A stretch of 64,000 nt of DNA. Source: a virus. A program made the position numbers and the translations under genes. Below are positions 1-64,000 of the stretch, piece after piece; within the stretch, counting starts at the first letter, position 1, and every line of letters begins with the position of its first letter. A model generated the notes under the pieces. That model was given only the letters and a program-made list of their open reading frames with translations. It had not been told where the DNA came from and ran no database searches. The stretch is from positions 5,881-69,880 of IMG/VR virus record IMGVR_UViG_3300028840_002623. The stretch is one strand, 5' to 3'.

Positions 1-2
1 TG

Positions 3-155
3 GAAGCCCTGATTGATGATGCGAATAATGCATATGCGGAACAGGGTGGAAAAGACAACCACAAAGAAGCGGCATTCATTGTCCACCGGGTTGTTGACAT
101 CCTTGAGGATTTCGGAGTGCTGGAACGTAATGAGGATAAAATTAAAATCTCATAA
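3..155 (+). CDS. 3' end of a hypothetical gene truncated by the window edge
   Basis: Open frame EALIDDANNAY...KIKIS* ends in TAA 153-155, overlapping the next ATG (TAATG). Confidence 0.6.
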   Translation, partial: EALIDDANNAYAEQGGKDNHKEAAFIVHRVVDILEDFGVLERNEDKIKIS

Positions 156-1225
156 TGAAGCGTTATAAATCTGCAGTGGGCATTAGGGGTGATTGTCTCT
201 ATTGCCCACTGCCACTTTCTATAGATGGCTATTGGAATTGCGAACCCAATTGCCATCATTGTCCATTTCGGAGATTGAACCGGACATGGGGACAGGATTT
301 GAGACCTGCTGACCCGGATGCCATTGCCCGGAAGTTAGAAAATGGACTGAAGAATAACAACCCCAAATCCGGGCTTGCTTATGCCTTGAAATTAAAAAAG
401 ACAATTCGGATTGGAAGCCGTACTGACCCCTTCCAACCTGCAGAAATAAAACACGGAGTGGTAAAGGAAATAATCAGGACACTTATCAAGTTGGAATGGA
501 CCTTTGTAATCCAAACCCGGTTTTTGCATAACCTGATTGAATACAAACCGCTGTTAGAGAAAGCCCGGAAGAAAAACCTCATAACAATCCTGCCTATAAT
601 TTCCCCCGGCTTGGATTGGGATTTCTCCTTGCTGGAAAGAAAAACGACAACACCCATATCTGACCGGGGGAAAATCATCAAACAGTTATTGAAAAGAGAT
701 TTCCCGTTGGGGGTGAATGGAGAGCCATTCATACCCGGACACCATACAACGGAGATGTTCGCTGAAACAATAGATTGGTTGAAGAATATCGGAGTCAAGA
801 GTTACAACACCTACAACCTACACTTCAATGACGATGTCGCAAAGAAGATGCACGCCATTGGTTGCGATATAGAAAAGATTTGGGAAATGAATCAAGACCA
901 TCAATGGAGAATAATTCATCAACAACTTTGCCAGATTGCTCTTGAGAAGGGGATGAGGCTTGGTTGCCCGGATTTCGTCAATACGGGCTGGGGATGGAAA
1001 GAGAAAGCGAACACCTGTTGCGGAATAAATGTGCCCAACCCTTCCCGGTTCAACGCTCATAATTGGAAACACCTCATACAAAAAGGCTTGAGCCCGAAAG
1101 AAGCATATCAAAAAACTTGGGAAGGAATTGGCGACAGGGAGACAGCTCAAAAAATTCTCAGAGGTAACAAATGTGAATTCTATACCATAAAGGATATTGC
1201 AAATGAAAATCAAAGCCAAGAATAA
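155..1225 (+). CDS. Radical SAM protein (SPL-like), paralog 1
   Basis: CxxxCxxC (CEPNCHHC), RIGSRTDPFQP, extra Cys in GDCLYCP and NTCCG. Confidence 0.85.
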   Translation: MKRYKSAVGIRGDCLYCPLPLSIDGYWNCEPNCHHCPFRRLNRTWGQDLRPADPDAIARKLENGLKNNNPKSGLAYALKLKKTIRIGSRTDPFQPAEIKHGVVKEIIRTLIKLEWTFVIQTRFLHNLIEYKPLLEKARKKNLITILPIISPGLDWDFSLLERKTTTPISDRGKIIKQLLKRDFPLGVNGEPFIPGHHTTEMFAETIDWLKNIGVKSYNTYNLHFNDDVAKKMHAIGCDIEKIWEMNQDHQWRIIHQQLCQIALEKGMRLGCPDFVNTGWGWKEKANTCCGINVPNPSRFNAHNWKHLIQKGLSPKEAYQKTWEGIGDRETAQKILRGNKCEFYTIKDIANENQSQE

Positions 1226-1880
1226 CCGATTCAGTTTGGAACTAAAAATTCCAAGGAGTTGTGAGGCGACATATCCAAGTCTCAGAAAGTTAAAAAGAGG
1301 AAACACCCAAGAGTCAGAAGACAAGTTGAACGGGGTTTGGACCTTGTTAAAAGGATGTCAGGTGAAGGGAAAGCGATATCACGAACCTTTTGGGGGTATA
1401 GGTTTGAGTGCGCAGGTGGCTAATTCACTCAGTATGAGCGTTTCAGTCAATGAGTTGGACTCCGGGTTGTATTCTTTCCTCTGTGAGCAATACGATGAAG
1501 TAACAAATGAGGATGCGGACAAACTAATAATGGACCGGGTGCCATTCCGGTTTTTTGACCGCAACCATTTTACCTTCAACCATATTGGTCCGGCTTTCAA
1601 TGAAGCCCTTATCAAAACGACCAAGGTGCTCTTGTACACCGATGTGTTCCCATTTTCGCTGAAGCCATTTGATATGCTGAAACTAAAATTGTACTTGAAA
1701 AGATGTAAAGCCCGAATGGAAAAGGAAGGTTGGTATATACAAAAAGTTTTTCTGTATCGCAACCGCCACGTGATGATAGTAAAGATGACAAAAAATAAAA
1801 GTAAAAAACAGATAATAAAAGTAGAAACAGAACCGACAGACCCATTTGAAATGACAATTGATATAGGATTGTTCGGATGA
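1197..1880 (+). CDS. Putative SAM-dependent DNA methyltransferase-fold protein (Dam/D12-like, divergent)
   Basis: Motif I-like YHEPFGGIG and motif II-like VNELD; catalytic DPPY not canonical (FFDRNHF). Confidence 0.5.
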   Translation: MQMKIKAKNNRFSLELKIPRSCEATYPSLRKLKRGNTQESEDKLNGVWTLLKGCQVKGKRYHEPFGGIGLSAQVANSLSMSVSVNELDSGLYSFLCEQYDEVTNEDADKLIMDRVPFRFFDRNHFTFNHIGPAFNEALIKTTKVLLYTDVFPFSLKPFDMLKLKLYLKRCKARMEKEGWYIQKVFLYRNRHVMIVKMTKNKSKKQIIKVETEPTDPFEMTIDIGLFG

Positions 1881-3298
1881 ACTATTATGAACTCAGGGAT
1901 TTGATAACGGAAAAACTTGCTTACAGTTTTATGCCCAACAGACTGTACAAGGAAAAACGCCACCAGAGAGCGGTGGAAGAAAAAGGAAGAAAAACCGATT
2001 ATATGGAATACAAGTTGGACAGCCCCGGTGTGGCTGTTCCGCAGGAGCGGTTATTGAACACAGAGGAAATCAATTCATTTGTAGAGGTAAGTTGCCGTGC
2101 TGCAGCGTGCCCTATGCCGCTCAATATTGATACGTGGGATGGGTTGCTTTGCCCGTTCAATTGTTTGTATTGTTTTGCAAACGCTTTTCGGGCATCTCTA
2201 TACACCGCATTTTTTGATAACAGTAAAACAATGGGCTTCAGGCATTGCAATCCTTCCATGTACAAAAGGGAATTGGAAAAACTCTTCAAACTCCGGGGAA
2301 CAAATCCGCACGATGTCAAAGGAGATGTCGCCAAGGCTATTGCTTTGGAAATTCCTCTCAGGTTTGGAATCCGGTTTGAAGATTTTCTTGAAGAGGAAGG
2401 CAACGAAAAAATAGCGTTGGAACTGCTTCAGTATCTTTCTGAAGTAGAATACCCCACGATGATAAATTCAAAGTCAGCACTCTTGGGAAGGGATGACTAT
2501 TTGCGAGCACTGTCGGACAACCCGGCTGGAACGGCAGTTCACGTCACACTAATCTCCTCAAACAATGATGTACTACAATTATTGGAGCCGGGTGCACCTT
2601 CATATGAAGAAAGGCTTGAGGCAATTCGCAGTATGTCCCAAGCCGGAATCAAAGTTGTTGCCCGCATTGAACCATTCCTTCCCTTCATTTGCGACCAAAA
2701 GGATTATGTCCACCAATATATGTTAGAGGTTTGGGCTGCAGGTGTCCGCAGTATAACGTTTGACACCTACAGTTACACCGCTAAAAATCAAGGCATTCGC
2801 CAATCATTTATCAACAATGGATATGACTGGGATAGAATATTCCACATTGGATGCGAGAGTCAGGGCTTTGGTTCTATACTCTTGGGCAAGTTTATGGAGA
2901 TGTTCCGGGATTTTGGATTCAAGTGTTCCTCTTTTGATATGGGGAATGTCCCGGATAATGATGACGTCATTTGTTGTGAGGTTGGTGATGTGTTCAAAGA
3001 TTATGGCTTCAATTACGGCTGTACAGTTTATGCCGCACGAATGATTGCGAACCGGGGAAAGAAAGGCAAGACAACCTCTTGGAAGCATTTCAAAAAATGG
3101 GTTGACAAAAAAGGTGGCTTTCTTTCCAAGGCTCTTGAGAGTGAAGTACATATGCTTTGGAACTGTCGAGGGAATGACGCATATTCCCATTATTGGGCAA
3201 AAGGATTACAGCCAATGGGCTATGATGAATATGGAATTGTATGGGGGTCAAATCTTGAATATGATTTTAGGAAGGATTTATTGGAATGTCTAAAATAA
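1877..3298 (+). CDS. Radical SAM protein (SPL-like), paralog 2
   Basis: CPFNCLYC, VARIEPFLP, CPMPLNID and VICCE mirror paralog 1. Confidence 0.85.
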   Translation: MNYYELRDLITEKLAYSFMPNRLYKEKRHQRAVEEKGRKTDYMEYKLDSPGVAVPQERLLNTEEINSFVEVSCRAAACPMPLNIDTWDGLLCPFNCLYCFANAFRASLYTAFFDNSKTMGFRHCNPSMYKRELEKLFKLRGTNPHDVKGDVAKAIALEIPLRFGIRFEDFLEEEGNEKIALELLQYLSEVEYPTMINSKSALLGRDDYLRALSDNPAGTAVHVTLISSNNDVLQLLEPGAPSYEERLEAIRSMSQAGIKVVARIEPFLPFICDQKDYVHQYMLEVWAAGVRSITFDTYSYTAKNQGIRQSFINNGYDWDRIFHIGCESQGFGSILLGKFMEMFRDFGFKCSSFDMGNVPDNDDVICCEVGDVFKDYGFNYGCTVYAARMIANRGKKGKTTSWKHFKKWVDKKGGFLSKALESEVHMLWNCRGNDAYSHYWAKGLQPMGYDEYGIVWGSNLEYDFRKDLLECLK

Positions 3299-4089
3299 AT
3301 GACCGTATTGAAGCGATTTTCTCTCACGCAGTAGCACTACAGCAGGATGGGAGATTCAGGAACACTGTTCATTGTTCCGGGAAAATGATTCACATTATGA
3401 ATCAAGACGTGACTGTGATACTCCGGTTCCCAATAAGACAATACGAAACAGAGTTCAAACAACCAGTCAGTTTTTACGCCAACGACTATGACAGCAAACA
3501 GTTTGAAGAGCGTGACGGGAGAATTTGTTTCATCCAAGGGAATGAGGATTATGAACGCACCAAGAGTTGTAAAGTGCCCTCAACTCAAAACAAGAACCCG
3601 GAGAAAATCTGGAAGGGCATCAAGATGGAAAAAGATATCAATTGTGTTCAAATAAAATCATCCATCCTCAGCCTTCTTGAAGATGACCTGTCACATATTG
3701 AATTCAGTTGTACCGGGGGAAAGTTAAAAGTGGTTCAGCGGAATATCTTTTCAGGAGCGTTGATTGAGATAGAAAAGAAAGCCGCAAAAGGATTGCTTGC
3801 TGAGAAGGATTCAACCGGAGATTTCCCGGTGCTGGCGATGAGGACAAATGACTTTACAGCGTTGTTCTCTTTCGTGGATACAATCAAATTTTATTTCTCT
3901 GGTAATGGTTATATTTATTTCCAGAGCATTTCCAAAAAACTTAAAATGGATGGCATTGTCAGTCAATGTGTCTATGAAGAAATGAAAGGACAAGACGATG
4001 GGAGGAAAAAGCAGAAAGTCAGGAGGGGTGTCAAAGGCTCTGATAAACCGAATAAAGGGAAAAGGAAAATCAAAAGGAAAAAAGGATGA
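3286..4089 (+). CDS. Hypothetical protein, possibly sliding-clamp-like fold
   Basis: 267-aa ORF coupled to neighbours; helix/strand pattern loosely clamp-like; basic C-terminus. Confidence 0.45.
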   Translation: MSKINDRIEAIFSHAVALQQDGRFRNTVHCSGKMIHIMNQDVTVILRFPIRQYETEFKQPVSFYANDYDSKQFEERDGRICFIQGNEDYERTKSCKVPSTQNKNPEKIWKGIKMEKDINCVQIKSSILSLLEDDLSHIEFSCTGGKLKVVQRNIFSGALIEIEKKAAKGLLAEKDSTGDFPVLAMRTNDFTALFSFVDTIKFYFSGNGYIYFQSISKKLKMDGIVSQCVYEEMKGQDDGRKKQKVRRGVKGSDKPNKGKRKIKRKKG

Positions 4090-4841
4090 TAGCACTGTTG
4101 AACCCCGCAACCTATTTTCTGACACTGGTCCAACAAAGCGGAAAAAACCCAAACTTTTGGATGAGTGAAGAATATATTGAGTTGGCGCAATTGCGTTGGC
4201 TCAATTGTAACGGAATGTTACAAGGATTCAAAGATGAATTTGACAATTGGTTCTTTCCGTATTACAGTACATCTTCCAAACAATTTTATTCCTTCAACAA
4301 CGTGACCGGATTTCAGAATGAAGAGGTTGGTGAGTTTTGGGATTATGAATTCATCTATGACCCAAAAAACTTTTTGGACTTGTCCGGGGGAAAATGGAAA
4401 GTGTTCCGAAAGAATATCAGGAAGCACCAAGACAAGTCTTGGGAATATCGGAAATTGGAAGACAGCGATGTTGCTGATGCTGGTGCCTTGTTGTTAGATT
4501 GGTCTTGTGGTAAAACTTTATTTGACCCTGAAACCTTTGCCACATTCGTATTGTTCGGGGAAAATCGGTTTGGTTTATTCTTGGATGGAGAATTGAAAGG
4601 GGTGAACATAGCCGATACAAATTGGAAATACATCAACTACCGGATTTGTTTTGATTCCGGGGAATTGTACTTGAATGAATTTCTGCGTTGGAAATTTTAT
4701 ACATCTGAATGGGTTCAAGAGCAAAACAAACTTGTTAATGACGGTGGAAGTTTGGGCTCAGAAGGATTGTACAGGTTCAAGAAGAAATTAAACCCAGTTG
4801 ACATAAAAGGAATTTTTACAGGAGTTGGAAATGAAAGTTAA
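4086..4841 (+). CDS. DUF2156 / MprF C-terminal-like aminoacyl-tRNA-dependent transferase (GNAT fold)
   Basis: EFIYDPKNFLDLSGGKWKVFRKNI and NDGGSLGSEGLYRFKKKLNP fit DUF2156 consensus segments; no TM domain. Confidence 0.7.
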   Translation: MIALLNPATYFLTLVQQSGKNPNFWMSEEYIELAQLRWLNCNGMLQGFKDEFDNWFFPYYSTSSKQFYSFNNVTGFQNEEVGEFWDYEFIYDPKNFLDLSGGKWKVFRKNIRKHQDKSWEYRKLEDSDVADAGALLLDWSCGKTLFDPETFATFVLFGENRFGLFLDGELKGVNIADTNWKYINYRICFDSGELYLNEFLRWKFYTSEWVQEQNKLVNDGGSLGSEGLYRFKKKLNPVDIKGIFTGVGNES

Positions 4842-5832
4842 CAGACAGGATTTTTTAAAGGTACTGAACACTGTTATTTGCGGAGCACACCGACAGGAAG
4901 TATTGGAGCAATCCAACTGCTTCATTTTCCGGGAAGGGTTGGTGACATCCTTCAATGGTGAAATACTTGCCACCGCTGTACTGAAAGAGTCACCCGGAGA
5001 ATTTGCTGTCCCGGCTCACGACCTTATCAACCTGATTGCGAAATTTCCTGACGATGAAATAGAGTTAACAATCAAGGGGAATGAGTTGATGGTTGCAGGG
5101 AAGAAAAAAAGAGCCGGGCTGACTACCCAAAATGAAATACTCCTGCCCATTGAGGACATACCTGTTCCCAAGAAGTTTGGAAAGATAAAAGAAGGGGTGA
5201 TGGAAGCACTCTCAATGGCGGCAAAGGTTTGTTCATCGTCCAATGAGGATTATAGAGTGAGCCATGTACAGATTGCCCCGGACAAAATCCAAGCCACCGA
5301 CAAACTCAGATTTCTCCGGGTTACAATTGACACCGGGCTCAAAAAGATTCTTGTTCCTGCTGGACCGATAAATGCCGTGTCTGGTATCAATATCACTTCT
5401 GTTTCGCTTACAAAGGGATGGTTGTGGATTGGTAACAAGGAAGTCAAGTTGGGCATCTGTTGCACTGAAGAAGAATATTATGAGGATGCTCTTATTGACG
5501 GTGTAATAGATATGGACAAACCGAACATTGTACAACTCCCGGAAGAAATGGAAAAGGTTTTGGACCGGGCTTTGATTATGGCCAAGGATGATTGTACCCG
5601 GATGTCAAAAATAAAACTGTCAAAGAAATCCATTACAGTACGCACCCAAAAGGAATCCGGGTGGTATGAAGAGCGTCAACCCGTCAAGTACAAGGGGGAT
5701 GATATGGAATTGATGGTTGGGCTTTCGCTCTTCAAGGATTTGCTCAACAAGACAAATAAAGCGTATGTGTCGCAGGAAAAGATGAAGATGAAAAAAGACA
5801 ATGTTGAATTTCTTGTTTGTCTGGGAGAATAA
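4825..5832 (+). CDS. dnaN: DNA polymerase sliding clamp (beta subunit-like)
   Basis: 335 aa; MKVNRQDFLKVL start and IQATDKLR (beta-clamp ATDxxR); next to polymerase genes. Confidence 0.8.
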   Translation: MEMKVNRQDFLKVLNTVICGAHRQEVLEQSNCFIFREGLVTSFNGEILATAVLKESPGEFAVPAHDLINLIAKFPDDEIELTIKGNELMVAGKKKRAGLTTQNEILLPIEDIPVPKKFGKIKEGVMEALSMAAKVCSSSNEDYRVSHVQIAPDKIQATDKLRFLRVTIDTGLKKILVPAGPINAVSGINITSVSLTKGWLWIGNKEVKLGICCTEEEYYEDALIDGVIDMDKPNIVQLPEEMEKVLDRALIMAKDDCTRMSKIKLSKKSITVRTQKESGWYEERQPVKYKGDDMELMVGLSLFKDLLNKTNKAYVSQEKMKMKKDNVEFLVCLGE

Positions 5833-7019
5833 AAGTGCCGGGATTTTTTAAGGGTCAGACTACCAAAACCAAAACCCCGAAATTGCCTCAATGCGGTAAA
5901 TGTGGACTGTATAAGGATTGTATCAGTCCCAAGATGGAAGTCACGGGGGCTGGGAACCGCAAAGTGTTGTTTGTCGCTGAAGCCCCCGGTGAAGAGGAAG
6001 ACAGACAAGGAACGCAGTTGATTGGTCCGGCAGGGCAGTTGCTCCGGGATGCGTTGGAAGACATTGATGTTGAGATTGACGACTGTTACACGACCAATTC
6101 GGTTATTTGTCGTCCACATTCAAAAGTAGAACCATACATGATATCCTGTTGCAGACCAAATTTGCTCAAATCTATTTCACGTATAAAGCCGAATGTCATT
6201 GTGGTGATGGGCAAGAGTGCCTTGGAATCATTGATGTTCAAGGAGTGGAAAAGAGATTTGGGAACCATAAACCGATGGGTGGGTTGGACAATTCCTTCCG
6301 GGCAGTACAACGCTTGGCTGTGTCCAACTTTCCATCCTTCATACATTTTACGAATGAATGAAGACCAACAGTTGGTCAGGATTTTTAAAGAACACCTCAA
6401 ACGGGCTTTTCAATATGAACGGAAAAAAGTCACCAGCCATTCACTTGAGTCACTGAAAAGCAAAGTGGAAATTATTACAGACACCCGGAAGGGTGGTGAA
6501 CGAATGAAAGGGTTGCTCAAGAAGAAAGGGGTGTTGGCTTTTGATTATGAAACAACCGGGTTGAAGCCGGATACACCTGAACATAAAATTGTGTCTTGTT
6601 CTTTTTGCTTGAATGGAAAAGATACGTTTGCCACGATGATTGACGAAAGCAATATGAAAATGCTTTCCCGAATACTCCAGACACCCACGCTCAAAAAAGT
6701 TGCCTCCAATATTAAGTTTGAGGAACGCTGGTCACGTGCAATGTTTGGACACGGAGTGAGGGGGTGGGTATGGGATACCATGCTTGCCGCCCACTGTCTT
6801 GATAACAGGTCCAAAATAACTTCTATCAAATTCCAATCCTATGTACACTTGGGCATTCCAAGTTATGATTCAACCATTTACCCGTACCTGAAAAGCGGAA
6901 GTTCAAACGGCATTAATAGAATAGAACAAGCTGACAAGCACGAACTGCTAATGTATAATGGGTTGGACAGTCTGTTGGAATACCTTGTAGCGAAAAAGCA
7001 AAGGAAACAATTCAAATGA
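5817..7019 (+). CDS. Family-4 uracil-DNA glycosylase fused to PolA 3'-5' exonuclease (N-terminal part of split DNA polymerase)
   Basis: CGKC, VAEAPGEEED, NSVICRP, FHPSY (UDG4); FDYETTG, NIKFE, YNGLD (Exo I-III). Confidence 0.88.
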   Translation: MSGRIKVPGFFKGQTTKTKTPKLPQCGKCGLYKDCISPKMEVTGAGNRKVLFVAEAPGEEEDRQGTQLIGPAGQLLRDALEDIDVEIDDCYTTNSVICRPHSKVEPYMISCCRPNLLKSISRIKPNVIVVMGKSALESLMFKEWKRDLGTINRWVGWTIPSGQYNAWLCPTFHPSYILRMNEDQQLVRIFKEHLKRAFQYERKKVTSHSLESLKSKVEIITDTRKGGERMKGLLKKKGVLAFDYETTGLKPDTPEHKIVSCSFCLNGKDTFATMIDESNMKMLSRILQTPTLKKVASNIKFEERWSRAMFGHGVRGWVWDTMLAAHCLDNRSKITSIKFQSYVHLGIPSYDSTIYPYLKSGSSNGINRIEQADKHELLMYNGLDSLLEYLVAKKQRKQFK

Positions 7020-8407
7020 TACCATATAAAATGAAAGCGTATAAATTGCTTCATAACGGAGCAATTACACTTGCTGAAATTGAAGGCAACGGAATCAAAA
7101 TTGACTCCGGGTATTTGAAGAAAGCCCGTGGCCAAACGGAAAAGAAAATCAAACAGTTACAATCCGAATTGGAAAGTGGAGATGTCTCAAAGGTATGGAA
7201 GAAAGTTTTCAAGAGCAAAACCAACTTCAACTCCAACGACCAATTGGGAAAGGTACTGTTTGAGGAATTGGAGTTGACACCCCCGGCTCTAACACCAACC
7301 GGGAAATATAAAACTGATGAGAAATCTCTCATGACGGTTGAACATCCTTTTGTTGAGGCATATTTGCGTATTAAAAAACTCCAAAAGGCTCTGACAACAT
7401 ACCTCAAAGGAATTGAGAAGGAAGTTGTTGATGGGTTCCTGCATCCGTTTTTCAATCTGAATATTACCAAGACATTCCGCTCATCTTCTGACTCACCTAA
7501 TTTCCAGAACATCCCGGTGCGTGACAAGGAGTTGGGTGAACTAATTCGGAAAGCCTTCATTGCCCGGAAAGGGAACCACCTTGTTGAAATAGATTATTCG
7601 GGAATTGAGGTTTGCGTTGCCGCCTGTTACCACCACGACCCAAGAATGATTGAGTACATCAGTGACCCGGAAAAAGATATGCACCGGGATATGGCAGTGG
7701 AGTGTTACAAACTCAGACCAAACCAAGTGACAAAGGACATTCGCTTTTATGGTAAGAACTGCTTTGTGTTCCCTCAATTTTACGGAAGTGCGTATGTAGA
7801 CTGCGCCAAGAACCTTTGGGAAGCAATCGGCACTGCCAAACTCAAGACAGAAGGGGGAACACCGCTCAAACGTCATCTGAGGAAAAAAGGAATCAAAGAG
7901 TTGGGTGATTGTGATTGGGAAGAAAAGCCCCGGATTGGAACCTTTGAACGACACATTCAGCAGGTTGAGAAAAACTTTTGGGAAGAAAGATTCAAGGTGT
8001 ATGCCAATTGGAAAAAGAAATGGTACTATGAATACATTGACCGGGGCTGGATGCTGACCAAGACAGGATTTATTTGCCAAGGCTATATGAAGCGGAATGA
8101 AATAATAAATTACCCAGTGCAAGGCTCTGCGTTCCATTGCTTGCTCTGGTCCTTGATACGGCTCAACAAGGAGTTGAAAAAGAGAAAAATGAAAACACTT
8201 CTTGTGGGACAGATTCACGACTCAATATTGGCTGATGTTCCTGAAGAGGAATTGGATGAGTTTTTAATTCTGGCCAACAATGTAATGACAAAGCAACTGA
8301 TGAAGAGTTGGAAGTGGATAAATGTGCCGCTGGAAGTTGAAGCGGAAGTTTGCCCAATTGGAGGCAGTTGGTTTGATAAAAAGGAAATGGAGATACCAAA
8401 TGAATAG
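7016..8407 (+). CDS. polA: Family A DNA polymerase, polymerase domain
   Basis: SSDSPNFQNIP, motif A DYSGIE, motif B R..K..FYG, NYPVQG, motif C QIHDS. Confidence 0.95.
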   Translation: MIPYKMKAYKLLHNGAITLAEIEGNGIKIDSGYLKKARGQTEKKIKQLQSELESGDVSKVWKKVFKSKTNFNSNDQLGKVLFEELELTPPALTPTGKYKTDEKSLMTVEHPFVEAYLRIKKLQKALTTYLKGIEKEVVDGFLHPFFNLNITKTFRSSSDSPNFQNIPVRDKELGELIRKAFIARKGNHLVEIDYSGIEVCVAACYHHDPRMIEYISDPEKDMHRDMAVECYKLRPNQVTKDIRFYGKNCFVFPQFYGSAYVDCAKNLWEAIGTAKLKTEGGTPLKRHLRKKGIKELGDCDWEEKPRIGTFERHIQQVEKNFWEERFKVYANWKKKWYYEYIDRGWMLTKTGFICQGYMKRNEIINYPVQGSAFHCLLWSLIRLNKELKKRKMKTLLVGQIHDSILADVPEEELDEFLILANNVMTKQLMKSWKWINVPLEVEAEVCPIGGSWFDKKEMEIPNE

Positions 8408-8804
8408 AAAATTGGTTGCCAAGTCAATCTCCGGGGATGATGGGTTTGGGAATAAAATAATTTGCAACCCCCCGGAGTTCAGTGTCATCTTAAAACTCAA
8501 CACCGGGAAAAAACGAACAATTGGAAAGTTGGTCAAGTATTCTGACAAAGTTTATTTCGTTATCAAACGGGACAAGAGCAAACATCTGTTGAGGAAAGCG
8601 AACAGTTGGGGCTTGAATGATTCGGTTGTTCAGGCTCTGTCAGATGACTGTCATATAATCCTGAATGAAAAAGGTGGCTCAACCTATTACATCCCGGTCA
8701 AATCTGTAAAAGAAAATGGCTCATATCTCTGGTTCAAGAATCAGGGATTTGAAAGACAGATATTTGTTGAGTTGAAATATTGGAAAGAGGAATACAATGA
8801 CTGA
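8400..8804 (+). CDS. Hypothetical protein
   Basis: ATG 8400 after GGAG; overlaps flanking genes. Confidence 0.65.
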   Translation: MNRKLVAKSISGDDGFGNKIICNPPEFSVILKLNTGKKRTIGKLVKYSDKVYFVIKRDKSKHLLRKANSWGLNDSVVQALSDDCHIILNEKGGSTYYIPVKSVKENGSYLWFKNQGFERQIFVELKYWKEEYND

Positions 8805-9702
8805 ACTGTATAAAAAATACCGCCCAAAAAGTTTGAAGACTGTTATTGGAAATAAATCAACAATTGCGGCTCTAAAAAATATGCTTGACCGGGGAACATT
8901 GCCCCACACCATCTTGTTCCATGGACCATCGGGTTGCGGCAAGACAACGCTTGCCCGGATTTTAAAAACTGAGCTGGAGTGTAATGATTTAGATTTCGTG
9001 GAGTTGAACTGTTCTGACTTTCGTGGAATTGATACTGTCCGGGAAATAAGAAACACGATGCAGTTGGCTCCGGTTGCCGGGAAATGCAGAGTGTGGCTAA
9101 TGGATGAACTCCATATGATGACTACTGCAGGACAAAATGCGGCATTAAAAATCTTTGAAGACACTCCGGCTCATGTTTACTTTTTCCTGTGTACGACTGA
9201 CCCGCAAAAACTCCTGAAGACAATCCGAACAAGGTGTTGCGAAATGCCCGTGGAATACCTTGGTGAACCGGAGATGAAAAAACTCCTAATGAGAGTATGC
9301 AAGAGGGAAAAGTTGGACATAAACCGGGAATGCGCAGAACAGATATTTGATGTGTCTAACGGCTCAGCAAGGAAATGCCTGGTACTATTGGATAAAATAA
9401 GAAATGTCCCGGAGGCTGAGCGTATTCAAGCGATAACACAAGAGGAAGATGAACGGGAGGGAATAGATTTGTGCCGGGCTTTGATTAAAAGGGAAGGGTG
9501 GACAAAGATTGCAAAAATACTCCGGGAAATAAAAGGTGACCCGGAATCCATACGATGGGCGGTGTTGGGTTATTGTACAGCCATACTCACCAAGAAAGCG
9601 GATGACCACGTGTACCACGTACTGACTTGTTTTGAGAATCACTTTTATGATTCCAAAAAAGCCGGATTGGTTGGTGCTTGCTATGAAGCAATCAACGGCT
9701 AA
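8797..9702 (+). CDS. Clamp loader AAA+ subunit (DnaX/RFC-like)
   Basis: LYKKYRP, Walker A GPSGCGKT, Walker B LMDE, TIRTRC arginine finger. Confidence 0.92.
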   Translation: MTELYKKYRPKSLKTVIGNKSTIAALKNMLDRGTLPHTILFHGPSGCGKTTLARILKTELECNDLDFVELNCSDFRGIDTVREIRNTMQLAPVAGKCRVWLMDELHMMTTAGQNAALKIFEDTPAHVYFFLCTTDPQKLLKTIRTRCCEMPVEYLGEPEMKKLLMRVCKREKLDINRECAEQIFDVSNGSARKCLVLLDKIRNVPEAERIQAITQEEDEREGIDLCRALIKREGWTKIAKILREIKGDPESIRWAVLGYCTAILTKKADDHVYHVLTCFENHFYDSKKAGLVGACYEAING

Positions 9703-9719
9703 AAAAGGATAATAAAGGT

Positions 9720-10229
9720 ATGAATGACTTTGAAAAAGATTTAGAGATTGATGTGATGAATTTAGATGTTGAGGCAATGCGTCAACCGGAATTGTATTTC
9801 AAATACAGTACACTTGCGAAAGAAGCCAGAGAAAAATTTGATATGATGAAAATGAAACTGAATGTTACGGAATCCGAATTGGCTCAAAAGGCACGACTGA
9901 AGCCCAGAGCGTTTGGGTTGACAAAGGTGACTGAAGGGGCTGTGAGTGAAGCGGTCAAACTTCACCCCCGGTATCAGTCCGTGTATAAGAAAATGATACA
10001 GGCTAAAAATGAAGCAGACCTAATGTACCACGCACAAGAAGCGTTGAACCAAAAAAAGCGGATGATTGAGTTGTTGGTGAAGTTGCATGGGAGTGAATAT
10101 TTTTCAGGACCAAGCGTGCCCCATACACCTCAAGAATTATGGAAAAAAGTTAAACAAAAAAGAGGAAGGAAGACACATGAGAAAATGGTAACAAAAACTC
10201 GCAAAAGGAAAAGCCGTGGAAAATCTTAA
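9720..10229 (+). CDS. uvsY: UvsY-like recombination mediator
   Basis: KDLEID..NLDVEA....LYFKY resembles the T4 UvsY N-terminus; upstream of SSB and RecA. Confidence 0.6.
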   Translation: MNDFEKDLEIDVMNLDVEAMRQPELYFKYSTLAKEAREKFDMMKMKLNVTESELAQKARLKPRAFGLTKVTEGAVSEAVKLHPRYQSVYKKMIQAKNEADLMYHAQEALNQKKRMIELLVKLHGSEYFSGPSVPHTPQELWKKVKQKRGRKTHEKMVTKTRKRKSRGKS

Positions 10230-10359
10230 AATCTTAATTGGTATTGTTGTAACAGGATTTATTGCCCTTGCATTCTTGTACATATCTGCGAGAGTGATTA
10301 CAAGAGGGGTGATGCGTTCAATTTCAGAATGGAAAGAGAGGAAGAAAAATGGCACGTAA
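10216..10359 (+). CDS. Small membrane protein (47 aa)
   Basis: GTG start after AGGA; hydrophobic ILIGIVVTGFIALAFLYI; fills the gap between genes. Confidence 0.5.
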   Translation: MENLKILIGIVVTGFIALAFLYISARVITRGVMRSISEWKERKKNGT

Positions 10360-11572
10360 AAAAGCAAAACGCAGAAGGGTGTCCCGTGAGGATGCAAAAA
10401 AGAGAATGGCGAGTGGTGGCAGTGGAGGTGATTGGTTTACACTGCCACAAGGAGTTGAGCGGTGGTTGCCAGATAAAAAAGGAACGTATATGCTTGACAT
10501 ACTTCCTTACGAAGTGTCAACGGACAACCACCCGGAAGATGGCATTGAAGCCGGGGTGCTCTGGTTCAGAACCAACTTCAGGGTTCACCACGCAATCGGA
10601 GTCAAAGAACAGTCAGTGGTTTGTCCCCGTTCAATCGGTAAAAAATGCGCCATCTGTGATGAAGTGGACAGGTTGAGGAAAGAAGACAGAGATGCTAATG
10701 AGGACTTAATAAACAGTCTCAAAGGTCAGGTGTTTTCGTTAATGAATATAAAACATCCTGATGATGAAGATGCTGTGGCTGTCTTTGCTCTTTCATACGG
10801 GAAGTTTGACCGGGTGCTGAAAGCGGAATTGCAAGAGGAAGAAAATGAAGAACACCTTGACTTTTATCAGTGTGATGAAGGTGGCAGAACTATTCGGGTG
10901 AGATTCAGTGAAGCAACTTTCGCTGGCAACAAATATCTTCAGGCAACGAAAATGGAATTCAAGGAACGTGATGAGATGGATGAAGATGAGATACTTGAAA
11001 AGGTTGTTGACCTTGATACAGTGCTCAATGTCCTTCCATCGGAGAAAATCAAAGCGATGTTCCTTGAAGGTGAAGAGCCAGAGGATGAAGGGGATGAGGA
11101 TGAAGAACCCAAACCCAAACCCCGGAAGAAAGGTGACAAGAAAAAACCAGCCAAGAAGAAAGCCGCAAAGAAAAAACCCAAAGCCGAACCTGAAGAGGAT
11201 GAGGATGATTGGGACGATGACGATGATGAGGATGAAATCCCGGAAGGAATGTTTGAATGTAAAGCCTGTTCTGGTTCCGGGAAATCTTCAAAAGGAAAGA
11301 AGTGTACACCTTGCAAAGGAACTGGATACCATCCTGAGCCTGAAGAGGAAGATGACAGCGATGAAGATGAAGATGACTGGTATGAGGATGGTGATGAAGA
11401 GGGTGACACTGATGACGATGATGACTGGGACGATGACGATGATGATGCAGACGATGCAGACGATGCAGACGATGCAGACGATGCAGAGGAAGAAACAGAC
11501 GATGCAGACGATGATGATGATTGGGACGATGATGACGATGACGATGATGACTGGGACGATGACGATGAATAA
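10349..11572 (+). CDS. ssb: Single-stranded DNA-binding protein (gp32-like) with very long acidic tail
   Basis: HH..C..C..C zinc motif in the core, Asp/Glu-rich tail with periodic Trp, position before recA. Confidence 0.7.
   Translation: MARKKAKRRRVSREDAKKRMASGGSGGDWFTLPQGVERWLPDKKGTYMLDILPYEVSTDNHPEDGIEAGVLWFRTNFRVHHAIGVKEQSVVCPRSIGKKCAICDEVDRLRKEDRDANEDLINSLKGQVFSLMNIKHPDDEDAVAVFALSYGKFDRVLKAELQEEENEEHLDFYQCDEGGRTIRVRFSEATFAGNKYLQATKMEFKERDEMDEDEILEKVVDLDTVLNVLPSEKIKAMFLEGEEPEDEGDEDEEPKPKPRKKGDKKKPAKKKAAKKKPKAEPEEDEDDWDDDDDEDEIPEGMFECKACSGSGKSSKGKKCTPCKGTGYHPEPEEEDDSDEDEDDWYEDGDEEGDTDDDDDWDDDDDDADDADDADDADDAEEETDDADDDDDWDDDDDDDDDWDDDDE
11444..11487 (+). repeat. 9-bp tandem repeat GATGCAGAC (about 5 copies) in the SSB tail
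   Basis: Read directly; encodes DAD repeats. Confidence 0.85.
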
Positions 11573-11582
11573 TTGACCCCAC

Positions 11583-11612
11583 GGGGGTGGGGCAACCCAC
11601 CCCCATTTTTTT
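11583..11612 (+). terminator. Intrinsic terminator after ssb
   Basis: GGGGGTGGG-GCAA-CCCACCCCC hairpin followed by T7. Confidence 0.8.
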
Positions 11613-11623
11613 AAGGAATCAAA

Positions 11624-12706
11624 ATGAGCAAGTTGAAAAAAATCGCTGGACAAGTAAAGAAGAAAGCGAACAAAGAGCCGAAAAAGAAAAAGGAAAAAGT
11701 CAAAACAGAAAACATACTCTCATCAGGTTCAACGCTCTTGAATCTGGCGTGTACCAATAACCCATTCGGAGCATTTACAAAAGGGAAGTATTATTATTTG
11801 GTTGGGGATTCAGCGAGTGGCAAAACCTTTCTGTCCATGACCTGCTTTGCTGAAGCCTTGCGCCATCCTGAATTCCGGGATTACAGGCTCATATACGACA
11901 ACGTGGAAGATGGTATGAATATTGATTTGGAAGGGTTGTTCAATAAGGAAGTTGCCGACAAGGTTGAACTACCGGGAGATGAGCCTTCATTCTCCATTGA
12001 GGAATTTTATTACCACTTGGACGATGCTGTCAAAAACGGAAAGCCGTTCATATACGTTTTGGACAGTATGGACAGTCTGTCAAGCGTTGCTGAAGTTGAG
12101 AAGTTTGAAGAGCATAAAGATGCCCACCGCAAAGGAACCAAAGCACCCGGAAGTTATGGTGACGGGAAAGCGAAAAAGAATTCAGAGGGAATCAGAAAGG
12201 TTTTGAAGGGGCTGAGGGACACCGGGTCAATCCTCATTATTATTTCCCAAACCAGAGACAACCTTGGTTTCGGGTTTGAAAAGAAATCAAGAGCCGGGGG
12301 ACACTCACTCCGATTTTACGCCACCATTGAAATCTGGTCAAGTGTAGCCGGGGGAATCAAAAAGAACATCAAGGGGAAAAAGCGACAGATTGGTATTCAC
12401 GCCATGCTGAAGGTAAAAAAGAACCGGACAACCGGAGAATTACATCAAGCCAATATGGACATCTATCCAACCTATGGTATTGATGACATCGGCTCCATTG
12501 TTGATTACCTTGTTGATGAAAAGTATTGGTCAAAAACCGGGCAAAAAATAGATGCCGATGACTTTGAAATTGTATGTACCAGAGACAAACTCATTAAACA
12601 TATTGAGGAAAAAAGATTGTATAAAAAACTTCAGGTCATAGCCGGGAGATGTTGGAAAGAAATCAGACAAGCGTATGACCTTGGACGCAAAGGAAGATAC
12701 CAATGA
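11624..12706 (+). CDS. recA: RecA/UvsX-like recombinase
   Basis: SSGSTLLN, Walker A GDSASGKT, VLDS, ISQTR, GGHSLRFYA, KNR. Confidence 0.9.
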   Translation: MSKLKKIAGQVKKKANKEPKKKKEKVKTENILSSGSTLLNLACTNNPFGAFTKGKYYYLVGDSASGKTFLSMTCFAEALRHPEFRDYRLIYDNVEDGMNIDLEGLFNKEVADKVELPGDEPSFSIEEFYYHLDDAVKNGKPFIYVLDSMDSLSSVAEVEKFEEHKDAHRKGTKAPGSYGDGKAKKNSEGIRKVLKGLRDTGSILIIISQTRDNLGFGFEKKSRAGGHSLRFYATIEIWSSVAGGIKKNIKGKKRQIGIHAMLKVKKNRTTGELHQANMDIYPTYGIDDIGSIVDYLVDEKYWSKTGQKIDADDFEIVCTRDKLIKHIEEKRLYKKLQVIAGRCWKEIRQAYDLGRKGRYQ

Positions 12707-13161
12707 TACATATGGACAAATTACCTGTGTCATATGACGGCACTTGTTATGGTTGGACAAGAGTATCATATGAAGATGCAAAACAAATACTTGCTTATTA
12801 TAAAACGGAAGCAAAAAAACAAGGAAAAACAAAAGATGGAAAAATAAGAAAAACCCCCGAATTGTATTCATATAGAAAATGGAAAAAAAGATTGAAGTGG
12901 ATAAAAGAAAAAGGAATACAAACATATAACATCCCTCCAAAAATTTATCCAATAAAAACTCTGTGCCATTTTCATAAACCTGACTTTCAACATCCACCTT
13001 ATTTTATTGACCCAATATTTTGGGTGAACAAAGGTGGGTCAGGAATTGATTCAAAAATAAGAAATAAAGAATTGCGCAAGGTGGTAAACACTTGCATGTT
13101 CTGTATGCACCAATATTTAATTTACATTTTGGAACATAAAGAATATAAGGAAAAATTTTAA
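12703..13161 (+). CDS. Hypothetical protein, AT-rich, probably a recent insertion
   Basis: ATGA overlap with recA; A-rich; no CCGG. Confidence 0.65.
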   Translation: MIHMDKLPVSYDGTCYGWTRVSYEDAKQILAYYKTEAKKQGKTKDGKIRKTPELYSYRKWKKRLKWIKEKGIQTYNIPPKIYPIKTLCHFHKPDFQHPPYFIDPIFWVNKGGSGIDSKIRNKELRKVVNTCMFCMHQYLIYILEHKEYKEKF

Positions 13162-14051
13162 TGAAATGGGTTTTGATTGACCTCAGTTATTTGGCTCACC
13201 GGGCAAGATACGCAATGTCAGATTTGGAGTATGAAGACATTCCAACCGGAGTTATGTACGGCTTTTTTGAACAACTCCTTGCCACATGTAAGAACCCCCC
13301 TGTGTGTAGCAATAAAATCCTCATCTTCACTGACTCCAAAAAGAGTTACAGACAACGGGCTTTCCCGGATTACAAAAAGAAGCGGAAAGAAAACCGCACC
13401 CCGGAAGAACAAGAACAAATCAGGATAATGTATCAGCAGGTGAACAAACTCCGTGACAAGATACTTCCCAAGTTGGGCATCCCGGTTTACAAACAAGTTG
13501 GTTTGGAATCCGATGACCTGATTGCCGATGCTGCAAATATACTTACAGAGAGAAAAGAGGAAGCAGTCATCATTACCGCTGATGGAGATTTGTACCAATG
13601 TATCAGCCCCTATGTCAAATGGTATGACCCAGGCAGGGAACTGCTAATGGATGAGAATGCCTTTCAAGAGAAATATGGCATTCACCCGGACCAATGGGGG
13701 CAGGTAAAATCTCTTGCTGGTTGTTCCTCTGACGGTGTTCCCGGCTTGCCGGGTATTGGAGAGAAAACCGCACTGAAGTATATCACCGGGGAAACAGTTA
13801 CACCCAAGAGGAAAGAAACAATTGACAACAGTCAAGAGGAAATAAAGAAATGGGAAAAATTAGTCATACTGCCTCACCATAAGACAAAGTCAGTAGAAAT
13901 AAAAGAACCCGAATACAAGAGCAAACTGTTCTTCAAATTTGCGGAACACTATAACATCCTTACATATCTGAAGCCAGCCAAACGGGAACAATGGATAAAA
14001 TTCTTCAGAGGAAATTTCAAAGGCAAAATCAAATTGAGGAAAAAGAAATGA
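13161..14051 (+). CDS. 5'-3' exonuclease / flap endonuclease (RNase H-like)
   Basis: LID, YKKKR, ESDDLI, TADGDLYQ, SDGVPGLPGIGEKTA (H3TH). Confidence 0.93.
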   Translation: MKWVLIDLSYLAHRARYAMSDLEYEDIPTGVMYGFFEQLLATCKNPPVCSNKILIFTDSKKSYRQRAFPDYKKKRKENRTPEEQEQIRIMYQQVNKLRDKILPKLGIPVYKQVGLESDDLIADAANILTERKEEAVIITADGDLYQCISPYVKWYDPGRELLMDENAFQEKYGIHPDQWGQVKSLAGCSSDGVPGLPGIGEKTALKYITGETVTPKRKETIDNSQEEIKKWEKLVILPHHKTKSVEIKEPEYKSKLFFKFAEHYNILTYLKPAKREQWIKFFRGNFKGKIKLRKKK

Positions 14052-14521
14052 TTGTAGCAGGAATAGATGTTGGCTTAAAAGGAGCAGTTGCCTTTGTTAA
14101 CGGGAAGAAAGCGAAAGTGTATCCAATGCCCACTCTCAAACTCACCAAGTCCAAAAAAGGATATGATGACCGGGAAGTTTGCGAACTGTTAAAGAAATGG
14201 AAGGTTGGACACGTGTTCATTGAGAAGGTATCAGCAATGCCCGGTCAGGGAGTAACAAGCACATTTAATTTCGGAATGGGCTTTGGAATCCTGATTGGGA
14301 TTTGTTCGGCTCTTGGTTTGCCTTATACATTGGTCAGACCTCAGACGTGGAAAAAGGTAATGTGTAAGGATATGCCCAAGTCAAAAGAAGCGAGTATTAT
14401 TGCCGCCAAAAGGATTTGGCCAAAAATCAATTTACTTCCTACCATTCGGAGCAGGAAGGAATCCGATGGAATGGCTGACGCTCTTTGTATAGCGGAATAT
14501 GGCAGAAGGGAATTGGGTTGA
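14048..14521 (+). CDS. ruvC: RuvC-like Holliday junction resolvase
   Basis: AGIDVG, FIEKV, QGVTSTFNFG, PQTWKK, DGMADAL. Confidence 0.88.
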   Translation: MIVAGIDVGLKGAVAFVNGKKAKVYPMPTLKLTKSKKGYDDREVCELLKKWKVGHVFIEKVSAMPGQGVTSTFNFGMGFGILIGICSALGLPYTLVRPQTWKKVMCKDMPKSKEASIIAAKRIWPKINLLPTIRSRKESDGMADALCIAEYGRRELG

Positions 14522-15540
14522 TTAAAGAATTGATAATCAAAAACTTTGAAGCCCACGAAAGGTTCAGAACAAAACTTGACAAGCATATCACGACATTTAC
14601 CGGGGCAACAGACGCAGGAAAGAGTTCAATCATCCGGGCTATCAAATGGCTGGTGATGAACAGACCTCTGGGTGACTCTTACATTCGGAATCCGGACAAG
14701 GTTGCGATGGTAGGAATCAGAACCGAAAAAGGAACTGTGACCCGGAAAAAAGGAAAGGGAATAAACCAATACAAAATCAACGGGCAGACCTTTGAAGCCT
14801 TTGGAACAAACGTGCCAGAGGAAGTACAACAATTTCTTAATATGCAGGAGTTGAACTTCCAATTTCAGTTTGATGCCCCGTATTGGTTTATGATTTCCCC
14901 GGCTGAGGTGAGTAAGCAATTGAACCAAGTTGTTGACTTGGAAATAATAGACACCACCCTGTCCCGGCTTTCCGGGAAAGTGCGTAATGGGAAAGCGGAA
15001 GTCAAGGTGTCTGAAGAGCGGTTGGAAGGAATAGAAGCGGAATTGGGTCACCTGTCCTTTGCCAAACCGATGTTCGGTGAATACGATGAAGTTGAAAGGG
15101 TTGAATCGGAGTTGATTGAGGCTCAGGAGTATTACACCGCTCTCAAAGCAGACATATCGGATGTAGAAAGGTATACAGCGAGATATAAAAGCCTGAGAGG
15201 GGCTCATTCTGATGGCGAGAAAGTTGCGGAAATAGCCGATGAATACTTAAAACTGAGCCGTGAGGTGGATACGTTTGTCCGGCTTTTATCTAACCTGGAA
15301 AAGAGCACCGCAATAGCCGATGCCGAAATGCCCAATTTGGAACCGCTGTTAACACTGAACCGAAAGCGAGATGAGAACCACCGGGAGTGTAACGAATTAT
15401 TACCAATCATAAAACAATTGGAGATTGAGAAGGAAGAAAAATGCCCAAGGGAAGAAAAAATCAAAAGCCTAAAAAGAGAATTAAAAAGGCTAATGGGGAA
15501 AGCGTGCCCCCTTTGCGGGAGTGCACTGACAAAGTCATAG
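14518..15540 (+). CDS. sbcC: SbcC/Rad50 N-terminal half (Walker A, coiled coil, zinc hook)
   Basis: IKELIIKNF, GATDAGKSS, Q-loop QFQFD, coiled coil, terminal CPLCG; no Walker B. Confidence 0.85.
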   Translation: MIKELIIKNFEAHERFRTKLDKHITTFTGATDAGKSSIIRAIKWLVMNRPLGDSYIRNPDKVAMVGIRTEKGTVTRKKGKGINQYKINGQTFEAFGTNVPEEVQQFLNMQELNFQFQFDAPYWFMISPAEVSKQLNQVVDLEIIDTTLSRLSGKVRNGKAEVKVSEERLEGIEAELGHLSFAKPMFGEYDEVERVESELIEAQEYYTALKADISDVERYTARYKSLRGAHSDGEKVAEIADEYLKLSREVDTFVRLLSNLEKSTAIADAEMPNLEPLLTLNRKRDENHRECNELLPIIKQLEIEKEEKCPREEKIKSLKRELKRLMGKACPLCGSALTKS

Positions 15541-16454
15541 CAATACTTTGCGCAGACATACACCTCAGTCCTCACCCACCCAGAGCAAGAAGGGATGAGG
15601 ACAAATACAAGGGTTGGTATTGGGCTATGAAAAAGCCGTTGAATGATTTAGCCAAGTTGTCTAACCATTATGATGCTCCCATCCTCTGTGCTGGTGATAT
15701 ATTTGACCATTGGAAGGCTGAGCCTGTGCTGGTTAATTTCGCTCTTCAATACCTCCCGGAAATGTACGCTGTTCCCGGACAACATGATTTGCCGCTACAC
15801 AATATTGAACTGATTGAGAAATCGGCTTTTTGGACGATGTGTCTTGCTGACCGTATTATTCCGGTCATTACGGATGAGCCTGTAATGGTAAAAAACGACA
15901 TTGTGCTTCACGGCTTTCCGTGGGGCAAGAAATTAAGCCCGGTTGAAAAACCAATCAAAGGAAAGCATCACGTGGCCATTGTCCACGATTATTTCTGGCG
16001 CAAAGGACACACCCATCCCAAAGCCCCCAAGAGCCACCATATGAATCAATACAAGGAGTTGGCTGAAGGATATCACGCAGTTGTATTTGGGGACAACCAC
16101 AAGGGCTTTAAAACAAACCTCAACGGAGTGCCAACGTGGAACTGCGGAACACTGATGAGAAGAAAACAAGATGAGAAAGAGTATATGCCCCGGATTGGTC
16201 TGTTGTGCGAATCCGGGCAAATCCTAACACACAATGTCAGTACCAAAAACGAAAGGTTCACTTCAACCAACGATGACTTCAACGTTGGCGTGTTGAGAAA
16301 GAGTACTGAGGATTTGGCTGACCTTATGCACGGCTTAAAAGAAGCGCAAGCCCGTGAATTTGATTACGCTGAAGCCGTTGAATTCTTGATGACCCGGTAT
16401 TCAGTAAAGAACCCGGTGAGGAAACATTTAATGGAGGCACTTGACCGTGGCTGA
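15441..16454 (+). CDS. sbcD: SbcD/Mre11 metallophosphoesterase nuclease
   Basis: ADIH, AGDIFD, PGQHD, VH, GDNH, NCG motifs. Confidence 0.9.
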   Translation: MPKGRKNQKPKKRIKKANGESVPPLRECTDKVIAILCADIHLSPHPPRARRDEDKYKGWYWAMKKPLNDLAKLSNHYDAPILCAGDIFDHWKAEPVLVNFALQYLPEMYAVPGQHDLPLHNIELIEKSAFWTMCLADRIIPVITDEPVMVKNDIVLHGFPWGKKLSPVEKPIKGKHHVAIVHDYFWRKGHTHPKAPKSHHMNQYKELAEGYHAVVFGDNHKGFKTNLNGVPTWNCGTLMRRKQDEKEYMPRIGLLCESGQILTHNVSTKNERFTSTNDDFNVGVLRKSTEDLADLMHGLKEAQAREFDYAEAVEFLMTRYSVKNPVRKHLMEALDRG

Positions 16455-16692
16455 TTTAAAAACCATTGCTGAATTACAAGAGCAAGTCAAACAATTGGAG
16501 ATGAAAAAGGAACAAGCCAAAGGAAGGGTTGCCCAATTGTTAACAACGCTCAAGGAACAATACAGTTGTACCACTCTCAAGCAAGCCAAGAGTGTACTCA
16601 AGCGAAAGAAAACTGAATTGAAAACTCTTGAAAAAGAGTACAGCGAGTTGCTTGAAAACTTCCTTGAAAAATGGGAAGAAAAATTGCTGTAA
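16441..16692 (+). CDS. Coiled-coil protein, probable middle piece of split SbcC
   Basis: Heptad-rich 83 aa directly after sbcD. Confidence 0.6.
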   Translation: MTVADLKTIAELQEQVKQLEMKKEQAKGRVAQLLTTLKEQYSCTTLKQAKSVLKRKKTELKTLEKEYSELLENFLEKWEEKLL

Positions 16693-16990
16693 TCTGTGTG
16701 TAAAAAACACACTTTTTTAGACTGCAGGAAAGTTGCAATTCTTTGTTAACTTTTTAAAAATTACATGTCACGATTGCAAAAACTTGCAAAGTTTTTTTGC
16801 AATGCGAAAACACAGATTCCATATTGATATCAAAACACTCAGGGGGGCATACTTGCATTTACACATGTAAATTTTTTTGCAAGTTTTTGAAATTTTTTTG
16901 ATTTTGATTTTGACTTCTTAATTATTGCTGTTATGATACTAATAGTTTATTAAGTTTCTTATTTTCTATTTTCTATTTCCTTTTATGCGG
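16691..16990 (+). promoter_or_regulatory. 300-bp regulatory element, copy 1, with sigma70-type promoter
   Basis: TTGACT 16910-16915, TG-n-TATGAT (-10 at 16932-16937); inverted repeat AAAAACTTGCAA 16778-16789 / TTGCAAGTTTTT 16877-16888; colinear with 61011-61310. Confidence 0.8.
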
Positions 16991-16999
16991 GAGCAAACG

Positions 17000-17278
17000 A
17001 TGAATGAATTTGAATTGAAAGCCGGAATCAAAGTTATGTACACGCCCACTGGCAAGATATTTGAGCTGGCCAAAGTGACTGACAAACGGGTCAGTTGGTA
17101 TACCGGGAATGTTTCAAAAGGTGGAAGCGGAAAAAACAATCTCAGAATGACTTGTACCAGCGTCAGAATTTTTAAGCGTGGGATTGAAAATGGAACCTAC
17201 AAAATTATTTACCATCCGGACAGGATGACTGAAACTGAAATCGCTTTTGTTAAAAAATTTATTGTGAAAGGAAATTAA
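17000..17278 (+). CDS. Hypothetical early protein
   Basis: ATG after GGGAG; first gene after the promoter. Confidence 0.7.
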   Translation: MNEFELKAGIKVMYTPTGKIFELAKVTDKRVSWYTGNVSKGGSGKNNLRMTCTSVRIFKRGIENGTYKIIYHPDRMTETEIAFVKKFIVKGN

Positions 17279-17752
17279 ATGGAACCATGTATGTTGAATT
17301 GGGAAGAATATGAACACCTCAAACCCCGGTTTTTAAAAGATGCAAGTGAGATTGCTCAGATGCGTTGCTGGAATGTAAAGGGTTGTTCCAAGACTGACAT
17401 GGCCAAGGAACTGAGGGCACGGGGCTGGAAGGGAATGCGTGCGCATGAAGTGGCTTCCTTCTTGGAAGATGAAGAAGGCTTTTCAGTCAAACACCACGGG
17501 GCAACCGGGGGTGGTTGGTTTGAGACCATCCACTATGATGGACCGGAGATTGTAGTGGAAGGCTATGAATCTAAAAAGCCGGAAGAAAAACTCAGTATCA
17601 TCCCCGGACCAGGTCACCCGGATTATGGCGTCAGGACCAAAGCAAAAATCCCGGCAACCCGGATTGAATGTTCTAATGATTCGGTTATACCAAGACCAAA
17701 ATTGAAACTTGCCGCAATCTGTACGAAAAAAGAAAAAAAAGAAAACAAATAA
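17279..17752 (+). CDS. Hypothetical protein
   Basis: AAGGA RBS; abuts previous stop. Confidence 0.7.
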   Translation: MEPCMLNWEEYEHLKPRFLKDASEIAQMRCWNVKGCSKTDMAKELRARGWKGMRAHEVASFLEDEEGFSVKHHGATGGGWFETIHYDGPEIVVEGYESKKPEEKLSIIPGPGHPDYGVRTKAKIPATRIECSNDSVIPRPKLKLAAICTKKEKKENK

Positions 17753-17778
17753 TTCATTTTTAAAAAAAGGAGAATGCA

Positions 17779-18093
17779 ATGAGTGTAGCGAAAGAAATTA
17801 TTGCCGTGTGTGAAGAGATTAGACTTGAGAAAAGAAAGACAGCCGCAGAAGTGCTGACCGAAATTGTGAACGCATATCCGGGTTGTTTTTACCGGATTGT
17901 GCAAGTGAACAAGAATGGTCACTGGAATACTCTTGAAGACAATTTCGGGGGAATCCTTCTTGGCTGGGAAAAAGAATTGGGAAGTATCAACTGTTATGTG
18001 GATGGTGACTACCGGGGAATCAGTATTGAAGTGCTTGATGCTGAAGGCTTTGTTAAAGCCCGGTGTGCCGATTTTTACCTGAACAAAAATTAA
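17779..18093 (+). CDS. Hypothetical protein
   Basis: AAGGAGAATGCAATG start signal. Confidence 0.75.
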   Translation: MSVAKEIIAVCEEIRLEKRKTAAEVLTEIVNAYPGCFYRIVQVNKNGHWNTLEDNFGGILLGWEKELGSINCYVDGDYRGISIEVLDAEGFVKARCADFYLNKN

Positions 18094-18106
18094 AGGAGAT
18101 TTGAAA

Positions 18107-19096
18107 ATGAGTAACACGAACACAAACAATGTAACTGAAACCACTACTGTAAACAAAAAGGAGAATGCAATGGAAACTATCAAAGCCGAAAGAGTAAATG
18201 ATTTTGTAAAAGGTTCTACCAGTTATTGGACTATGAATGTCTCAGTGAAGGTTAAAAACAAAGTGTACGAAATTGAAATTGATTACAAAAAAGATTACAG
18301 CAGGGATAGTGACAATGATTACAAAACAGATATAATGCCAATAACACGGGGAATTGCTGAAACTTTCGCTGAGCTGGATATTGAAGTGGACTATTCGGAT
18401 ATCATCGCTGAGTATCATACGCTCAGAACTGAATGGAAGGCAGAAGTGGAAGCGGAAAGAATAGCCGAAAAGAAAAAAGAATGGAAGGAAAGTTGGGTTC
18501 ACGGTTTCAAGAAAGAACTGAAGGATGACTATGACCTGGAAGTGACTTTTGTAACCGAAAAAGAATATGTGGAAAAAAATATTTGGAGTGTGCTTGCAAT
18601 AGTACACTACAACGGCTATGAAGTATCTGTATCCTATGGGAACGTTTCTGGTACAAGGTATGGTTGCAAAGATATGCGCTACACGATGGACAATAGTATA
18701 ACCAATTACAAAAGACGCAATTACAAAAAGATAAAAAGCCTTGTCAAGAAACTTAAAGAATTGGTTGATGAGGATATTGATTCCAAAAAGCGTCAGAAGG
18801 AATATGAAGAGGAAAAGAAACAGAAGAAAGAAGAAAGAGACAACCTGATTGAAAGGCTGAAAACGGATATGAAGGTGGATGGTGTTGAGATTGAAGTTGG
18901 GGTAAATGAAACCCGGAGTTCATATTCATACCATTCCCATGAAGATGGAATCAAGGTTGTTTATAAATGGGAAGGTGGATTGGTAAAGGCTGTCACCAGA
19001 GACAAAGCCGAAACATTCAAGGCAACTGTACTGACTGAGAATGTGGACGCTGATACGCTGAAACGTTTTGTCGCTCACGTAAAATCTTTTTCATAA
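18107..19096 (+). CDS. Hypothetical protein; second in-frame start at 18170
   Basis: Long ORF with two AAGGAG-preceded ATGs. Confidence 0.75.
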   Translation: MSNTNTNNVTETTTVNKKENAMETIKAERVNDFVKGSTSYWTMNVSVKVKNKVYEIEIDYKKDYSRDSDNDYKTDIMPITRGIAETFAELDIEVDYSDIIAEYHTLRTEWKAEVEAERIAEKKKEWKESWVHGFKKELKDDYDLEVTFVTEKEYVEKNIWSVLAIVHYNGYEVSVSYGNVSGTRYGCKDMRYTMDNSITNYKRRNYKKIKSLVKKLKELVDEDIDSKKRQKEYEEEKKQKKEERDNLIERLKTDMKVDGVEIEVGVNETRSSYSYHSHEDGIKVVYKWEGGLVKAVTRDKAETFKATVLTENVDADTLKRFVAHVKSFS

Positions 19097-19120
19097 ACAA
19101 TAATCAAAAAGGAGAATGCA

Positions 19121-19807
19121 ATGGCTATTTCAAGAGAACAGGCGATTGAAAAAATTCAGAAACTGCTCGCACTGGCTAATGGAACGGACAAAGAAGGGGA
19201 AATGAAAAACGCTATGAGGCTTGCTCAGGCTTTTCTCCGCAGACACAATCTGGAAATGAGCGATGTAGAGTTGCAAGAAGAAATCGGAGACATGACCACG
19301 GAACAGGGAATGGAATTCACCCGGACATATCAGTGGATGTGGAGCATCAGCAAAGCGATTGACTGTGTCTGCTCCACCAAGCACTTCCGTTCCGGGTATG
19401 GATGGAAATTTCGGATGCACTTCTGCGGAACAAAAACGGATGTTGCCACGGCAATTGAACTCTTCAAATTTCTTTATGACACGATTCAGACGATGGGGAA
19501 AGCCGCACGCATGCCGAGCATTCGTGAGCGGAATAGTTATTGTAACGGGATTGGTTACAGGCTTCTGCAGAGGGCTCAGGAGTTGGTCGTTGAAGAGCCT
19601 GAAGAAGAATTGAGCCAGCTTGACGGTGAGCGTTGTAAGGCTATTATGGTGGTCAAGGAAAAAGAGTTGAGCGAGTACGTTGAGCGAGAACACGACATCA
19701 AAACTGTAAGGACCAAAACCTCAAACGGGGACATGGGTGCGTTTATGCGTGGCGTTATGGATGGAGAAAATGTGCCCCTGTCTGTTTCCCCCAAACTGAA
19801 AGGATGA
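19121..19807 (+). CDS. DUF2786-domain protein
   Basis: N-terminal IEKIQKLLALA...E...A...AQ.FL.RHNL signature. Confidence 0.8.
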   Translation: MAISREQAIEKIQKLLALANGTDKEGEMKNAMRLAQAFLRRHNLEMSDVELQEEIGDMTTEQGMEFTRTYQWMWSISKAIDCVCSTKHFRSGYGWKFRMHFCGTKTDVATAIELFKFLYDTIQTMGKAARMPSIRERNSYCNGIGYRLLQRAQELVVEEPEEELSQLDGERCKAIMVVKEKELSEYVEREHDIKTVRTKTSNGDMGAFMRGVMDGENVPLSVSPKLKG

Positions 19808-19810
19808 ACA

Positions 19811-20062
19811 ATGATAAGGATGATGAAAAAAGATGAAGTGATTGATGGCAAGTGGTTTTGGACTGCTTACCAAACGGCTGAGTGCGACATCAAATACTAC
19901 CGGACAGTAAATGACTTTTGGCCATCAGTGGGACGTGTGTACAAATACTTTGCTGTGCTCACCATTCGCTCAACCGGAGAAAGAATGTACACGAATATGG
20001 CACGGCTTTTTGTAGCCCGGAATATTCGTGACCAACGTAAAAAACTTTTGGGCAGGAGATGA
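19811..20062 (+). CDS. Hypothetical protein
   Basis: AAGGA RBS; tight packing. Confidence 0.55.
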   Translation: MIRMMKKDEVIDGKWFWTAYQTAECDIKYYRTVNDFWPSVGRVYKYFAVLTIRSTGERMYTNMARLFVARNIRDQRKKLLGRR

Positions 20063-20337
20063 AAATGGACAAAGAAGAAAAATTGGTGGTTGAATTCCTA
20101 ATGGCTCAAATGAAAGAGTGCGGTTGTTGCTTGGAGAAGTATGGGATGAGTTTGACTTCCGGCTATACAATCAAGGCGGTTGAGGTTGCGTACAATACGG
20201 CTTACACCGGGGAATTTGATTACAGCAATGGCGTGAATTGCAAAGTGTATACTATTTCCCTTTGGTACAAGGATGAAGGCTATGATGAATGGCTCATAGC
20301 CACCAACGGGGAATCTTGTTGTCTTTGGGCAAACTAA
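20059..20337 (+). CDS. Hypothetical protein
   Basis: AGGAG RBS; ATGA overlap. Confidence 0.6.
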   Translation: MKMDKEEKLVVEFLMAQMKECGCCLEKYGMSLTSGYTIKAVEVAYNTAYTGEFDYSNGVNCKVYTISLWYKDEGYDEWLIATNGESCCLWAN

Positions 20338-20351
20338 AAAAGGAGATTGCT

Positions 20352-20603
20352 ATGAAACTGAAACTCAAATATGGAACGTGTAAGAACTGCGGAAAGAAAA
20401 ACGTGGTTGTTGATAAGGGTGTCTGTGAGGAATGTTGGTATGAATTGGGATACCATATTGTAGATGAACCCCGGATGAAGCCTTGTAACGAATGCGGTGG
20501 AAAAGGTTTTTTGAACGGGGATGGCTTCACTGAAGATACTGAGACCTGTTGGACTTGCGGTGGGGCTGGGGAAGTGAATTCAAATAAAGGAGAAATAAAT
20601 TGA
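20352..20603 (+). CDS. Small zinc-finger protein (DnaJ-type CxxCxGxG)
   Basis: CKNC, CEEC, CNECGGKG, CWTCGGAG; AAGGAG RBS. Confidence 0.7.
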   Translation: MKLKLKYGTCKNCGKKNVVVDKGVCEECWYELGYHIVDEPRMKPCNECGGKGFLNGDGFTEDTETCWTCGGAGEVNSNKGEIN

Positions 20604-20743
20604 AACCAAAAAGGAAAATAAGAAAGAACAGATGTCCACATTGTTATGGGAATGTTCGGAAGGTTCCCAAGGGTGATTGGATGGCTGGATTGTATCGGTG
20701 TCAAGTTTGTGGTTCCAGTTTTTTAAAAGACCAACTTGTATAA
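20600..20743 (+). CDS. Small zinc-ribbon protein (47 aa)
   Basis: TTG after AAGGAG; CPHC and CQVC. Confidence 0.5.
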   Translation: MKPKRKIRKNRCPHCYGNVRKVPKGDWMAGLYRCQVCGSSFLKDQLV

Positions 20744-20754
20744 AGGAGATGTGT

Positions 20755-20982
20755 ATGTTGATTATCAATTTTTGCTTTCTTGGAAAAGATGTCAAATTGA
20801 CCGTTGAAGGTGACCACTGTATGAATTCGGAATATGAAGATGCCCCGGAATTGGCTCAGATAAAAAAGCTGAACAATTGCATCTTGGTAAAAGATGGACC
20901 AACTCAAACGGATTTATACAAGTGGTGTAAAAATCGGTTCCATAAAAGTGAACGTGGTCGTGACGTTTTTTTCGCTGTGTAA
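20755..20982 (+). CDS. Hypothetical protein
   Basis: AAGGAG RBS. Confidence 0.55.
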   Translation: MLIINFCFLGKDVKLTVEGDHCMNSEYEDAPELAQIKKLNNCILVKDGPTQTDLYKWCKNRFHKSERGRDVFFAV

Positions 20983-21008
20983 ACAGATAATAAAAAAAGG
21001 AGATTGCT

Positions 21009-21260
21009 ATGTTGAGAACCAAATTGGCTAAAAAGAAGTTAACAAAGAAGATGCAAAAGCATCTAACAGAAATGGACGTTCATTCAATGGCTGACTTTGA
21101 AAGGACACTCAAGCGACAAAGACAGTTGGCAAGAGAATATGAACGCAACACGACCATAATGATATGTGACATCTGTTTTTACGTTGCTGAAAGGCTTGGC
21201 ATGAAAGAAAAGACTGACGCTGACTATGAGAGGAAATGCAATGCAAAAGATAAAAGCTGA
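21009..21260 (+). CDS. Hypothetical protein
   Basis: AAGGAGATTGCTATG start signal; CDIC. Confidence 0.65.
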   Translation: MLRTKLAKKKLTKKMQKHLTEMDVHSMADFERTLKRQRQLAREYERNTTIMICDICFYVAERLGMKEKTDADYERKCNAKDKS

Positions 21261-21552
21261 GCCGGAAAATTGCGTTCACTTCTACTGTGATGGTTGGAGG
21301 TATGGGGAGATTGTAAAACGCTCTTCAGAAAACCGCATCACAGTTCAAGATTGTACCGGGTCAAGATTCAGATGCAGAAAGCACCCAAACGGAAAATGGG
21401 TTGCCACCCGGAGTAAAGAATTCAAAGAACAAAAGGACATTTACAAAGACAAACCCAAAAAGGAGAAAGCCAATGGGAAAAAGAAATTCAAAATCAAGCG
21501 TTCAAAACCATCTGGTAAAAGAAGGCTCAAGATTAAAATTAAAAAGCGGTGA
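21241..21552 (+). CDS. Hypothetical basic protein
   Basis: GAGGAAATGCAATG start; Lys-rich tail. Confidence 0.6.
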   Translation: MQKIKAEPENCVHFYCDGWRYGEIVKRSSENRITVQDCTGSRFRCRKHPNGKWVATRSKEFKEQKDIYKDKPKKEKANGKKKFKIKRSKPSGKRRLKIKIKKR

Positions 21553-21679
21553 GTTTGCAAAGGCTGAGGACAAAGTCAGAGGCACCACCGTGTTGGTGAA
21601 AGTATACACCAACAAAAAATCCAATGACCCAATCAGGACCATTCCTGTGGGTCAGATTTCTGAAGTTGTGAGGTACTGA
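21473..21679 (+). CDS. Hypothetical protein
   Basis: AAGGAG RBS before ATG 21473. Confidence 0.5.
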   Translation: MGKRNSKSSVQNHLVKEGSRLKLKSGEFAKAEDKVRGTTVLVKVYTNKKSNDPIRTIPVGQISEVVRY

Positions 21680-21680
21680 T

Positions 21681-21851
21681 ATGGGATACACAATAGCCTT
21701 TTTCATAATCGGAATTGCTCTTGGTTGGGCAATCAAAGGGCTCACGAACAAAGACATTCATTGCACGGCTTGTAACAAGAAAGCGTACCAGCTGTTTATG
21801 TTCTGTCCGTATTGCGGTGAAAAAGATACTATGAAAGTGAGTTGGAAATAA
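21681..21851 (+). CDS. Small membrane-anchored zinc-ribbon protein (56 aa)
   Basis: MGYTIAFFIIGIALGW helix; CTAC and CPYC; stop overlaps next ATG. Confidence 0.55.
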   Translation: MGYTIAFFIIGIALGWAIKGLTNKDIHCTACNKKAYQLFMFCPYCGEKDTMKVSWK

Positions 21852-22417
21852 TGAACACAGAGGAATTGAAAAACCGGGTCAACGCTCTGCGTCAAAAATA
21901 TCAGGATACAAAAAAACTCCGGGGCACGGAGAAAGAGAAATTGAAAGAAGTCAAAGCCCGGTTGAACGACATTCTCCGTGCCCAAGAAATTGCTCAAGAA
22001 GCGGCAGAGCAAATTCAACAACAAGTGCACAAACAAATTTCTGATATTGTCAACAAATGTCTACAGACAATATTTGATAATCCATATGAGTTCAAAATCC
22101 GTTTTGTTTCCAAACGGGGCAAGACTGAAGCTGAACTCATATTCATGCGAGATGGACGTGAGAGGAAAAACGTGGGGGGTGGGGTGGTTGATGTCGTTGC
22201 CTTCGCTCTGCGTTTGTCCTCTCTGCTCCTAACAAACAACCCTGTAGCCCCGGTGGAGATACTTGACCAACCCTTTGGCAACGTATCCAAGGCTCACGGC
22301 TATTTGGAACGTGTCCCCGAAATGCTCCTAATGTTAGCAGAGGAATTTGGGATACAATTCATTCAGGTCACCCACGTGGATGAACTCAAGATGGGAAAGA
22401 TTGTCAATATAAAATAG
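21851..22417 (+). CDS. sbcC: SbcC/Rad50 C-terminal half (ABC signature, Walker B, H-loop)
   Basis: Coiled coil, then VGGGVVDVVAFALR, ILDQPF, IQVTH. Confidence 0.85.
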   Translation: MNTEELKNRVNALRQKYQDTKKLRGTEKEKLKEVKARLNDILRAQEIAQEAAEQIQQQVHKQISDIVNKCLQTIFDNPYEFKIRFVSKRGKTEAELIFMRDGRERKNVGGGVVDVVAFALRLSSLLLTNNPVAPVEILDQPFGNVSKAHGYLERVPEMLLMLAEEFGIQFIQVTHVDELKMGKIVNIK

Positions 22418-22425
22418 GTGAGGGC

Positions 22426-23349
22426 TCAAGCCTTTTTTAGAGCCGTGGCTGATGAACTCCGGGAAGGCACTTGAGCCCCCACCTGTTTGTAAAACTCAAT
22501 TGTGTCTTTCAATCCTTCTTTCAAACTCAATTCCGGTTCCCAACCCAATCTTAAAATCCGGGAGATGTTCGCACAACTATGGCGAATGTCATATTGTAAT
22601 TGAGGAACGTGGTCTACAAATAATTTCTTCCCAGACACGTTCACTAACATCAGAAGCAAATTCAAGAGCGTATGTGACACCCCGGTTCCAACGTTGTACA
22701 CTCCGGTATGTCGGGATTTTCCCATCAACATAAGAGCCTTCACGACATCCTTCACGTGAACAAAATCCCGGCTCTGCATTCCATCCCCGTTGATTTGAAT
22801 TCGGTTGCCCCGGAGAATGCTGAGCGTGAAGGAAGGAATTGCGGCTTGAAGGTTCATTTGTCCCGGTCCATATACGTTGAAGAGCCTTAAACAAACTGTA
22901 GAAAGCCCGTGAACCCTTCTGTATAATCCGGTATAGATTTCTGCGGCACGCTTATTCACCCCGTAAGGACAGACGATGTTGTCACCCAACACTTCCTCTT
23001 CAGAAATCTTTTGACTCAGGCTATGCCCATATATAGCTGCAGAGGAAGTGAATATGAACCGGATATCTGACCGGGAATCCCGGCTTGCCTCCAAAAGGTT
23101 CACCGTTGTCAGTAAATCATCCCCCAAAGCCCTTTCCGGGAATTCAAATGAAGTGGACAGGTTTGTTTCCGATGCCAGGTGATATACCACATCCATCCCG
23201 TCAACTAATTCACAACACAATTCCCCGTCAGTCAAATCCATTCCGGTTTTCTTATCAGCCCCCGTGACAACATCACCTTGTTCCCGCAAAGCCTGAATTA
23301 AATGTCCGGCTATAAATCCGCTTGAGCCTGTTACTAAACATTTGGCCAT
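22426..23349 (-). CDS. NAD-dependent nucleotide-sugar epimerase/dehydratase
   Basis: TGSSGFIA, SSAAIYG, YGVNK, RLFNVYGP, RDFVHV. Confidence 0.92.
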   Translation of the reverse strand: MAKCLVTGSSGFIAGHLIQALREQGDVVTGADKKTGMDLTDGELCCELVDGMDVVYHLASETNLSTSFEFPERALGDDLLTTVNLLEASRDSRSDIRFIFTSSAAIYGHSLSQKISEEEVLGDNIVCPYGVNKRAAEIYTGLYRRVHGLSTVCLRLFNVYGPGQMNLQAAIPSFTLSILRGNRIQINGDGMQSRDFVHVKDVVKALMLMGKSRHTGVYNVGTGVSHTLLNLLLMLVNVSGKKLFVDHVPQLQYDIRHSCANISRILRLGWEPELSLKEGLKDTIEFYKQVGAQVPSRSSSATALKKA

Positions 23350-23978
23350 ACTGCATTTCCCTTTTCATCATACTGTTGTCCGCAAAAGCCTTCCATAGCC
23401 GGGTGGTCAGGAAAAGGAACACTTGGCCATTTAGTCTCAACGGATGAATGGCGTAACAGAGAATGTTCTATCAAAGGATGAACCTTGTCCCTGAGCCAAC
23501 GCATATCTTTTACACGTGGTTGATTTCTCCGGCAAAGCCTTAAAACTTCCCGGTGTAAATGTTTGGGCAAAACTCCGCATTTGATTCCCCACATCCCACC
23601 GGACATTGGAAGCCGGGAGTGGTGGGGGTGGTCTTTCATTTCGTGAGCGTTCAACCCGGATTGTTCCCAAGCCTTCACTGCTTCTGCTTCCTTCACGTTC
23701 AACCGGGAATCAGAGTCACGAAAAATTACACGCTCACCTTTAATGTCCCAAGCGGCAAGAAATCTCCAAAACATTCCTGAATGAATCCGGCTCTTGGGTT
23801 TGAAAACAATTTCACAACCCAAATTCCGCAACTCAGTTGCAACAATTCCCTTCTCACAATAATACCGAATTGTCCACCCCGGAAAAATCTCAGGAGCCAA
23901 TTGGGCATTGCATAAAGCCCCGTTGTAATAAACGGGAGAATTGCCATACAAACTTATACTGATTATTTTTTTAGCCAT
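23334..23978 (-). CDS. Glycosyltransferase-like protein (GT-A)
   Basis: KIISISLYG, GMFWRF, RDSDSR (DxD), GGMWG. Confidence 0.6.
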   Translation of the reverse strand: MAKKIISISLYGNSPVYYNGALCNAQLAPEIFPGWTIRYYCEKGIVATELRNLGCEIVFKPKSRIHSGMFWRFLAAWDIKGERVIFRDSDSRLNVKEAEAVKAWEQSGLNAHEMKDHPHHSRLPMSGGMWGIKCGVLPKHLHREVLRLCRRNQPRVKDMRWLRDKVHPLIEHSLLRHSSVETKWPSVPFPDHPAMEGFCGQQYDEKGNAVWPNV

Positions 23979-24592
23979 TCGTCATCATACCCAAAATTGT
24001 CAAAATCCGGTTCTGCCCATTTTATGATATTGTCTATTGTCTTCTGGTCAGCGTATAACTCCAACAAAGAAAGCCGTTCAATTTGTTCGCCTTCCACCTC
24101 TGCTTGAGCAACAATTTTTTCCGCTGTTGTATTGAGTTTGCTTATTTCAATACCATCCTTCCAAAACGGGAGTTGTATCAATTCCTTCTCAAGCCGTTCA
24201 AGATGAACAATGTGCAAAGGCTGAGCCGGGTTCAACCATTCGGTTTGGTTCTGTAACAGCGGTTGTTTTTGGCGTTCATTTTCCGAAACACTTAACATCC
24301 ATTCTGTAAATTTCGGAAAGTCATTTTGGGCTCCGCTCAAAGCCCGGAATTTGTATTGGTCTAAATGAGCCAACCGACAAGCACTGTACCAGATACTTGA
24401 AGCACGAGTAAATGGATTGCGAACAACAGTCCAACGGAAGTATTTGTCATAGTGGTCTACAATCCGATTGTTGTGAAACCCGGCTTCCAATAAACCATCT
24501 GAAAAATGTTCGTTCAGAATCCGGTAAATGGTATGTGTCCCGGCTTTTGGCGTTGACACATAAACAAATCTTTGTTTTTTATTTATTCTCAT
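23963..24592 (-). CDS. Sulfotransferase (family 2-like)
   Basis: 5'-PSB loop PKAGTHT; 3'-PB VRNPFTR..S. Confidence 0.85.
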   Translation of the reverse strand: MRINKKQRFVYVSTPKAGTHTIYRILNEHFSDGLLEAGFHNNRIVDHYDKYFRWTVVRNPFTRASSIWYSACRLAHLDQYKFRALSGAQNDFPKFTEWMLSVSENERQKQPLLQNQTEWLNPAQPLHIVHLERLEKELIQLPFWKDGIEISKLNTTAEKIVAQAEVEGEQIERLSLLELYADQKTIDNIIKWAEPDFDNFGYDDEWLKK

Positions 24593-25193
24593 ATTCCCAC
24601 CTCACTCCTATTTCATCCAAATTGTCGCACACCCATTCCAAATACCTTCCCGGTATATATTCCTTCCAATAACCGGGGACAACTTGACCAATGTGGTCAC
24701 CGTGAACTTGATATCGGTCCACTTCATTAAAACTTTCCAATACATCGGCTCTTTTTTTATTTTGCTCAACGCTGAATTTGCCGCTGATGCGGTGTTGAAT
24801 ATTCGGGGGTGTTATAATCCCAAATGTATCTTCAATCATTTTATAAATTGGACTGTGGTCATTATAAAACTCTTCATACCGGAGAATTGGAGCATGAGGA
24901 CCAACAAGCATTTCTTCCAACAGATTGAAACTCATTATTGTTCGCCTGACAACGGTCACAATATCATCGTCAACAACTTCCCTTTCATCTCTGTATCGGC
25001 TCATCCTGACTCTCAAAAGGGATGCAGCAACATCGTGAGGTTCACGGACAGATGCTATGACCATTGAGCCATCTGGCTCCCAATCTATGGGATGTGTTTT
25101 CGGAATGTTCATTTTTGGAAACACCGAATCCAATATTTGCCATACAACAGTTGACCCACTCCGGGGTATTCCGCACATTACAATATCTTGCAT
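24579..25193 (-). CDS. Sulfotransferase (family 1-like)
   Basis: GIPRSGST, KTH, VREPHDVAAS, LRYEE, G...G.WK. Confidence 0.85.
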   Translation of the reverse strand: MQDIVMCGIPRSGSTVVWQILDSVFPKMNIPKTHPIDWEPDGSMVIASVREPHDVAASLLRVRMSRYRDEREVVDDDIVTVVRRTIMSFNLLEEMLVGPHAPILRYEEFYNDHSPIYKMIEDTFGIITPPNIQHRISGKFSVEQNKKRADVLESFNEVDRYQVHGDHIGQVVPGYWKEYIPGRYLEWVCDNLDEIGVRWEYENK

Positions 25194-25783
25194 AAATCTT
25201 CCCTCAGATAAAAAGTGTTCCCTCCAAGCCTGCAAAACTCTTTGTAACCATTCATCTGGTACTTACTGCCTTCCATACAAACCAACTTGGGTGTATAGGA
25301 AAACAGATTCAAACTTTGCCACGCTTCATAATTCATTCCTTCAACGTCAATGGATAGAAAATCAATCTCACGTGGACAATTATATTCCTTCAACACTTGA
25401 GTCAAAGGTCTCATGAATACTTTTGTTTCAGTGTAACTCACTCCGTGATTTACTTCAGCTGATATTTTCACTTCCTCTTTGAAGGTGGAAACTTGTTCGC
25501 AACAATAGAAAGTTTTTTCACCTTCTGTAAGCCCAATTGCGCAATTGACACAACTGACTTGAGGATTGTCTTTGTACATCTCCTGTAACTTCTCAAATTG
25601 GGTGGGCTCAGGTTCAATACAAATGCCACCCCAGCCCCCGGTGTTCAATAACCGAATTGAGTTTGAATTCCAAAACCCATCTGCGGCTCCAACATCAACT
25701 ACAAAGCCTTCATCTTGGTCTTTGAATAGCCAATACAAGATTCTATCTTCACCGTGCTGTCCGCATCCTTCACCCTCTTTCAC
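25178..25783 (-). CDS. FkbM-family methyltransferase
   Basis: GQHGED, VDVGAADG, IEP, IDFLSIDVEG. Confidence 0.9.
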   Translation of the reverse strand: MKEGEGCGQHGEDRILYWLFKDQDEGFVVDVGAADGFWNSNSIRLLNTGGWGGICIEPEPTQFEKLQEMYKDNPQVSCVNCAIGLTEGEKTFYCCEQVSTFKEEVKISAEVNHGVSYTETKVFMRPLTQVLKEYNCPREIDFLSIDVEGMNYEAWQSLNLFSYTPKLVCMEGSKYQMNGYKEFCRLGGNTFYLREDLCKIL

Positions 25784-26564
25784 TTGCTGTCTCCAATATC
25801 AAATCCTTCCAAAACTCAAACCAGCATATGTCCATACGCTGACTGTGAAATAACTTCTTCAATTCCGGGTATTCCATCTTCAATCTTTCCGGGGTCACTT
25901 CACCCCAATGATTGACTTGAAGACAGGGCAAACCTTCCAACAACCGGGTTGCCGGGCTTTTCAATACAATCGGAATAGAGCCTAACAAAATTGACTCCCA
26001 ATGGCGGTGACAATCTGGTCCTGCTCCCGGTGGGCTCAAAATAAAAGGATGGCTCAACATCTGTTCGTAAAATTGATTCATTGATACGTGGTCAAACCCA
26101 CCTTCAGTTGTAACCCATTCTTTGTTCTCAAACATCTCATACAATCCGGCTCTTGGGTTGACTGGTCTGTCGTGGCGTTGAGGTATCTTTCTCCAGAAAT
26201 TCATATACACTAAATTGCGTTCAGGCAATCTCCCAACCTCCATCGCCTTTCTCATTCTTTCTTCTCCATCAGGAGATGTCCTCAAGCCGATTGGAACCGC
26301 TGTAACACGGGGGCTGGACGTGGCCACATTATTACTGAACCACATTTTGACGTTTGAAGGAAGTTGTTCAGCCATTTCGTCAGTACAATCCGCATCCGAA
26401 AAACTTGTCACCAAAACGCACTCCGGGTAATGGGACAAAATCCCGAATTGTTTGACCACAGTATGAGTCCGGGAATAGACAATTGGTCCTTCTTGGATTC
26501 TTTCCGATTTGAAAGTCACTCCGGCAAGTTCAGCCAGTCGTTGATTGTTGATAAAATTTTTCAT
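25770..26564 (-). CDS. Exostosin/GT47-like glycosyltransferase
   Basis: FILSPPGAGPDCHRHWESILLGSIPIV. Confidence 0.7.
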   Translation of the reverse strand: MKNFINNQRLAELAGVTFKSERIQEGPIVYSRTHTVVKQFGILSHYPECVLVTSFSDADCTDEMAEQLPSNVKMWFSNNVATSSPRVTAVPIGLRTSPDGEERMRKAMEVGRLPERNLVYMNFWRKIPQRHDRPVNPRAGLYEMFENKEWVTTEGGFDHVSMNQFYEQMLSHPFILSPPGAGPDCHRHWESILLGSIPIVLKSPATRLLEGLPCLQVNHWGEVTPERLKMEYPELKKLFHSQRMDICWFEFWKDLILETASERG

Positions 26565-27310
26565 AGTGTCGCCTTGATTAATGTTTCCAAATTCTTATGT
26601 CTGTCCCACTGATGTATTACCGCAGGAATGTCGCCATCCATATTTATTATCTTGTTGTCTTTTATCTTCACGTGCCCCCTGTGAATGTAACCGACAGTGT
26701 ACACTTCACCCTCTTCATTATCCCATACCCGGCAATCCAATTCTTCCCGGATTAAATAGTTGTGTGCGGCTTGGTCCTGAGGCTTGTCAGTCCGGGGTTG
26801 AATCCGCTGAACTTCCTCTACAAGCCTTTTGAGGTAAAATAACACCGAATCCCGGTCACCGCAGGAACATCCTACGCATGATATAAAGCTGTTTGATAAT
26901 TTTTCCAATACTTTCCCCGTATAACCCAGTGAAATCCAGAGAGAATTGTAGGGGCATGTCCCTATAGACATGCTCTGGTCTTCCAGATATACGTTTAAGC
27001 CTTCCGGGGGCAGATATTCACCCGGATTTTTCTGAAATACAACGTCTCTGGTATCGGTCAAGAATATGCCTTCACAGGGTATATCCCGGAGTGCTTCCTC
27101 AATACAAACAAACCGGGCAGAGTGCACTTTGATTCTTGGCTTGGGAACCGCTCTCAAATCAACATCCCACTTCTTGGCTTCCTCTGCCGCACCACCGTTG
27201 GCGAATAGTAAAATGCGCCCATCAAACCCGGAGTTGCGGAGTGATTTGAGAAATGGTCTGATTTGCTCAGCGTTATATCCACGGGCATATCCGGCTACAA
27301 CATCAATCAT
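26561..27310 (-). CDS. Glycosyltransferase-like protein (GT-A)
   Basis: LTDTRDVVFQKNP, DQAAHN, IHQWDR. Confidence 0.7.
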   Translation of the reverse strand: MIDVVAGYARGYNAEQIRPFLKSLRNSGFDGRILLFANGGAAEEAKKWDVDLRAVPKPRIKVHSARFVCIEEALRDIPCEGIFLTDTRDVVFQKNPGEYLPPEGLNVYLEDQSMSIGTCPYNSLWISLGYTGKVLEKLSNSFISCVGCSCGDRDSVLFYLKRLVEEVQRIQPRTDKPQDQAAHNYLIREELDCRVWDNEEGEVYTVGYIHRGHVKIKDNKIINMDGDIPAVIHQWDRHKNLETLIKATL

Positions 27311-27972
27311 TTTTTTATTTCCTCCAATGGAGTGAAGTCATTCCAAAGCCTTTCCGATTCAGGCTTCATTGCTTCATTAAGTTGGTCCAGAGGCAAGGGA
27401 GTTTTTGAGTACAATCCTGTCCACGGGATTTGATGACCATTCCCTACATATCCGAGTGGCTTGTGAATGTAACCTTTCCACTGTGATAAAAAATCATCCA
27501 AACGCTCCCATTCATATACCTCTGGACCGGGTGGTTCAAGGTCGTGAATGATAATTTGTTCCGCCAAATCTCCTAAATGAAGGACAGCCGGAACACGACA
27601 CGCTGTAAAGGTGTCTACAAAAAGAAGGTTATGATGTCCCAATCCTTTTGCAATGAATTCATAATACGCATTCATGGCGTCAAATTCCCCCGGTGGCAAT
27701 TCCGAAATCCTGGTTTGATTTTTGGCTTGGAACTGCTGAACAAGCCACTGGTGTGATACACCCGGAGAATAATGGTGGCGGATTTCGGTTGCCCACCGGG
27801 GGTCATGCTCTATGGTTGTCAAATGTTTCGCTGACCTTAAATGAGGTGTAGAATAATTCCCACAGCCGCACTCAACAATTGTTTCCGGTTTCAAAACTTC
27901 TAACACGGCTTTGAGAAGGGCTTGATGTGAGCCCCATGTCCGTTCTATGTCCCATTTTTTAGTCAGTCCCAT
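27307..27972 (-). CDS. Class I SAM-dependent methyltransferase
   Basis: VECGCGNYST, TIEHD, LFVD, IIHD. Confidence 0.75.
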   Translation of the reverse strand: MGLTKKWDIERTWGSHQALLKAVLEVLKPETIVECGCGNYSTPHLRSAKHLTTIEHDPRWATEIRHHYSPGVSHQWLVQQFQAKNQTRISELPPGEFDAMNAYYEFIAKGLGHHNLLFVDTFTACRVPAVLHLGDLAEQIIIHDLEPPGPEVYEWERLDDFLSQWKGYIHKPLGYVGNGHQIPWTGLYSKTPLPLDQLNEAMKPESERLWNDFTPLEEIKK

Positions 27973-28612
27973 TTGGCCATCCTTTCTTTTTTCGCTCATC
28001 AAATATTCGTTTGTCCTTCACCCATAATTTTTTCGCTTTGATTAGGTGAGGTGGTCTTTCCGGTTTTTCTTTCCGTTGCCAGTGGTCGTGGTATTGAATC
28101 AAATAATCCACCTGCTGGAAAGCGTTCATCTTGATTGCATACTCTTGTAACTCTTGGTCAGAGAAATAATGAAAATACTCTTCACGGTATGGACCATTGC
28201 CTTCATATGCTCTTTCTATGAATGAACGACCAATCCACGGGCTCACTGCGCACTTATGTGTCCAACCGAATTCATCGCCAATCGGTTGCATAACTCCGAA
28301 TGTGTTCGGAAATCGGCTGAGGAATATATCACCAATCTGTTCCGCTGTACTGTTCGGGTCAGGATATAAATCATCACCTGCGCAAACAACGATGTTTCCG
28401 GGAACACTGCGACAAAGAATATTTGCAGCAGTAGGAAATCCCATCCACTCATTTTGAACAACAACAATTTCGGCTTCAGGGAAATCCTCATTGGACATCG
28501 GGGGGTTGACTAACACCGCAACATTGTAACCGAAAGCGTGCCAGGTGTCAATCATCTCCCGGCTCTTTTCTAAATGAACAGTTGGCCATACAACCCATAC
28601 ATTCGGTTTCAT
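27959..28612 (-). CDS. GT2-family glycosyltransferase
   Basis: VVWPT, GFPTAAN, AGDD, YFHYFSD. Confidence 0.7.
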   Translation of the reverse strand: MKPNVWVVWPTVHLEKSREMIDTWHAFGYNVAVLVNPPMSNEDFPEAEIVVVQNEWMGFPTAANILCRSVPGNIVVCAGDDLYPDPNSTAEQIGDIFLSRFPNTFGVMQPIGDEFGWTHKCAVSPWIGRSFIERAYEGNGPYREEYFHYFSDQELQEYAIKMNAFQQVDYLIQYHDHWQRKEKPERPPHLIKAKKLWVKDKRIFDERKKKGWPNGTD

Positions 28613-29253
28613 TTCGCATATCCTTTTTTACCATTGATGAGATTCTTAAAACGCTTTGCCCCTCTGGTGTGCATAATGACCGGGCTTTTTTCTTCTGGAC
28701 ATCTCCGTTGAGTCAGTCCTGTTATCCAAGTATAGGATTGAGGCAACTCTACATAATTGATTGTCATCCTTTGTATTGCCATCTCCAATGTTCGTTGGTC
28801 CCATGCTTCCCTTCCGTTGGGTAATGTATCTGGATATTTTTCATTCAACCGAATCCATTTGTCAACAAGCCGTTGACAAGCCATCGTGTTCCCCAAGTAC
28901 AACGTGCCAGACAACAATTCCCTTCCCTTGGCGAAATGAACAGCGGCAATATCGGCTTCCAAATCATTTAACAATACCGGGGGTTCAACCATTATCGCAT
29001 CAACGTCTAAATACAATAAAGGGTTGGGGGAAAATCTTTCCAGAGCGTATTGAATGAATAAGGCTTTGTACTGAGTATTCTTTTGCCAACTTCCCAAATT
29101 GGGAACCCCAGCAACCCAATAACCATAGTCCAGCCCCTCCAAAGATTCTTTCAGTGTCTCTGCTTCGTGTTGGTATGGGGTGTCCACCGTATAATACGCT
29201 ATGACCAAAGGGGTGTGCGATGTTTTGTAAAAAGATTCAGCCACTATATCCAT
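28609..29253 (-). CDS. Nucleotide-diphospho-sugar transferase (GT-A)
   Basis: LYLDVDA, LSGTLY, WDQ, PVIMH. Confidence 0.75.
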   Translation of the reverse strand: MDIVAESFYKTSHTPLVIAYYTVDTPYQHEAETLKESLEGLDYGYWVAGVPNLGSWQKNTQYKALFIQYALERFSPNPLLYLDVDAIMVEPPVLLNDLEADIAAVHFAKGRELLSGTLYLGNTMACQRLVDKWIRLNEKYPDTLPNGREAWDQRTLEMAIQRMTINYVELPQSYTWITGLTQRRCPEEKSPVIMHTRGAKRFKNLINGKKGYAK

Positions 29254-29266
29254 TTTGTTCCTTCCC

Positions 29267-29605
29267 TTATTTGTCCCTCAAAAATAAATACTCCTGCACT
29301 TCAGCCAGAGTTGCAGTTTGTGTTTCAAATTTTTCTTTGAGTTCAACCATTCTTTTTCCCTCTGGGCTGGATTCCATTTCTGGTTCAATTGGGGGTGATG
29401 TCATTTCCTTTTTCTTTTCATCCCACGTTCCACCACATTTTGCTTGAACATCTTCTTTGAATCTGGAAACATCAACATCATCTTCCATATCTGGAAATAT
29501 ATTATTCAATTCCTTTTTTAATTCAATATCGTCAAGATGTTTTTTTGCGTTGTCATTTAAAACTCGCAAAATCTTTTTTGTACTTTTTTGATAATAAATA
29601 ATCAT
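29267..29605 (-). CDS. Hypothetical protein, possible tail-fibre chaperone
   Basis: Follows the last tail gene; AT-rich. Confidence 0.55.
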   Translation of the reverse strand: MIIYYQKSTKKILRVLNDNAKKHLDDIELKKELNNIFPDMEDDVDVSRFKEDVQAKCGGTWDEKKKEMTSPPIEPEMESSPEGKRMVELKEKFETQTATLAEVQEYLFLRDK

Positions 29606-29606
29606 T

Positions 29607-30203
29607 TTACGCTCCCCATATCATTTGGTCATAATAAAGTGTGTAGCCACCCCAAGTTCCGGTCTGAGTTGTAATAGTAACACCACTTGAAGCCCATGCC
29701 GTAACATCTGCATATTCATTCCATCCGGTCACCACTACATAACCCACCCCACTTGTTTGTAAACCGCAAACGTGATTATCAACTCCCCATTGTTGTGGCA
29801 CAGGTGGATTTGGAGCACTGAATTGATAATCTAAAACAGTACCATATTGGTCACTTGAACCTGTACCCATAGAAAAAGATAATCCATCATCAATTACACC
29901 ACTCGCTAAATGAACCCAACGGAAAGCCATAGCATAAGGGTCAAATCCCAAAGAACCCGTTGCAATACTCCAACCAGCACTTGTGGTAACTGTTCCTTGG
30001 GCAACATAAGTTGAAAGAGTTATTCGGGCTGAATTGGTTCCATCATGGTCGTGGTCTTGTGCCGCAGTATAGGAAAGCCCCAACCACTCTTCAAGATGTA
30101 TATCATTGTCACGGAAATCCTCCATCAAATCTGCAGTGATGGGGGAATCAGCGTCAATTGCACTGTCTGCGATTATTGTAAATGGTTTACTTGGTGCAGC
30201 CAT
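29607..30203 (-). CDS. Tail tip / receptor-binding protein
   Basis: IDADSPITADLM...RDN N-terminus, HDHDG motif, beta-rich C-terminus. Confidence 0.6.
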   Translation of the reverse strand: MAAPSKPFTIIADSAIDADSPITADLMEDFRDNDIHLEEWLGLSYTAAQDHDHDGTNSARITLSTYVAQGTVTTSAGWSIATGSLGFDPYAMAFRWVHLASGVIDDGLSFSMGTGSSDQYGTVLDYQFSAPNPPVPQQWGVDNHVCGLQTSGVGYVVVTGWNEYADVTAWASSGVTITTQTGTWGGYTLYYDQMIWGA

Positions 30204-30204
30204 T

Positions 30205-30675
30205 TTATACTCCTATTCTGTATTCAGGGGTTTCAATTGCTCTTGGCAATTGCTTTTCTTCATCTGTTATGATTCTATTTTTATACTTGTTTATGTCCTT
30301 CATCTTTGGGTAGTTTTTAAGGTCACCGGGGTAAACAATAAAGCGATATGCAATCGGTGTCCCACATTCCGGACATACAGTAATTTTCAAGGTGAATGGT
30401 TTGAATTCTTTCGGGAGATATTTGATGAAGTATCTGATGGTGCGATTTTGAACACAGTTATGAAGACACAGTTTGGCTTTCCTGAAATCTTTTTCCCTCT
30501 CAAACCGGACAAACTCCATTTTGATTGGCATCTCCTTTATCAAATTATAGAACACCCGTGTCAGGAAAGGTTGGTCAATGCCTTTGCCTTCTTTAAACTT
30601 CAATTCAAATTCGCTGTCACCCATCTCCGCAATTCTCTTTTGCATCTTTGGGTTCAAAGGTAAATTTGGAAACAT
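30205..30675 (-). CDS. Hypothetical basic protein with Cys motifs
   Basis: AGGAG RBS; CLHNC and CPEC. Confidence 0.55.
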   Translation of the reverse strand: MFPNLPLNPKMQKRIAEMGDSEFELKFKEGKGIDQPFLTRVFYNLIKEMPIKMEFVRFEREKDFRKAKLCLHNCVQNRTIRYFIKYLPKEFKPFTLKITVCPECGTPIAYRFIVYPGDLKNYPKMKDINKYKNRIITDEEKQLPRAIETPEYRIGV

Positions 30676-30686
30676 GTCAGCCACTC

Positions 30687-32510
30687 CTACCAAATATATG
30701 TTACTGGTCCACCGTCACTCATATACGGCTCACCACTACTATCAACTGCTGCAATATAAGCATATGCCCTTTCTTCATCCGTGATTGCGGAATAATCCCA
30801 ATCAGGTAAAGTGTTTGGACCAATGAAGCCATACTTCAAAGCAAATTTGGTCTCCAACGCTTTCATCTTAATAACACCACTTTGATTTTCGGCTTTGGAA
30901 AGTATCTGAAAATTCACCGTGTCATCTGAGCCATCATCGTCAACGAAAAACGGGCTTGTAAAATCTATAATGTCCGCTGTCTCAACATCTGAATCCGCTC
31001 TGTACACCCGGAAGGTTATTTCAGCAGGGGCTGTAGGTGAAAACCTTCTAATGTACCGGGATGCAAACCCCTTGGCTTCAGATATGGCATAAACCCAATC
31101 AACAAAAAATTCTATTTCAACAGGGTCACTCCCCATACCATTCGCATTTTCTGCCGCTGCATTTATCCAAATCAAATGTTCACTGAATTCATCTTCATCG
31201 GTATGGTCTTTGGTTCCCCAAATATCATCCGGGGCAAAATGAACTGTGACCCGGCTGACCATTGTTTCTGTCTTGTTGTTTATCTTGAGAGAATCATCCA
31301 AAACATTTTCATCAGTTTTGAACTCAACCCTTGTAGCCCCCGGAGCAACTGGCACCAATCCTTTGAAAGTCAGTTTCTGTTCCTCATTCTGCCAAACGTT
31401 GGACATCATAATTTGATTGAGTTGTGATACCAATTTGTCGGCTTTGATTGGGCTTTCTATTATTCTGCGGATTCTCCAAACTGAATACCAATCATCCCGT
31501 TCACCGTCAAATTGATAGTCATCAATGTCAGATGGGTCAATGCCAACCCAACCTTCCAAAATATGTTTAATGGCATCAACCGGATTCATACCAGAATCTG
31601 AAGCAATCCCGGTATCAGCTTCATCACAAAATGGAGCAACCTGAATAACCTTACAACCTGCTGGGTGGTCCACTTCCGTTGTTCCGAAAAATCCACGACC
31701 TGCCCCAAGTGGTAATGTTAAGGTATTTGGCGTTGAATCTATACCGACAAATTGTACATACTCATCGCCATTTGCATCATCAATAACTTTTATGTAAGAT
31801 GGTTCACCATCAGCAAGCAGTTTGAATTCGCTTCCATCTGTAATGTAGACCAAAGATGAAGATGATGTAAGGGGCTGGGTCAGTACGTTGGTTGAACTGA
31901 TAGCATTCGGGATTTTAATTGTCTTGGTTGTTCGGGTTTTGTCTGTGCCCGTAACACGGACACGTCCATCGCTCTGAAACTCTATATTGTTGACCAGTAA
32001 CTCACGTTTGAGACTGAAGTCATTCAAGGAAGTATAACTGGCAAGCCCTTCATAAATCCTCATCTGACAATACTTGTAACTTTCCCGGTAAATGCGGGTG
32101 AAGATTCTCCAGAATGTTGAATCCCGGTATTCATAAAACTTTCCCGCACCTTTGTCTGAGTCCATTGGAGGTGGGTCTGCGACATCTTCAAACGTCAACT
32201 GAACACGGGCATTCAGCGTTGTAGATTTGTCCGGGTTGATTTCAGTAGGAATATCACCCACAGATAACAACGTGGGCATAACTTCCGTTCCAATGAAAAC
32301 GGGCATTCCCTTTTTGCTTGAAAACTTAAATGTCCGGGTTGTAAGGTCAAAGTTGTTTCTATCTTCACAAGTTGCCCAACTGTAACCGCATTGTCCCCCG
32401 GAAGCAGTACATGGAGCCGTTCCATATATCTCATCGCAGGTACGGGGTTCAATCTCAACGTACCAAACCCACTCTTGTCCTACTTTTCCCTTGTCATCGT
32501 CATACGCCAT
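30687..32510 (-). CDS. Tail hub / baseplate protein
   Basis: 607 aa, second gene after tape measure; N-terminal C..YG..PC.A...C...ATC. Confidence 0.7.
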   Translation of the reverse strand: MAYDDDKGKVGQEWVWYVEIEPRTCDEIYGTAPCTASGGQCGYSWATCEDRNNFDLTTRTFKFSSKKGMPVFIGTEVMPTLLSVGDIPTEINPDKSTTLNARVQLTFEDVADPPPMDSDKGAGKFYEYRDSTFWRIFTRIYRESYKYCQMRIYEGLASYTSLNDFSLKRELLVNNIEFQSDGRVRVTGTDKTRTTKTIKIPNAISSTNVLTQPLTSSSSLVYITDGSEFKLLADGEPSYIKVIDDANGDEYVQFVGIDSTPNTLTLPLGAGRGFFGTTEVDHPAGCKVIQVAPFCDEADTGIASDSGMNPVDAIKHILEGWVGIDPSDIDDYQFDGERDDWYSVWRIRRIIESPIKADKLVSQLNQIMMSNVWQNEEQKLTFKGLVPVAPGATRVEFKTDENVLDDSLKINNKTETMVSRVTVHFAPDDIWGTKDHTDEDEFSEHLIWINAAAENANGMGSDPVEIEFFVDWVYAISEAKGFASRYIRRFSPTAPAEITFRVYRADSDVETADIIDFTSPFFVDDDGSDDTVNFQILSKAENQSGVIKMKALETKFALKYGFIGPNTLPDWDYSAITDEERAYAYIAAVDSSGEPYMSDGGPVTYIW

Positions 32511-32519
32511 CGGGCATCC

Positions 32520-33332
32520 TTACCTGAACTTGTCTTGACGAACACCGTTTGCTATCAGTGTCCAATTCCGAAAGCCAATATCATCTTCATATACCGGAAG
32601 TTCAATTGTTGGGTTATCAGGGGCAGTCAAGTAATGTAATTTGGTAACACCACCGGAAGTAAAAACCTGTCCGGGGTCAGGTACAAAGAAAAATGGTAAC
32701 ATTGCCCCGTAATGGTCTTCAAGAAATGGTCTCAAATCGGAATCAATAAATGTTTCGCTCAGCCTTCTGAACGGCACATTCATTCTTCTTTCCGCATACT
32801 TCACCGCAGATGAAACCATTCTCCCGGAATAACTGTTGAACTTTTCTGATTTGATATCCTGTCTGTCCGGGTCAAATGAAAACTCCGGTCCAACGGGCAA
32901 TTCCAATTTCGTTCCAAGGTAAGCAACCGCAATAAACGGAGCAACTGAACCTGAACCAATTCTGATTCGGTTGTAACGCTGGGAACCGGAAGTCAAGTTG
33001 ATATAATATGGACCATCGTATGCAAAAGCGTCAGAACCCAAAGTTGTAGGTGAAGTAAATCCGGGGTTGTCATCCTCATACACAGTAACATTCGCCATTA
33101 CATAATCCATATTGTGGCCAAGCAAAGCCAACGTGTCAACCGAAATCCCGGTTGTTCCTTTGTCAATGTCTATGTCCTGTTGAGCCGTGCTTGAGGCTTT
33201 CCAATATGTCCAATCTTTCCAGTCATACAAATTCTCTTTCGGAAATCCCGATGCTTCAGAAGTGACTGTAATGGAAGTATTTGACCTGTTTAAAATATTG
33301 TCGTACAAAATAAAAGGAAGTTCATATGTCAT
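32520..33332 (-). CDS. Distal tail protein
   Basis: Immediately after tape measure; ALLGHN, PFFFVPDP. Confidence 0.65.
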   Translation of the reverse strand: MTYELPFILYDNILNRSNTSITVTSEASGFPKENLYDWKDWTYWKASSTAQQDIDIDKGTTGISVDTLALLGHNMDYVMANVTVYEDDNPGFTSPTTLGSDAFAYDGPYYINLTSGSQRYNRIRIGSGSVAPFIAVAYLGTKLELPVGPEFSFDPDRQDIKSEKFNSYSGRMVSSAVKYAERRMNVPFRRLSETFIDSDLRPFLEDHYGAMLPFFFVPDPGQVFTSGGVTKLHYLTAPDNPTIELPVYEDDIGFRNWTLIANGVRQDKFR

Positions 33333-33341
33333 AACAATTCC

Positions 33342-36275
33342 TTACCTGGTTGTAGTTTCAAAACCAAATTCACGACCATCGCCACTTCTGTCAGCAATTT
33401 TTTCGGCTAACATATCAGCAAACTCTTCATCAGCAGAGCCGTGGATGTTCTCAATAATGATAGTATATTTATCAGGCTTGTCCATTCTTTCTTCTTCATC
33501 CTGTCCAAGCAATCCACCTGCTGGTGGGCGTGCTCCGAAATTGGTTGTGGCTCCGCCACCTCCACCTCCACCGCCAATACCCGTGCCAGGTTGCATCATA
33601 GCAATCTGTCTGACTTTCGCAAGACCCATAACAAGGATTGAAGCCGCAAGCGGAATTGTCGCAGGTGGTCCGGGGGGTGCTGCAAGGGCTTTATTGTACG
33701 CTGAATAGGTAGCAATCCCGGCTTCAGCGATGGCCAAGGCTTTATAAAGTTTGAACTGCTTTTTTCCTCCACTGGCTAACAACGACAACCCGGCTGAGAG
33801 CAAGGAAGCAACCCCGGATAACATTACAGCACGTTTGTGGTCTTCAATTGCCATCTCTTTTGCGGCTTGCTTTTCCTGAACAGAAAGTGAACTTGTCGCA
33901 ATCTGTTCCAATATTTCCTTATGGCGGTCACCATAGGTTTTTACCATTTCAAGCCGGGCTTCAAAGATGCTAAACATTTGCTGATTCGCCTGTCCCATTG
34001 CTTGAACATCCGGGTCAGTTGCCATTTCAAATATCTGTCCTAATGTCCCCTGTATAAATTCAGTCATTGAAGGAGCAAGTGTTTGAAATTTCTCAGCCAA
34101 CATCTGAGTGTCATTTGAAACTGAAGCAGTAGTGTCTTTGTATTTGTCTTTTATTTCGTCAAGCATTTTTTGATAATCAAAACCACCCAACAATCCGGCT
34201 ATATCAAATCCACCACCTTCCGGCTTTTGTGGTCCTGCTTGCTTCCGGTCATCCTGCATAAATATTCTGTTTCTGGTCTCCTGCCACTTCTTGGTATTCT
34301 CTGTATGCTTCTGGTCCAACTCTGCTACCTTGTTGTAATAGCCTTCCCAATCCTTCTTTGAATTGCCAAGGCTCTTTTTAAGTGCAGCATTGTAATTTTG
34401 GTTGCTGTTCTTTCTCATCTTTCTAACTTTTTGTTCCAGCTTCATTGCACCCGCAATTATTTCACCCCTTTTTTTCCGGGTCAACAGACTGACACTAACC
34501 AATCCATCAGTGACATCCCTTATCATAGCTGTAAAGCCCTGTGCAAGTTTTTGAACCACTGCCCAAAAGAAATCGGAAATACCTTTTCCAACTCTGAGAA
34601 AAAATCGCAATACCAACCTTCCTGATTCCCTTGCAGCAAACCAATAGGTTTTCCAACCCAAAGCAAGTTTGTTTACGACATAGTCCCATACCTGCCACAT
34701 ATACGTTCCAAGAGCATCCCACCAAGCACCAACAGATGTCCCAGCAACAGTCATACTCCTGAACCAATTTTGTATCCCCAAGTCAGCCGCAGTGAATGCG
34801 TCAACAATCATCCAAACCGAAAGAGCAATGGCGGTGAACACTGCAATAAATGGGAGATATGGCAACAAGGCTTTTATTCCTGCCCAAAGCAATTTGACCA
34901 TTGACTTCAAGCCCCATATCAGTACCTTGAAAGCCACCTTGGCAACTTTTGTAAACACTCCCAATAATTTTATAAAAGTGTTCCACATCCAAATCAAAGG
35001 ACCAAGTCCACGAATTGCAAACCTTATCAAATTAACAAAGGTGCCAAAAGCAAGAAGTGTAGGTCCAATTGCCGCAAGGAACAAACCAGTATACACAATA
35101 AACTTCCGGGTGCCTTCATTCAATGTACGGAACCAAGTCACTGCTCCTTTTAAAGCATCAGCAAGTTTGCGTATCCATGGCTCTAATATTGAACCAATCC
35201 CGATGCCCGCAACTTTGATATTGTTCCAAAGTATTTTCATTTGGGCATTGAAAGATTTTAATTGCTTGTTTGCAATTTCATCCGTTGTTCCTGAAGCCCC
35301 ATCCAATTCATGATTGTAATTTCGGATTTCGTTTTGAAGTCCAAGCAACGGGAGAATGGCTTGCTGACTCCGGGCTTGGAATCCTAACATATCCAACGCT
35401 GCAGCCTTCTGTGCAGCACCCATATTTTTCGTATGGTTGGTCAAACCTTCTATGATGTCAGCCAATGGGAGCAGATTGCCTTGTGCGTCAGTTGTCGCTA
35501 TTCCCCACGCATCCCATTGCTGTTTATTTTCATTGATACTCTTAATCAAAAGCCTCAACATTCGGTCAAACATATTTCCCGCAAGTTCAGCTTTGATACC
35601 TTGGTCAGCGTATGCCGCAAGGACTGCAACACCTTCCTCCAATTCAATATTGTATGACTTCATAGCCGTACCTGCTTTGGAAGTCAGTGCAGTAGAAAAC
35701 TGTTCCACCGTTGCATTGGCCAAGGTGTTAGCCTTGACCAATACATCGGATACACGTTTCATATTCTCCATGTTCTTCACGGAGTCATCTACAGTCAGTC
35801 CAAGAGCCGATTGCGCATCAGTTAGCAAGTCTGTTGCTTGAGCCATATCAAACATACCAGCTGTTGCGAAATTGGTAACAACCGGGAGTGCCGCCATTGA
35901 TTGTTCAACGGTGAACCCGGCTGACGCAAGGAAGAAATAAGATTCAGCGAGTTCAGTTGCGGATTTTATACTGTTGGTGGATATTTCCTTTGCAACATCC
36001 TCCATTTGCTTTCTCATCTGTTCCCCCTTCTGTCCCATTATGGCGACAGATTGGGTCATTGCACTATCAAAATCCGCAAAAGCCTTTACAGATGCTGCAG
36101 CAACCGCTGTAACTGGTACAGTGACATATTTGGTCAACGCTTTGCCAACCATTTTCGCATTCTTTGAAATGTTTTTTAGGTTATGGTCAACATTGCGTAA
36201 TTTCTTTTTGAACTTCTTGTCATTGAGGTCCAAATGAATCTCTAAATTACCAAGACTCAGATTCCACAGACCCAT
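33342..36275 (-). CDS. Tape measure protein (TP901 family)
   Basis: 977 aa, Ala-rich helical; AFADFDSAM, ELAESYFFLASAG, DVLVKANT. Confidence 0.92.
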   Translation of the reverse strand: MGLWNLSLGNLEIHLDLNDKKFKKKLRNVDHNLKNISKNAKMVGKALTKYVTVPVTAVAAASVKAFADFDSAMTQSVAIMGQKGEQMRKQMEDVAKEISTNSIKSATELAESYFFLASAGFTVEQSMAALPVVTNFATAGMFDMAQATDLLTDAQSALGLTVDDSVKNMENMKRVSDVLVKANTLANATVEQFSTALTSKAGTAMKSYNIELEEGVAVLAAYADQGIKAELAGNMFDRMLRLLIKSINENKQQWDAWGIATTDAQGNLLPLADIIEGLTNHTKNMGAAQKAAALDMLGFQARSQQAILPLLGLQNEIRNYNHELDGASGTTDEIANKQLKSFNAQMKILWNNIKVAGIGIGSILEPWIRKLADALKGAVTWFRTLNEGTRKFIVYTGLFLAAIGPTLLAFGTFVNLIRFAIRGLGPLIWMWNTFIKLLGVFTKVAKVAFKVLIWGLKSMVKLLWAGIKALLPYLPFIAVFTAIALSVWMIVDAFTAADLGIQNWFRSMTVAGTSVGAWWDALGTYMWQVWDYVVNKLALGWKTYWFAARESGRLVLRFFLRVGKGISDFFWAVVQKLAQGFTAMIRDVTDGLVSVSLLTRKKRGEIIAGAMKLEQKVRKMRKNSNQNYNAALKKSLGNSKKDWEGYYNKVAELDQKHTENTKKWQETRNRIFMQDDRKQAGPQKPEGGGFDIAGLLGGFDYQKMLDEIKDKYKDTTASVSNDTQMLAEKFQTLAPSMTEFIQGTLGQIFEMATDPDVQAMGQANQQMFSIFEARLEMVKTYGDRHKEILEQIATSSLSVQEKQAAKEMAIEDHKRAVMLSGVASLLSAGLSLLASGGKKQFKLYKALAIAEAGIATYSAYNKALAAPPGPPATIPLAASILVMGLAKVRQIAMMQPGTGIGGGGGGGGATTNFGARPPAGGLLGQDEEERMDKPDKYTIIIENIHGSADEEFADMLAEKIADRSGDGREFGFETTTR

Positions 36276-36278
36276 ATA

Positions 36279-36641
36279 TCACTCCTTCTTTTTAAATGGC
36301 ATTGGCAACTTCTTTTTCTTCTGATTCCTTTTGTTTCCGATTACACCTGTGACGCTCAACCAATGTTGTTTGCTCTTTCTCATTTGGTCGTTGGAATCTT
36401 GACTTGACCGATTGTGAAATTTGAGGATGTAATTTTCCAGCTTGATTTTCCGGGGGTGTTTTACATTCCCCCGGTCCACCGATGCCGCAATGTTCGCCAA
36501 ATAAAAATCTTGGCGGTTGAATTCTTCTACATCTCTCCAATGCAAGTACCAAGCCCATTCCAAAAACTCCGATGAAGTTATTTTTGCCTGTGCCTCTTGA
36601 ACAGTCATACACAGGTGAGAAGCCAGTCTGTACCAGACCAA
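36279..36641 (-). CDS. Tail assembly chaperone, frameshift extension (gpT)
   Basis: In the -1 frame of the upstream gene; ITSSEFLEW. Confidence 0.75.
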   Translation of the reverse strand: MVWYRLASHLCMTVQEAQAKITSSEFLEWAWYLHWRDVEEFNRQDFYLANIAASVDRGNVKHPRKIKLENYILKFHNRSSQDSNDQMRKSKQHWLSVTGVIGNKRNQKKKKLPMPFKKKE

Positions 36642-36652
36642 CCTCTCACCCT

Positions 36653-37015
36653 CTATTCGTTTTTTTCTTCTTCATCCACTGTCATATCAAGTCCAGACAG
36701 TTTCTGGGCACACTCAAAGATTTCCTGCTGAGTGGATGCGGGCAAATCCTCAATCATTTCTTCAGTGACGGGATTTTCCTCATCATCAAACAGACAGAGT
36801 TTCAGCAAGTCAGCTTGAAAGCCATCAAAGGATTTTATCCCCATTGCTTTCCCTGACCTGTCAGTCTTCACTCTGTTCGTCATCTTGTTGAGATACTTAT
36901 TGCGCTCAGCCCCGGACAATTCTTTCAGTGTGTACTTCTTTTCCTGTCCGTTCTCATCTTCAAGCACAACGGGTATCTCTTTCCGATTCAGTTTCAATCT
37001 CAGTTCATCAGCCAT
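36653..37015 (-). CDS. Tail assembly chaperone (gpG)
   Basis: Between major tail and tape measure genes; ends at a slippery site. Confidence 0.8.
   Translation of the reverse strand: MADELRLKLNRKEIPVVLEDENGQEKKYTLKELSGAERNKYLNKMTNRVKTDRSGKAMGIKSFDGFQADLLKLCLFDDEENPVTEEMIEDLPASTQQEIFECAQKLSGLDMTVDEEEKNE
36659..36665 (-). other. Programmed -1 frameshift site A AAA AAC
   Basis: GAA AAA AAC GAA TAG; a -1 slip reads CGA ATA GAG GGT GAG AGG TTG GTC TGG into 36641. Confidence 0.8.
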
Positions 37016-37068
37016 CTTTCATTCCTTCCCAAAAAAATTAAAACAATTTCACTCAACAACAAAACAAC

Positions 37069-37491
37069 TCACGGAGAATATACCGGAGCAACCTCAGTAC
37101 CAGAAGCATTCTGGTTGGATGGGATAATGGTAACATCCGCTGTCGGCTGTTCGCCTTCAACGTTTGCTCCCGGAGTGAACTCATCTATCCATCCCCAAAA
37201 CGCCAGCGTGCTTGAATCCGGGAAAGTGATTGTAACCAGCTGATTGACATTCAGCATTGCTACAATTTCGTCAAACACAGCCGGGTCATAAGCCACGCTG
37301 AGTGAACTCTCAGAAAGAGTTATCAGCGACTTGGGTGCCCTTGTCCGCCATGTAGTGTTACGCATAGTGGAGGTGTCATTTTCTCCGCCACCGGACATTC
37401 CGGGGGGTGTCACTTCTTTTTCCCACATCTGCACATCACTGTCTTCTGCAAATTCAATAATTGTACTAAAACCATCATCAATTCTTGCCAT
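37069..37491 (-). CDS. Major tail (tube) protein
   Basis: VTPPG, DTSTM, ITFPD, F.GWI; position. Confidence 0.8.
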   Translation of the reverse strand: MARIDDGFSTIIEFAEDSDVQMWEKEVTPPGMSGGGENDTSTMRNTTWRTRAPKSLITLSESSLSVAYDPAVFDEIVAMLNVNQLVTITFPDSSTLAFWGWIDEFTPGANVEGEQPTADVTIIPSNQNASGTEVAPVYSP

Positions 37492-37492
37492 T

Positions 37493-37933
37493 TCATATCT
37501 CCTTTAAAGTTACAAGAAAATTGACTGAAAATAATTCACGCCTTTTTGAACCATCCTCTTGCCCCAATAACAACAACCCTGTTGTCTGGGTAACATTGTC
37601 CAATCTATATGTAGTGCCGGACACAACAACTGTGTCCCGGTTTATTGTCTCCAAATTCAGAGCCAATTCCTGAGCCTTTGCATAGCAAGTATTATAAGCA
37701 GTTGCCCGAATAAGCAACTGAAATCCGTAATGAAAAATGTTTTCACCTGTTTCAAAAATCCTTCCATCTTTCAACGGGTCAGTATCAACACAAGCAACGA
37801 CATCATCTTTGACAACATCGTCATCCGGTAACATACCAACGTATATTGGCCAGTCACCGCTGTCTTGCGGGTCAACAACAAGCCCTTCTCCAATAAGGAA
37901 TTGAGCCATAATATATGCTGGGGAATAATCCAT
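37493..37933 (-). CDS. Tail terminator / completion protein
   Basis: FQLLIR, LGQED..RR..FSVNF; position. Confidence 0.7.
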   Translation of the reverse strand: MDYSPAYIMAQFLIGEGLVVDPQDSGDWPIYVGMLPDDDVVKDDVVACVDTDPLKDGRIFETGENIFHYGFQLLIRATAYNTCYAKAQELALNLETINRDTVVVSGTTYRLDNVTQTTGLLLLGQEDGSKRRELFSVNFLVTLKEI

Positions 37934-38298
37934 TATGGTTCCACCTCTCCGGCTATAATTCTTACAATCCTAATTTGATACATTCTCGCAGGTTTTTCTA
38001 AAAACTTGGCACTCTTACCTTTCTTGTGCTTCAACTCTGTTCTCTCGTGAACGTACACTGCGTATGAAGCTGTATAATAGACAACGACAGATGAATTCCA
38101 CCCCCACCCCAAAGCCTTTGTCTGACCGGAGTTTTTGAGATTGGAAGTTTCAATAGGAACAATCTTTTTACTTTCCCTCAAAAGGAACAACCCGGCTTTT
38201 ATCAAACCACGTCTGGCTTGGTCACCCATCTTGACGTGGGCTCTTTTAAGCCGTGCCATTATTCGTTTTGCTCCAATAACTTTTACAACTTGTGCCAT
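37933..38298 (-). CDS. HK97 gp10-like neck protein
   Basis: VPIETSNLKNS, YAVYVHE, AKFLEKP. Confidence 0.8.
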   Translation of the reverse strand: MAQVVKVIGAKRIMARLKRAHVKMGDQARRGLIKAGLFLLRESKKIVPIETSNLKNSGQTKALGWGWNSSVVVYYTASYAVYVHERTELKHKKGKSAKFLEKPARMYQIRIVRIIAGEVEP

Positions 38299-39569
38299 TA
38301 CAGATATACCTGCCTCAAATATTTATTTCCCCGAAAGTTGGGTGTCTTCTTTGTCTGTAAGATTTCCCACGCATTCGGATTGTTCTTGGGAACAATAGCG
38401 TCAACGACATCTACCAATTCCCCAAGCCATACAACTCCTTTGATTTCCAAATCCCGGTCAACAATCAACTTGGCACGGGACAATTCCCTTTCCCCAAGTG
38501 GGTTTATGAACTCTTCAATTTCATCGGTCCAACGACAATCAATCTCAACCGGAGTATGCCAGGTGGGCTTTCCGAAATCATCAAGCGTTGAAGGTGCCCA
38601 ATATACACACCTCTGACGCATTGCACGAACCGCTACAGGTACGTTATCATCAGCTGCACCCGGGACATCAGAGGACACCACTATGCTGTATACGTTTGAA
38701 GGCGGTGATTGGTCTAATGTAGGTGAACCTGACCGGGATGCAACCCCGTAAAAACTATATGAGCCTTCACCCAGTCCGGTGATTTGTATATCTCCTGAAC
38801 CAGTCCGGGTTGTACCAAACAAAGTCCAAGTGCCTCCACTGATTTGATAATAGGTATAAATGACGTCCAACGGATTGTCTGCGACATACGTCAATGTTAC
38901 GCTTGTTCCCGTTCCATCATTCACCCCGTTTGTAATTGTCGGTGCATTAGCCGGGATTGGTAATTGGTACTTCCATCTGCCTTGGGTTCCTTGTTTGATT
39001 AATGTGGGATGAATAAGGTCAACAAAATAGTCACCCTCATTATCCGCACTTTGGATTTCAAACTCAAACAGATATTGTCCGGCTTCCAATTCAACCAGCC
39101 CCGGTGTTACACTCCCGGAAATTTCGTCCATATCCGGGTCATACACTCTCACTTCAGAGAAATCCCCAATGACAACCCCGGTTGCGGGTGAGCCATCTAT
39201 TTCCCGGATTATAATTTCAAGTTGGGCACTTTGGTCACCCACATCGCCTTCAATCTGATTGTAAGCCCGAAAAATACAAGTGCGCTTCCGGCTCAACGGG
39301 TCAGTGACAACCAACGTGTATGAACCTTCATCCCCGGTGGAAGGAATGGGAACAGAAAATCTGTAAGCCCCGGTAGCAATTGAGCCATCGTAAAATTCAT
39401 CCATCGTGATTGTCACTGTACCTGTTATGTCCGTACCATCCGGGTCATAGAACACAATTGTAAAATCTCCTATCACATGCCCTGTTTGTCTTGCATACGA
39501 TGCATCTACAACTGTAACATAAGCGTATGCAGTTGTTCCAAGAAGTTCATATGAATAGGATGTTTCCAT
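38298..39569 (-). CDS. Head-closure protein with N-terminal Ig/Fn3-like domains
   Basis: C-terminal VYW...DDFGKP...PVEIDCRW head-closure pattern; about 310 aa beta-rich N-terminus. Confidence 0.6.
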   Translation of the reverse strand: METSYSYELLGTTAYAYVTVVDASYARQTGHVIGDFTIVFYDPDGTDITGTVTITMDEFYDGSIATGAYRFSVPIPSTGDEGSYTLVVTDPLSRKRTCIFRAYNQIEGDVGDQSAQLEIIIREIDGSPATGVVIGDFSEVRVYDPDMDEISGSVTPGLVELEAGQYLFEFEIQSADNEGDYFVDLIHPTLIKQGTQGRWKYQLPIPANAPTITNGVNDGTGTSVTLTYVADNPLDVIYTYYQISGGTWTLFGTTRTGSGDIQITGLGEGSYSFYGVASRSGSPTLDQSPPSNVYSIVVSSDVPGAADDNVPVAVRAMRQRCVYWAPSTLDDFGKPTWHTPVEIDCRWTDEIEEFINPLGERELSRAKLIVDRDLEIKGVVWLGELVDVVDAIVPKNNPNAWEILQTKKTPNFRGNKYLRQVYL

Positions 39570-39571
39570 TT

Positions 39572-40045
39572 TTATTCCTGTTCCTTTTCATCTTCAGGTT
39601 CTGATTCAGGCTCTTCATCCGGGTCAACACCTTCATAGTCATCATCAGAAATGACGCCACTCTGAAGGTCAATCATATCTGGCCATACATTAAGCTGTTT
39701 GCAAAGTTTGTCCCGGAAGTCAACCATTTCTTTATCAATCTTTTTCAAGTCATTGGCTTTCGCTTTATGCTCCCGGAGCACCTCATGTGGAAGCCTATCA
39801 ATGATGTGACCATTTACAACCACACCATCCTTGATTTCGGCTTTGGGGTCAACAATGACTCCGGTCACCCAATTGATTTGGTCCGGGTACAGTCCCAACT
39901 CTTCACATTTCTTTTCTTCCCATTCGGACAGTTCCTCCTGCCACTTGCGGATTTTCTTTTCAAAACTTTTCAGCTTCCAAAAAGCATCACCTCTGATTCT
40001 GCGTTTTTTCTTTTCCACTTTCTCTTTCTTGTCAGCCACGTTCAT
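39572..40045 (-). CDS. Hypothetical protein with internal duplication
   Basis: AGGAG RBS; two C..L...PD.I....GVI units. Confidence 0.65.
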   Translation of the reverse strand: MNVADKKEKVEKKKRRIRGDAFWKLKSFEKKIRKWQEELSEWEEKKCEELGLYPDQINWVTGVIVDPKAEIKDGVVVNGHIIDRLPHEVLREHKAKANDLKKIDKEMVDFRDKLCKQLNVWPDMIDLQSGVISDDDYEGVDPDEEPESEPEDEKEQE

Positions 40046-40066
40046 TCTCCTTTTTCAACAATTCTA

Positions 40067-40348
40067 TTATTCAGGCTCTTCAGGGGCAAGTTTTGTTTCC
40101 AATTCTGCCGATGCTGATTCAACTGTAATAGTTGATTCAGGGTCAGCCTTTTTAATCAACTTGACCATAAGCCTGTTATAAACACTTTTCAAATCAGCGA
40201 GTTCATCGGCAATTTCTTCCTTTTCAAGAGTTGCCTTTTTCCCGGCTGTTGTCAGGAGCCCAACAACCATCTCTTCACTGACCTGTATGCCCTTTGCAAT
40301 AACTGGTCTCTTGATACTTTCTTCAAACTCAAAAACGGATTCAGACAT
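40067..40348 (-). CDS. Hypothetical coiled-coil protein
   Basis: AGGAG RBS; follows the fibre gene. Confidence 0.6.
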   Translation of the reverse strand: MSESVFEFEESIKRPVIAKGIQVSEEMVVGLLTTAGKKATLEKEEIADELADLKSVYNRLMVKLIKKADPESTITVESASAELETKLAPEEPE

Positions 40349-40358
40349 TTAATTTCTC

Positions 40359-43300
40359 CTATTGATAAAGTGAAACTTCATTCAAATATAAATCATGTGC
40401 CGCATTCCCAGCAATTGGGTGATTGAATCTTATTCTCACGTCACCTTCCTCTGAACTATCAACTCCGATATAATCAGACGTGTCCGCACTGGCAAAGCAA
40501 TCGTGGTTTCCAAAGGATGCCCCTGAATTGCTTTCCCCGGATTGCATACAATCTATTTTGTCCCAAGCATCAGTTGTCCAATTATAAATTTCAATATCAA
40601 CGTTATGGGTTGCTGAACCATCATACGTTCCAAGAACCCGAACAAAGTTAAAATTGTCCACATTAATAAAATCTACAATCAACTGAATTCCCGGTGTTCC
40701 TGCCGCTTCATTCACTTGGTAAGTATTTCCATCATTAGCCGTTCTCAAATCTGCAACGGCATCTGAAGATGTTCCATCATTAAGTGTAACCGAATCAGCT
40801 TGGATTTTAGTCCACTCAATCTTTCCATCATCAGTAAAGGTTACATCACCCTGATGCTCAACATCACCACCAAAGAAGTTTGGTATGTCATCCTTTTGGT
40901 AAATCGCATAATCAAAATCAGGTGTTCCCAATTTTTCAATATAAAGCAAGTAAGCAAGCGATGTAGATGCCCGTGTCAAACCCGTTCCCATTTGCCCGGT
41001 TATTTTTGAAACTATTAAATCACCATCCAATGTTCCCGAAAAAGCATAAGCATAATTCCACAAACCAAGTATATCACCACCCACATCCATATTTTGAGAA
41101 ACAGTATAATTGCGAAAGCCTATGAGGTCATTGCCTGCTCTTAATTCTCCGTTTTCAATAAGAGTGGTATTGTACAAACCCGTGCAAGAAGCAAAAGCAT
41201 TTGCTCCCACAGCCCCACTATCTGTAAGTTTTGTTTGTATTCTTACACCTGTAAGGTATGAACCTGAAGTGTGGGTTCCCCCTGTAACTATAAATTCATA
41301 ATCATGAGGATAAATCGCACCCCCGGTATCAGACCAACTCCCTGAAAAATATGTTTTAAAAATCTGGTCAGGAAAATCTCTCCAAGCCGTTGGATTATTT
41401 CCCACATACAACGCTACAGTATCAAAATATGCCGGAGTGTCAATGGTCAAATAATCTCCAGACACTACAAACTGCAAATGGTCAATTTCATAACCTGAAG
41501 AACCAATCATCATTTCATTTGCCTGGGTGGTGGTCGCTGACCTTCCGATTGCAATACTTGAATTGTGAGCAATTACAGTTCCATCACCAATACCAACTGC
41601 ATCTATTCCGGTCATGGTATTGTAACCACCAACGTTTACAGAATTGGCAGTTGCTTCTGAATTTCTTCCAAATGTAATTGCCCTTCCACCTGTTCCTTCT
41701 GCTGACCTTCCAATTATAACGCAAGAGGCATTTGTGTTTCCATCAGCACCAGCCCCAATTACAACTGAATCATTATCTGATACTGCTGAATTTCCAATTA
41801 CAACTACATCACCACCAACCGCCTGTGCGTTGTTTCCAATTATAATTGTATTGCCGGAAGTTGTTGTTATGGAATTTCCAATTGCAATGGCATTTCCTGC
41901 ATCAGTTCCTTCACCAACTATAATTCCACTTCCAAATGAATTTCTTCCAATTATAGTTGCATCACTTCCTGTTGTATATGAACTTTCACCTATTACAACT
42001 GCGTTCCTGTATTCTGAATAAGCACTTGCACCAATAACAGTTTGATGGTCAGCACCAACTGCGTAGGCTTCATATCCTATTACAACTGAATCTTCACCCC
42101 CAGCAGAATTACCAATAAAAGCATTATACCCAATTACAATTCCACGGTCATCATCTACAATGGCTCCATGACCAATAGCAATTGAACCTGTAAATTCTAC
42201 AATGGCACTATACCCAATAGCAACACCATAATTTACATTCGCATCCGCATCTCTTCCAATAGCCACAGCTCTGTAAGAAGCAATCGCACTTCTACCAACA
42301 ATTACAGCATCTCCATTTGTTGAGGAAGCGTCTTGACCTATCACAACACAACTGATAGAAGCAGAAGCGGAATCACCAATTGCTATTCCACCAGAATTAG
42401 TTACAATTGCCCCACCCCCAATTGCTATTGAACTTGAACTTTGAACATCACAATTCCTACCAATAGCAATTGAATTTGAAGCACCTGTTCCTGATACCTG
42501 AGCACCTGCTCCCACTACTACATTATAAAAAGATAAAGCAGTAGCATTATAACCTATAACAACCGATTCACTTTGTCCTGTTGCTTGTGGTGCTGAAGCC
42601 CCATTTCCTATTACAACTGAATTAGATTGTGCACTTGAAGCACCTGCTCCTATTACTTCTGAATTACTTCCTGAACCTGTAGGTTGAAAACTGAATAAAG
42701 TTTGTACTGTCAATTCGGTTCCTGAAATTGTAAAATTCAAATAATCAATTTCATAAGAAGTGCCACCAACCATCATTTCATTTACTTGGGTAACAGTCGC
42801 ACCCCTTCCAAGAGCAATAGCAGTTCCACCGACAGTTGCATCTGCTTCAACTCCAATCGCCATGCCGGAAGTTGAACTTGCAGATGAATTATAACCAACC
42901 GCCATACCATAATCATTTCCCGCACTGGCGTTCGCACCAATTGCCATTGACCTGTTTCCGGTTCCACTGGCATTATATCCAATTATTACTCCATACCTTC
43001 TTGTATATGAAGCACCAGAACCTATTACAACTGAACCCGGTTCATTAAGAGTTATACCATCCCCAATTGCAATTCCACTTGTTGCTCCCGAATTTGAAGT
43101 TGAACCCAAACCAATTACAATTGAAGTATTTCCCGAACCTTCCGAACCACTACCAATGACGATTGCTTCATCACCATAAACACTTGCTTGATATCCTATA
43201 GCAACACAATTATCAGCACCCAAAGAATTACCCACTTCAACTTCAAAACCAATCCCAATAGAATTGTCACCTTGAAGCGTGGCATCTTCCCCAAAAATAA

Positions 43301-45269
43301 TTCCATAAGAACCAAGAGCAGTAATATTATGTCCAATTATATATGTATCTATTTCACCAAGATTTGTAGATGAATTTCCTATTACCAAACCTGAGTTTGT
43401 TCCCACGGCTGTATTTCCAATTGCTATTGTTCCACTTCCGATAGCATTGCTTCCAATCGCAATCCCGGAAGATGAATTGGCACTTGTTCCTATAGATGTC
43501 CCAGCTGTCCCCACAACGGCTGAATGACCAATAGCAACTCCGGTCTGATTCACTGAAGCCCCATACCCGATTGCTACTGAGTTGTTAAAAGAAATTGAAG
43601 CCCCGGTTCCAATAAGAACAGAAGAGTTTGCGGTGCCAGTTATACTGGAGCCAAGGACTACAGTATTTGTTCCAGTTGAACTTGAACCTGCTCCGATAAC
43701 TTCTGAGCCTGCTCCTGAACCTGAGGGCTGAAAACTAAAAAGAGTTTGAACAATAGTTTCTGTTCCACTGTTTATTATACTCAAATAATCTATTTCATAA
43801 CTTGTGGCTCCAATAACCATTTCATTCGCTTGGGTAGTATCTGCGTGTCTTCCAAGTGCTATTGAAGAATCATAATTGCTGATTGCCCCTGCTCCAATTA
43901 CAGTTGTATTGGTTGCGTTTGCATCCGCACTAAATCCCAAGGCAACTGTATAGTTAGCAGTACATTGTGCCTGCCATCCAAGTGTTACAGAATAAGAACC
44001 TGTGACTGTGATTCCTGTTCCCATTGCCACTGAGTTCAATACGGAAATAGTACCAATAGAACCTTGCCCAACCAAAACTGTTCCACCACCTGTTACAGTA
44101 CCAGCACCAATTGAAATATTGGTGGGATTACTTACAGAAATTCCATCACCAATTGCTATCCCTGCATTTGCCGTTGCATTATATCCAATAGCAATTCCAT
44201 CATTGCCTGTAACTCTTGCCCCGTTACCTACGGCAACCCCATCTTCAGCCGTGGCACTTGCCCCACTTCCGAATGCTTCTGAATTTGTTCCTGTTCCTGT
44301 TGGGCGTGCGGATATATTTGTATCAGTGAAAACTATTTCGCCTGTTGTATAATCAAAAACAATTCTATCACCGGAATCACTTTCACCAATATAAGCCCCA
44401 TCAACCAAAATCATATAAGCCCGATTGACCCAAGCATTGGCTCCAGAATCCCATTGAAGAATATCATTGTCAGCAAGAAGCGAATCAAAATCACCTTCAA
44501 CAGGTTGTCCAGTCATTGAACCCAAATAACCCCACTGAGCATTTGAAATCGTGACTGAATCTATATTTTGTAACTGTTGTATTTCAGCGTCAGTAAGTGA
44601 CTTCAATTCTGTGCTCAGCGAAAGATTTCCAAGAGCAGTATCAACATCAGCCAAATCAGAAAGGTTATTTGAAGCAACTAAATATCCGGCAAGAGCGTGG
44701 TCACCCCATCCGTATGCGGTATTCCAATTTGAAATATCAGTGGAAGTTATAACAGCGAAATCCTCAACACTCCAATCACCCCATCCGTATGCGGTATTCC
44801 AATTTGAAATATCCGTTGAAGTTATGGAAGCGAAATCTTCAACACTCCAATCACCCCACCCATAAGCCGTATTCCAATTTGAAATATCGGTGGAAGTTAT
44901 GACAGCGAAATCCTGCGTGCTCCAATCACCCCAACTGTAAGCCGTGTTCCAATTGCTAATATCTCCTGCCGCAATTCCGAATGCCGGGTGAGCCGTGAAT
45001 ATTGGGTCTGTTTCGGTTTCAACGGGCTGGCCAGACATTGCTCCCAAATATCCCCATTGTGAGTTTGAAATCGTGACTGAATCTATATTTTGAACTTGCT
45101 GTATTTCTGCATCGTCAAGACCCAACAGCTGAGAAGGTAATGGAGCAAGAGTGTCCAACGCTTTCTGAACTGTCGTGTCATTGGAATCAAGTATGCCACT
45201 GGTCCATCCCGACACATCCGCTAAAATATCAGATGCAAACAAGACTGAAGGGTTCATTACAGGGCTCAT
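40359..45269 (-). CDS. Large fibre/adhesin with YadA-head-like repeats
   Basis: 1636 aa; dozens of about 14-aa (S/A)IAIG..A repeats; N-terminal tandem repeats. Confidence 0.85.
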   Translation of the reverse strand: MSPVMNPSVLFASDILADVSGWTSGILDSNDTTVQKALDTLAPLPSQLLGLDDAEIQQVQNIDSVTISNSQWGYLGAMSGQPVETETDPIFTAHPAFGIAAGDISNWNTAYSWGDWSTQDFAVITSTDISNWNTAYGWGDWSVEDFASITSTDISNWNTAYGWGDWSVEDFAVITSTDISNWNTAYGWGDHALAGYLVASNNLSDLADVDTALGNLSLSTELKSLTDAEIQQLQNIDSVTISNAQWGYLGSMTGQPVEGDFDSLLADNDILQWDSGANAWVNRAYMILVDGAYIGESDSGDRIVFDYTTGEIVFTDTNISARPTGTGTNSEAFGSGASATAEDGVAVGNGARVTGNDGIAIGYNATANAGIAIGDGISVSNPTNISIGAGTVTGGGTVLVGQGSIGTISVLNSVAMGTGITVTGSYSVTLGWQAQCTANYTVALGFSADANATNTTVIGAGAISNYDSSIALGRHADTTQANEMVIGATSYEIDYLSIINSGTETIVQTLFSFQPSGSGAGSEVIGAGSSSTGTNTVVLGSSITGTANSSVLIGTGASISFNNSVAIGYGASVNQTGVAIGHSAVVGTAGTSIGTSANSSSGIAIGSNAIGSGTIAIGNTAVGTNSGLVIGNSSTNLGEIDTYIIGHNITALGSYGIIFGEDATLQGDNSIGIGFEVEVGNSLGADNCVAIGYQASVYGDEAIVIGSGSEGSGNTSIVIGLGSTSNSGATSGIAIGDGITLNEPGSVVIGSGASYTRRYGVIIGYNASGTGNRSMAIGANASAGNDYGMAVGYNSSASSTSGMAIGVEADATVGGTAIALGRGATVTQVNEMMVGGTSYEIDYLNFTISGTELTVQTLFSFQPTGSGSNSEVIGAGASSAQSNSVVIGNGASAPQATGQSESVVIGYNATALSFYNVVVGAGAQVSGTGASNSIAIGRNCDVQSSSSIAIGGGAIVTNSGGIAIGDSASASISCVVIGQDASSTNGDAVIVGRSAIASYRAVAIGRDADANVNYGVAIGYSAIVEFTGSIAIGHGAIVDDDRGIVIGYNAFIGNSAGGEDSVVIGYEAYAVGADHQTVIGASAYSEYRNAVVIGESSYTTGSDATIIGRNSFGSGIIVGEGTDAGNAIAIGNSITTTSGNTIIIGNNAQAVGGDVVVIGNSAVSDNDSVVIGAGADGNTNASCVIIGRSAEGTGGRAITFGRNSEATANSVNVGGYNTMTGIDAVGIGDGTVIAHNSSIAIGRSATTTQANEMMIGSSGYEIDHLQFVVSGDYLTIDTPAYFDTVALYVGNNPTAWRDFPDQIFKTYFSGSWSDTGGAIYPHDYEFIVTGGTHTSGSYLTGVRIQTKLTDSGAVGANAFASCTGLYNTTLIENGELRAGNDLIGFRNYTVSQNMDVGGDILGLWNYAYAFSGTLDGDLIVSKITGQMGTGLTRASTSLAYLLYIEKLGTPDFDYAIYQKDDIPNFFGGDVEHQGDVTFTDDGKIEWTKIQADSVTLNDGTSSDAVADLRTANDGNTYQVNEAAGTPGIQLIVDFINVDNFNFVRVLGTYDGSATHNVDIEIYNWTTDAWDKIDCMQSGESNSGASFGNHDCFASADTSDYIGVDSSEEGDVRIRFNHPIAGNAAHDLYLNEVSLYQ
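44701..44963 (-). repeat. 75-bp tandem repeat (4 copies) encoding DISNWNTAYGWGD units
   Basis: TCACCCCA..GTATTCCAATTTGAAATATC-like units start at 44701, 44776, 44851, 44926. Confidence 0.85.
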
Positions 45270-45278
45270 ATTTTGTCC

Positions 45279-45653
45279 TTACAATACACCATTTGACTTC
45301 AGCCACGAAATCAGACCAAGACCAAACAACATCAGTATCCATGGTCCCCATGAAATGATAAATCTAATAGCAACATCACCCCAATCTCTTTTTCCGTTTT
45401 CATTTTTCTTTATTCCGTTTGTTCTGGGTTTTACCGATGCTGCACCTTCCATAAATGCAAACTTTTTATCAATGTTACCTATTGCACCCATTACAGTCTG
45501 ATGCTGGGTGTCCATTTTGCTTTCCATTTTTTCTCTCTGGTCATCTATCTTGTCAAAGATTTCCTTTTGACATTTTTCTCTCAACTCAGAGCATCCACGA
45601 ACACTCTGTGATTCGGGTTTTACTCCCGGGTGCAGTCCTGAACCTTCACTCAT
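45279..45653 (-). CDS. Membrane protein, holin-like
   Basis: Coiled coil followed by C-terminal hydrophobic helix. Confidence 0.5.
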   Translation of the reverse strand: MSEGSGLHPGVKPESQSVRGCSELREKCQKEIFDKIDDQREKMESKMDTQHQTVMGAIGNIDKKFAFMEGAASVKPRTNGIKKNENGKRDWGDVAIRFIISWGPWILMLFGLGLISWLKSNGVL

Positions 45654-45656
45654 TCA

Positions 45657-46070
45657 TTATTCCTCATCACTTGTATAATCTTCACCCATCCAAACAATGC
45701 TGACAGTCTTGCTTTCACCGTCAATTATTCGTTTGTTAAGTTGGGCAAGATTTCCTGCTGTGTCAAGAACCATCGCCTGTTGTCCATACTTTGTTACGTT
45801 CAAAGCCAATTCAACCTTGTACTGATAACTCACGGCAACATCTCCGGCTTTTTCATTGGCCACCTGTTGGTCATCTATATGGTAAAAATGAGCCGACAAC
45901 CAACGCTCAATTTCTGTCAAGCGTTCATCATCATAATCCGAATCAGTACAAAGTTCAGTAACAAGCTGATTGGCCACCTCAATAAATGGGTCCAATTCAA
46001 TCGTGTCATCGTATTGGATTATTGCTTCAACTTCCGCAGGAGTAACACGCCAATTGCTTTCAGCCATCAT
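45657..46070 (-). CDS. Head-tail adaptor
   Basis: IERWLSAHF and L..TKYGQ; downstream of capsid genes. Confidence 0.75.
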   Translation of the reverse strand: MMAESNWRVTPAEVEAIIQYDDTIELDPFIEVANQLVTELCTDSDYDDERLTEIERWLSAHFYHIDDQQVANEKAGDVAVSYQYKVELALNVTKYGQQAMVLDTAGNLAQLNKRIIDGESKTVSIVWMGEDYTSDEE

Positions 46071-46341
46071 CTTCCTCTTTCAAAACATCCTCTGGTTTAG
46101 AACCTTTGTACAATCCACCGGGATGAAGGACACCCCATCCGATGTCCTCCCATTCTCCTGTTTCCGGGTTTTTCCTTGCACAACGGGCTTTCACTGGTTC
46201 CAAAAGCCGGAGTGCGGGAGCATCTTTCAACTCTATGAAGTAAAATTTTTTCTCCTTGATAGCAACGGGTTGCAAAAAGCAACCATTACCAATCAGAAGC
46301 AGAGAAATAATCGTCAGGATTATCATATGTCGCATTGACAT
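46060..46341 (-). CDS. Lipoprotein, possible o-spanin
   Basis: Signal peptide ending in lipobox LIGNGC. Confidence 0.5.
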   Translation of the reverse strand: MSMRHMIILTIISLLLIGNGCFLQPVAIKEKKFYFIELKDAPALRLLEPVKARCARKNPETGEWEDIGWGVLHPGGLYKGSKPEDVLKEEDDG

Positions 46342-46423
46342 CTATGTACTCCTTTTTTTCTTCAATAGGATTATCCATGAGCACCCGGAAAAATTCCGCA
46401 ATGAGTTTTATCAACCAACTCAT
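46286..46423 (-). CDS. Small protein (45 aa)
   Basis: MSWLIKLIAEFFRVLM...; ATGA overlap with upstream gene. Confidence 0.4.
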   Translation of the reverse strand: MSWLIKLIAEFFRVLMDNPIEEKKEYIDVNATYDNPDDYFSASDW

Positions 46424-46887
46424 TTGCTTTCCAAGTTTCCATTCGCCTCAGCCGATGAATGCACGGCAGAAATAGCCGTTTTCAAATCACCATCGGCAAC
46501 CACTTTCAATTTCGGTTCAATCTCAATAAGGTATTTCAGGGCTTCATCAAGCCTTGCCAGACCTTTGTTTTCAGTACTGTCTGGGATTTTCTTCTCAGCA
46601 GTTTTTATGGCTCTCATAATAGATGGACCATACTTCAGTACCAGTGCTTTCCATTTCGGCTTTGAGGTGAATATCTTACCCAATATGAAGGAAAGAATAA
46701 ACACGACTATGGAAACACCTATATTTGAGTTTAGAAAGCCCCAAATAGAGAAGCCATCGGAAGGGGTGGCAACTGCCTCTCCGGCTGAATCTGCCACCAC
46801 TTCTGCTGCAGGAAGTGTGTCGTCTGCCAGAACGAACACCGTGAAAAGGCTCAGAATGAATACGAAAACAAAAAGATACTTCCTCAT
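46420..46887 (-). CDS. Membrane protein, holin-like
   Basis: Signal peptide plus TM helix; AIKTAEK..PD....KG..RLDEAL. Confidence 0.6.
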   Translation of the reverse strand: MRKYLFVFVFILSLFTVFVLADDTLPAAEVVADSAGEAVATPSDGFSIWGFLNSNIGVSIVVFILSFILGKIFTSKPKWKALVLKYGPSIMRAIKTAEKKIPDSTENKGLARLDEALKYLIEIEPKLKVVADGDLKTAISAVHSSAEANGNLESK

Positions 46888-47537
46888 GTCACAAACTCCT
46901 TCAAAAAATGTTCCTTCAAACTTTGTTTCGGAAAATCTTTCAATGCGCTTGTACCATCCTCCAAATTGATGACTTCGTGACCCGGAAATAGTTTGTGCAA
47001 ATCACGGGTCACGAAAGTCATACCACGGAGAAATCTTTCATATGAACGGGAGTTTGGTTTGTCGCTGTAAGCGTTGTGAAAGTTTTTCTCACCTTTCGGG
47101 GACAACTGCATATCATACCCCAAAAGGAATATTGGATTGGCTCTAAAAATAAGAGCAAGGTTGATAGCACAGGCACCTGTACTTGAATTCCAACCCAAGC
47201 CGTCAGTCCCAAGCCCCCTGTTATATTTTTTCATCACCTTTAAATATTCCGGGGGGTCAAAACGCTTGAGCGAGTTTGAGTTGGATATTACCTGTCCACC
47301 TTCCTGAACGTAATCATCCAGAGCGACACGATGTTGTTTAAAAAATACACCGTCACCGAAAACAGTAATTGGAACAATGTCAGCACCCAGATAGAATGCC
47401 GCATTACATCCAAGGATATTTCTGCCCCGGAGTTTGTTCCAATCAAAGCCTTCCAAAGATGGACCACCTCCAATTATGTAACAGGGTTCATCCTGCCAAA
47501 TGGGGTGGTCTGGTAACCAATAGGTGCCATCGTTCAC
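46884..47537 (-). CDS. Maf/DUF115-like glycosyltransferase
   Basis: CYIIGGGPSL, LGCN, SSTG..AINLA, IFLLGYDM. Confidence 0.7.
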   Translation of the reverse strand: MNDGTYWLPDHPIWQDEPCYIIGGGPSLEGFDWNKLRGRNILGCNAAFYLGADIVPITVFGDGVFFKQHRVALDDYVQEGGQVISNSNSLKRFDPPEYLKVMKKYNRGLGTDGLGWNSSTGACAINLALIFRANPIFLLGYDMQLSPKGEKNFHNAYSDKPNSRSYERFLRGMTFVTRDLHKLFPGHEVINLEDGTSALKDFPKQSLKEHFLKEFVT

Positions 47538-47541
47538 TTGT

Positions 47542-47991
47542 TTAGCCTTTCAAATACTTTTTGATGTAGGCTTCAACTTTGTCTTTCTTGAGACCTTTTT
47601 TATTAAGTGCAGTGAACGGGTCATCAGCCTCAGTGACATAATAACCTTTCCCCCTTGCATAGAACACGCTCAGGTCATTCTCTCCAGCAAGCGGAAATTT
47701 GTCTGTGGCATCTTTTCCTAATGGTTCCGGCTCTTCATCCGGTTCATCCTCATCCTCTTCAGGTTCATCCGGGATTTCTTCTTCAGGGATTTCTTCTTCA
47801 GGGATTTCTTCCTCTGGTACTTCCTGAACAGGGGCTTTTGTCTGAACACGAACAAACTTGTCCGGAAATTTGGCTGCAAGGTCAACATTTGATTTAATGA
47901 CCTTGCCTTCTTTCGCTCTGTAGATGGTTACATTTCCATCTGCATCTGTTTCAGCGTGATTTCCCACGCCTTCTTTTAATTTGAAATACAT
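47542..47991 (-). CDS. Hypothetical head-associated protein with acidic EEIPE linker
   Basis: AAGGAG RBS; follows capsid gene; 15-bp repeats. Confidence 0.65.
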   Translation of the reverse strand: MYFKLKEGVGNHAETDADGNVTIYRAKEGKVIKSNVDLAAKFPDKFVRVQTKAPVQEVPEEEIPEEEIPEEEIPDEPEEDEDEPDEEPEPLGKDATDKFPLAGENDLSVFYARGKGYYVTEADDPFTALNKKGLKKDKVEAYIKKYLKG

Positions 47992-48043
47992 TCAATTTCT
48001 CCTTCCCAAGAGATACAAAAAAGTTCCAGCCACAAAACCATCA

Positions 48044-48076
48044 CCGGGGGGAAAACAGCCCCCCCCGGCTCTGGTT
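48044..48076 (-). terminator. GC-rich hairpin after the major capsid gene
   Basis: CCGGGGGG / CCCCCCGG inverted repeat; T-tract weak. Confidence 0.55.
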
Positions 48077-48083
48077 GCTCTTT

Positions 48084-49157
48084 TTAGACAGTACCGTGAA
48101 CAATCCCGGTATTGTCGTTGATGTCTGCCCTCAACTGAGGTACCATTATTGCCATTACCTTGAAGTTGAGCTGCATGCCACCTCTGGTTTCCCACTGAAC
48201 AGTGGTAATGTCCATGCCCATGACTTCACGTATAACGTCAGAGGTCATCTGAACAAGGAGCATTACATAATCAGTAGCAGAACCCGGAGTGGTGTCAAGA
48301 TAATCAAGAGTGCGAACATCCTGAATATCGGTTATTGCTTTGAGGCGGTCACGCAGTGTGTTGTCGCCTTTCGCTGAACTGTAATCTTCATCAAGCGTTT
48401 TGTCCCACTTAATGGAAGTGTACAGCATGTAAGGACCATAATGATATGCGGCTTTCGCCTGTTCAATCATGGCCAGTACGTCAGTGACCGTGTCCGCAGG
48501 AGTATAACCACCTGCCGCTGGGCTGGTCATTGTCTTGGTGAGACGTTTTGGATAATTGGTATATCCATAGATGGTGCCTCCACCGAAAGCATATGTGCCA
48601 TAAGTACCACACAGAAGTTTTTCAGCGGTTTCAGCAACCCTTCTTGCCGCAAGTTCAGCAGTGGTCGTGTCAAGCGGTGAACCGCCATTACGTGATACCA
48701 TTACCTGACGTGCACTGAAGTTGAAATCCTTATGAATGATAGGCAGGGGCAGGTTGGTGAGTTCAAACACCGGGCGGTCAGCTGTACTCTCCCGGAGCCC
48801 ATCCATACTGATATCAGCTTCACTGATGTCACTCTGGGTCTCAGTTTCAAGCACTGTCTTTGCCATCCCATTAGGTATATTGAACGTGAGTCCCATCCCA
48901 CGCAGGTCAGCAACGGCTTTGAGTCTGGGCTTTGCCGCTTTAACAATAGCTGAATCCAGAAGTTTCCAGTCATCCTTTCTGAGCGATGCTGTTGCATTTG
49001 TCAGCGGCACGGCTTCTGGTCCATTGTCCCCGTTGACTGTGATATAATGCCTGTTGTCGTCACCGATGTACGGTCTCAGAACATTGGCGTCCATTCCGGC
49101 TTCCATGAGGGTTGCGGCAACACTCCCGTGACCCTGTCCGTTCATAATAAAATCCAT
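48084..49157 (-). CDS. Major capsid protein (HK97 fold, linocin-M18-like)
   Basis: LPLPIIHKDF..SAR..SRNGGSPLD...AARRVAE; follows protease and decoration genes. Confidence 0.88.
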   Translation of the reverse strand: MDFIMNGQGHGSVAATLMEAGMDANVLRPYIGDDNRHYITVNGDNGPEAVPLTNATASLRKDDWKLLDSAIVKAAKPRLKAVADLRGMGLTFNIPNGMAKTVLETETQSDISEADISMDGLRESTADRPVFELTNLPLPIIHKDFNFSARQVMVSRNGGSPLDTTTAELAARRVAETAEKLLCGTYGTYAFGGGTIYGYTNYPKRLTKTMTSPAAGGYTPADTVTDVLAMIEQAKAAYHYGPYMLYTSIKWDKTLDEDYSSAKGDNTLRDRLKAITDIQDVRTLDYLDTTPGSATDYVMLLVQMTSDVIREVMGMDITTVQWETRGGMQLNFKVMAIMVPQLRADINDNTGIVHGTV

Positions 49158-49228
49158 ATCAATCTCCTTTTAAAAGTTTTGGATTTTCGTTTGTCATCTT
49201 CTTCATCAACCCCTTCATTGGGATTTGT

Positions 49229-49654
49229 TTAATGAAGCATAACACGCATGAGAGTGTCAACTGCACCTGAACCACTCAGGTCCAACGCTTCACGTGCGGT
49301 GGCAATCGGTGTTCCCGTGGTGACTGCCTGAAGTGTGCCATCTCCTGCACTCTCAAGGTCAGCCCCTATGGCAACATTTTCTCCGGCTTTGAGGAACATC
49401 TGAACTTCATTGCCCGGAAGTTCAACATTCATAGAACAAAGGTCACCGGATGAATAGTCATCGTCAAGAGTGTTTCCCTGAAGTGCATCAATCTCAGCAA
49501 TGAGACGCTGAGCCGCACCGCCTGCAGTGGAATGAACCACGCAAGTTCCAGAAGAATCTTCTTCAACAAGATGACCGGGGGAAATTGTCCCGGCTGCAAC
49601 AATTTCTTCTCTGCGAAAGGTTCCAATCAGATGAACCTGATTTTCAGTACTCAT
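49229..49654 (-). CDS. Capsid decoration/cement protein
   Basis: AAGTISPGHLV, GENVAIGADLESAGDG; between scaffold and MCP. Confidence 0.75.
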   Translation of the reverse strand: MSTENQVHLIGTFRREEIVAAGTISPGHLVEEDSSGTCVVHSTAGGAAQRLIAEIDALQGNTLDDDYSSGDLCSMNVELPGNEVQMFLKAGENVAIGADLESAGDGTLQAVTTGTPIATAREALDLSGSGAVDTLMRVMLH

Positions 49655-49731
49655 ATTCAATCTCCTTTATAAGTGAGTAACTAAAATTTTTTCAGTTTGA
49701 GCCATATTGTGTAAGGGAATAGACACAGTGT

Positions 49732-51366
49732 CTATTCTTCTGAACCGAAATTCATTGTGGGAGCCTGAAGAGGCTCTTCAGCACTGTCATTGACTGCCGG
49801 GGCAACCACCTCTGCCTGACCTCCGAAAAAAGCCGGGGGTGCAACGGGCTGTTTGGGTTTTTCCGGTTCCACTTCCGCAAGAGTGGCCAGCTGTTTCAGT
49901 TCGCTGAGACCTTTCGCCTGCAGCTGTTCTTTACTGAACGGATTCTTTTTGTTGGCGGTGATTTTCTCAATCAGTTTCGCTTTCTCTGCCTTGTGAGCAT
50001 CAAGCCCTGACCGGAGAACATCACGCATACCTTCAGGAGCGTTTGCGATGAATTCATCAACAGACTGTTCCTTGTTCTCTGCAGGTTTTTCTTCCTCTTC
50101 ATCAGCAGGTTTTTCTTCTGCAGGTTTTTCTTCAGCAGGTTTTTCCTCTGCTGGTTTTTCCTCTTCAGGCTTTTCTTCCTCTTCATTTGACAAAAGCGCA
50201 AACTTGTCGTCAGAAAGCCCCATGAGCAGTTCCCTGTCATCTTCTGTCCAGGGTGATTTCTCGTTTGAAATCATACCATTTACAATTTCTTCTCTTTTCA
50301 TCTTGTTTTCCTTATCAAAAGAATTTTCAAAAACAACACTTCCTTTATTTCCAATCAAAGTACCATCATTCATCTGGTACTGGATAATTTTTTCCACCTC
50401 ATTCTTGACGCCAACTAATTTCACTTCACCTTCCTTTGTTTCATAGGGCTGGTGAAACATTTTGTCGCCCATTTCGTAAATGAAGAAGTCATCGTACACA
50501 TCTGTCACCCACGCTTCATCTCCTATTTCATTACTGAGCCCACGCCATATTTCGTTATGGCTGAGTTCATTTACAATAGCGACATAATGCGCTGACAACC
50601 TTCCTTCCGGGGTGTTCTCTTCAGCTTGGTTTCGGAGCAACCCGGCTCCATCATCTATAGAACAAGCACCCCTTTGGTCAGGAAGTATAGCAAGGTGGTC
50701 TGGTCTGTAATTCCGGGCAATGGCTTCAAACTGTTCCCCGTTCCATTCCCCTTCCACAACTTCATTATCGGTAAAAAGCCCGGTGCTGACCTCCATCATC
50801 TGACCGCTTAATATTGCGTTCATAACTCTGTCGTCAACTTGGTTCGCTTTTTCCTCATCAATCCAGCATTCGGTTTTTAGTTTGCCATCTTCCCACCGGG
50901 TGTTAAACAACTGTCCGATTTTTTGAGTTTCAAATACATCCGGGTCACAAGCCGATATACTCTGGCCATTAAACTGCGGATGATAAACAACAACGGGCTT
51001 TCCGTTCCAGATTGCCGGAGTTTTGGACAATTCCTCTTGTGGATAATATAATGGACCCATGGAGCCATAATGGACACCTTCAGTCATCATTACGCAAGGC
51101 ACAACAAGGTATTCTTTTCCTTCCAGTGTTTCGTATCTCGTGCGGGCTTTTTCGGATTTGATATTGGAAGTGATATTGGAGAAGGAATTGTTCTTAAAAA
51201 ATTCAACTTGTGCCAGCCTTTTTTCGGCTTCAGCACGGGTGTCGTAAGGACCACCAAGGTTTTTTCCTGATTCGGATTCTACAAAAAATTTGCCATCTCT
51301 TTTTACAATAACGTTTGCGACCATTTCTGCAACTTCATTCGTTACAAGATTGGTTTTTGTTTCCAT
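49732..51366 (-). CDS. Prohead protease/scaffold (DUF2213-like)
   Basis: WNGKPVVVYHP, EVSTG, PDHLAILP...GACS; EEKPA-repeat tail. Confidence 0.85.
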   Translation of the reverse strand: METKTNLVTNEVAEMVANVIVKRDGKFFVESESGKNLGGPYDTRAEAEKRLAQVEFFKNNSFSNITSNIKSEKARTRYETLEGKEYLVVPCVMMTEGVHYGSMGPLYYPQEELSKTPAIWNGKPVVVYHPQFNGQSISACDPDVFETQKIGQLFNTRWEDGKLKTECWIDEEKANQVDDRVMNAILSGQMMEVSTGLFTDNEVVEGEWNGEQFEAIARNYRPDHLAILPDQRGACSIDDGAGLLRNQAEENTPEGRLSAHYVAIVNELSHNEIWRGLSNEIGDEAWVTDVYDDFFIYEMGDKMFHQPYETKEGEVKLVGVKNEVEKIIQYQMNDGTLIGNKGSVVFENSFDKENKMKREEIVNGMISNEKSPWTEDDRELLMGLSDDKFALLSNEEEEKPEEEKPAEEKPAEEKPAEEKPADEEEEKPAENKEQSVDEFIANAPEGMRDVLRSGLDAHKAEKAKLIEKITANKKNPFSKEQLQAKGLSELKQLATLAEVEPEKPKQPVAPPAFFGGQAEVVAPAVNDSAEEPLQAPTMNFGSEE

Positions 51367-51380
51367 TACATCCTCCCAAT

Positions 51381-51474
51381 AAAAAAAGGACCACCTCAAT
51401 CAAGAAGTGGTCCTTTTTACACAATGGCTCCTACATTCAAAAGGTATTATTACAGATAATTCATTAAAAGTAAA
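51381..51474 (-). promoter_or_regulatory. Putative promoter followed by a terminator-like hairpin upstream of the capsid genes
   Basis: TTTACT-17-AATAAT with TG; AAAAAGGACCAC..GTGGTCCTTTTTTT just before the GGGAGG RBS. Confidence 0.5.
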
Positions 51475-51487
51475 GAAAAAAATAAAA

Positions 51488-51679
51488 TTATTTTTCATCC
51501 GGCTCTTTCGGGGGCTTCAATGTCTCTTCATTTCGGATGATGTCAATCATCCCATTCTTGAACTCAATTGTCATCTTCCCGTACCATCTCCGTTTTTGAG
51601 CTGACACCAACAGTCCGTTTGTCCAATTCAATTCTTCCTCTTGTTTCTGTAACACTTTCGGGTTTTTAATTGTTTCCAT
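51488..51679 (-). CDS. Small DUF2292-like protein
   Basis: YGKMTIEFKNG.I..I...ETLK. Confidence 0.55.
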   Translation of the reverse strand: METIKNPKVLQKQEEELNWTNGLLVSAQKRRWYGKMTIEFKNGMIDIIRNEETLKPPKEPDEK

Positions 51680-52592
51680 TTTTCCTCCACCATTTGATTG
51701 TTCTTTGCAAACCTTTATGCAGTTCTGTTTTTGGTTCCCAATTTATTTCTTTCTGGGCTTTTGAAATGTCCAATTCTCTTGCTGGTTGTCCATCCGGTTT
51801 GCTTCTGTCCCATATTATTCCTCCATCATACCCCATCAACTCCCGTATCAAATAAACCAACTCATGTATTGCAACGCTTTTTCCCGTTCCCAAATTCATT
51901 GGTTCAGGACTGTCATACATTTCCATAGCGTCAACAATTCCTTCAGCACAATCATCTACAAATAAAAATTCACGGGTTGCTTCCCCTGTCCCCCAAACTT
52001 CCACCGTTGGCAGATTATTTTTTATTGCTTCATCAAACTTCCGAATCAAAGCCGGAATGACATGTGATGACTCCGGGTTGAAATTGTCTTCAGGTCCATA
52101 CAGGTTGACCGGAATGAGATAAATGCCGGGAAAATTATATTGTTCCCGGTATGCCTGTGTCTGAACCAACAACGCTTTTTTCGCAATGCCGTATGGCGCA
52201 TTTGTTTCTTCCGGGTATCCCTTCCAAATGTCTTCCTCTTTGAATGGAACCGGAGTGTATTTCGGATATGAACAAACTGTGCCAATTGTTACAAACTTCT
52301 TCAATGGTTTATTTGACCAACAGGCTGCATCTATCAACTGAACTCCCATCATCAAATTATTATAAAAGAATTCAGCAGGGTGTTCCCGGTTTGCTCCAAT
52401 CCCACCACACATTGCGGCAAGATGAATAATTGCTTCCGGTTGAAACTTGTCAAGATAAGAAATTACTTGGTCAGGATATAACAAGTCAACCTCATTGTGA
52501 GTTGGTATTCCCACCTCATGCCCTCTTTGCACCAAATGAAAATTTACATACTTTCCTAAAAAACCATGCCCACCTGTCACCCATACTTTCAT
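51666..52592 (-). CDS. fcl: GDP-L-fucose synthase
   Basis: GGHGFLG, LAA.CGGIGAN, CSYPK, YGIAK, NLYGP.DNF..SHVIPALIRK, KPDGQP. Confidence 0.95.
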   Translation of the reverse strand: MKVWVTGGHGFLGKYVNFHLVQRGHEVGIPTHNEVDLLYPDQVISYLDKFQPEAIIHLAAMCGGIGANREHPAEFFYNNLMMGVQLIDAACWSNKPLKKFVTIGTVCSYPKYTPVPFKEEDIWKGYPEETNAPYGIAKKALLVQTQAYREQYNFPGIYLIPVNLYGPEDNFNPESSHVIPALIRKFDEAIKNNLPTVEVWGTGEATREFLFVDDCAEGIVDAMEMYDSPEPMNLGTGKSVAIHELVYLIRELMGYDGGIIWDRSKPDGQPARELDISKAQKEINWEPKTELHKGLQRTIKWWRKNGNN

Positions 52593-53539
52593 TTCAATGC
52601 CTCCATTTCTGAATTTAAGATTTCCATCAACATTAAATCAAACGGCAGAATGGGCTCCCAATCCAACTTTTCTTTCGCTTTGCTTGCATCACCACAAAGG
52701 TATGGAACCTCAAGTGGTCGTTTCAATCGGGGTGATTCAACTGTATAATCTCTCCAATCTAATTTGACCAATTCAAAAGCCCGTTGACACAATTGCCAAA
52801 CTGTATGTGTTTCCCCGGTTGCTAATACATAGTCATCCGGTTCAGGCTGTTGAAGCATCAACCACATTCCCCGAACATAGTCAGGAGCATAGCCCCAATC
52901 CCTAATACCTCCTAAATTTCCCACTTCAAGTTTGTCCTGTAACCCGGCTTTTATTCGGGCAACCGCACGGCAGACTTTCCTTGTAATGAACGTTGGACCA
53001 CGTCTGGGACTTTCGTGATTGAAAAGTATTCCGCAAGACACATGCAGTCCGTATGCCATCCGGTATGTTTGGGCCAAACGGTGTGCCGCAAGTTTGGCAA
53101 TTCCATACGGGGAAACAGGAGCAAATTCATTCTCTTCATTCATTGTCCCTTCTACATCTCCATACATTTCGGAAGTTGAAGCCTGATACATTCGGATTTC
53201 TCTTGGACTGTCTTTTATCGCTTCCAAAAGCCGGAGTGTTCCAAGAGCGTTTACATCCATGGTATATTCTGAACACTCAAAACTGACCTTCACATGCGAT
53301 TGAGCGGCAAGATTGTACACCTCATCGGCTTGGCTTTCATACAACACGTGTCTCAGGCTTGTACCATCGGTCATATCTCCAAAATGTAAGTGAAGGTTAT
53401 CAAATACATGGTCAATCCGTTGAGTGTTGAACTGTGATGCCCTTCTGACAATTCCGTGGACTTCATACCCCTTGTCCAAGAGCAGTTCAGCCAAATAGGA
53501 ACCATCTTGTCCGGTGATTCCGGTAATGAGGGCTTTCAT
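52589..53539 (-). CDS. gmd: GDP-mannose 4,6-dehydratase
   Basis: ITGITGQDGSYLAE, AAQSHV, QASTSE, SPYG.AK, LFNHESPRRG, RDWGYA. Confidence 0.97.
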   Translation of the reverse strand: MKALITGITGQDGSYLAELLLDKGYEVHGIVRRASQFNTQRIDHVFDNLHLHFGDMTDGTSLRHVLYESQADEVYNLAAQSHVKVSFECSEYTMDVNALGTLRLLEAIKDSPREIRMYQASTSEMYGDVEGTMNEENEFAPVSPYGIAKLAAHRLAQTYRMAYGLHVSCGILFNHESPRRGPTFITRKVCRAVARIKAGLQDKLEVGNLGGIRDWGYAPDYVRGMWLMLQQPEPDDYVLATGETHTVWQLCQRAFELVKLDWRDYTVESPRLKRPLEVPYLCGDASKAKEKLDWEPILPFDLMLMEILNSEMEALK

Positions 53540-53961
53540 TTGTCTTTCTTTTCTTCCGGCTTAATGTTTGACACAAAAGTTTTACCACCCTCACCTTCTT
53601 TAGTACGGCTCAAATCTTCCATTTTTTTCAATTCTTTTTTTCGGGTATCAATATCAATACTTTTTAATTCTTCCATACTTATTTTGTCTTCTTTCAATAC
53701 ATTCTTTCCGGGCATCATATCAAGACATGTGCCGATATTTTTCAAGGCTTCACCCATCTCCATATACTGCATTAAAATCCGGTTGTGTACTTCCGGGACA
53801 GTTGACTTGGAAAACATCGGATGTGTCATCGCTTTACTCTGTAATGAAAATAATTTGCCCATCTGCTCATACTGAGCACACAGGGTTCTGAATTGCTCTT
53901 TTGTTTCAGTTGACAATTCCAAATTGTTGAACGCCATTCCTTTTTTCTTCTTGGTTCCCAT
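53536..53961 (-). CDS. Hypothetical protein sharing a motif with TerS
   Basis: AAGGAG RBS; ISMEELKSIDIDTRKKEL. Confidence 0.65.
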   Translation of the reverse strand: MGTKKKKGMAFNNLELSTETKEQFRTLCAQYEQMGKLFSLQSKAMTHPMFSKSTVPEVHNRILMQYMEMGEALKNIGTCLDMMPGKNVLKEDKISMEELKSIDIDTRKKELKKMEDLSRTKEGEGGKTFVSNIKPEEKKDK

Positions 53962-53973
53962 TTACATTCTCCT

Positions 53974-55023
53974 TCAAAATAATTCTTTACCAACCCACGT
54001 ACTGCGTCGTTTTGCTTCCCTTACAGTTTGTGGTATTCTTTTGAACTCATCTCCCACATGGGATTTTCTTGGCAACTCTGACCTCAATGAGTCGTTGACA
54101 TTTTTCTTCTTTTCTCTTAATGACCGGGCTTGTCCCTTTTGCACTTCTCCAACGCTGGCTGGAAGCCATGCACAACGACAATTCGGATGTCTGGGTATCA
54201 GCCCCCGTGCCTCATCAATAGTGAATACAGTTCCTTCCAAATCTGCACATTGGTCGCAAACCTTCTCATCTTCAGCGGTGCTCCATTCTACATCCGCTGT
54301 CACTCCTTCAACTCCCAACTGTTGAAGAGCATCCAGCTGTCCTTCCGAATGTGCGTAAATGATTTCAGTCCGGGCTAATGTCATTGCCCGTTGTCTTGTA
54401 ATCCCGGTAATGGTCTCTGTCATATTCCGGGCAATCATTCTTGGACTCAAACCGTTGGCCATTCCATCCGCCAATACCCGGCTCAACTGTTGGGACATTG
54501 CCGCTGTAATCCCTTTCAACTCTTCAAATGACCGGGTATACAACAACTGTACTTTGCTTGTCATCTCCGGTTGAGCGAATGATGACTCAATAAACTGTTG
54601 TCTGCTTCCTTGGTAAAAATCCGGATTTTCAGCCATTATCTCCGGGTGCATTTCCGTATAACTCCGAACAGCACCCCTTCTGTACGATGAATGGACATAA
54701 GGGGCTGTCCACGGGTCACCCACTATGGGGTCAACAAACAACGGGGCATTTGGTTCAGCGAGTTGTTCTGTAAGCCACGATTGAAATGAGGTTATTTTTT
54801 CGGCATCAGTTCTGAACCTCCACGCTTGTCTTTCCGGGAGTTGGTTTGCAACCAATAACTCCCGGTTGAAGGCAAATGGTTCGCTTTCCTCAAGCCCCAA
54901 AACATCCAACTTCCATATTGCTTGGATTATCAAACTGCGGATATAATAAAACCGCTTGCGCATTTCGGCTTCATATGCCCTGCGCAATGTTGTTGTCCGG
55001 GTTGGGTCAAGTTTGAGTACCAT
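53974..55023 (-). CDS. Head morphogenesis protein (SPP1 gp7 / Mu F)
   Basis: RA.TLARTE, W.TAED.KVC..C, IPRHPNCRC. Confidence 0.92.
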   Translation of the reverse strand: MVLKLDPTRTTTLRRAYEAEMRKRFYYIRSLIIQAIWKLDVLGLEESEPFAFNRELLVANQLPERQAWRFRTDAEKITSFQSWLTEQLAEPNAPLFVDPIVGDPWTAPYVHSSYRRGAVRSYTEMHPEIMAENPDFYQGSRQQFIESSFAQPEMTSKVQLLYTRSFEELKGITAAMSQQLSRVLADGMANGLSPRMIARNMTETITGITRQRAMTLARTEIIYAHSEGQLDALQQLGVEGVTADVEWSTAEDEKVCDQCADLEGTVFTIDEARGLIPRHPNCRCAWLPASVGEVQKGQARSLREKKKNVNDSLRSELPRKSHVGDEFKRIPQTVREAKRRSTWVGKELF

Positions 55024-55765
55024 GTTTTTCCCTTATAGCAGTTGCACTTATTGCCTCTGTGTCCATATCCAATCGGATTTCTCTGATGCCCCACCCTACT
55101 TTGCGTCCATAACACACCTCTTTCACGTCAGGCACGACAATAACTTTTATTCTGTCCCCGAATACATCTTGTATCATCTTCTTTCGCTCTGCTGTGGTGT
55201 ACGGATTTGAAGGTGTTATCATTGTATCCCGGAGTGCAACACAAACATCTTTCCCTTCATCCAATACCGATTGAAACAATTTGATATGACCTTCGTGTAA
55301 TGGTTGGTATCTGCCTATGAAATAACTGTACTCATAATTGTCTTCTTTTAACACCAACATTAAACTCCGCAAAGATTCCATCGGCAAAAGATGATTGTGG
55401 TCAACTTTGTAATGGTATTCTTCCTCTGAAGGCTCTTCATAAAAATGTCCTTCACGCTCTGGCATATCCCGTTTTACATACACCCAAATCGGATGACACA
55501 CTTCATCAATTTCTTTTCTCACTTCCTCCATTGGAGCAATTACAGATACAACAACGGGTTTTTGTTCACTGAGAACCTTGGCAAGCCGGGCAACACGTAA
55601 GTTATGCTCACGCCTATCATCCCGGCTGAACCCGGCTCCCAGTGATATTGAATCCCGCATTTCGTCACCATCTAACAAAACACCATCCAAGCAATCCGCC
55701 AGCGGTCTGCCCACTGTAGTTTTTCCCGCACCGCTTTGTCCTGTCAGCCACACAATCTTATTCAT
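55007..55765 (-). CDS. cysC: Adenylylsulfate kinase fused to a HIGH-motif nucleotidyltransferase
   Basis: WLTGQSGAGKTT, LDGD.MR, GFSR.DR, YEEP; then IGRYQPLHEGH, NPY, ISATAIR. Confidence 0.88.
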   Translation of the reverse strand: MNKIVWLTGQSGAGKTTVGRPLADCLDGVLLDGDEMRDSISLGAGFSRDDRREHNLRVARLAKVLSEQKPVVVSVIAPMEEVRKEIDEVCHPIWVYVKRDMPEREGHFYEEPSEEEYHYKVDHNHLLPMESLRSLMLVLKEDNYEYSYFIGRYQPLHEGHIKLFQSVLDEGKDVCVALRDTMITPSNPYTTAERKKMIQDVFGDRIKVIVVPDVKEVCYGRKVGWGIREIRLDMDTEAISATAIREKHGTQT

Positions 55766-57266
55766 TGTTCATTTCCTCCTGAGGTTCAGTTGTTCCATTT
55801 GCTTCCTCTTCAGCCACAGCGGCATCAAGTTCAGCTTGCTCATCTTCAAATTCCTTCTGACGCTTTTCTGCCGCCTTGATAATTTCTTTGATTTCGGCTT
55901 CATCAAGGTCCATAAACATCTTGAAGAATATCTCCGGTGGGATGAGCAGGTCAACTCCGCCAGCAACATACTTGCTGAACGCTTCCACCCGTGCCTTCAG
56001 CACTGTCGCCTTGTCCAATTCGGAAGGCTGAGCAAGGTCAGGCCAAATTATTTCATATTTTTTCGGCTCTGGCAACACGCCATACGCTATGAGCCTGTCA
56101 ACCAATGGTCTGATAATGTACGGGGAAAGATACTTGTTCTGTCTCCGGGCAATTCGCTTGTTCCAATTCCGGGCATCTTCCTCTGCCGCAAGTTTTGCTT
56201 GTTCAGAGCCCATAAAAATCCGCTTGGGCACTCCCATCGCAATCGCAATTATTTCCAACTGAACATCCACGTGGGCTTTCGGTTCAGCAACTTGGGGATT
56301 GAGACTGTTGACGGATATTCCTTGAAGCCTCAAATACCTCTGAAGCCCGTTTGCATAACTTGTTATCTGTTCGGTCAGTGCGGCATCTTCATCTGAGCCT
56401 GCAACCGGGGCTTGGGCTTGTGGGTCCATTTCAAATGCATAGCCGGGGAATCCACCCTTCCAAAACATCTCAGCAGAACCACCACAGATTTTTCTCAGGT
56501 CATAAAGCCGATTGAATAATGATTGCATCCGGGGAACACCGAACACTTCTGAACTTTCCCGGTTGTCCGCCACGTGAATCAATCTTGTCCAATGGACCAA
56601 CTCACCTTTCCCGGTATCAATTTTGGAATCACCCGTGCTGGCTTGCGGTTGTGCAGCATCCCCGAATGTGATTTCATACATCACGGGCTTTCCATACCGT
56701 GGGTTCATCTTGTCACGTTGGGTGCTTTTTACTTTGACAACTGATTCGGAGAAAGCCCGGAGAAAAAGCAATTCATATTCCGGTCTGTTTTCGGTCACAT
56801 CACCTTTCTCATCTATTCCTTCCACGGGGTCACTCAATTTCTTTCCATCATTCAACCCCAAAAGCAATACACCAAACCTTCCAATGCCGGACAGTCTGTC
56901 AATCCTGAGCATGAATGCATTGAGGTTGCGTTGCTGTTCCAAATCCTTCCAACTCTTTTCAAACTCAGTGTCATCCCCTTTAACATCCTCAACAATCTGA
57001 GGTTCATCTGCCCAACTTTCTTCCGGGAACAAACTCACGACACGGGTTGCCAGCCCTTCCCGGTCATACATCAACTGATATTGGTCTGTGGTCAACTCTT
57101 TCGGGTATCCACATTCATCGTCAATGTCCCTTCTTGGGTCAATAAGGTTGCTCAACAACGATGAACGGCTCATACTGGCGTTCAGCATCATATCCCGAAT
57201 CACCTGTTTGTCTTTTTCATTGAGCACAACAGGGGGCTCAACTTTTTCTTTCTTTCGTATCTTCAT
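55758..57266 (-). CDS. Portal protein (DUF1073-like)
   Basis: Follows TerL; PRYGKP.MY, VHWTRLIH, VPKRIF.G. Confidence 0.88.
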   Translation of the reverse strand: MKIRKKEKVEPPVVLNEKDKQVIRDMMLNASMSRSSLLSNLIDPRRDIDDECGYPKELTTDQYQLMYDREGLATRVVSLFPEESWADEPQIVEDVKGDDTEFEKSWKDLEQQRNLNAFMLRIDRLSGIGRFGVLLLGLNDGKKLSDPVEGIDEKGDVTENRPEYELLFLRAFSESVVKVKSTQRDKMNPRYGKPVMYEITFGDAAQPQASTGDSKIDTGKGELVHWTRLIHVADNRESSEVFGVPRMQSLFNRLYDLRKICGGSAEMFWKGGFPGYAFEMDPQAQAPVAGSDEDAALTEQITSYANGLQRYLRLQGISVNSLNPQVAEPKAHVDVQLEIIAIAMGVPKRIFMGSEQAKLAAEEDARNWNKRIARRQNKYLSPYIIRPLVDRLIAYGVLPEPKKYEIIWPDLAQPSELDKATVLKARVEAFSKYVAGGVDLLIPPEIFFKMFMDLDEAEIKEIIKAAEKRQKEFEDEQAELDAAVAEEEANGTTEPQEEMNNE

Positions 57267-57267
57267 A

Positions 57268-58740
57268 TCAAAAAACTCCTATTCTGCCACGCTGTGAAAA
57301 CGTAAGTAAAGTGAACGCACCGCTGGTCGCATCCACTTGGTCCTTGTATTTTGAATTCGGGAACAATGTTAATTCATTCATATAGGTATTATTCCACTCA
57401 GCTGATATCAGGTATACATTCCCTACATTCACCTGTGCGGAGAAAGGCATTGCCCGAATCACCTTGTCACCCGATGGTCGTTGAACCTCCACATTATACC
57501 CCCGGAGATTCTTCACTGTGTTTTGTGCTGATTCTTTTCCACCACTTCCCGGCTCTTGCTCAATCCCAATCTTGACGCCAATCCCATCCATCTGTGCCGT
57601 CAACTTGACCAGCTTTTCTCTTTCCCCGGTATCCAACTGAACCCGGATTACATCCAGAATCCAAAAGCGGTGTTCCTTGTCCTCACCCATTAACACCCCT
57701 GCTGTAAACGCACCGCCACCTTCCGTACCTGCTTTGTCCCAATACCGGATTTTCTGAATCCAATCCGCTGGTGCTGTCGGTGCGACATCCACTTTCAACC
57801 GGGCTGTCTTGAACATACCACCTTCCAACGGGACAGGCAATTGCAAAAACTGACCTGCATACCCGTATTCAAGCAACTTGGACAATGCCTCATCCAACGC
57901 TCTCCGGGAAAGCCGAATGGGGTCAAGCAATCGCACCCCTTTCTTCTTGGGGTCAGGTACATATTTCTGTCGCAGTGCTTTGGGCTTAATGGTCTTGTAT
58001 GATTTCCGATTCACTTCTGCGGGCAGGTTGATGTGTTTCACCCGTACCTTTTTCTGCCCTAACATATCAGCGGTTGGGTCATCTTCATGCAACCGCTGCA
58101 TTATCAAAATCGTGGGTGTAATATCCTTGTCCACTTTCCGGGAAGACAATGTCTCACGTATCCAAACATTTGCATTCTTGAGTTCAACTTCAGATGATGC
58201 TTCCTGCGGGTTCAACGGGTCATCTATTATCAAGAAGTGCCCGTGGTACCCAGTGACTGTGCCCCCGGTGGAAGTTGAGAACCTATAACCACCTTGGGTA
58301 TTCTCAAAAAGCCCCTTGGTGTTCTGGTCACCCCGGAGTTCAAGGTGTTGGAACAACTCCCGGTATTTTTCGCTGGTAATAATGTCCCGGCTCTTTCTGC
58401 TTAATTGGAGTGATAAAGCATATGAATACGAACCACAGATGGACCTGGAGGTGGGCATTCTGGTCCATACCCAAGCCGGGAACATTACTGAACATATAGT
58501 TGACTTGGTTGAGCCGGGTGGAACGTTGATTACCAAATCATATTTCTTCCGCTTGCCCGCAAATACTCTTTCCGCCACCTTTTGCATTTCTGCGCATACA
58601 TACTCAATATGCCAATTCCATATCGGCTCTTCAGGCACCACCGTGTCCCAGAAGTATTGCACAAAGTCAAAGAAGCTGTCTTCCAATATTGACTTTTGCA
58701 ATAGTGTTCGGGATATGCGGGGTTGCTCTGTCACGGTCAT
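57268..58740 (-). CDS. terL: Terminase large subunit
   Basis: INVPPGSTKS, IIDDP, IMQRLHEDD, RYWDKA, KDQVDA. Confidence 0.95.
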   Translation of the reverse strand: MTVTEQPRISRTLLQKSILEDSFFDFVQYFWDTVVPEEPIWNWHIEYVCAEMQKVAERVFAGKRKKYDLVINVPPGSTKSTICSVMFPAWVWTRMPTSRSICGSYSYALSLQLSRKSRDIITSEKYRELFQHLELRGDQNTKGLFENTQGGYRFSTSTGGTVTGYHGHFLIIDDPLNPQEASSEVELKNANVWIRETLSSRKVDKDITPTILIMQRLHEDDPTADMLGQKKVRVKHINLPAEVNRKSYKTIKPKALRQKYVPDPKKKGVRLLDPIRLSRRALDEALSKLLEYGYAGQFLQLPVPLEGGMFKTARLKVDVAPTAPADWIQKIRYWDKAGTEGGGAFTAGVLMGEDKEHRFWILDVIRVQLDTGEREKLVKLTAQMDGIGVKIGIEQEPGSGGKESAQNTVKNLRGYNVEVQRPSGDKVIRAMPFSAQVNVGNVYLISAEWNNTYMNELTLFPNSKYKDQVDATSGAFTLLTFSQRGRIGVF

Positions 58741-58935
58741 TCGTGTCCCCCCATAATTCCAAAAACTGTTTGCAATTTTTGCGGTGTGCCCCGATGTATG
58801 GGTGCATAATTTGAAAAATGGTTTGCAATTTTATAGGGTGCAGTCGTCAGGGTCAGTGTGTTTTCATTTCCGCAAAAACAACCCCACCAACACCCGGAAA
58901 TCGCACTCCCGGCTGTGGTAATTTTCAGCAAAAAA

Positions 58936-59463
58936 TCAATCATTTTTTCCATCGCCATTCCCATTTTCATCACTCATTTCTTCCAGCATCTTTCTCCGGG
59001 TATCTATGTCTATGGTTTTTAATTTCTCAATGGACAGTATATGCTCGTGCTCTATTCTTATGGGCTTGCCCCCTTGTATTGATAATTCACTCTTGTCTTT
59101 ATAGCCACGTTGCTCTGCGGCTGGGTGCTTGGTAAGAATAAAATGGCTTGCCCTTATAGCCGTTGGGAAGTGTATACGTTGGGTCATCATTTCCACATTA
59201 GTCTGTTCTGCTATATCAACCATTTTCTCTTGTTCTACTCGCATGGCTTCTTTTACATTTTCGGAAGCATGTTTTTTGAGGTAGTTTTTTATTGTGGAAT
59301 ATGGTCTGTCTAATTTCCGGGCTATAACTGAAATATTGCCCAATGAATTTTCAATGCCCCGGAGCATTTGTCTTTCTGTTAAATGGGGTTTGCGAATAAT
59401 GGGTTTTTTGGAATTGCTTTTTTTGCTTTTTCTTGGTCTTGCTCGCACAGTTAAAAAATCCAT
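58936..59463 (-). CDS. terS: Terminase small subunit
   Basis: HTH-like GNISVIARKL, RGYKDK; upstream of terL. Confidence 0.7.
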   Translation of the reverse strand: MDFLTVRARPRKSKKSNSKKPIIRKPHLTERQMLRGIENSLGNISVIARKLDRPYSTIKNYLKKHASENVKEAMRVEQEKMVDIAEQTNVEMMTQRIHFPTAIRASHFILTKHPAAEQRGYKDKSELSIQGGKPIRIEHEHILSIEKLKTIDIDTRRKMLEEMSDENGNGDGKND

Positions 59464-59527
59464 TTTTGGTCCTTCATAATTTCAACCACAGCACCCACCA
59501 ATCCAATCCAAGGCACTTCTGATGATT

Positions 59528-59556
59528 AGTATAACATCACCCCCACAACGGTTCAA
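59528..59556 (-). promoter_or_regulatory. Putative promoter for the terminase/late operon
   Basis: TTGAAC-17 bp-TATACT with extended TG. Confidence 0.6.
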
Positions 59557-59618
59557 ATTAAAAACCAAAAGAATTTTTCCCAACGAATCACACCCACAAA
59601 TTTACAATCACCGGGCAG

Positions 59619-59645
59619 TAGAAATATATCATAGATATATTTCTA
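59619..59645. repeat. Perfect 12-bp inverted repeat
   Basis: TAGAAATATATC-ATA-GATATATTTCTA. Confidence 0.8.
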
Positions 59646-59831
59646 TCATAGCAAGATACATTCCCATTAGTACAAACACAGGCAACAGGGGAATAGAAAG
59701 GGCAGGGATGGTGAGATATACTGAGGGTGTTAGTTAGGTAGTAATAGGGAAAAAGTTGACGTTATGATAGAGATGTATACCTGCTTGGAGACCTTCCCTG
59801 CCCCGTTTATTTTTTTCATTTATTTTTCCCA

Positions 59832-60530
59832 TTAATCATTTATGGGTTCCAATAATCCATCGTCATACAATTTATAAATATTCCATTTCCAGAAATCAAC
59901 CTTCCTATTTATTGATTTCCAATTCCTGACTCTTTGTTCTTTCGTTGCAAACTTTCCGGCTTGAGTAATCAAATAATCAATCCTTCCTTTTTGCTTCATT
60001 CTATCCCTTGGTACAGCAAAGTATTTTGTATCAGTATGTGTGCTTATTTCATCACTATGAACACCCTGTATATGTACCCGGTATCTATGTGTCCAACCTT
60101 TCCCCGGTATCTCTATGAGTGCGAGATGATATTGCTTGTCTTCCGGGCACAATGCTACTGTATTATGTTCATATCGGATTCTGCGTTCATACAAATGCAA
60201 TTTATCAGCAAAACGTTGGTTGGCATATTTCCCATGACCGGGGTCACCTTTATCAAATCCTGTATAACAAGTTGTATAGCGAATTACAGAATGGGAATAT
60301 TCCAATTTGTATACCATTCTCACAAACCTTCTTTTAATGAGTTCAGGTTTGGGTTCCGGCTCTTTTGCTTTTTCCGGTATTGGTTCCGGTTCATCCCATT
60401 CCAATACCTGCGGTTGGGGTTCAGGCTCTTTCGTTCCATTTCTCATACAACAGACCGATGACAATACCATTATGGAAATCAAAAGCGTGGAAAGAATAAC
60501 CAAATGGGTTTTCAATTTTAACTTAAACAT
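59832..60530 (-). CDS. Membrane-anchored protein with divergent 3D-domain (candidate muralytic enzyme)
   Basis: N-terminal TM, PEP linker, TCY..G..A..TVAL.P..IPG..RDRM..RIDY. Confidence 0.5.
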   Translation of the reverse strand: MFKLKLKTHLVILSTLLISIMVLSSVCCMRNGTKEPEPQPQVLEWDEPEPIPEKAKEPEPKPELIKRRFVRMVYKLEYSHSVIRYTTCYTGFDKGDPGHGKYANQRFADKLHLYERRIRYEHNTVALCPEDKQYHLALIEIPGKGWTHRYRVHIQGVHSDEISTHTDTKYFAVPRDRMKQKGRIDYLITQAGKFATKEQRVRNWKSINRKVDFWKWNIYKLYDDGLLEPIND

Positions 60531-60966
60531 TTTGCATCGCTTTGTATACATCGCATTTCCCGCAATCGGCTTTCCCAAATTCAGCCGGACATATCTCACA
60601 TACATTCTTTTTTAGCAATTCCTTCATCACCTTGATTTTCATTTTGGCTTGTTCTTGCAAAATGATTTCGTAAAACTTGGTAACTGTTTTCGTATACAGT
60701 CCGTTGAACGCAACCAATACCTTCTCATAACAGTCTTTGCAAATGACCCGGAACAAATGTTCATCTGTTTCCTTGATGTGTAACTCCCATTGCATATGAC
60801 TGTGCATTGGTCCATCTACATCTTCCGGGTTTGGCTTGTCGCAGTAATGACAAACGTCAGTCAACGGCTTTCCTTTTTTAAATTGTCCACAACTCCCTGC
60901 GTCAACAATTTGTCCCTTCCAAGGCAATGGACAACCCGAATATTTTTCACAAACATTGCATTTCAT
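60523..60966 (-). CDS. Cys-rich hypothetical protein
   Basis: Multiple CxxC; AAGGA RBS. Confidence 0.6.
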   Translation of the reverse strand: MKCNVCEKYSGCPLPWKGQIVDAGSCGQFKKGKPLTDVCHYCDKPNPEDVDGPMHSHMQWELHIKETDEHLFRVICKDCYEKVLVAFNGLYTKTVTKFYEIILQEQAKMKIKVMKELLKKNVCEICPAEFGKADCGKCDVYKAMQNV

Positions 60967-61010
60967 TTTGGTTCCTTTACAACTGTTTTTTTCGGTCAAT
61001 TTATTATCTG

Positions 61011-61310
61011 TTTGTGTGTGGAAAATCCACAGTTTTTTAGGGTGCAGAAAAGTTGCATTTCTTTGTTAACTTTTTAAAAATTACAGTGCATCAAGTGAAA
61101 AACTTGCAACTTTTTTTTACCCCCCGAAACCACACCTATGCTGGAGAAATAAGAATGCTCACCGGGGCAAGCATGTGTTTTGATGCAAGAATTTTTTTGC
61201 AAGTTTTTGAAATTTTTTAGAAATAGTTTTTGACTTCCTTATTACTGCTGTTATAATACTAATAGTTTATTAAGTTTTTAAATTTCTATTTTCTATTTCC
61301 TTTTTATGCG
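61011..61310 (+). promoter_or_regulatory. 300-bp regulatory element, copy 2, with near-consensus sigma70 promoter
   Basis: TTGACT 61230-61235, TG-n-TATAAT (-10 at 61252-61257); inverted repeat 61098-61109 / 61197-61208. Confidence 0.85.
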
Positions 61311-61320
61311 GAGACATGCA

Positions 61321-62163
61321 ATGGCGAAAGTGAAACTGAATCAGGTAGTTGACACGGTGAATGAAAACAGTATGGGCGTTGAGATAGAATTCTTCTGTCG
61401 CAAGTCTGACGTGTTCGTTGCTGAAGCCCTGACCAGAGCCGGGATTGAGACACGGGTTGAACGTTACAATCACTGTACTCGTGAGCATTGGAAGATTGTC
61501 AATGACGGTTCAATAGACAGCAACTCAAGTAACCATCCTCACGAAATGGAGTTGGTGAGCCCGAAATTGTACGGAGCCACGGGGCTGGAAATTGTCCGGA
61601 AGGTTTGTGCTGTACTGAACTGTTCGGAAATTGATGCTCAAGTTAACAGTTCTTGCGGGCTTCACGTTCATCAAGATGCCGCCAATTGGGGTGCGAAACA
61701 ATTTGCGAATCTTTTTGACCTTTACAAGATGTATGAGGATGAGCTGGATGAGATGGTTCCTAACTCACGCAAACGGGACAACAACGGAATGTGCAGCAGT
61801 CTTGACTACTGTGACAGTTGGGAAGATGTCTACTCACCGGACAGAGAAAGCGGAAAAAGATATCACAAAATAAATCTTTGTTCTTGGGAAACATACGGCT
61901 CAGTAGAAATCCGCCACGCTGCAGGAACAACTGACGCAAACAAGATATGTGGCTGGATGGTTTTCACTCAGGCGATTGTTGAACGTTGCGCCACTGCTCG
62001 CACTTTCAAAAAACGCAAAAGCATTCTCACCGGGATTCAGGCTTACAAATGGGGTGCTGAGATGCGCAGAAGCGGTGCTGAGGAAATTGAAAGGCTTTCT
62101 AATGTCTTCCAGGCAGTAAGGCTTTGGGTTGGAAGGCGCAAACGTCAGCTGGTTCGTGGATAA
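61321..62163 (+). CDS. Putative amidoligase (COOH-NH2 ligase)
   Basis: GVEIEF, DGSI, ELVSP, SCGLHVH, RYHKINL, VEIR. Confidence 0.88.
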   Translation: MAKVKLNQVVDTVNENSMGVEIEFFCRKSDVFVAEALTRAGIETRVERYNHCTREHWKIVNDGSIDSNSSNHPHEMELVSPKLYGATGLEIVRKVCAVLNCSEIDAQVNSSCGLHVHQDAANWGAKQFANLFDLYKMYEDELDEMVPNSRKRDNNGMCSSLDYCDSWEDVYSPDRESGKRYHKINLCSWETYGSVEIRHAAGTTDANKICGWMVFTQAIVERCATARTFKKRKSILTGIQAYKWGAEMRRSGAEEIERLSNVFQAVRLWVGRRKRQLVRG

Positions 62164-62176
62164 ACAAAATTGTAAC

Positions 62177-62203
62177 CGGGGTGGGCGATGGCTCACCCCT
62201 TTG
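62177..62203 (+). terminator. Hairpin after the amidoligase gene
   Basis: GGGGTGGGC-GATG-GCTCACCCC-TTT. Confidence 0.55.
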
Positions 62204-62215
62204 AAAGGAAAAAAT

Positions 62216-62458
62216 ATGAGCGACAAAAAATTGACCGGAACTGAGATTGCTAAAATTTGGAGGGACATGCAAAGAGCAAGACTCAAAAGAATGAAGGTGC
62301 TGTACAAGGCTTTTAAAAAGAGTTTGAAGAACATAGAGGTCACCGAAAAAGAATTGGATGAAAAGGCAATCGGATTGGAAAAGGAAATTATACCGGATTT
62401 GGAACAGATGCGGTGGATGGCTATTCTTGGAATCATATCTGAAAGGAAATCTAAATGA
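62216..62458 (+). CDS. Hypothetical protein
   Basis: AAGGA RBS; ATGA overlap with next gene. Confidence 0.6.
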   Translation: MSDKKLTGTEIAKIWRDMQRARLKRMKVLYKAFKKSLKNIEVTEKELDEKAIGLEKEIIPDLEQMRWMAILGIISERKSK

Positions 62459-62871
62459 GAGAATTATATTTTGCATACGGAAGCAATATGCATAACGCTT
62501 CAATGGCTGAGCGTTGCCCCAAAGCGGAAAACCTTGGCCCGGCTATTTTGAAGGATTGGGGCTTGAGGGCAAGACACTGTGCCGATATAGAGCCAGCCCC
62601 CGGTGAAGAGGTTCACGGGGTTGTTTGGTCTGTTACTCGTGAATGTATAAAGAATTTGGATTGGTATGAATCTGTTCCTGTTTTCTATATCAAGAAGTGG
62701 GTTGACGTGACGATGGAGGGATGCGTTGCCCCTGTAAAGGCTCTTGTGTATGTAATGATACCGGAAGTTGTAGCGGAAGGCGATGAACCTTTCGCACCCG
62801 GCTATGCGCACCTTTGCGCAGATGGTGCCAAAGAAAATGGGGTTGATGTTGACCCCTTGTTTTGTGTTTAA
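62455..62871 (+). CDS. Gamma-glutamylcyclotransferase family protein
   Basis: YFAYGSNM, VHGVVW, LDWYE, ALVYVM. Confidence 0.9.
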   Translation: MRELYFAYGSNMHNASMAERCPKAENLGPAILKDWGLRARHCADIEPAPGEEVHGVVWSVTRECIKNLDWYESVPVFYIKKWVDVTMEGCVAPVKALVYVMIPEVVAEGDEPFAPGYAHLCADGAKENGVDVDPLFCV

Positions 62872-62895
62872 TTTTTTTGAATTGAGGAGAATGAA

Positions 62896-63621
62896 ATGAT
62901 TACAACGAAAGAAAATTGCTGGACTGTTTCTGAACTGAAAGAAATCCCGGTCATTAAAGAAGAAAAGCGTTCAGACCGCTGGCAGGGTATTCAGCACGGG
63001 GAATTGGTTGAGACCATCCATGAGGCTCTTGACCGGAAAGAGATTCAGGTTCAGGATGAAAGCTGGTTCGCCTATGCGAAAGATTTTCAGAGCCTGTCCG
63101 GGAGTATGCAGTTGAATATTCCGAATGTAACCCCGGTGGAAGGAACCCAGTTCAGTCTGGGTGTGCAACACTCTAATAACGGGTACCACGCTCTCAAGTT
63201 TGCTGTGGGTGCTAAAATCTTCATCTGTGAGAACGGAATGGTCACCGGAGATTATGCTGTCAAGCGGAAGCATACCACGGGGCTGGACCTGATGGAATGC
63301 GTTGGTATCGGAATTGATACCTATCTAAACAAGATTCAGGAAGTCACTATTGTAGCCGAACAGCTCAAGGCGAAAGAGATGGCGACACCGAATGTTGATG
63401 AGGCTCTTATGGCTGCAGGCAGAGAAGGACTGCTCAGCTGGAGCCGGATTGGTCAGGTTGATAAGGAATACAACAAACCTACTTTTGCTGACCACGATGA
63501 ACAGACTGCGTGGGGGCTTTATAACGCTTTCACTTATACAATGCAGAAGATGCCCCCTCAGTACCATATAAAGGGGATGAACCGCTTCCGTGAGATTCTC
63601 ATTGACGGAGTTGCCGCCTAA
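62896..63621 (+). CDS. DUF932-family protein
   Basis: HSNNG, FICENGM, RKHT, TAWGLYNAFT. Confidence 0.75.
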   Translation: MITTKENCWTVSELKEIPVIKEEKRSDRWQGIQHGELVETIHEALDRKEIQVQDESWFAYAKDFQSLSGSMQLNIPNVTPVEGTQFSLGVQHSNNGYHALKFAVGAKIFICENGMVTGDYAVKRKHTTGLDLMECVGIGIDTYLNKIQEVTIVAEQLKAKEMATPNVDEALMAAGREGLLSWSRIGQVDKEYNKPTFADHDEQTAWGLYNAFTYTMQKMPPQYHIKGMNRFREILIDGVAA

Positions 63622-63629
63622 CGCACTTT

Positions 63630-63667
63630 GGGGGCAGGGTGTGAGCCCTGCCCCCTTTCTTTTTTTC
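63630..63667 (+). terminator. Intrinsic terminator
   Basis: GGGGGCAGGG..CCCTGCCCCC followed by T-tract. Confidence 0.8.
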
Positions 63668-63679
63668 TGGAGCCTTAAA

Positions 63680-63877
63680 ATGAATGACCCTTTTTTCAAA
63701 AAAGAAAATTGTGACCGGTGTGGAAACAAATTGACTGTAAGAATGTTATCTTGGTTTACCAATGATACACTTTGTATGGACTGTATCAAAAAAGAAGATG
63801 AAATCAAAAGAACATTACCCAACAAAGGAAAAGAATTTGAAGGTTGTGGGTATGTACCCGAATTGAAGGAGAAATAA
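63680..63877 (+). CDS. Small zinc-binding hypothetical protein
   Basis: CDRC, SWF, CMDC; GGAG RBS. Confidence 0.65.
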   Translation: MNDPFFKKENCDRCGNKLTVRMLSWFTNDTLCMDCIKKEDEIKRTLPNKGKEFEGCGYVPELKEK

Positions 63878-63878
63878 A

Positions 63879-64000
63879 ATGACCAAAGCCACAAGAGAAA
63901 GAGCCTTGACAATCAAACAGGAAATCGGTGCGGAGAAAGCAGGACAGGTCAGTGAATACCTTTCTATGTTATCCAAAACCAAACGCTCACCTGCCAGTGT
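63879..64000 (+). CDS. 5' end of a gene truncated by the window edge
   Basis: AAGGAG RBS, ATG 63879, open to the end. Confidence 0.55.
   Translation, partial: MTKATRERALTIKQEIGAEKAGQVSEYLSMLSKTKRSPAS

Follow-up and report, generated by a model that had tools for sequence, protein, structure and literature searches.

A palindrome purge and a threefold CCSGG excess form two separable layers of word bias in the genome of an uncultured phage

The avoidance of restriction sites by phages is textbook knowledge. In the sections of Rusinov et al. 2018 (PMC6286503) and Rusinov et al. 2015 (PMC4687349) concerned with it, this avoidance is specific for palindromes, goes beyond codon usage, differs among close relatives and occurs in a genome without its own methylase, as it does in the genome under study here (G000), that of an uncultured phage from a marine or sediment source. 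The breadth of the avoidance in G000 is unusual by comparison with the known cases, with four tetramers and CGNCG being essentially extinct, and restriction-site avoidance leaves a second property of this genome, an enriched CCSGG word (CCCGG or CCGGG), unexplained. The effect of Vsr in Escherichia coli was reportedly described by Bhagwat and McClelland in 1992. In the Dcm/Vsr skew of this bacterium, CCWGG is favoured, and CTWGG/CCWAG and CTAG are depleted (an effect cited in the relevant part of PMC4687349). The G000 pattern resembles this skew in that the word belongs to the same CC-N-GG family with a methylatable inner C, and in that G000 and the related L004 lose only the transition neighbours of the inner C. 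It differs in that (i) the phage target is in threefold excess; (ii) the neighbours are not depleted in the sister genomes; (iii) the control genomes lose the neighbours without an excess of the target; and (iv) the phage has no recognisable vsr or dcm-like gene.

The nearest published case is the CCGG of Helicobacter chromosomes. According to the portion of PMC4687349 that deals with it, CCGG is over-represented there by a factor of approximately 1.4–1.5, for which its authors have no reasonable biological explanation. As in G000, a CCGG-containing restriction word is in excess instead of being avoided; the phage unit is CCSGG at threefold, and not chromosomal CCGG at approximately 1.4–1.5. 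The one H. pylori phage compared, KHP30, had no significant excess (CCGG, ×1.30; CCSGG, ×1.37). Phages are also said, by Bobay, Touchon and Rocha in 2013, to accumulate Chi-type "self" words. Such accumulation is a route for the positive selection of a host-specific short word, and an asymmetric pentamer present in both orientations would amount to CCCGG plus CCGGG; unlike Chi, CCCGG/CCGGG in G000 has no orientation polarity. The cyanobacterial HIP1 (GCGATCGC), in the part of PMC5861425 that describes it, is an octamer with periodic spacing that is over-represented 15- to 300-fold and has no known function. Both HIP1 and CCSGG are palindromic words over-represented genome-wide, within genes and in all frames, and the sites of HIP1 are conserved more than control words, as those of CCSGG may be to some extent; CCSGG differs from the HIP1 of that account in being a pentamer at threefold, whose spacing is Poisson-like and whose positions turn over rapidly. 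Our search of the literature returned no phage for which an over-representation of CCSGG had been reported.

The phage genome comprises 69,880 bases with direct terminal repeats, and 64,000 of these make up the window, that is to say, the whole stretch of DNA that was analysed (G+C, 43.0%). Expected word counts were derived by shuffling synonymous codons within genes (200 replicates) over 108 ORF calls, which cover 97.8% of the 69,880-base genome; as the ORFs overlap slightly, counts in the coding sequence are higher than those in the genome. A stricter shuffle kept dinucleotides as well as codons. It retains most of the original order, expecting 45 GATC and not 216, and so understates every effect. 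The sister genome G006 has 64.5% nucleotide identity to G000 and a G+C content of 34% versus 43%. The terminase of G000 has amino acid identities of 70% to that of G006, 72% to that of L002 and 44% to that of L026, an unrelated fragment. The hosts of G000 and G006 presumably differ; a host-directed search with the GDP-mannose dehydratase as query gave matches of 53–60% spread over many phyla.

Two word-bias signals were found in the window, and they are independent and separable layers. The first is a purge of short palindromes over the entire window (1..64000). The first-pass annotation had seen no GATC or CTAG and a single TCGA, and the recount bore this out: GATC and CTAG are both at 0, and the only TCGA lies at 3166..3169, in the context CTGTCGAGGG. 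CGCG, which the annotation had passed over, is also at 0, and CGNCG occurs once. Among the other words, GGCC was counted 28 times, GCGC 31, AGCT 48, CATG 84 and CCWGG 15 times, and the longer RCCGGY, CCCGGG and TCCGGA 1, 2 and 6 times. In the coding sequence, the codon shuffle expected 216 GATC (0 observed), 61 CTAG (0), 87 CGCG (0) and 172 TCGA (1), and the depletion of palindromes persisted under the dinucleotide-preserving shuffle. With codon-aware expectations, 9 of the 16 palindromic tetramers fell below ×0.5 and 4 below ×0.1, compared with 8 and 0 of the 120 non-palindromic pairs. For hexamers with an expectation of at least 5, fewer than half of the expected occurrences were found for 33 of 55 palindromes versus 490 of 2014 non-palindromic pairs, and 22 of these 55 palindromes fell below one tenth. 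TTAA and GCWGC are also strongly thinned in G000, as are roughly half of the palindromic hexamers, the surviving GGCC sites are almost all in TGGCCA, indicating context-dependent survival, and ACGT and TGCA are not avoided.

This purge is, with high probability, restriction-site avoidance pushed near its limit, and G000 is in this respect an extreme case of an already known phenomenon. The genes of G000 have been recoded synonymously to remove GATC, CTAG, CGCG, TCGA and CGNCG, the cause presumably being a host population rich in Type II restriction systems. L004 has the purge in common with G000. It is missing from G006, in which GATC is at ×0.89, GGCC, GCGC and AGCT are at approximately 1, and CTAG is at ×0.54; therefore, the layer is young. 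The dissimilarity between the related phages G006 and L004 points to a host-specific restriction pressure.

The second layer, the CCSGG excess, is a real feature of the genome, of which we are as good as certain. The window contains 455 CCGG, whereas its base composition predicts 136; CCSGG accounts for 330 of the 455, and its sites are dispersed over 1..64000 with near-exponential spacing. Hand counts in the first-pass annotation were reproduced exactly, both for 1..1050 (12 CCGG, 11 of them within CCCGG/CCGGG) and for 22681..23340 within an epimerase gene (12 CCGG, of which the recount placed 7 in CCSGG). Its claim of a CCGG excess held up as well: the coding sequence has 500 CCGG versus 270 ± 11.5 under the codon shuffle (z = +20), so that the ratio of observed to expected is not near 1, just as GATC and CTAG are not at normal frequency. 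The enriched unit had been taken to be CCGG, often as CCSGG, and only the pentamer stands. CCSGG was found 366 times versus approximately 123 (approximately threefold, z = +27), and CCGG outside CCSGG was not enriched (134 versus approximately 147). When all pentamers were scanned without bias, CCSGG ranked first for over-representation in G000 (×2.96–2.99) and again in G006 (×2.94–2.99).

The placement of the word follows neither reading frame nor orientation. CCGG starts are divided 160/166/174 among the codon frames, and CCSGG is present in all three, with the fewest in frame 0. The choice among synonymous codons varies with context in every frame: the CCG share of proline codons is 45% before G versus 18–22% elsewhere, the CGG share of arginine codons is 38% after C versus 11–13% after A or G, and NCC codons have a share of 37–52% before GG. 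On the sense strand, CCCGG is at ×3.11 and CCGGG at ×2.85; a test for orientation bias failed, with 183 CCCGG versus 179 CCGGG and no trend along the genome in 7-kb bins. Spacing is Poisson-like (coefficient of variation, 1.05; distances modulo 3, 162/159/170), without regular placement. The excess ranges from ×2.2 to ×3.7 across the core genes and five lineage-specific gene groups. Within the window, CCGG is sparsest, at 8, 6 and 5 per 2 kb, in the gene of a 1636-residue protein on the minus strand (40359..45269), which is missing from G006; CCSGG is nonetheless at approximately ×3.5 of this gene's own expectation (8 versus 2.3). The intergenic DNA, with 1 CCGG in 1,325 bases, is too short, and its A+T content too high, to serve as a test. 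The excess extends to all frames, both orientations and every gene group and thus lies at the DNA level.

It is very unlikely that the excess is a passive product of composition, with a disfavoured CpG and a few G+C-rich codons (CCG, CGG, GGG and CCC) adjoining each other, or with the purge channelling choices into one safe G+C-rich word. CpG is indeed low in codon-aware terms (×0.83 in G000 and ×0.76 in G006), as are most other CpG words. The Markov normalisation that the first-pass annotation had proposed as a check gave, at maximal order, 364 expected CCGG in the window and a ratio of just ×1.25; the strictest shuffle reduces the excess to approximately ×1.2, and it remains there at ×1.22 (z = 9.5) and ×1.19 (z = 3.3), although, as stated above, this null understates every effect. 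Against a passive origin, CCGG outside CCSGG is not enriched, and CCWGG, which is free of CpG, is enriched in G006 (×1.47) and L163 (×1.93). Local clumping of G+C was rejected as the source, since no enrichment is seen for other words made up of G and C alone (GGSCC, 26 versus 27.9; GGCC and GCGC at approximately 1 in G006; likewise CGCG). A by-product of the purge was rejected too. In a constrained simulation with synonymous swaps, forbidding 25 avoided motifs lowered CCGG to 246–255 versus the 500 observed, and G006 has the excess without the purge. The annotation had looked for one cause behind both the surplus of CCGG and the lack of CTAG and GATC; the two came apart in G006, which keeps CCSGG at ×2.99 with GATC at ×0.89.

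Among the relatives, the excess looks host-linked and not obligatory for the clade, because the close L002 is without it while the unrelated L026 has it. The 10-kb fragment of L002 contains 0 CCSGG, compared with approximately 6 expected at threefold. L003 is at only ×1.6, and L026 has 41 CCSGG versus 14 expected. Individual sites turn over fast: in 31,260 aligned bases, 15 CCSGG sites are common to G000 (193 sites) and G006 (39 sites), and just 6% of the CCCGG or CCGGG sites of G000 have an identical counterpart in G006. Sites nonetheless appear to be retained slightly better than the average word. Thirty of the 97 G006 CCNGG sites (31%) are CCNGG in G000, compared with a median pentamer retention of 18% that was measured in the opposite direction, from G000 to G006. 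Between G000 and L004, the Jaccard index of the sites is 0.45 versus a tetramer median of 0.32. CCSGG differences between G000 and G006 are synonymous-only in 32% of cases versus 30% for other windows, which gives no separate sign of selection.

A cause internal to the phage would be a replication or recombination protein (a primase, a resolvase or the polymerase with the UDG-like domain) that needs CCCGG/CCGGG or creates it by context-biased errors. G000 encodes a helicase, primase, clamp, clamp loader and polymerase. The replication polymerase is split (5817..8407, plus strand) into a family-4 UDG-like domain with a 3'-5' exonuclease, followed by a family A polymerase; both halves are common to G006, at 67% and 75% amino acid identity, within a replication module common to the two genomes at 36–75%. 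This module, the equal threefold excess in two genomes that are unlike in G+C, restriction avoidance and presumably host, and the presence of the excess in all genes, including lineage-specific ones, are consistent with such a cause, and a single asymmetric pentamer serving on either strand would be indistinguishable from CCSGG. We consider it decidedly unlikely even so: L002, with its terminase at 72% identity, has no CCSGG in a fragment in which no replication genes were seen, L003 is at ×1.6, the unrelated L026 has a like pattern, there is no strand polarity along the genome, and no sequence-specific nuclease or methylase domain was recognisable among the proteins common to G000 and G006.

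Repair of the Vsr type, which the first-pass annotation had favoured in the form of biased T:G repair, makes a more specific prediction. A host that methylates the inner C of CCNGG/CCSGG and has a Vsr-like nuclease turning T:G into C:G in CTSGG/CCSAG would drive words to CCSGG and drain CTSG/CSAG, possibly including CTCG/CGAG and CTAG. The proposed check of single-transition neighbours came out as predicted in G000, where CTSGG+CCSAG (59 versus 170, ×0.35) is the sole depleted class of six, the others being at ×0.84–×1.37. It is also the only depleted class of six in L004 (×0.29), and it is at ×0.65 in both L026 and L003. Equivalent classes are depleted in genomes with known or presumed exposure to Vsr, namely those of E. 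coli K-12 (×0.30), lambda (×0.58) and T1 (×0.45). The same check failed in G006 (×0.91), and the neighbours are likewise not depleted in G007 and L163 (×0.90); G006 and G007 nonetheless have target excesses that span ×3–3.9. Under the same null, the exposed controls have no surplus of the target word (E. coli, ×0.85; lambda, ×0.68; T1, ×1.01). Host repair is less likely to imprint a phage that brings its own replisome, which makes the split polymerase relevant here: T5, which has its own replication proteins like G000, bears no imprint (×1.09; CTAG, ×1.35). At the sites that differ between G000 and L004, the alternative words are varied and not chiefly CTGG/CCAG.

CTCG/CGAG, although not a palindrome, is depleted as well, in G000 (42 versus 240), G006 (57 versus 104), L163 and L003, and the neighbour depletion of G000 is confounded by this general loss. 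Vsr-type repair would account for the loss, but CTCG disappears whatever the next base (12 CTCG without a following G versus approximately 71, as derived from the shuffle counts). Neither PF03852 (Vsr) nor PF00145 (C5 methylase) had a match in G000, G006, G007 or G008. Repair of the Vsr type is thus supported only in part, and we consider it a rather unlikely cause of the excess.

The other possibility raised in the first-pass annotation, a modification enzyme of the phage itself, found no backing, as no recognisable candidate gene is common to the excess-bearing phages. Six-frame searches of G000 and G006 with PF00145, PF01555 and PF02086 (C5, N4 and N6 methylases) gave no match, Pfam scans, which covered 86 of the 108 ORF calls, gave no methylase or Vsr, and scans with Pfam, PHROGs and NCBIfam gave no DNA methylase or site-specific modifier in the excess-bearing phages. 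A radical-SAM cluster of G000 is missing from G006. No CCSGG-reading factor was found in G000 or G006.

None of the known processes accounts for the CCSGG excess. Selection is the leading reading, because the hallmark of the excess is a gain of the target and not a loss of neighbours; the inner-C neighbour loss of G000 and L004 (×0.35 and ×0.29), as repair bias predicts, counts against it. CCSGG would be a short DNA word read by a sequence-specific factor and kept at approximately threefold by positive maintenance linked to the host. The simplest candidate for the factor would be a resident cytosine methylase of the CCNGG/CCSGG type or another protein with this class of recognition site. The gain could come about either through selection on CCSGG sites or through site-directed repair favouring the inner C. 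The two-layer account as a whole, with selection as the cause of the excess, is tentative, and we give it somewhat less than an even chance.

The new point is a single restriction-type word at threefold density, in all frames and genes, in sister phages unlike each other in G+C content and in the sites that they avoid. CCSGG may serve as a signal throughout the genome, under positive selection in the clade and, independently, in one or more unrelated phages, which we consider possible but doubtful; it would be read by a host or phage factor, with roles such as nuclease control, methylation-dependent protection or replisome recognition, and would then be to phages what Chi or HIP1 is to bacteria. 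In that case, G000 would hold CCSGG at a fixed threefold density while erasing nearly every other short palindrome. If selection is the cause, it would point to a hitherto unknown system of sequence reading, either in bacteria of marine or sediment habitats or in their phages. If repair bias is the cause, a host repair pathway would mark a virulent-type phage with its own replisome, a mark that the T5 control does not bear.

Recounting bore out every hand count of the first-pass annotation, including its CCGG excess (455 sites in the window against 136 expected from composition) and the absence of GATC and CTAG (0 each); CGCG is also at 0, and TCGA occurs once, at position 3166. In our main null model, synonymous codons were shuffled within each of 108 ORF calls in 200 replicates, with proteins and codon usage kept; the ratios given below (×) are observed over expected under this shuffle, and coding-sequence counts exceed genome counts because ORFs overlap slightly. 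CCGG remained in excess after this codon-aware shuffle (500 observed, 270 ± 11.5 expected), as did CCSGG, that is, CCCGG or CCGGG (366 versus 123). Depleted words were GATC (0 versus 216), TCGA (1 versus 172), CGCG (0 versus 87), CTAG (0 versus 61), GGCC (32 versus 143), AGCT (56 versus 238), CATG (92 versus 194), CCWGG (16 versus 82), and RCCGGY (1 versus 50).

The depletion falls mainly on short palindromes. Nine of the 16 palindromic tetramers were below half of expectation and 4 below a tenth, compared with 8 and 0 of the 120 non-palindromic pairs; among hexamers expected at least 5 times, the fractions below half were 33/55 for palindromes and 490/2014 for non-palindromic pairs, and 29 of the 64 palindromic hexamers are missing from the whole phage genome. 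Of the free-centre pentamers in the window, CGNCG (1 versus 136) and GGNCC (68 versus 136) were reduced, but CCNGG was raised (347 versus 136); genome-wide, CGNCG stood at 1 versus 133. Several non-palindromic words were also low: CGAAG/CTTCG (5 versus 134), CGAAGA/TCTTCG (0 versus 55), GAGGAG/CTCCTC (1 versus 25), and CTCG/CGAG (42 versus 240; also low in the sister genome G006 and in the relatives L163 and L003), and several hexamers containing GCAGC were at 0. In our reading, many restriction systems acting on unmodified DNA selected for this purge, and it is very probably an extreme yet ordinary case of restriction avoidance, a phenomenon surveyed in phage genomes by Rusinov et al. 2018 (PMC6286503). 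The purge is recent, since it is present in the close relative L004 (terminase 91% identical in amino acids, approximately 82% nucleotide identity) and absent from the complete sister genome G006 (68,117 bases, 34% G+C, syntenic, 64.5% nucleotide identity over 39 orthologue pairs), in which GATC is at ×0.89 and GGCC, GCGC, and AGCT are near 1.

The surviving copies of three purged tetramers follow context rules. Of the 28 GGCC in the genome, 25 lie within TGGCCA, and these occupy all codon frames (for example, at window positions 5580, 7130, and 8272); TGGCCA is at or above expectation in coding sequence (29 versus 17). An enzyme that cuts every GGCC would also cut TGGCCA, which leaves two readings: TGGCCA is protected, or the pressure is context-dependent. 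All 37 GCGC have T before or A after, with RGCGCY and CGCGC both at 0, and almost every one of the 52 AGCT is preceded by C or followed by G. The rules for GCGC and AGCT suggest that specific six-letter degenerate sites are avoided and not the tetramers themselves.

The CCGG excess resides in the pentamer: 330 of the 455 CCGG in the window sit within CCCGG or CCGGG, CCGG outside CCSGG is close to the null (134 versus approximately 147), and CCSGG itself is at ×3. Unbiased scans of all pentamers placed CCCGG/CCGGG at the top in both the phage genome (z 24.7) and the sister genome (z 11.4). In the phage genome, CCSGG was at ×2.96, CCWGG at ×0.20, and CCNGG at ×1.87; the corresponding values in the sister genome were ×2.99 (74 versus 25), ×1.47, and ×1.84. 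CCGG starts are spread evenly over the three codon frames (160, 166, and 174), and in every frame synonymous choice is context-dependent and shifted toward the word. The CCSGG signal is therefore at the DNA level, and a codon or amino-acid artefact is ruled out by these same observations. On the sense strand CCCGG (×3.11) and CCGGG (×2.85) are equally enriched, with no trend along the genome for either one. The excess is found in all gene groups, including genes missing from the sister genome (×2.2 to ×3.7). No longer motif surrounds CCGG (at most 0.04 bits beyond the flanking bases), and the spacing between CCGG sites is near exponential, with no preference for the short distances of hairpin pairs.

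That the excess is real is practically certain. Under a strict shuffle, which keeps every dinucleotide and codon usage and leaves most of the original order in place, CCSGG was still at ×1.22 (z 9.5) in the phage genome and ×1.19 (z 3.3) in the sister genome. A passive compositional effect, the fourth-ranked cause, is improbable; local G+C clumping is ruled out, as other G+C-only words (GGSCC, GGCC, GCGC, and CGCG) are unenriched in the sister genome. An origin as a by-product of the purge is ruled out by the sister genome and by a constrained swap simulation, which started from the real genes and made synonymous codon swaps with no increase allowed in 25 avoided motifs; in four chains CCGG dropped to 246–255. 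The first-pass annotation had placed the CCGG excess and the absence of GATC and CTAG under a single cause; both observations stand, but the common cause does not, because the sister genome has the excess without the purge. The CCSGG excess is thus separate from the purge, and it is unexplained by any known mechanism tested.

The IMG/VR virus record of which the window forms bases 5881–69880 (69,880 bases, 134-base direct terminal repeats) is rated complete. Its structural genes encode a large terminase, portal, Mu-F-like head protein, protease, HK97-type capsid protein, tape-measure protein, and tail fibre proteins; its replication set is full, with SNF2 helicase, DnaG-type primase, DnaB-type helicase, clamp, clamp loader, split family A polymerase with a family-4 UDG-like domain, RecA/UvsX-like recombinase, flap nuclease, RuvC-like resolvase, and SbcCD-like proteins, and a sigma-70 region 2 protein is also encoded. 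The proposal that CCGG or CCSGG is a motif of the phage's own modification enzymes found no support: C5, N4/N6, and Dam-type methylase profiles and the Vsr profile had no match in the genome, and none of the proteins common to the phage and sister genomes has a domain recognisable as that of a site-specific nuclease or methylase. Because the sister genome lacks the radical-SAM cluster, the amidoligase block, and several of the sugar-modification genes, these cannot account for an excess common to both genomes. A cause inside the phage ranks third and is unlikely.

The radical-SAM cluster, missing from the sister genome, comprises five genes (window 155–4841, plus strand) flanked by those for helicase and clamp. 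Two of its proteins are radical-SAM proteins with weak similarity to the PA0069/Rv2578c family, which is related to spore photoproduct lyase; two have no match, and the fifth weakly matches the C-terminal domain of lysyl-phosphatidylglycerol synthase. The cluster may have a role in the repair or modification of DNA. Many sugar-modification genes lie amid the structural genes (window 22426–29253, 46884–47537, 51666–53539, and 55007–55765, all on the minus strand), encoding a GDP-mannose 4,6-dehydratase, three epimerases/reductases, two sulfotransferase-like proteins, an APS kinase fused to a nucleotidyltransferase domain, an FkbM-type methyltransferase, a GT47-like transferase, and an MptE-like or sialyltransferase-like protein. 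This set suggests a modified, possibly sulfated, deoxyhexose that decorates virion proteins or a host surface glycan. The right-end block (window 59832–63877), missing from the sister genome, encodes an amidoligase (PF12224), a gamma-glutamyl cyclotransferase-like protein, a DUF932 protein, and several proteins lacking any match. A 1636-residue protein (window 40359–45269, minus strand), also missing from the sister genome, matches a YadA-head-like repeat once and PHROG families weakly; it probably belongs to the virion as a large fibre or an adhesin-like protein.

A DNA search against cultured phages gave no match; thus, the phage is without a close cultured relative. The terminase best matches Flavobacteriia phages (39–44%), the portal haloarchaeal viruses (29–32%), and the helicase, weakly, mostly phages of Listeria, Bacillus, Enterococcus, and Staphylococcus; matches of the GDP-mannose dehydratase (53–60%) are spread over many phyla, and a single Atlas row links the sigma factor to Bacillota. 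None of these matches decides the host. Strong AAGGAG-like Shine-Dalgarno sites precede 52 of 78 genes (for example, window 48195–48215), and GGAGG/CCTCC is avoided inside genes in both the phage and sister genomes (z −6.6 each), which makes the host a Shine-Dalgarno-using bacterium and argues against Bacteroidota. Flavobacteriia rarely use Shine-Dalgarno sites, and the terminase is accordingly a poor guide to the host. Ratios of CCCGGA to its reversed control in 301 genomes of the phylum of genome G011 ran from approximately 0.1 to 5.3 and are uninterpretable without G+C content. The stretch was found in two sequencing runs, labelled sediment metagenome and seawater metagenome; as both may be its source, they give no independent support and no information on expression.

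Vsr-like T:G repair had also been proposed in the first-pass annotation; Rusinov et al. 2015 (PMC4687349) review Vsr as a reason why CTAG is rare. We sorted the words one substitution away from CCSGG, its neighbours, into six classes. In favour of such repair, the inner-C transition class (CTSGG plus CCSAG) was the sole depleted class in the phage genome (×0.35; others ×0.84 to ×1.37); in the sister genome it was at ×0.91, not significant. For CCWGG, CTWGG plus CCWAG, and CTAG, respectively, the controls gave ×0.85, ×0.30, and ×0.10 in Escherichia coli K-12 (100 kb), ×0.68, ×0.58, and ×0.24 in lambda, ×1.01, ×0.45, and ×0.49 in T1, and ×0.89, ×1.09, and ×1.35 in T5. A Vsr-type imprint under the shuffle null is thus neighbour loss without target excess, seen in lambda and T1 and not in T5; lambda and T1 depend on host replication, whereas T5 brings its own replisome. 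Against Vsr-type repair, (i) the phage clade shows the opposite hallmark, its target excess being unlike the controls with known or presumed Vsr exposure; (ii) the phage has its own replisome; and (iii) the neighbour loss comes mostly from CTCGG and CCGAG, and CTCG/CGAG depletion is general and independent of the following base (CTCG not before G, 12 versus a derived expectation of approximately 71). The neighbour depletion thus agrees with Vsr-like repair, but the sister genome and the target excess do not; it stays a live, though rather unlikely, second-ranked rival and not the first choice.

In the literature searched, supplements aside, no report of a CCSGG excess in phages was found. CCGG is over-represented in 41 Helicobacter genome–site pairs at a ratio of approximately 1.4–1.5, and Rusinov et al. 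2015 (PMC4687349), who report this, say that they cannot explain it; the Helicobacter phage KHP30 had no significant CCGG or CCSGG excess, this being one 26-kb genome of low power. Among over-represented palindromes that have been argued to be under selection, HIP1 (PMC5861425) is the nearest.

Among relatives, the excess is patchy. It is present in L004 (×3.35) and L163/G007 (×3.88) as well as in the phage and sister genomes, weak in L003 (×1.58), and lacking in L002 (0 CCSGG sites in a 10-kb fragment) and in most of the 58 other terminase-family fragments scored, and it recurs in an unrelated fragment, L026, whose terminase is only 44% identical (CCSGG 41 versus 14, CCWGG 2 versus 19). This patchiness and recurrence favour a host-linked cause over a fixed requirement of the clade's machinery, although not firmly, L002 being only a fragment. 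Elsewhere in the family, the IMG/VR fragment L022 (11.6 kb, 62% G+C) has no CCNGG (CCSGG 0 versus 33, CCWGG 0 versus 43), and the relatives L048, L057, L067, L038, and L049 have no CCWGG; together with L002, they indicate that CC-N-GG words are often under opposite pressures in the terminase family.

The phage genome and L004 have 33 CCGG sites in common and 23 and 18 private ones (Jaccard 0.45; median of all tetramers 0.32), and the unshared sites are replaced by varied alternative words. Between the phage and sister genomes only 15 CCSGG sites are common, out of 193 and 39; 30 of 97 CCNGG sites of the sister genome are also CCNGG in the phage genome, the median pentamer retention of 18% having been measured in the other direction. 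Many CCGG sites of the terminase gene lie where outgroups have AGA or AGG arginine codons and a changed preceding base, which implies several substitutions, some of them transversions. CCSGG-site differences change amino acids at the same rate as those of other windows; a distinct amino-acid cost of the sites was thus rejected. CCSGG density is kept while positions turn over, a pattern consistent with selection that is weak but pervasive, or with a biased process still under way, and not with fixed functional sites. Of the four causes, which leave part of the probability unassigned, host-linked selection on the word CCSGG ranks first, as a tentative choice, and may be what maintains this density in the phage.

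Follow-up and report, generated by a model that had tools for sequence, protein, structure and literature searches.

We analyzed a 64-kb window of the genome of an uncultured phage of ~70 kb from IMG/VR. Amid the replication genes of this phage we found a cassette (positions 155-4841) in which the consecutive ORFs g1 to g5 overlap by 4 to 29 nt at each junction (Table 1). The original prediction had placed overlapping genes directly upstream of clamp and polymerase, which agreed with the ORF coordinates and with the matches to the clamp and PolA. It had also described a cassette of five genes. These genes are real, but the predicted PCNA fold of g4 and a sixth gene, gP, had been overlooked. 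The core module is flanked by the DnaB helicase on one side and by the beta clamp and polymerase on the other, and its wider surroundings are replication and recombination genes.

Table 1. Coordinates of the genes of the module and of the genes downstream of it.
Feature	Position	Strand	Length	Assignment and remarks
g1 (rSAM-A)	155-1225	+	356 aa	SPL-like radical SAM enzyme
g2	1197-1880	+	227 aa	putative class-I methyltransferase-fold protein, accessory; start possibly ATG at 1203
g3 (rSAM-B)	1877-3298	+	473 aa	second SPL-like radical SAM enzyme
g4	3286-4089	+	folded core ~235 aa	predicted two-domain PCNA-fold protein
gP	3998-4168	+	56 aa	peptide gene, from the ORF list
g5	4086-4841	+	251 aa	soluble DUF2156/MprF-C/FemX-fold protein, tandem GNAT of aminoacyl-tRNA transferase type
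beta clamp	4825-5832			downstream of g5
UDG plus 3'-5' exonuclease	5817-7019			downstream of beta clamp
PolA	7016-8407			downstream of UDG/exonuclease

We compared the module with 45 related IMG/VR loci. The g3 gene was found in all 45 of them, g1 in 40, g4 in 38 and g5 in 37. In every locus that missed g1, g3 lay at most 1.9 kb from the contig start, and the misses of g4 (7 of 7) and all those of g5 fell at contig ends. Of 46 sequences, comprising the window and the 45 loci, 38 showed the gP motif; one locus (L003) carried a variant and the 7 remaining contigs stopped short, so that gP was present in every locus spanning the g4-g5 junction. The genes of rSAM-A, rSAM-B, g4, gP and g5 were syntenic across the relatives wherever the contig extended far enough. 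Since this order was maintained in 45 related loci, the grouping of the genes is not due to chance. The expected co-occurrence therefore held for these five genes, but not for g2, homologues of which were identified in only two of the 45 relatives (L001 and L041).

Of the two radical SAM proteins, g3 matched PF04055 with E = 1.2e-8 and 35.8 bits (cut-off 29.5 bits), while g1 reached only 16.9 bits and stayed under this cut-off. Further, g1 matched phrog_13321 and NCBIfam NF033668 (E = 1.5e-8), and g3 matched NF038135 (E = 4.1e-16, far under the family cut-off). Alignment of the two families with hhalign (prob 97%, E = 8.6e-11, 275 columns) indicates that they are paralogues, despite the sub-cut-off Pfam score of g1. 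The sequence CPLPLSID in g1 and CPMPLNID in g3 stands immediately N-terminal to CxxxCxxC, and both proteins have a C-terminal CC. The cysteines of CP.PL.ID, CxxxCxxC and CC were invariant in 28 g1-type and 25 g3-type sequences, in accordance with the predicted paralogous pair with these motifs. CxxxCxxC corresponds to C29/C33/C36 in g1, where C17, C288 and C289 are additional invariant cysteines and C271 is near-invariant. In g3 it corresponds to C92/C96/C99, with C78, C124, C366 and C367 as additional invariant cysteines. The best-conserved protein of the module was g3 (mean column identity 67%); among relatives, near-copies excluded, its identity was 55-64%, compared with 38-61% for PolA.

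Both enzymes resemble spore photoproduct lyase (SPL) and the COG1533-type families PA0069 and Rv2578c in the radical SAM core, in CxxxCxxC and in partial NCBIfam matches (E from 1e-8 to 4e-16). They differ from them in scoring 34-59 bits against model cut-offs of 360-430, in their additional conserved cysteines and in being paired paralogues. Inteins are inserted at the cluster motif of g3 in some relatives, and the NCBIfam library includes 'intein-containing Rv2578c family radical SAM protein' among its models. One reading of this resemblance is DNA repair: with the assistance of the PCNA-like clamp, g1 and g3 would repair UV photoproducts, or damage of another kind, on phage DNA during its replication, and the other genes would be neighbours unrelated to them. 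The best NCBIfam similarity, to the PA0069/Rv2578c families, lies in the 'DNA repair photolyase' group, one atlas neighbour bears the name DNA repair photolyase, and the module is located amid replication and recombination genes. However, the rSAM profiles did not match an SPL structure in the PDB at E up to 0.1, and repair leaves the obligate DUF2156-like enzyme and the peptide unexplained. We consider it very unlikely.

To our knowledge, gp53 of phage M6 is the only radical SAM enzyme with a demonstrated role in DNA hypermodification. The g1 family aligned with gp53 with hhalign prob 96.2% (E = 2.1e-9, 256 columns), and the g3 family with prob 78.6% (E = 1.7e-5). These values show that g1 is a homologue of gp53 and that, of the families, it is the nearest to gp53. 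In a FastTree phylogeny of 43 rSAM rows, g1, g3 and the gp53-like sequences each formed a clade and there was a fourth one besides, all of them well supported. The support for their deep order was 41, therefore the relation between g1 and gp53 stands as homology, short of orthology. According to the available text of PMC8989533, gp53 isomerises N-alpha-GlyT on DNA and contains ~9 Fe, that is two clusters. The two clusters match the additional invariant cysteines in g1 and g3, and those of g1, with C271, could be ligands of a second Fe-S cluster.

The gene between g1 and g3 varied among the relatives. In this phage it is g2, which had no match in Pfam, NCBIfam or PHROG. Its protein-atlas features were those of a class-I methyltransferase fold (N6_N4_Mtase-like score 0.90, lead level only), with structural TM of 0.62-0.69 to class-I MTases in the atlas. 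In three sequences FGGIG was kept and TDVFPF occupied the position of the DPPY-type motif. The Dam-like fold lacking DPPY that had been predicted between the rSAM genes thus stands as a lead, but its place in the core does not: g2 is an accessory gene in a tailoring slot. We counted the contents of this slot, by Pfam assignments, in 33 relatives in which it was readable. A gp52-like PLP enzyme was present in 15 of them (in the g1-g3 slot at mapped loci), an aldo-keto reductase in 12 and a FAD oxidoreductase, accompanied by the aldo-keto reductase, in 4. D12-class DNA methyltransferases were repeatedly inserted in the cassette (7/33). Amidoligase was another occupant, and RtcB was found within the cassette of L026. 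The slot of L042 contained a DenV-type pyrimidine dimer glycosylase. The latter would suit DNA repair, which on the other hand offers no explanation for the PLP, FAD, aldo-keto reductase and amidoligase genes.

The gp52-like slot protein aligned with M6 gp52 with hhalign prob 100% (E = 1.2e-55, 37% identity). The slot FAD oxidoreductase matched 20 GenBank phage records, 17 from Pseudomonas phages and three others. Its match to the annotated FAD oxidoreductase of PaMx11, which we take to be gp47, had E = 4e-22 and covered 91% of the query at 27% identity. None of the gp52-like, FAD oxidoreductase and aldo-keto reductase genes was found in this phage, so the tie to known pathways depends on the relatives.

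The g4 protein had no Pfam or sequence-family match. Its AF2 model (pLDDT 82.9, tail below 65) gave only PCNA among the top Foldseek matches (E of about 1e-9, TM 0.5-0.56), and the predicted fold has the two domains of PCNA and phage sliding clamps. It differs from these clamps in having no sequence-family match, and the phage encodes a separate beta-type clamp and clamp loader. The basic tail of g4 is an alternative reading frame of the gP gene.

The match of g5 to PF09924 (E = 8.6e-6, 25.5 bits) was below the cut-off of 27.5 bits. The g5 family profile matched the soluble DUF2156 structure 2hqy with E = 4.4e-4, with the RxN and FKxKxxP-type motifs aligned. The AF2 model (pLDDT 90.4) identified 2hqy with Foldseek at 2.4e-9, followed by MprF, FemX and Sbb17. 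Structure comparison aligned 241 of the 251 residues with 2hqy (Z score 20.4); the Z score was 13-15 for MprF/aaPGS domains and 11-12.6 for FemX/Sbb17. The soluble DUF2156-like protein predicted downstream was thus recovered by both profile and structure. None of the 283 database relatives of g5 bore a functional name, and we know of no function for 2hqy, a soluble Bacteroides protein.

The gP gene shares 92 nt with the tail of g4 and 83 nt with the start of g5. The N-terminus of the peptide (MGGKSRKSGGVSKALI) is invariant, its middle is basic, and the hydrophobic-acidic motifs NLFSD and LLDE lie near its C-terminus. The peptide had no Pfam or PDB match. In its first 12 codons the entropy was 0.39/0.26/1.37 bits by codon position (25 unique sequences), with serine switching between AGY and TCN. 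This pattern indicates that gP is under strong selection at the protein level.

A rSAM pair in combination with so small and invariant a peptide and with a transferase of the tRNA type would also fit modification of a peptide. Small peptides are commonly matured by radical SAM enzymes. In such a RiPP-like or scaffold-peptide system gP would be the true substrate, aminoacylated by g5 and remodelled by the rSAMs and slot enzymes. Docked on a clamp, the product would serve in replication or anti-defence, and the bases would stay unmodified. The selection acting on gP, its constant presence alongside other core genes and the matching family sizes (260 proteins for gP, 283 for g5, 215 clusters for g4) are in line with this, as are the fold relatives of g5, since FemX, Sbb17 and L/F-transferase acylate peptide or amine acceptors according to their structure titles. 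Conversely, both rSAMs fall in the SPL-like, DNA-acting group and DNA methyltransferases recur in the cassette. Moreover, gp52, gp53 and the PaMx11 FAD oxidoreductase, homologues of which were identified here, act on DNA-borne amino acids, as far as the available text of PMC8989533 describes them. We regard a peptide substrate as rather unlikely.

We also searched for the starter enzymes of known pathways. A TS-like hydroxymethylase (Thymidylat_synt) was found in none of 6 genomes, and ADDT, HMUDK_hel, HMUDK_HMUD1 and Tet_JBP were each found in none of 5 genomes, 4 of which were at least 90% complete. As a positive control, the ADDT search recovered 4 of 4 M6-type records; in M6 itself the TS-like gene, kinase and ADDT are all present. 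Further, we examined the best 80 of 242 gp52-like loci. There were 36 loci with g4 or g5 and 25 with ADDT, HMUDK or a TS-like gene, while none had both. The two front ends are mutually exclusive among these 80 loci. Such a clean switch of the gp52-like gene between the present and the DNA-specific kinase/ADDT front end argues against a peptide substrate, and DNA repair leaves the alternation unexplained.

We found no description of this module in the literature. It most likely serves to attach an amino-acid-derived group to DNA bases in the absence of the starter enzymes of known pathways, and we think it reasonably probable that this is post-replicative base hypermodification with a new front end. 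The functional links rest on homology and gene neighbourhood throughout. The amino-acid-derived hypermodification by radical SAM enzymes and a tRNA-dependent transferase that the original prediction proposed is consistent with the comparative evidence, namely the homologues of gp53, gp52 and the FAD oxidoreductase and the precedent of Mom.

The core would attach an alpha-amino-acid-type group to a base of the DNA, and the most probable site is the thymine C5-methyl. In the first step, rSAM-B would activate the unmodified base, substituting for dUMP hydroxymethylase or TET/JBP. We know of no enzyme for such functionalisation of an unmodified base, therefore this step is without precedent. The DUF2156-like g5 would supply the amino acid from aminoacyl-tRNA, a task that would otherwise fall to 5-hmdU kinase and amino acid:DNA transferase, and rSAM-A may rearrange the adduct in the manner of M6 gp53. 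The PCNA-like ring, together with gP docked on a clamp via its C-terminal motif, would retain the enzymes on new DNA. In this phage, g2 could methylate the adduct or the base.

We counted restriction sites in the genome and observed extreme avoidance (observed, with expected in brackets): GATC 0 (212), CGCG 0 (62), CTAG 0 (30) and TCGA 1 (64). Therefore the DNA seems to be exposed to restriction at sites with all four bases, which argues against a modification with general protection. In relatives, different restriction sites were avoided.

The module might also act on neither DNA nor the peptide but on another target, such as tRNA, the pool of nucleotides or a molecule of the host, for instance in an anti-defence or takeover function merely placed in an early operon. 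DUF2156-fold enzymes with lipid and small-molecule acceptors are known (MprF, Sbb17), L026 has RtcB in its cassette, and the available text of PMC8989533 presents intermediates of the thymidine pathways as DNA analogues of tRNA wobble modifications. Such a target is nevertheless highly improbable, given the dedicated PCNA-fold protein, the location between helicase and clamp, the homology to the DNA-acting gp52, gp53 and PaMx11 FAD oxidoreductase, and a 64-kb window with no tRNA genes.

The proposed DNA hypermodification by the module can be compared with several known systems. The fold of g5 is common to the MprF C-terminal domain, aaPGS, FemX, Sbb17 and 2hqy; g5 differs in being shorter (251 aa), soluble, phage-encoded and sub-cut-off in Pfam. 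The GNAT protein Mom of phage Mu, which transfers glycine from Gly-tRNA onto N6-adenine in dsDNA, is a proven precedent within the GNAT superfamily for the use of a charged tRNA in post-replication DNA modification (PMC13219725, available text). No relation between g5 and Mom was detectable by hhalign (prob 2%), and neither 'DUF2156' nor 'radical SAM' appears in the available text of the Mom paper (PMC13219725). Mom acts alone, whereas g5 is always accompanied by the rSAM pair, a clamp-like protein and the gP peptide.

The 5-AcNmdU pathway of Pseudomonas phage PaMx11 consists of gp46 ADDT, gp47, a flavin-dependent lyase according to the available text of PMC8989533, and gp48 acetyltransferase. 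The FAD oxidoreductase homologue links it to 4 of the 33 relatives, which pair this enzyme with aldo-keto reductase and not with acetyltransferase. The window contains no such oxidoreductase, and the front end is different.

In the 5-NedU pathway of the Pseudomonas phage M6 (Yuavirus), dUMP hydroxymethylase, gp54 5-hmdU DNA kinase and gp51 amino acid:DNA transferase are followed by gp53 radical SAM isomerase and gp52 PLP decarboxylase. The module shares with it a gp53 homologue (g1) and, in 15 of 33 relatives though not in this phage, a gp52 homologue. Both have additional elements for a second cluster (cysteines in the module, Fe in gp53), and both gene clusters adjoin replication genes. The TS-like gene, kinase and ADDT of M6 were not found in module genomes, which instead encode a second rSAM, g4 with its predicted PCNA fold, the invariant peptide gP and the DUF2156-fold protein g5.

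We analysed the region 155-4841, for which the original prediction had described five overlapping genes directly upstream of clamp and polymerase. This arrangement was recovered: five ORFs lie on the plus strand and each overlaps the next. Upstream we found genes for a sigma factor, an SNF2 helicase, a DnaG-type primase, a Lin1244-like protein and a DnaB-type helicase. Downstream there were genes for a beta-type clamp, a UDG family domain with a 3'-5' exonuclease, PolA and a clamp loader, followed further downstream by a RecA/UvsX-like protein, a flap endonuclease and SbcCD. Since replication genes flank the cassette on both sides, it sits inside the replication module. We also noted a 160-aa ORF overlapping the PolA end; it had no Pfam match, and tblastn found relatives of it in 0 of the 45 related loci. 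The source IMG/VR record is 69,880 bp long (the window being bases 5881-69880), carries direct terminal repeats with an exact repeat of 134 bp, and is estimated to be 100% complete.

Coordinates of the module genes, of neighbouring features and of features in related IMG/VR loci (L-numbers)
Feature	Sequence	Coordinates	Strand
g1, radical SAM protein rSAM-A	window	155-1225	+
g2, candidate methyltransferase-fold gene	window	1197-1880	+
g3, radical SAM protein rSAM-B	window	1877-3298	+
g4, predicted PCNA-fold protein	window	3286-4089	+
gP, peptide gene	window	3998-4168	
g5, predicted DUF2156-fold protein	window	4086-4841	+
Beta-type clamp, three-domain	window	4825-5832	
160-aa ORF	window	8322-8804	
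Clamp loader	window	8797-9702	
Fourth-clade radical SAM	L075	14351-15820	
Fourth-clade radical SAM	L105	5374-6795	-
Fourth-clade radical SAM	L123	14921-16306	
Fourth-clade radical SAM	L101	4026-5366	
Fourth-clade radical SAM	L116	10803-12080	
g3 interruption	L032	7026-8001	
g3 interruption (HINT/intein domains)	L033	6576-8001	
g3 interruption (NUMOD3/DUF559 homing-endonuclease ORF)	L036	6806-8001	
g3 interruption	L038	8288-8742	
g3 interruption	L039	6990-8001	
RtcB RNA ligase between g3 and g4	L026	9401-10579	
DenV-type pyrimidine dimer glycosylase in g1-g3 slot	L042	6317-6757	
Amidoligase_2 protein in g1-g3 slot	L002	6523-7440	
Weak TET-associated glycosyltransferase match between g4 and g5	L005	10148-10966	

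We scanned IMG/VR with g3, obtained 45 loci and searched these for the other genes by tblastn. While g3 was present in 45/45 loci with no misses, g1 was detected in 40/45, and in all five misses the contig began no more than 1.9 kb from g3. For g4 (38/45) and g5 (37/45) the seven and eight misses, respectively, were all at contig ends. The co-occurrence in relatives that had been proposed for survey was therefore seen for g1, g3, g4 and g5, but not for g2, a non-core gene found in only 2/45 loci. A 177-aa gene upstream of g1 was also considered as a core gene and was rejected, as it was present in 5/45 loci. Each core family comprises hundreds of database proteins. Megablast of window positions 1-8500 against GenBank phages returned no match, and by tblastn against the same phages g1 and g5 had no match, while g3 had only two weak partial ones. 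Therefore, apart from the latter, the module has no cultured relative in that collection.

A sixth gene, gP, was identified within this arrangement. It encodes 56 aa, starting MGGKSRKSGGVSKALI, and overlaps, in another frame, the end of g4 by 92 nt and the start of g5 by 83 nt. Its motif was present in 38 of 46 sequences (the 45 loci and the window); L003 carries a variant, and the remaining seven contigs stop short. Across the first 12 codons of 25 unique sequences, entropy was 0.39 bits at the first codon position, 0.26 at the second and 1.37 at the third, and the serine codons alternate between AGY and TCN. The codon-position entropies and the serine codon switches indicate that selection acts on the gP frame. 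In the C-terminal part acidic residues usually follow a hydrophobic pair, and together these may form a clamp-binding-like motif. We found 260 database proteins matching gP; no Pfam family matched it and a PDB profile search was empty. A conserved 'GRKEQKVRR' tail of g4 was at one point a candidate feature and was rejected, as it is the other frame of gP. That the basic tail of g4 is a shadow of gP fits the low pLDDT of this tail.

The assignment of the radical SAM pair was based on profile comparisons. While g3 matched the radical SAM family PF04055 (E 1.2e-8, 35.8 bits, over the 29.5-bit gathering cut-off), g1 scored 16.9 bits, under the same cut-off, and both matched phrog_13321. Partial matches to NF033668 and NF038135 (PA0069 and Rv2578c), reaching at best 34.1 bits with g1 and 58.9 with g3, were far from the curated cut-offs of 360 and 430, and by these scores neither protein belongs to either equivalog. 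When the alignment of 28 g1-type proteins was compared with that of 25 g3-type proteins by hhalign, the families matched (prob 97%, E 8.6e-11, 275 columns), and therefore we regard g1 and g3 as paralogues. The CxxxCxxC motif (C29/C33/C36 in g1, C92/C96/C99 in g3) is invariant in the 28 and 25 family members. The extra cysteine pattern noticed in the original prediction proved to be invariant as well: a Cys in CP(L/M)PLxID ahead of CxxxCxxC, one or two more Cys, and CC near the C-terminus. Neither the g3 nor the g1 family profile found anything in PDB at E up to 0.1. The g3 protein is the best conserved of the module, with 55-64% identity outside near-copies, whereas PolA reaches 38-61% and the clamp 22-33%. 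In five relatives g3 is split between residues ~92 and 103, exactly at CxxxCxxC, by 0.45-1.4 kb.

Further, we compared both families with gp53, the radical SAM isomerase of phage M6, which we pinpointed via the Fe-S motif quoted in PMC8989533. By hhalign, gp53 matched the g1 family with prob 96.2% (E 2.1e-9, 256 columns) and the g3 family with prob 78.6% (E 1.7e-5). That paper reports that gp53 carries ~9 Fe, that is two clusters (PMC8989533), and the extra cysteines of g1 and g3 are in line with such a content. A FastTree phylogeny was built from 43 rows (three sets of 12 random members, drawn from the g1, the g3 and the gp53-like group, plus the complete set of 5 'other' sequences and both window proteins), and 60 of the 101 unique radical SAM ORFs stayed outside it. 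Four clades with support 98-100 were obtained. In this tree g1 and gp53 fall in separate clades, the deep order having a support of only 41. The g1 of the window was placed on a 2.36-long branch with less than half of the columns filled; since it is 42-82% identical to g1 homologues, we took this placement as an alignment artefact. The fourth clade (support 98) has five members. In L075 its member adjoins g1 and g3, giving three paralogues in one phage, and in L105 and L123 it adjoins a gp53-like radical SAM gene.

The protein encoded by g5 scored 25.5 bits against PF09924 (E 8.6e-6), under the 27.5-bit cut-off, while some of its database relatives carry a precomputed PF09924 label. The AF2 model (pLDDT 90) matched the soluble DUF2156 protein 2hqy with Z 20.4 over 241/251 residues (Foldseek 2.4e-9), ahead of MprF/aaPGS (Z 13-15), Sbb17 and FemX (Z 11-12.6) and ordinary single GNATs (~Z 10), and the family profile matched 2hqy at E 4.4e-4. 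The predicted structure thus has the tandem-GNAT DUF2156 fold, and the soluble DUF2156-like protein that had been proposed here is borne out at the level of the modelled fold. We found no long fused forms of g5 in our search, which is weak evidence.

The original prediction had left g4 without a description. Its AF2 model (pLDDT 83) shows a two-domain clamp fold by Foldseek (E about 1e-9, prob 1.0, TM 0.5-0.56), and every match listed was a PCNA. Pfam, including the PCNA and beta clamp domains, returned no family for g4 at E up to 0.1. Its profile, run against 1.84 billion representatives, recovered its own family of 215 clusters and did not reach canonical clamps; against PDB it gave only a chance-level Cas10 stretch. 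These searches suggest that g4 lies outside any sequence family of clamps. Complex prediction of g5 with residues 1-235 of g4 gave 0.00 in both runs, with controls not folded, and bears neither way on binding. The phage has, in addition to g4, a beta-type clamp with three domains (phrog_947, E 1.3e-23). One clamp-loader gene was recognised, despite two clamp-type proteins.

The gene between g1 and g3, g2, had been described as a Dam-like fold lacking DPPY. The g2 protein keeps FGGIG, which fits motif I (FxGxG), and has TDVFPF in place of the DPPY-type motif; TDVFP(F/Y) is conserved in 3 sequences at the place expected for motif IV, (D/N/S)PP(Y/F). The methyltransferase fold itself is a lead from the atlas, in which the g2 neighbourhood consists of class-I methyltransferases and N6/N4 features reach 0.90, at lead level only. 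No Pfam, NCBIfam or PHROG family matched g2.

In the relatives, this position is a variable slot. The distance between g1 and g3 ranges from -4 to 2730 nt, and there are more insertions between g3 and g4 and between g4 and g5. We searched the inserted ORFs with Pfam and tallied them per locus in the 33 loci whose slot could be read. A PALP-type PLP enzyme was present in 15 loci, an aldo-keto reductase (AKR) in 12, an unnamed family of about 250 aa in 8, a D12 DNA methyltransferase in 7, an FAD oxidoreductase in 4, and an amidoligase and an N6_N4 methylase in 2 each. A g2-like gene was found in 1 (and also in the window and in L041, among the other 12 loci), and 5 loci had none of the tallied families. 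Single insertions of other types are listed in the table.

Two of the slot families match tailoring enzymes of known pathways. The slot PLP family matched the M6 ORF just upstream of gp53 (hhalign prob 100%, E 1.2e-55, 37% identity), which, according to PMC8989533, is gp52, the PLP decarboxylase making 5-NedU. The slot FAD oxidoreductase matched 20 GenBank phage records (17 Pseudomonas, 1 Stenotrophomonas, 1 Rhizobium and 1 other). One of them is the annotated FAD oxidoreductase of PaMx11 (E 4e-22), which we take to be gp47, described in the same source as a flavin-dependent lyase with N-alpha-GlyT as substrate (PMC8989533). The slot of the window holds only g2, with no gp52-like PLP enzyme. 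The tailoring genes that tie the module to known pathways are thus absent here, and this counts against the reading as DNA hypermodification.

In M6, the amino acid:DNA transferase (ADDT), both domains of the 5-hmdU DNA kinase (HMUDK) and a TS-like enzyme surround gp52 and gp53. We searched for such starter enzymes in the genome of the window and in complete or near-complete relatives. Thymidylat_synt (PF00303) was found in 0/6 genomes, and ADDT (PF18724), HMUDK_hel and HMUDK_HMUD1 (PF18723, PF18748) and Tet_JBP (PF12851) in 0/5 each, while the same ADDT search detected 4/4 M6-type records as positive control. A tblastn search with the M6 ORFs gave no match, in agreement with the profiles. Since the three defining enzymes were sought and not found, the module does not belong to the known thymidine hypermodification pathway, with which it has the back end in common.

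The same separation was seen from the side of gp52. A scan with the gp52-like family gave 242 relatives, of which the best 80 loci were kept, a sample that leans to the query's own clade, and their ORFs were searched with our family HMMs and the M6 proteins (E up to 1e-5). Among these best 80 of 242 loci, 36 had g4 or g5, 25 had an ADDT, HMUDK or TS-like gene, and 0 had both front ends; in 6 there was a strong g1 on a contig that stops before g4/g5, and 13 had neither front end. A strong gp53-like radical SAM gene was present in 29 of the best 80, including 25 in the M6-type group and 0 in the g4/g5 group. The 13 loci free of front ends gave only ParB-N, epimerase, one radical SAM and DNA methylase matches. 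In L088-L092, L115 and L127 the gp52-like gene had no radical SAM, g4/g5, ADDT, HMUDK or TS-like partner within 10 kb, and these loci may represent a third context for the enzyme. N6_N4-type DNA methylase ORFs were seen in L090, two immediately downstream of the PLP gene, and in L088, one weak match ~0.65 kb upstream.

The whole genome (the window plus the preceding 5880 bases) showed extreme avoidance of palindromes. We observed 0 GATC (212 expected), 0 CGCG (62), 0 CTAG (30), 1 TCGA (64), 28 GGCC (157) and 2 CCCGGG (67). CCGG occurred 492 times, 362 of these as CCSGG, while CCWGG occurred only 16 times. The avoidance differs in relatives (168 GATC and 0 CCGG in L002; 206 CCSGG in L012). Such strong avoidance, with other patterns in relatives, implies that the modification, if present, leaves the phages not indifferent to restriction.

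The core, namely g1, g3, g4, gP and g5, would most likely modify a DNA base with an adduct of the alpha-amino-acid type; by analogy with M6 and PaMx11, the base is probably thymine and the site its C5-methyl. In this scheme rSAM-B would activate the base in place of a hydroxymethylase or TET step, g5 would bring the amino acid from aminoacyl-tRNA in place of kinase and ADDT, rSAM-A would rearrange the adduct as gp53 does, and PCNA-like g4 together with gP would hold the enzymes on new DNA. To our knowledge, the first step of this scheme is without precedent, which counts against it. Each type of slot enzyme makes chemical sense on such an adduct: the slot could provide decarboxylation by the PLP enzyme, oxidation of the amine by the FAD enzyme with the AKR then reducing the keto group, amidation, or methylation. 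As g2 is the sole slot gene in this phage, the end product would be the core adduct, perhaps methylated. The main rival is maturation of a peptide by the radical SAM and tRNA-type transferase enzymes, as the trio of radical SAM protein, tiny peptide and tRNA-type transferase fits this also. Returning to modification of DNA, its boldest form is direct C-H functionalisation of an ordinary duplex-DNA base, with the amino acid supplied from aminoacyl-tRNA via g5 and maybe carried by the peptide; we consider this unlikely. Here rSAM-B would convert unmodified T into a thymine-methyl radical or an exocyclic methylene, and the amino acid might first be loaded onto gP as a carrier riding the PCNA-like clamp. 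If true, this would be peptide-scaffolded DNA modification and hypermodification without a modified nucleotide pool.

We found no description of the module in the literature, although clusters related to it may appear in PMC8989533, in Supplementary Figure S15 and the cluster figures. That paper describes a large metavirome survey baited with the 5-hmdU kinase, and therefore kinase-free clusters such as this module would have been missed (PMC8989533). For phage DNA hypermodification fed by aminoacyl-tRNA, our literature search found Mom only.

In summary, these results describe a clade of uncultured phages, about 60-75 kb in size, that retains the back end of the known pathways. All starter enzymes are replaced, their place being taken by the radical SAM pair, a dedicated clamp-like protein, the invariant peptide gP and a transferase of the tRNA type. 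If the proposed function is true, DNA would be modified by a new chemical route that may act on ordinary bases and do without oxygen, and a new enzyme set for writing groups onto DNA would be at hand. The characterised thymidine pathways start, as PMC8989533 states, from 5-hmdU, which is phosphorylated and then displaced by an amino acid. Mom uses Gly-tRNA on DNA, according to PMC13219725. The use of charged tRNA on DNA proposed for g5 would be chemically akin to this, whereas the sequences are unrelated (hhalign of the g5 family against Mu Mom, prob 2%), which places the module, as far as this comparison goes, outside the Mom family. If true, the module would be a second, unrelated case after Mom of charged tRNA feeding DNA modification.

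Follow-up and report, generated by a model that had tools for sequence, protein, structure and literature searches.

Organisation of the glycan genes in the late operon

The window, a 64 kb stretch of the complete 69,880-bp record of an uncultured, virulent-looking phage of siphovirus type, carries 14 putative glycan genes. All of them lie on the minus (late) strand where the initial annotation had placed them, according to the ORF list and the Pfam, PHROGs and NCBIfam scans; they are listed here with two candidate acceptor genes and a hairpin for context:

55007–55765, minus strand: APS_kinase + CTP_transf_like fusion of 252 aa, inserted between the portal and Mu-F genes
52589–53539, minus strand: GDP-mannose 4,6-dehydratase (Gmd; TIGR01472 416.3 bits, cut-off 415; PF16363 1.5e-121)
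51666–52592, minus strand: GDP-L-fucose synthase (Fcl/GMER; PDB 1bsv 1.1e-61, residues 2–306)
48084–49157, minus strand: major capsid protein, candidate acceptor (PF19774, Linocin_M18, phrog_771)
46884–47537, minus strand: Maf/MptE-like (sialyltransferase-like) transferase (phrog_4603 3.2e-18; PF01973 22.4 bits, below the 34.6 cut-off)
37069–37491, minus strand: probable tail tube protein, candidate acceptor (from its position between the tail terminator and chaperone genes; no family match of its own)
28609–29253, minus strand: GT-A-like nucleotide-diphospho-sugar transferase with a DVD motif (tblastn 1e-21 to L009:12547–13206)
27959–28612, minus strand: weak GT-like protein, possibly GT2-related (tblastn 3e-6 to L011:5603–6361, PF00535)
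27307–28002, minus strand: class I methyltransferase-like protein of an uncharacterised family (invariant E-C-G-x-G ... IEH ... D motif)
26561–27310, minus strand: phage-typical protein of unassigned family, possibly GT-A-like (protein-atlas leads only)
25770–26564, minus strand: GT47/RXYLT1-like glycosyltransferase, below cut-off (PF03016 9.8e-5; PF24785, RXYLT1_C, 2e-4)
25178–25783, minus strand: FkbM-family methyltransferase (PF05050 54.8 bits, cut-off 22.7; TIGR01444 61.7 bits, cut-off 37.7)
24579–25235, minus strand: sulfotransferase-like protein 2 (PF13469 4.3e-5, below cut-off)
23963–24592, minus strand: sulfotransferase 1, Sulfotransfer_2 family (PF03567 28.2 bits, cut-off 22)
23334–23978, minus strand: GT-A-like protein with a DSD motif (protein-atlas neighbours hexosyltransferase, GT8 and Nucleotid_trans; leads only)
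22426–23349, minus strand: NAD-dependent SDR resembling UDP-sugar 4-epimerases, last in the operon (PF01370 7e-48)
21917–21931, minus strand: terminator-like hairpin with a T-run, downstream of the last cluster gene (consensus match only)

As originally described, the fusion gene is flanked by the portal (55758–57266, 8-nt overlap) and Mu-F (53974–55023, 17-nt overlap) genes, gmd and fcl precede the protease/scaffold gene, and the Maf-like gene follows the capsid gene, with one 149-aa ORF between them. The ten genes described as following the tail are present at 22426–29253, but three small ORFs (29267–30693) separate them from the tail-fibre gene. The reported overlaps of stop and start codons are found at 9/9 junctions within this cluster (4–58 nt), and 4-nt overlaps also join gmd to an upstream 141-aa ORF, gmd to fcl, and the Maf-like gene to the next gene. 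These ORF coordinates support the 14 genes sharing the orientation of the virion genes and being coupled to them in translation. For the hairpin at 21917–21931, the count of such sites in the region, 17 against 12.0 ± 4.1, does not exceed chance. Another terminator-like hairpin follows the gmd–fcl insert. In agreement with the initial annotation, no transmembrane helix is predicted, the 19-residue Kyte–Doolittle mean being ≤1.61 in 14/14 proteins against 1.8–2.4 in neighbouring membrane proteins, on a membrane reading by hydropathy alone. The genome also contains radical SAM, amidoligase and GGACT genes, which are unexplained.

Identification of the enzymes

Profile and structure searches with each enzyme gave firm identifications for Gmd, Fcl, the UDP-sugar 4-epimerase, the FkbM methyltransferase, sulfotransferase 1 and the fusion. 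The GDP-L-fucose route is encoded as claimed, with Gmd and Fcl both strongly identified: the best 18 rows of the Fcl PDB profile search are all GDP-fucose synthases and its catalytic positions C, Y, K and H are conserved in the alignment, with a score against NF047922 of 291 bits (under the 500 cut-off). No fucosyltransferase family was recognised within the window. The one epimerase attributed to the post-tail cluster is UDP-sugar 4-epimerase-like by Pfam and PDB profile, with UDP-glucose 4-epimerase 4zrm as its best PDB match (8.6e-38).

The two proposed sulfotransferases differ in strength, the first being firm and the second moderate. For sulfotransferase 1 (AF2 model, pLDDT 93.7), 50/50 entries listed by VIA-align are PAPS sulfotransferases, the best being the HS 2-O-sulfotransferase 4ndz (Z 9.3, rmsd 3.5, 166 aligned), and residues K16, T19, R58, P60 and R63 are invariant and S66 nearly invariant. 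Orthologues of sulfotransferase-like protein 2, which suggest that its real start is at 25193, match the PF13469 family in 3/3 cases, all below cut-off; both PAPS motifs (CGIPRSGST and R..P.D...S) are invariant in 4/4 sequences, and the first 12 of its 18 PDB profile rows are sulfotransferases (E ≥0.12). These data support the presence of two sulfotransferase-fold proteins with PAPS-binding motifs.

Among the five genes previously called GT-like, 28609–29253 and 25770–26564 are moderate identifications, but the other three are leads only. The L009 tblastn match of the 28609–29253 product scores 31.5 bits with PF03407, its L109 orthologue passes the cut-off of that family (22.8 bits, cut-off 22), and the weak Pfam matches of the 25770–26564 product recur in 3/3 orthologues. 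No Pfam match was obtained for the 27959–28612 product or its three orthologues, and no Pfam or PDB match for the 23334–23978 product (59–70% identity in three relatives) or the 26561–27310 product, for which the protein atlas gives, as leads only, GT_PLOD/GT8/GT6 as nearest named clusters and a fold resembling domains fused to phage GT29/GT7 proteins. Only one of the two annotated methyltransferases, FkbM, is firm; 27307–28002 is a weak call from a methyltransferase-like motif only, with a Pfam domain in 0/78 homologues and three PDB profile matches in all (E 0.25–0.54), each a SAM methyltransferase. Identity of the Maf-like transferase is moderate, as judged from its sequence, and such genes adjoin ST2-like (sulfotransferase-like) genes in L123, L125, L126 and L134. 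The searches support one or more O-methyltransferases and a number of soluble GT-like proteins.

A candidate minimal PAPS synthase

The annotated cysC fusion contains an APS-kinase-type enzyme, but it is not CysC joined to a known partner, its second domain being NMNAT-like. An APS-kinase-like domain (residues 1–~125; PF01583 63.5 bits) is followed by a minimal HxGH/ISxT nucleotidyltransferase (residues ~140–250; PF01467 32 bits). The best PDB profile matches are APS kinases for the former (8a8h 1.4e-21) and NMNAT for the latter (1f9a 4.8e-10), which also matches NCBIfam NMNAT models (1e-9), and the best Foldseek matches of the AF2 model (pLDDT 86.4) are APS kinases (3.5e-9; 2gks/5cb8/7yq1). 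The kinase domain can be aligned to APS kinases of archaea and human across the P-loop, DGD..R and GFS..R..HN, the last two being APS-binding segments invariant across the fusion family, and its sequence match ends before the lid (Pfam positions 3–108 of 152).

The fusion belongs to a large uncharacterised family of 1125 proteins. Several of its loci have the two domains in swapped order or encoded by two neighbouring genes, which argues for coupled steps. In 11 of the 19 other viral loci scanned (a raw count), the fusion or split pair has a sulfotransferase-family match nearby, which reaches the Pfam cut-off in 8 of the 19. Starting from the sulfotransferases, only 1/80 viral loci selected by ST2 contains a homologue of the fusion within the fetched flanks. 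The kinase/nucleotidyltransferase pair also occurs within glycan clusters of five Peribacteria genomes; sulfotransferase matches occur in four of them (directly upstream of the pair in two, 6.7 kb off in a third), and PF01747 or CysD, the canonical ATP sulfurylase, in none of the five. This combination of adjacent sulfotransferases and missing canonical ATP sulfurylase suggests a minimal PAPS synthase, which would perform at least APS to PAPS, with the small HxGH domain probably acting as the ATP sulfurylase (sulfate + ATP to APS).

It is unlikely, in our estimate, that the fusion instead serves NAD+ salvage as a NadR-like nicotinamide-riboside kinase/NMN adenylyltransferase, or makes another 3'-phosphorylated nucleotide donor. 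NMN adenylyltransferases are the best solved relatives of the C domain, the kinase match stops short of the lid, and NADAR lies near the pair in L011 and, together with MazG, beside the homologues (27–31% identity) in early regions of Salvovirus-type phages, loci with no annotated sulfotransferase. The alternative donor could be, for example, CDP-phosphoramidate 3'-phosphate, known from the MeOPN pathway of Campylobacter, and would then be used by the sulfotransferase-fold enzymes; that system has two methyltransferases, as does the window (one a weak call). According to PMC11800397, the APS-kinase homologue Cj1415, with Cj1416–1418, makes CDP-phosphoramidate 3'-phosphate. However, the invariant segments align with APS kinases, the best structural matches of the fusion are all APS kinases, the 83 genome ORFs gave no match to a PEP-utilising glutamine-kinase-like or an amidohydrolase family, and both the frequency of nearby sulfotransferases and the Peribacteria genomes favour PAPS.

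Conservation in relatives and recurrence in other phages

Comparison with two complete relatives, G006 (68,117 bp) and G008 (85,788 bp), and a fragment, L110 (record G007), showed that the post-tail cluster is kept in the same order in all three, at 39–70% identity. In G006 and G008, respectively, the capsid protein is 71% and 80% identical, the probable tail tube protein 83% and 78%, and the Maf-like gene, again behind the capsid gene, 64% and 53%. Both complete relatives have 3–4 sulfotransferase-like genes yet neither the fusion nor any APS kinase, Gmd or Fcl, indicating that these donor genes are lineage-specific and dispensable and that fucose is not necessarily in the core glycan. The initial annotation of one pathway with its donors is corrected accordingly: the Maf-like gene and post-tail cluster form the core, and the fusion, gmd and fcl are accessory insertions. 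The tail-fibre genes beside the cluster are replaced in G008 and the cluster is kept, so its adjacency to fibre genes is not conserved.

Cassettes were also located between capsid and connector (L004), portal and capsid (L010), capsid and Neck1 (L121), and protease and head closure (L123 and L125), beside the capsid gene (L012), and adjoining head completion and tail tube genes (L024). The ST2 loci L116 and L117 have ribonucleotide reductase genes rather than virion genes as neighbours. Recurrence of such cassettes within head/neck modules of relatives and unrelated phages is supported.

Proposed action and acceptor

We consider the chance about even that the late operon encodes a soluble cytoplasmic glycan-decoration system whose acceptor is most likely a virion protein. 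For the chemistry, the use of fucose by one glycosyltransferase and the acceptor, we infer the following scheme. The core would comprise the Maf-like transferase, the post-tail GT-like enzymes, two PAPS-type sulfotransferases, FkbM, the second methyltransferase-like protein and the UDP-sugar 4-epimerase. Donor-supply genes inserted into the head module in this lineage would add GDP-L-fucose, made from GDP-mannose by Gmd and Fcl, and PAPS from the fusion. Produced together with the structural proteins, these enzymes would assemble, on an acceptor in the cytoplasm, a glycan that is sulfated and methylated and probably contains fucose; the likeliest acceptor is a conserved virion protein (capsid, decoration, tail tube or fibre), modified before or during assembly. 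Mycobacteriophage cases have a Ser/Thr-rich extension, whereas none was found in the capsid, decoration and tail tube orthologues here.

We regard as improbable a late remodelling of a glycan or glycoprotein on the surface of the host (LPS, capsule, S-layer or flagellin glycan) with the virion itself unmodified, which could, for example, mask receptors and spare progeny from trapping on debris. Maf-family enzymes are known flagellin glycosyltransferases, and cargo genes, too, are often found where a late operon ends. The Peribacteria pair belongs to clusters for cell-surface glycans that also contain SLH and sortase genes, and a Wzy_C/O-antigen-ligase-like membrane protein is encoded close to the fusion in L010. 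Nevertheless, 14/14 proteins lack a membrane segment, translation of the glycan genes is coupled to that of structural genes, cassettes lie between capsid and neck genes in other phages, and the 83 scanned ORFs of the 69.9-kb genome include no initiating phosphoglycosyl or polyprenol-phosphate transferase, flippase or polymerase. Nor do they include an integrase, making seroconversion during lysogeny unlikely.

Auxiliary metabolic or cargo genes that lack a virion acceptor and either make a sulfated glycoconjugate or small molecule, soluble or secreted, or simply redirect host nucleotide-sugar and sulfur pools, are very unlikely: phrog_1962 (glycosyltransferase) and phrog_3347 (sulfotransferase) are classed by PHROGs as 'moron, auxiliary metabolic gene and host takeover', the donor genes behave like insertions and a terminator-like hairpin follows gmd–fcl, but 10–15 co-ordered transferase genes are kept over three relatives at the identities given above, cassettes recur within head/neck modules and an exporter is absent. 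Less probable still is a glycan on phage DNA, as a hypermodified base escaping restriction: Pyle et al. in 2024 (cited in PMC12619734) reportedly described phage glycosyltransferases that hypermodify DNA, the L014 pair has DNA-modification neighbours, a TET-associated glycosyltransferase and ParB_N, and the radical SAM, amidoligase and GGACT genes could be counted in its favour, but the 83 scanned ORFs of the genome include no dCMP/dUMP hydroxymethylase, TET/JBP or deazaguanine gene, the glycan genes lie on the late structural strand apart from replication genes, cassettes in relatives occupy capsid–neck positions, and sulfotransferases and FkbM-type O-methyltransferases are not known to modify DNA.

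Consistent with the initial annotation, a literature search found no described sulfated phage virion glycan. If decoration of a virion protein is the true reading, sulfation of a virion glycan would be a modification without prior description in phages.

Genome and late operon organisation

The record of 69,880 bp, of which the window covers bases 5881–69880, has direct terminal repeats and is rated 100% complete. No match and no near relative emerged when the head module was compared by megablast with 50,697 deposited phage genomes, and the best identity of the capsid protein was 36.9%, to Brevundimonas phage StAshley, whose head module has no annotated glycan genes. Replication genes occupy the plus strand (PolA with a UDG-like domain, clamp loader, RecA-like, exonuclease and SbcCD-like proteins, with SNF2, primase and DnaB-like genes beyond the window), while the late genes are read along the minus strand, from ~59.4 kb down to 22.4 kb, and GC skew switches where this block starts and ends. 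No integrase family was matched among the 83 ORFs scanned across the whole 69.9-kb genome, no endolysin family was recognised anywhere in it, and the tRNA and Rfam scans gave no matches; a sigma-70 region 2 protein and strong Shine-Dalgarno sites are present. A Caulobacterales host, prompted by matches to Brevundimonas and Caulobacter phages, was rejected, as the G+C content of the window (40–48%) does not fit the range that we take to be typical of that order. Two proteins of a relative (P0135 and P0159), from a contig as long as G006 (68,117 bp), carry the NCBI label of a Candidatus Heimdallarchaeaceae MAG, a label that may reflect a binning artefact. The late genes are arranged as follows.

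Late genes in order from the head module
TerL and portal
55007–55765 (−), APS-kinase/nucleotidyltransferase fusion, 252 residues
Mu-F, then a 141-aa ORF
52589–53539 (−), Gmd
51666–52592 (−), Fcl
Protease/scaffold, decoration protein, capsid and an acidic 149-aa protein
46884–47537 (−), Maf-like transferase
45279–46887 (−), three small membrane proteins
Connector-region genes
40359–45269 (−), 1636-aa fibre
Neck, terminator, tube, chaperones, tape measure, Dit and a 607-aa fibre
Three small ORFs
22426–29253 (−), ten-gene cluster closing the operon

The initial annotation had described 14 glycan genes in this block, most with overlapping stop and start codons, and their positions, order and overlaps are borne out by the ORF, family and junction data: all nine internal junctions of the ten-gene cluster overlap, by 4–58 nt, and the head-module inserts overlap neighbouring genes by 4–17 nt. 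The Maf-like gene does follow the capsid gene and the ten genes do follow the tail, with the corrections that one ORF intervenes in the first case and three ORFs separate fibre and cluster in the second. The absence of transmembrane helices also stands, as no hydrophobic 19-mer scored above 1.61 in any of the 14 proteins (0/14), compared with 1.8–2.4 in membrane proteins of the same operon.

Several other features of the genome were recorded. The small membrane proteins of the head-to-tail region comprise a 155-aa protein with a signal peptide and a TM helix (directly behind the Maf-like gene also in G006 and G008, the two complete relatives), a 93-aa protein with a lipobox-like LIGNGC motif and a third of 124 aa whose TM helix is C-terminal; a role as lysis or spanin-type genes is possible for them and would point to a diderm host. 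The 1636-aa fibre begins with four ISNWNTAYGWGDW-type repeats in its N-terminal part and also contains a long stretch rich in Gly/Ser/Ala/Thr with YadA-head-like repeats, and its absence from G008 and the presence of other DNA in its place in G006 suggest a swappable adhesin cassette between head and neck genes. A 423-aa protein (38298–39569, −) shares only its C-terminal ~120 residues with G006 and G008, its N-terminal ~300 residues being window-specific with a weak MG2/Ig-like match, and looks like a connector protein with an acquired display domain. The gap between fcl and the protease gene (51381–51678, −) holds an ORF of ~62 codons, a stretch rich in AT and, ahead of a T-run, a perfect hairpin of 7 bp (GGACCAC/GTGGTCC); because the TTG at which the longest protease ORF would start overlaps this hairpin, and the PHROG match of that ORF starts at residue 75, the true protease start is probably further downstream. 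On the plus strand, consecutive genes for an Amidoligase_2 protein (1.4e-29), an AIG2/GGACT gamma-glutamyl cyclotransferase-like protein (8.5e-14) and a DUF932 protein (61306–63621), all three kept in G008 at 41–52% identity, may form a module for modifying peptides or amides that is unrelated to the glycan genes. A 473-aa radical SAM protein (1877–3298, +) and a protein with weak likeness to the C-terminal domain of phosphatidylglycerol lysyltransferase (4086–4841, +) are encoded amid early/replication genes.

Sulfotransferases of the post-tail cluster

The protein encoded at 23963–24592 (−) scored above the cut-off of PF03567 (28.2 bits, cut-off 22) and belongs to a family of 35 members, in which, across 32 sequences, K16, T19, R58, P60 and R63 never vary and at least 90% conserve S66. 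The 5′-phosphosulfate loop is here taken to be PKxGT/PRSGST and the 3′-phosphate motif R..P....S. With a predicted model of pLDDT 93.7, all 50 VIA-align matches listed were sulfotransferases (Z 7.4–9.3); the best among those listed were heparan sulfate 2-O-, 6-O-, 3-O- and N-sulfotransferases together with cytosolic SULTs (Z 9.3–7.4), tied within 1–2 Z so that carbohydrate and protein substrates are not distinguishable. Foldseek returned nothing for this model at E ≤0.001 (best 0.057), and the ST2 family, apparently that of this protein, gave only a chance match to solved structures (E 0.9).

The neighbouring protein encoded at 24579–25235 (−), whose orthologues indicate a true start at 25193, is less firmly assigned as a sulfotransferase. 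It scored 24.3 against PF13469 (cut-off 27), with its three orthologues also under the cut-off (22.3–24.8), but P24, R25, S26, G27, S28, T29, R64, P66, D68 and S72 are invariant in the four sequences, and the first 12 of the 18 rows of its PDB profile search, all of them non-significant, are sulfotransferases.

Neither protein had a tblastn match in deposited phage records or a match in PHROGs. The latter does contain a galactose-3-O-sulfotransferase family (phrog_3347), so sulfotransferase genes occur in deposited phage genomes, and no study of these genes was found in the literature. A phmmer comparison of 15 sulfotransferase-like proteins with 510 neighbouring ORFs yielded almost no links, and hidden sulfotransferases are therefore not recoverable in this way. 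Scanning IMG/VR with the sulfotransferase family identified relatives in 114 of 338 pattern-matched stretches.

Conserved core and inserted genes among relatives

Three of these 114 sulfotransferase-carrying stretches belong to true relatives of the phage. The post-tail cluster is retained in the same order, at 39–70% identity, in G006 (68,117 bp), G008 (85,788 bp) and the relative fragment L110. TerL is 70% and 60% identical in G006 and G008, respectively, the capsid protein 71% and 80%, and the tail tube 83% and 78%; the Maf-like gene is found in an unchanged position at 64% and 53%. The fusion is absent from both complete relatives, neither of which has an APS_kinase match over the cut-off or orthologues of Gmd and Fcl. 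The conserved system therefore consists of the Maf-like gene and the post-tail cluster. Judged by sequence comparison, the fusion and the gmd–fcl pair, the latter with a terminator-like hairpin on its 3′ side, were inserted into the head module where one gene adjoins the next. A fourth relative, with the fusion, the sulfotransferase and the methyltransferase-like gene together, may exist, as homologues of all three were listed on contigs of one and the same length (37,876 bp).

The clusters of the relatives are bigger, the additional genes coding for a radical SAM/SPASM enzyme, a further methyltransferase and one or two more sulfotransferase-like proteins. Radical SAM genes lie in or near the glycan cassettes of L005, L009, L021, L022, L109 and L111. 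In L110, two NUMOD3 plus TnsA-like endonuclease genes (5196–5894 and 10621–11295) are located between glycan-cluster genes, and homing-endonuclease traffic may help explain the variable gene content of the cluster.

Nucleotide-sugar, glycosyltransferase and methyltransferase genes

The assignment of gmd and fcl to a GDP-L-fucose route was supported. Gmd exceeded the cut-off of the equivalog TIGR01472 (416.3 bits, cut-off 415; residues 2–313 of 316), while Fcl, at 291 bits against a cut-off of 500 for NF047922, matched E. coli GDP-fucose synthetase over its full length (1bsv, 1.1e-61), and the first 18 rows of its PDB search are all GDP-fucose synthases. T105/C107, the Y..K pair and the histidine of SHVIP line up with their E. 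coli counterparts; we take the S/T-Y-K triad to be catalytic and the cysteine and histidine to serve the epimerase step, these positions together acting in epimerisation and reduction. A third SDR protein is nearest to UDP-hexose 4-epimerases (4zrm, 8.6e-38). In the window, no protein was assigned to a known family of fucosyltransferases; GT10-like genes occur near fusion homologues in three viral loci (L005, L011 and L017).

The Maf-like protein falls below the cut-off of PF01973 (22.4 bits, cut-off 34.6) and matches phrog_4603 over positions 1–172 of 178 (3.2e-18). It resembles the Maf flagellin glycosyltransferases and Cst-type sialyltransferases (PF01973, PF06002, phrog_4603), but retains only a ~200-residue core. 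Jumbo phages of Caulobacter and Brevundimonas encode homologues with 26–32% identity, some of which bear the annotation alpha-2,3-sialyltransferase, and no nonulosonic-acid synthesis genes were detected in the genome.

Within the ten-gene cluster, the FkbM methyltransferase is firmly assigned (Pfam, NCBIfam), the protein encoded at 28609–29253 groups with PF03407 proteins, and that at 25770–26564 has weak GT47/RXYLT1 likeness in all four orthologues. The proteins encoded at 27959–28612, 26561–27310 and 23334–23978 are conserved and phage-typical, with weak or embedding-based links to GT-A families; against solved structures the 249-aa protein (26561–27310) gave a chance match and the DSD protein (23334–23978) nothing. 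The protein encoded at 27307–28002 has a class I methyltransferase-like motif and no family, a Pfam domain being found in 0/78 homologues. Its family matched no solved structure with 4 sequences and gave three non-significant PDB rows, all methyltransferases, with 28.

The APS kinase-like fusion protein

The N-terminal half of the fusion reads as an APS kinase by sequence and predicted fold, in line with the cysC-type domain first reported between portal and Mu-F. The PDB profile match is 1.4e-21. The GxxGxGK[ST] P-loop is present as GQSGAGKTT (residues 9–17), with G9, S11, G14, K15 and T16 conserved in at least 90% of 25 family members, and L31, D32, G33, D34, R37, G45, F46, R51, N55, I76, A77 and P78 are invariant in the family alignment, aligning column for column with 2yvu, 8a8h and PAPSS1. 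The fusion aligns with APS kinases across the P-loop, DGD..R and GFS..R..HN segments, and the APS-binding motifs are presumably LDGDxxR, GFSxxxRxxN and the following I(S/A)P. Foldseek placed the model at 3.5e-9 to 2gks, 5cb8 and 7yq1, the listed matches covering the kinase domain, with 145–181 aligned columns and an rmsd of 2.3–3.9 to APS kinases. The PF01583 score (63.5, cut-off 21.1) covers only profile positions 3–108 of 152, the sequence match ending before the lid, and scores lie below the NCBIfam APS-kinase cut-offs (61.1 against 138.7; 63.5 against 244).

In the C-terminal ~110 residues lie the HxGH and ISxT..R signatures that mark the nucleotidyltransferase superfamily, with H157-x-G-H160 and I239-S-A-T...R245 conserved in at least 90% of the 25 family members. 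This domain is nearest to NMN adenylyltransferases in NCBIfam and PDB profiles; it matches only PF01467 and NMNAT models and falls outside PF01747 and CysD, so that an ATP-sulfurylase-like activity is argued from gene context. Human PAPSS1/2 (1x6v, 2ax4) and Aquifex aeolicus 2gks likewise join an APS kinase to a sulfate-activating domain of the nucleotidyltransferase superfamily, and the kinase domain gives the best match in sequence and fold. However, their partner domain is a ~390-residue PF01747 ATP sulfurylase rather than an NMNAT-like PF01467 domain of ~110 residues, the lid of the fusion kinase is shorter, and in the fusion family domain order varies and the halves may be separate genes. 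Taking the viral loci and the Peribacteria together, we lean slightly towards a reading in which the small C-terminal domain would supply APS and the kinase domain would turn it into PAPS.

Another precedent for such a pairing is Campylobacter jejuni Cj1415–Cj1418, described in PMC11800397 as making a 3′-phosphorylated nucleotide donor with an APS-kinase homologue and a nucleotidyltransferase; this O-methyl phosphoramidate (MeOPN) donor serves a glycan modification that also involves methylation (PMC11800397). As outlined there, the route needs a glutamine kinase (Cj1418-like) and a CDP-glutamine amidohydrolase (Cj1417-like), families not found in the phage: family scans of the 83 ORFs of the 69.9-kb genome gave no PEP-utilising or glutamine-amidotransferase match at E ≤1e-3 to 1e-2.

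Distribution of the fusion family

Of 1852 candidate proteins, 1125 belong to the family at E ≤0.001. The opposite domain order is found in 2 of 25 aligned members, and in several loci the kinase and nucleotidyltransferase halves are adjacent genes. Viral contigs gave no matches to the fusion as a single protein and 25 loci when scanned with the family alignment, of which 19 were used for a Pfam scan after leaving out L003, L019 and L023 (duplicates or subsets of L004, L018 and L024) and the most distant, L025–L027. As raw counts, a sulfotransferase-family match lies near the fusion or pair in 11 of these 19 loci. Eight of the 11 are among the ten loci closest to the window (145 ORFs scanned up to 6 kb away at E ≤5e-4), five of them over the cut-off, with no such match in L006 and L010; in the remaining nine (93 ORFs scanned up to 4 kb away at E ≤1e-4) a match is present in three (L015, L021 and L024) and absent in six. 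Glycosyltransferases and methyltransferases are often neighbours of fusion-family genes.

Other contexts count against a simple PAPS reading. Salvovirus-type homologues (27–31% identity) lie in early regions and adjoin NADAR and MazG, a fusion homologue occurs in only 1 of 80 viral loci selected by sulfotransferase, within the flanks covered, and in L014 (8016–10507) a split kinase/nucleotidyltransferase pair adjoins a TET-associated glycosyltransferase (PF20691, 2.2e-30) and ParB_N, a DNA-modification-like context that does not fit glycan sulfation.

Among cellular sequences, only five genomes of Candidatus Peribacteria and a single short gammaproteobacterial contig matched over the full length, the other 74 retained loci matching the kinase part only. 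The Peribacteria loci (L029–L033) have adjacent nucleotidyltransferase and kinase genes in cell-surface glycan clusters, amid GT2/GT4, methyltransferase, SLH and sortase genes. Neither PF01747 nor CysD was found in any of the five genomes, which are of unstated completeness, and PF01507 gave only 19–25-bit matches. Sulfotransferase families were matched in four of the five, directly upstream of the pair in two (G003 and G004) and 6.7 kb away in a third (G002). ORFs of foreign loci were called by a longest-ORF rule, which missed two Peribacteria sulfotransferase-like ORFs that were recovered by six-frame search. The pair may represent a non-canonical sulfate activation route in these minimal genomes.

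Candidate acceptor of the glycan

On balance of the evidence for and against, the chances that a virion protein is the acceptor appear about even. The genes are late and translationally coupled, the enzymes are soluble, and no export or lipid-carrier genes and no lysogeny genes were found. Cassettes of sulfotransferase, glycosyltransferase and methyltransferase genes recur in head or neck modules of L004, L010, L012, L024, L121, L123 and L125, in phages with different capsid families. Against this reading, or neutral to it, L116 and L117 adjoin ribonucleotide reductase genes and L014 has the DNA-modification context, and the conserved capsid (48084–49157), decoration (49229–49660) and tube (37069–37491) proteins of the window, like those of its relatives, have no Ser/Thr-rich tails. 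As a common acceptor, the 1636-aa fibre was rejected on its absence from G008 and replacement in G006, and the tail-fibre genes beside the cluster on their replacement in G008.

Three other destinations were weighed, all of them opposed by the recurrence of the cassettes within head or neck modules. Remodelling of the host surface by these enzymes is improbable, and a soluble product or purely metabolic role is very unlikely. Placement of the glycan on phage DNA, for which the L014 pair beside its TET-associated glycosyltransferase and ParB_N speaks, is the least likely.

Virion glycosylation by phage enzymes has precedent in mycobacteriophages, where glycans at the C-termini of capsid and tail tube subunits are described as protection from anti-phage responses (PMC12619734, citing Freeman et al. 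2023). In the system summarised there, the phage decorates its own particle with soluble glycosyltransferases encoded within or next to the structural operon, and the present phage likewise has soluble glycosyltransferase-like genes in or beside its structural operon, as known here from the genes. It differs in adding sulfotransferases, a PAPS-type donor enzyme, a GDP-fucose route and a Maf-like transferase, in lacking the C-terminal Ser/Thr extension on capsid and tail tube orthologues, and in a host that, as far as can be told, is not an actinobacterium.

A further likeness, in that the virus itself supplies a GDP-L-fucose route together with cytoplasmic transferases, methyltransferase activity among them, is to chlorovirus PBCV-1, in which virus-encoded GMD/GMER and a glycosyl/methyl-transferase act in capsid glycosylation and the glycan on the major capsid protein, built by cytoplasmic transferases, contains fucose and is methylated. 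PBCV-1 is a eukaryotic giant virus, with unrelated enzyme families for most steps, and we know of no sulfation in it. The view that no sulfated phage virion glycan has been described agrees with full-text literature searches, which found no paper dealing with sulfation of virions, or of a phage glycan, by phage-encoded enzymes.

Implications

The functions proposed here are deduced from sequence, predicted fold and gene context. The broadest proposal, that many tailed phages sulfate a glycan on their own particles and that this lineage does so with a 252-residue PAPS synthase containing a minimal ATP sulfurylase, shared with Peribacteria, is put forward tentatively, as rather doubtful in its entirety. 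If the particles are sulfated, they would bear a mucin- or heparan-like anionic coat, altering particle charge; this could affect adsorption and sticking to mucus or exopolymers, and could also influence grazing, immune recognition and stability. Virion glycosylation, hitherto an actinobacteriophage curiosity, would on the evidence of this system be a broader and chemically richer trait, as suggested by the sulfotransferase relatives in about a third of the pattern-matched IMG/VR stretches (114/338) and the cassettes near capsid genes of unrelated phages. The fusion, if a complete PAPS synthase, would be the smallest known and a third, very small type of sulfate-activating enzyme, its ~110-residue NMNAT-like domain representing a new kind of ATP sulfurylase. 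Peribacteria, which are CPR bacteria apparently without Sat and CysDN, would then rely on the same enzyme, which would explain surface sulfation in some bacteria with minimal genomes.
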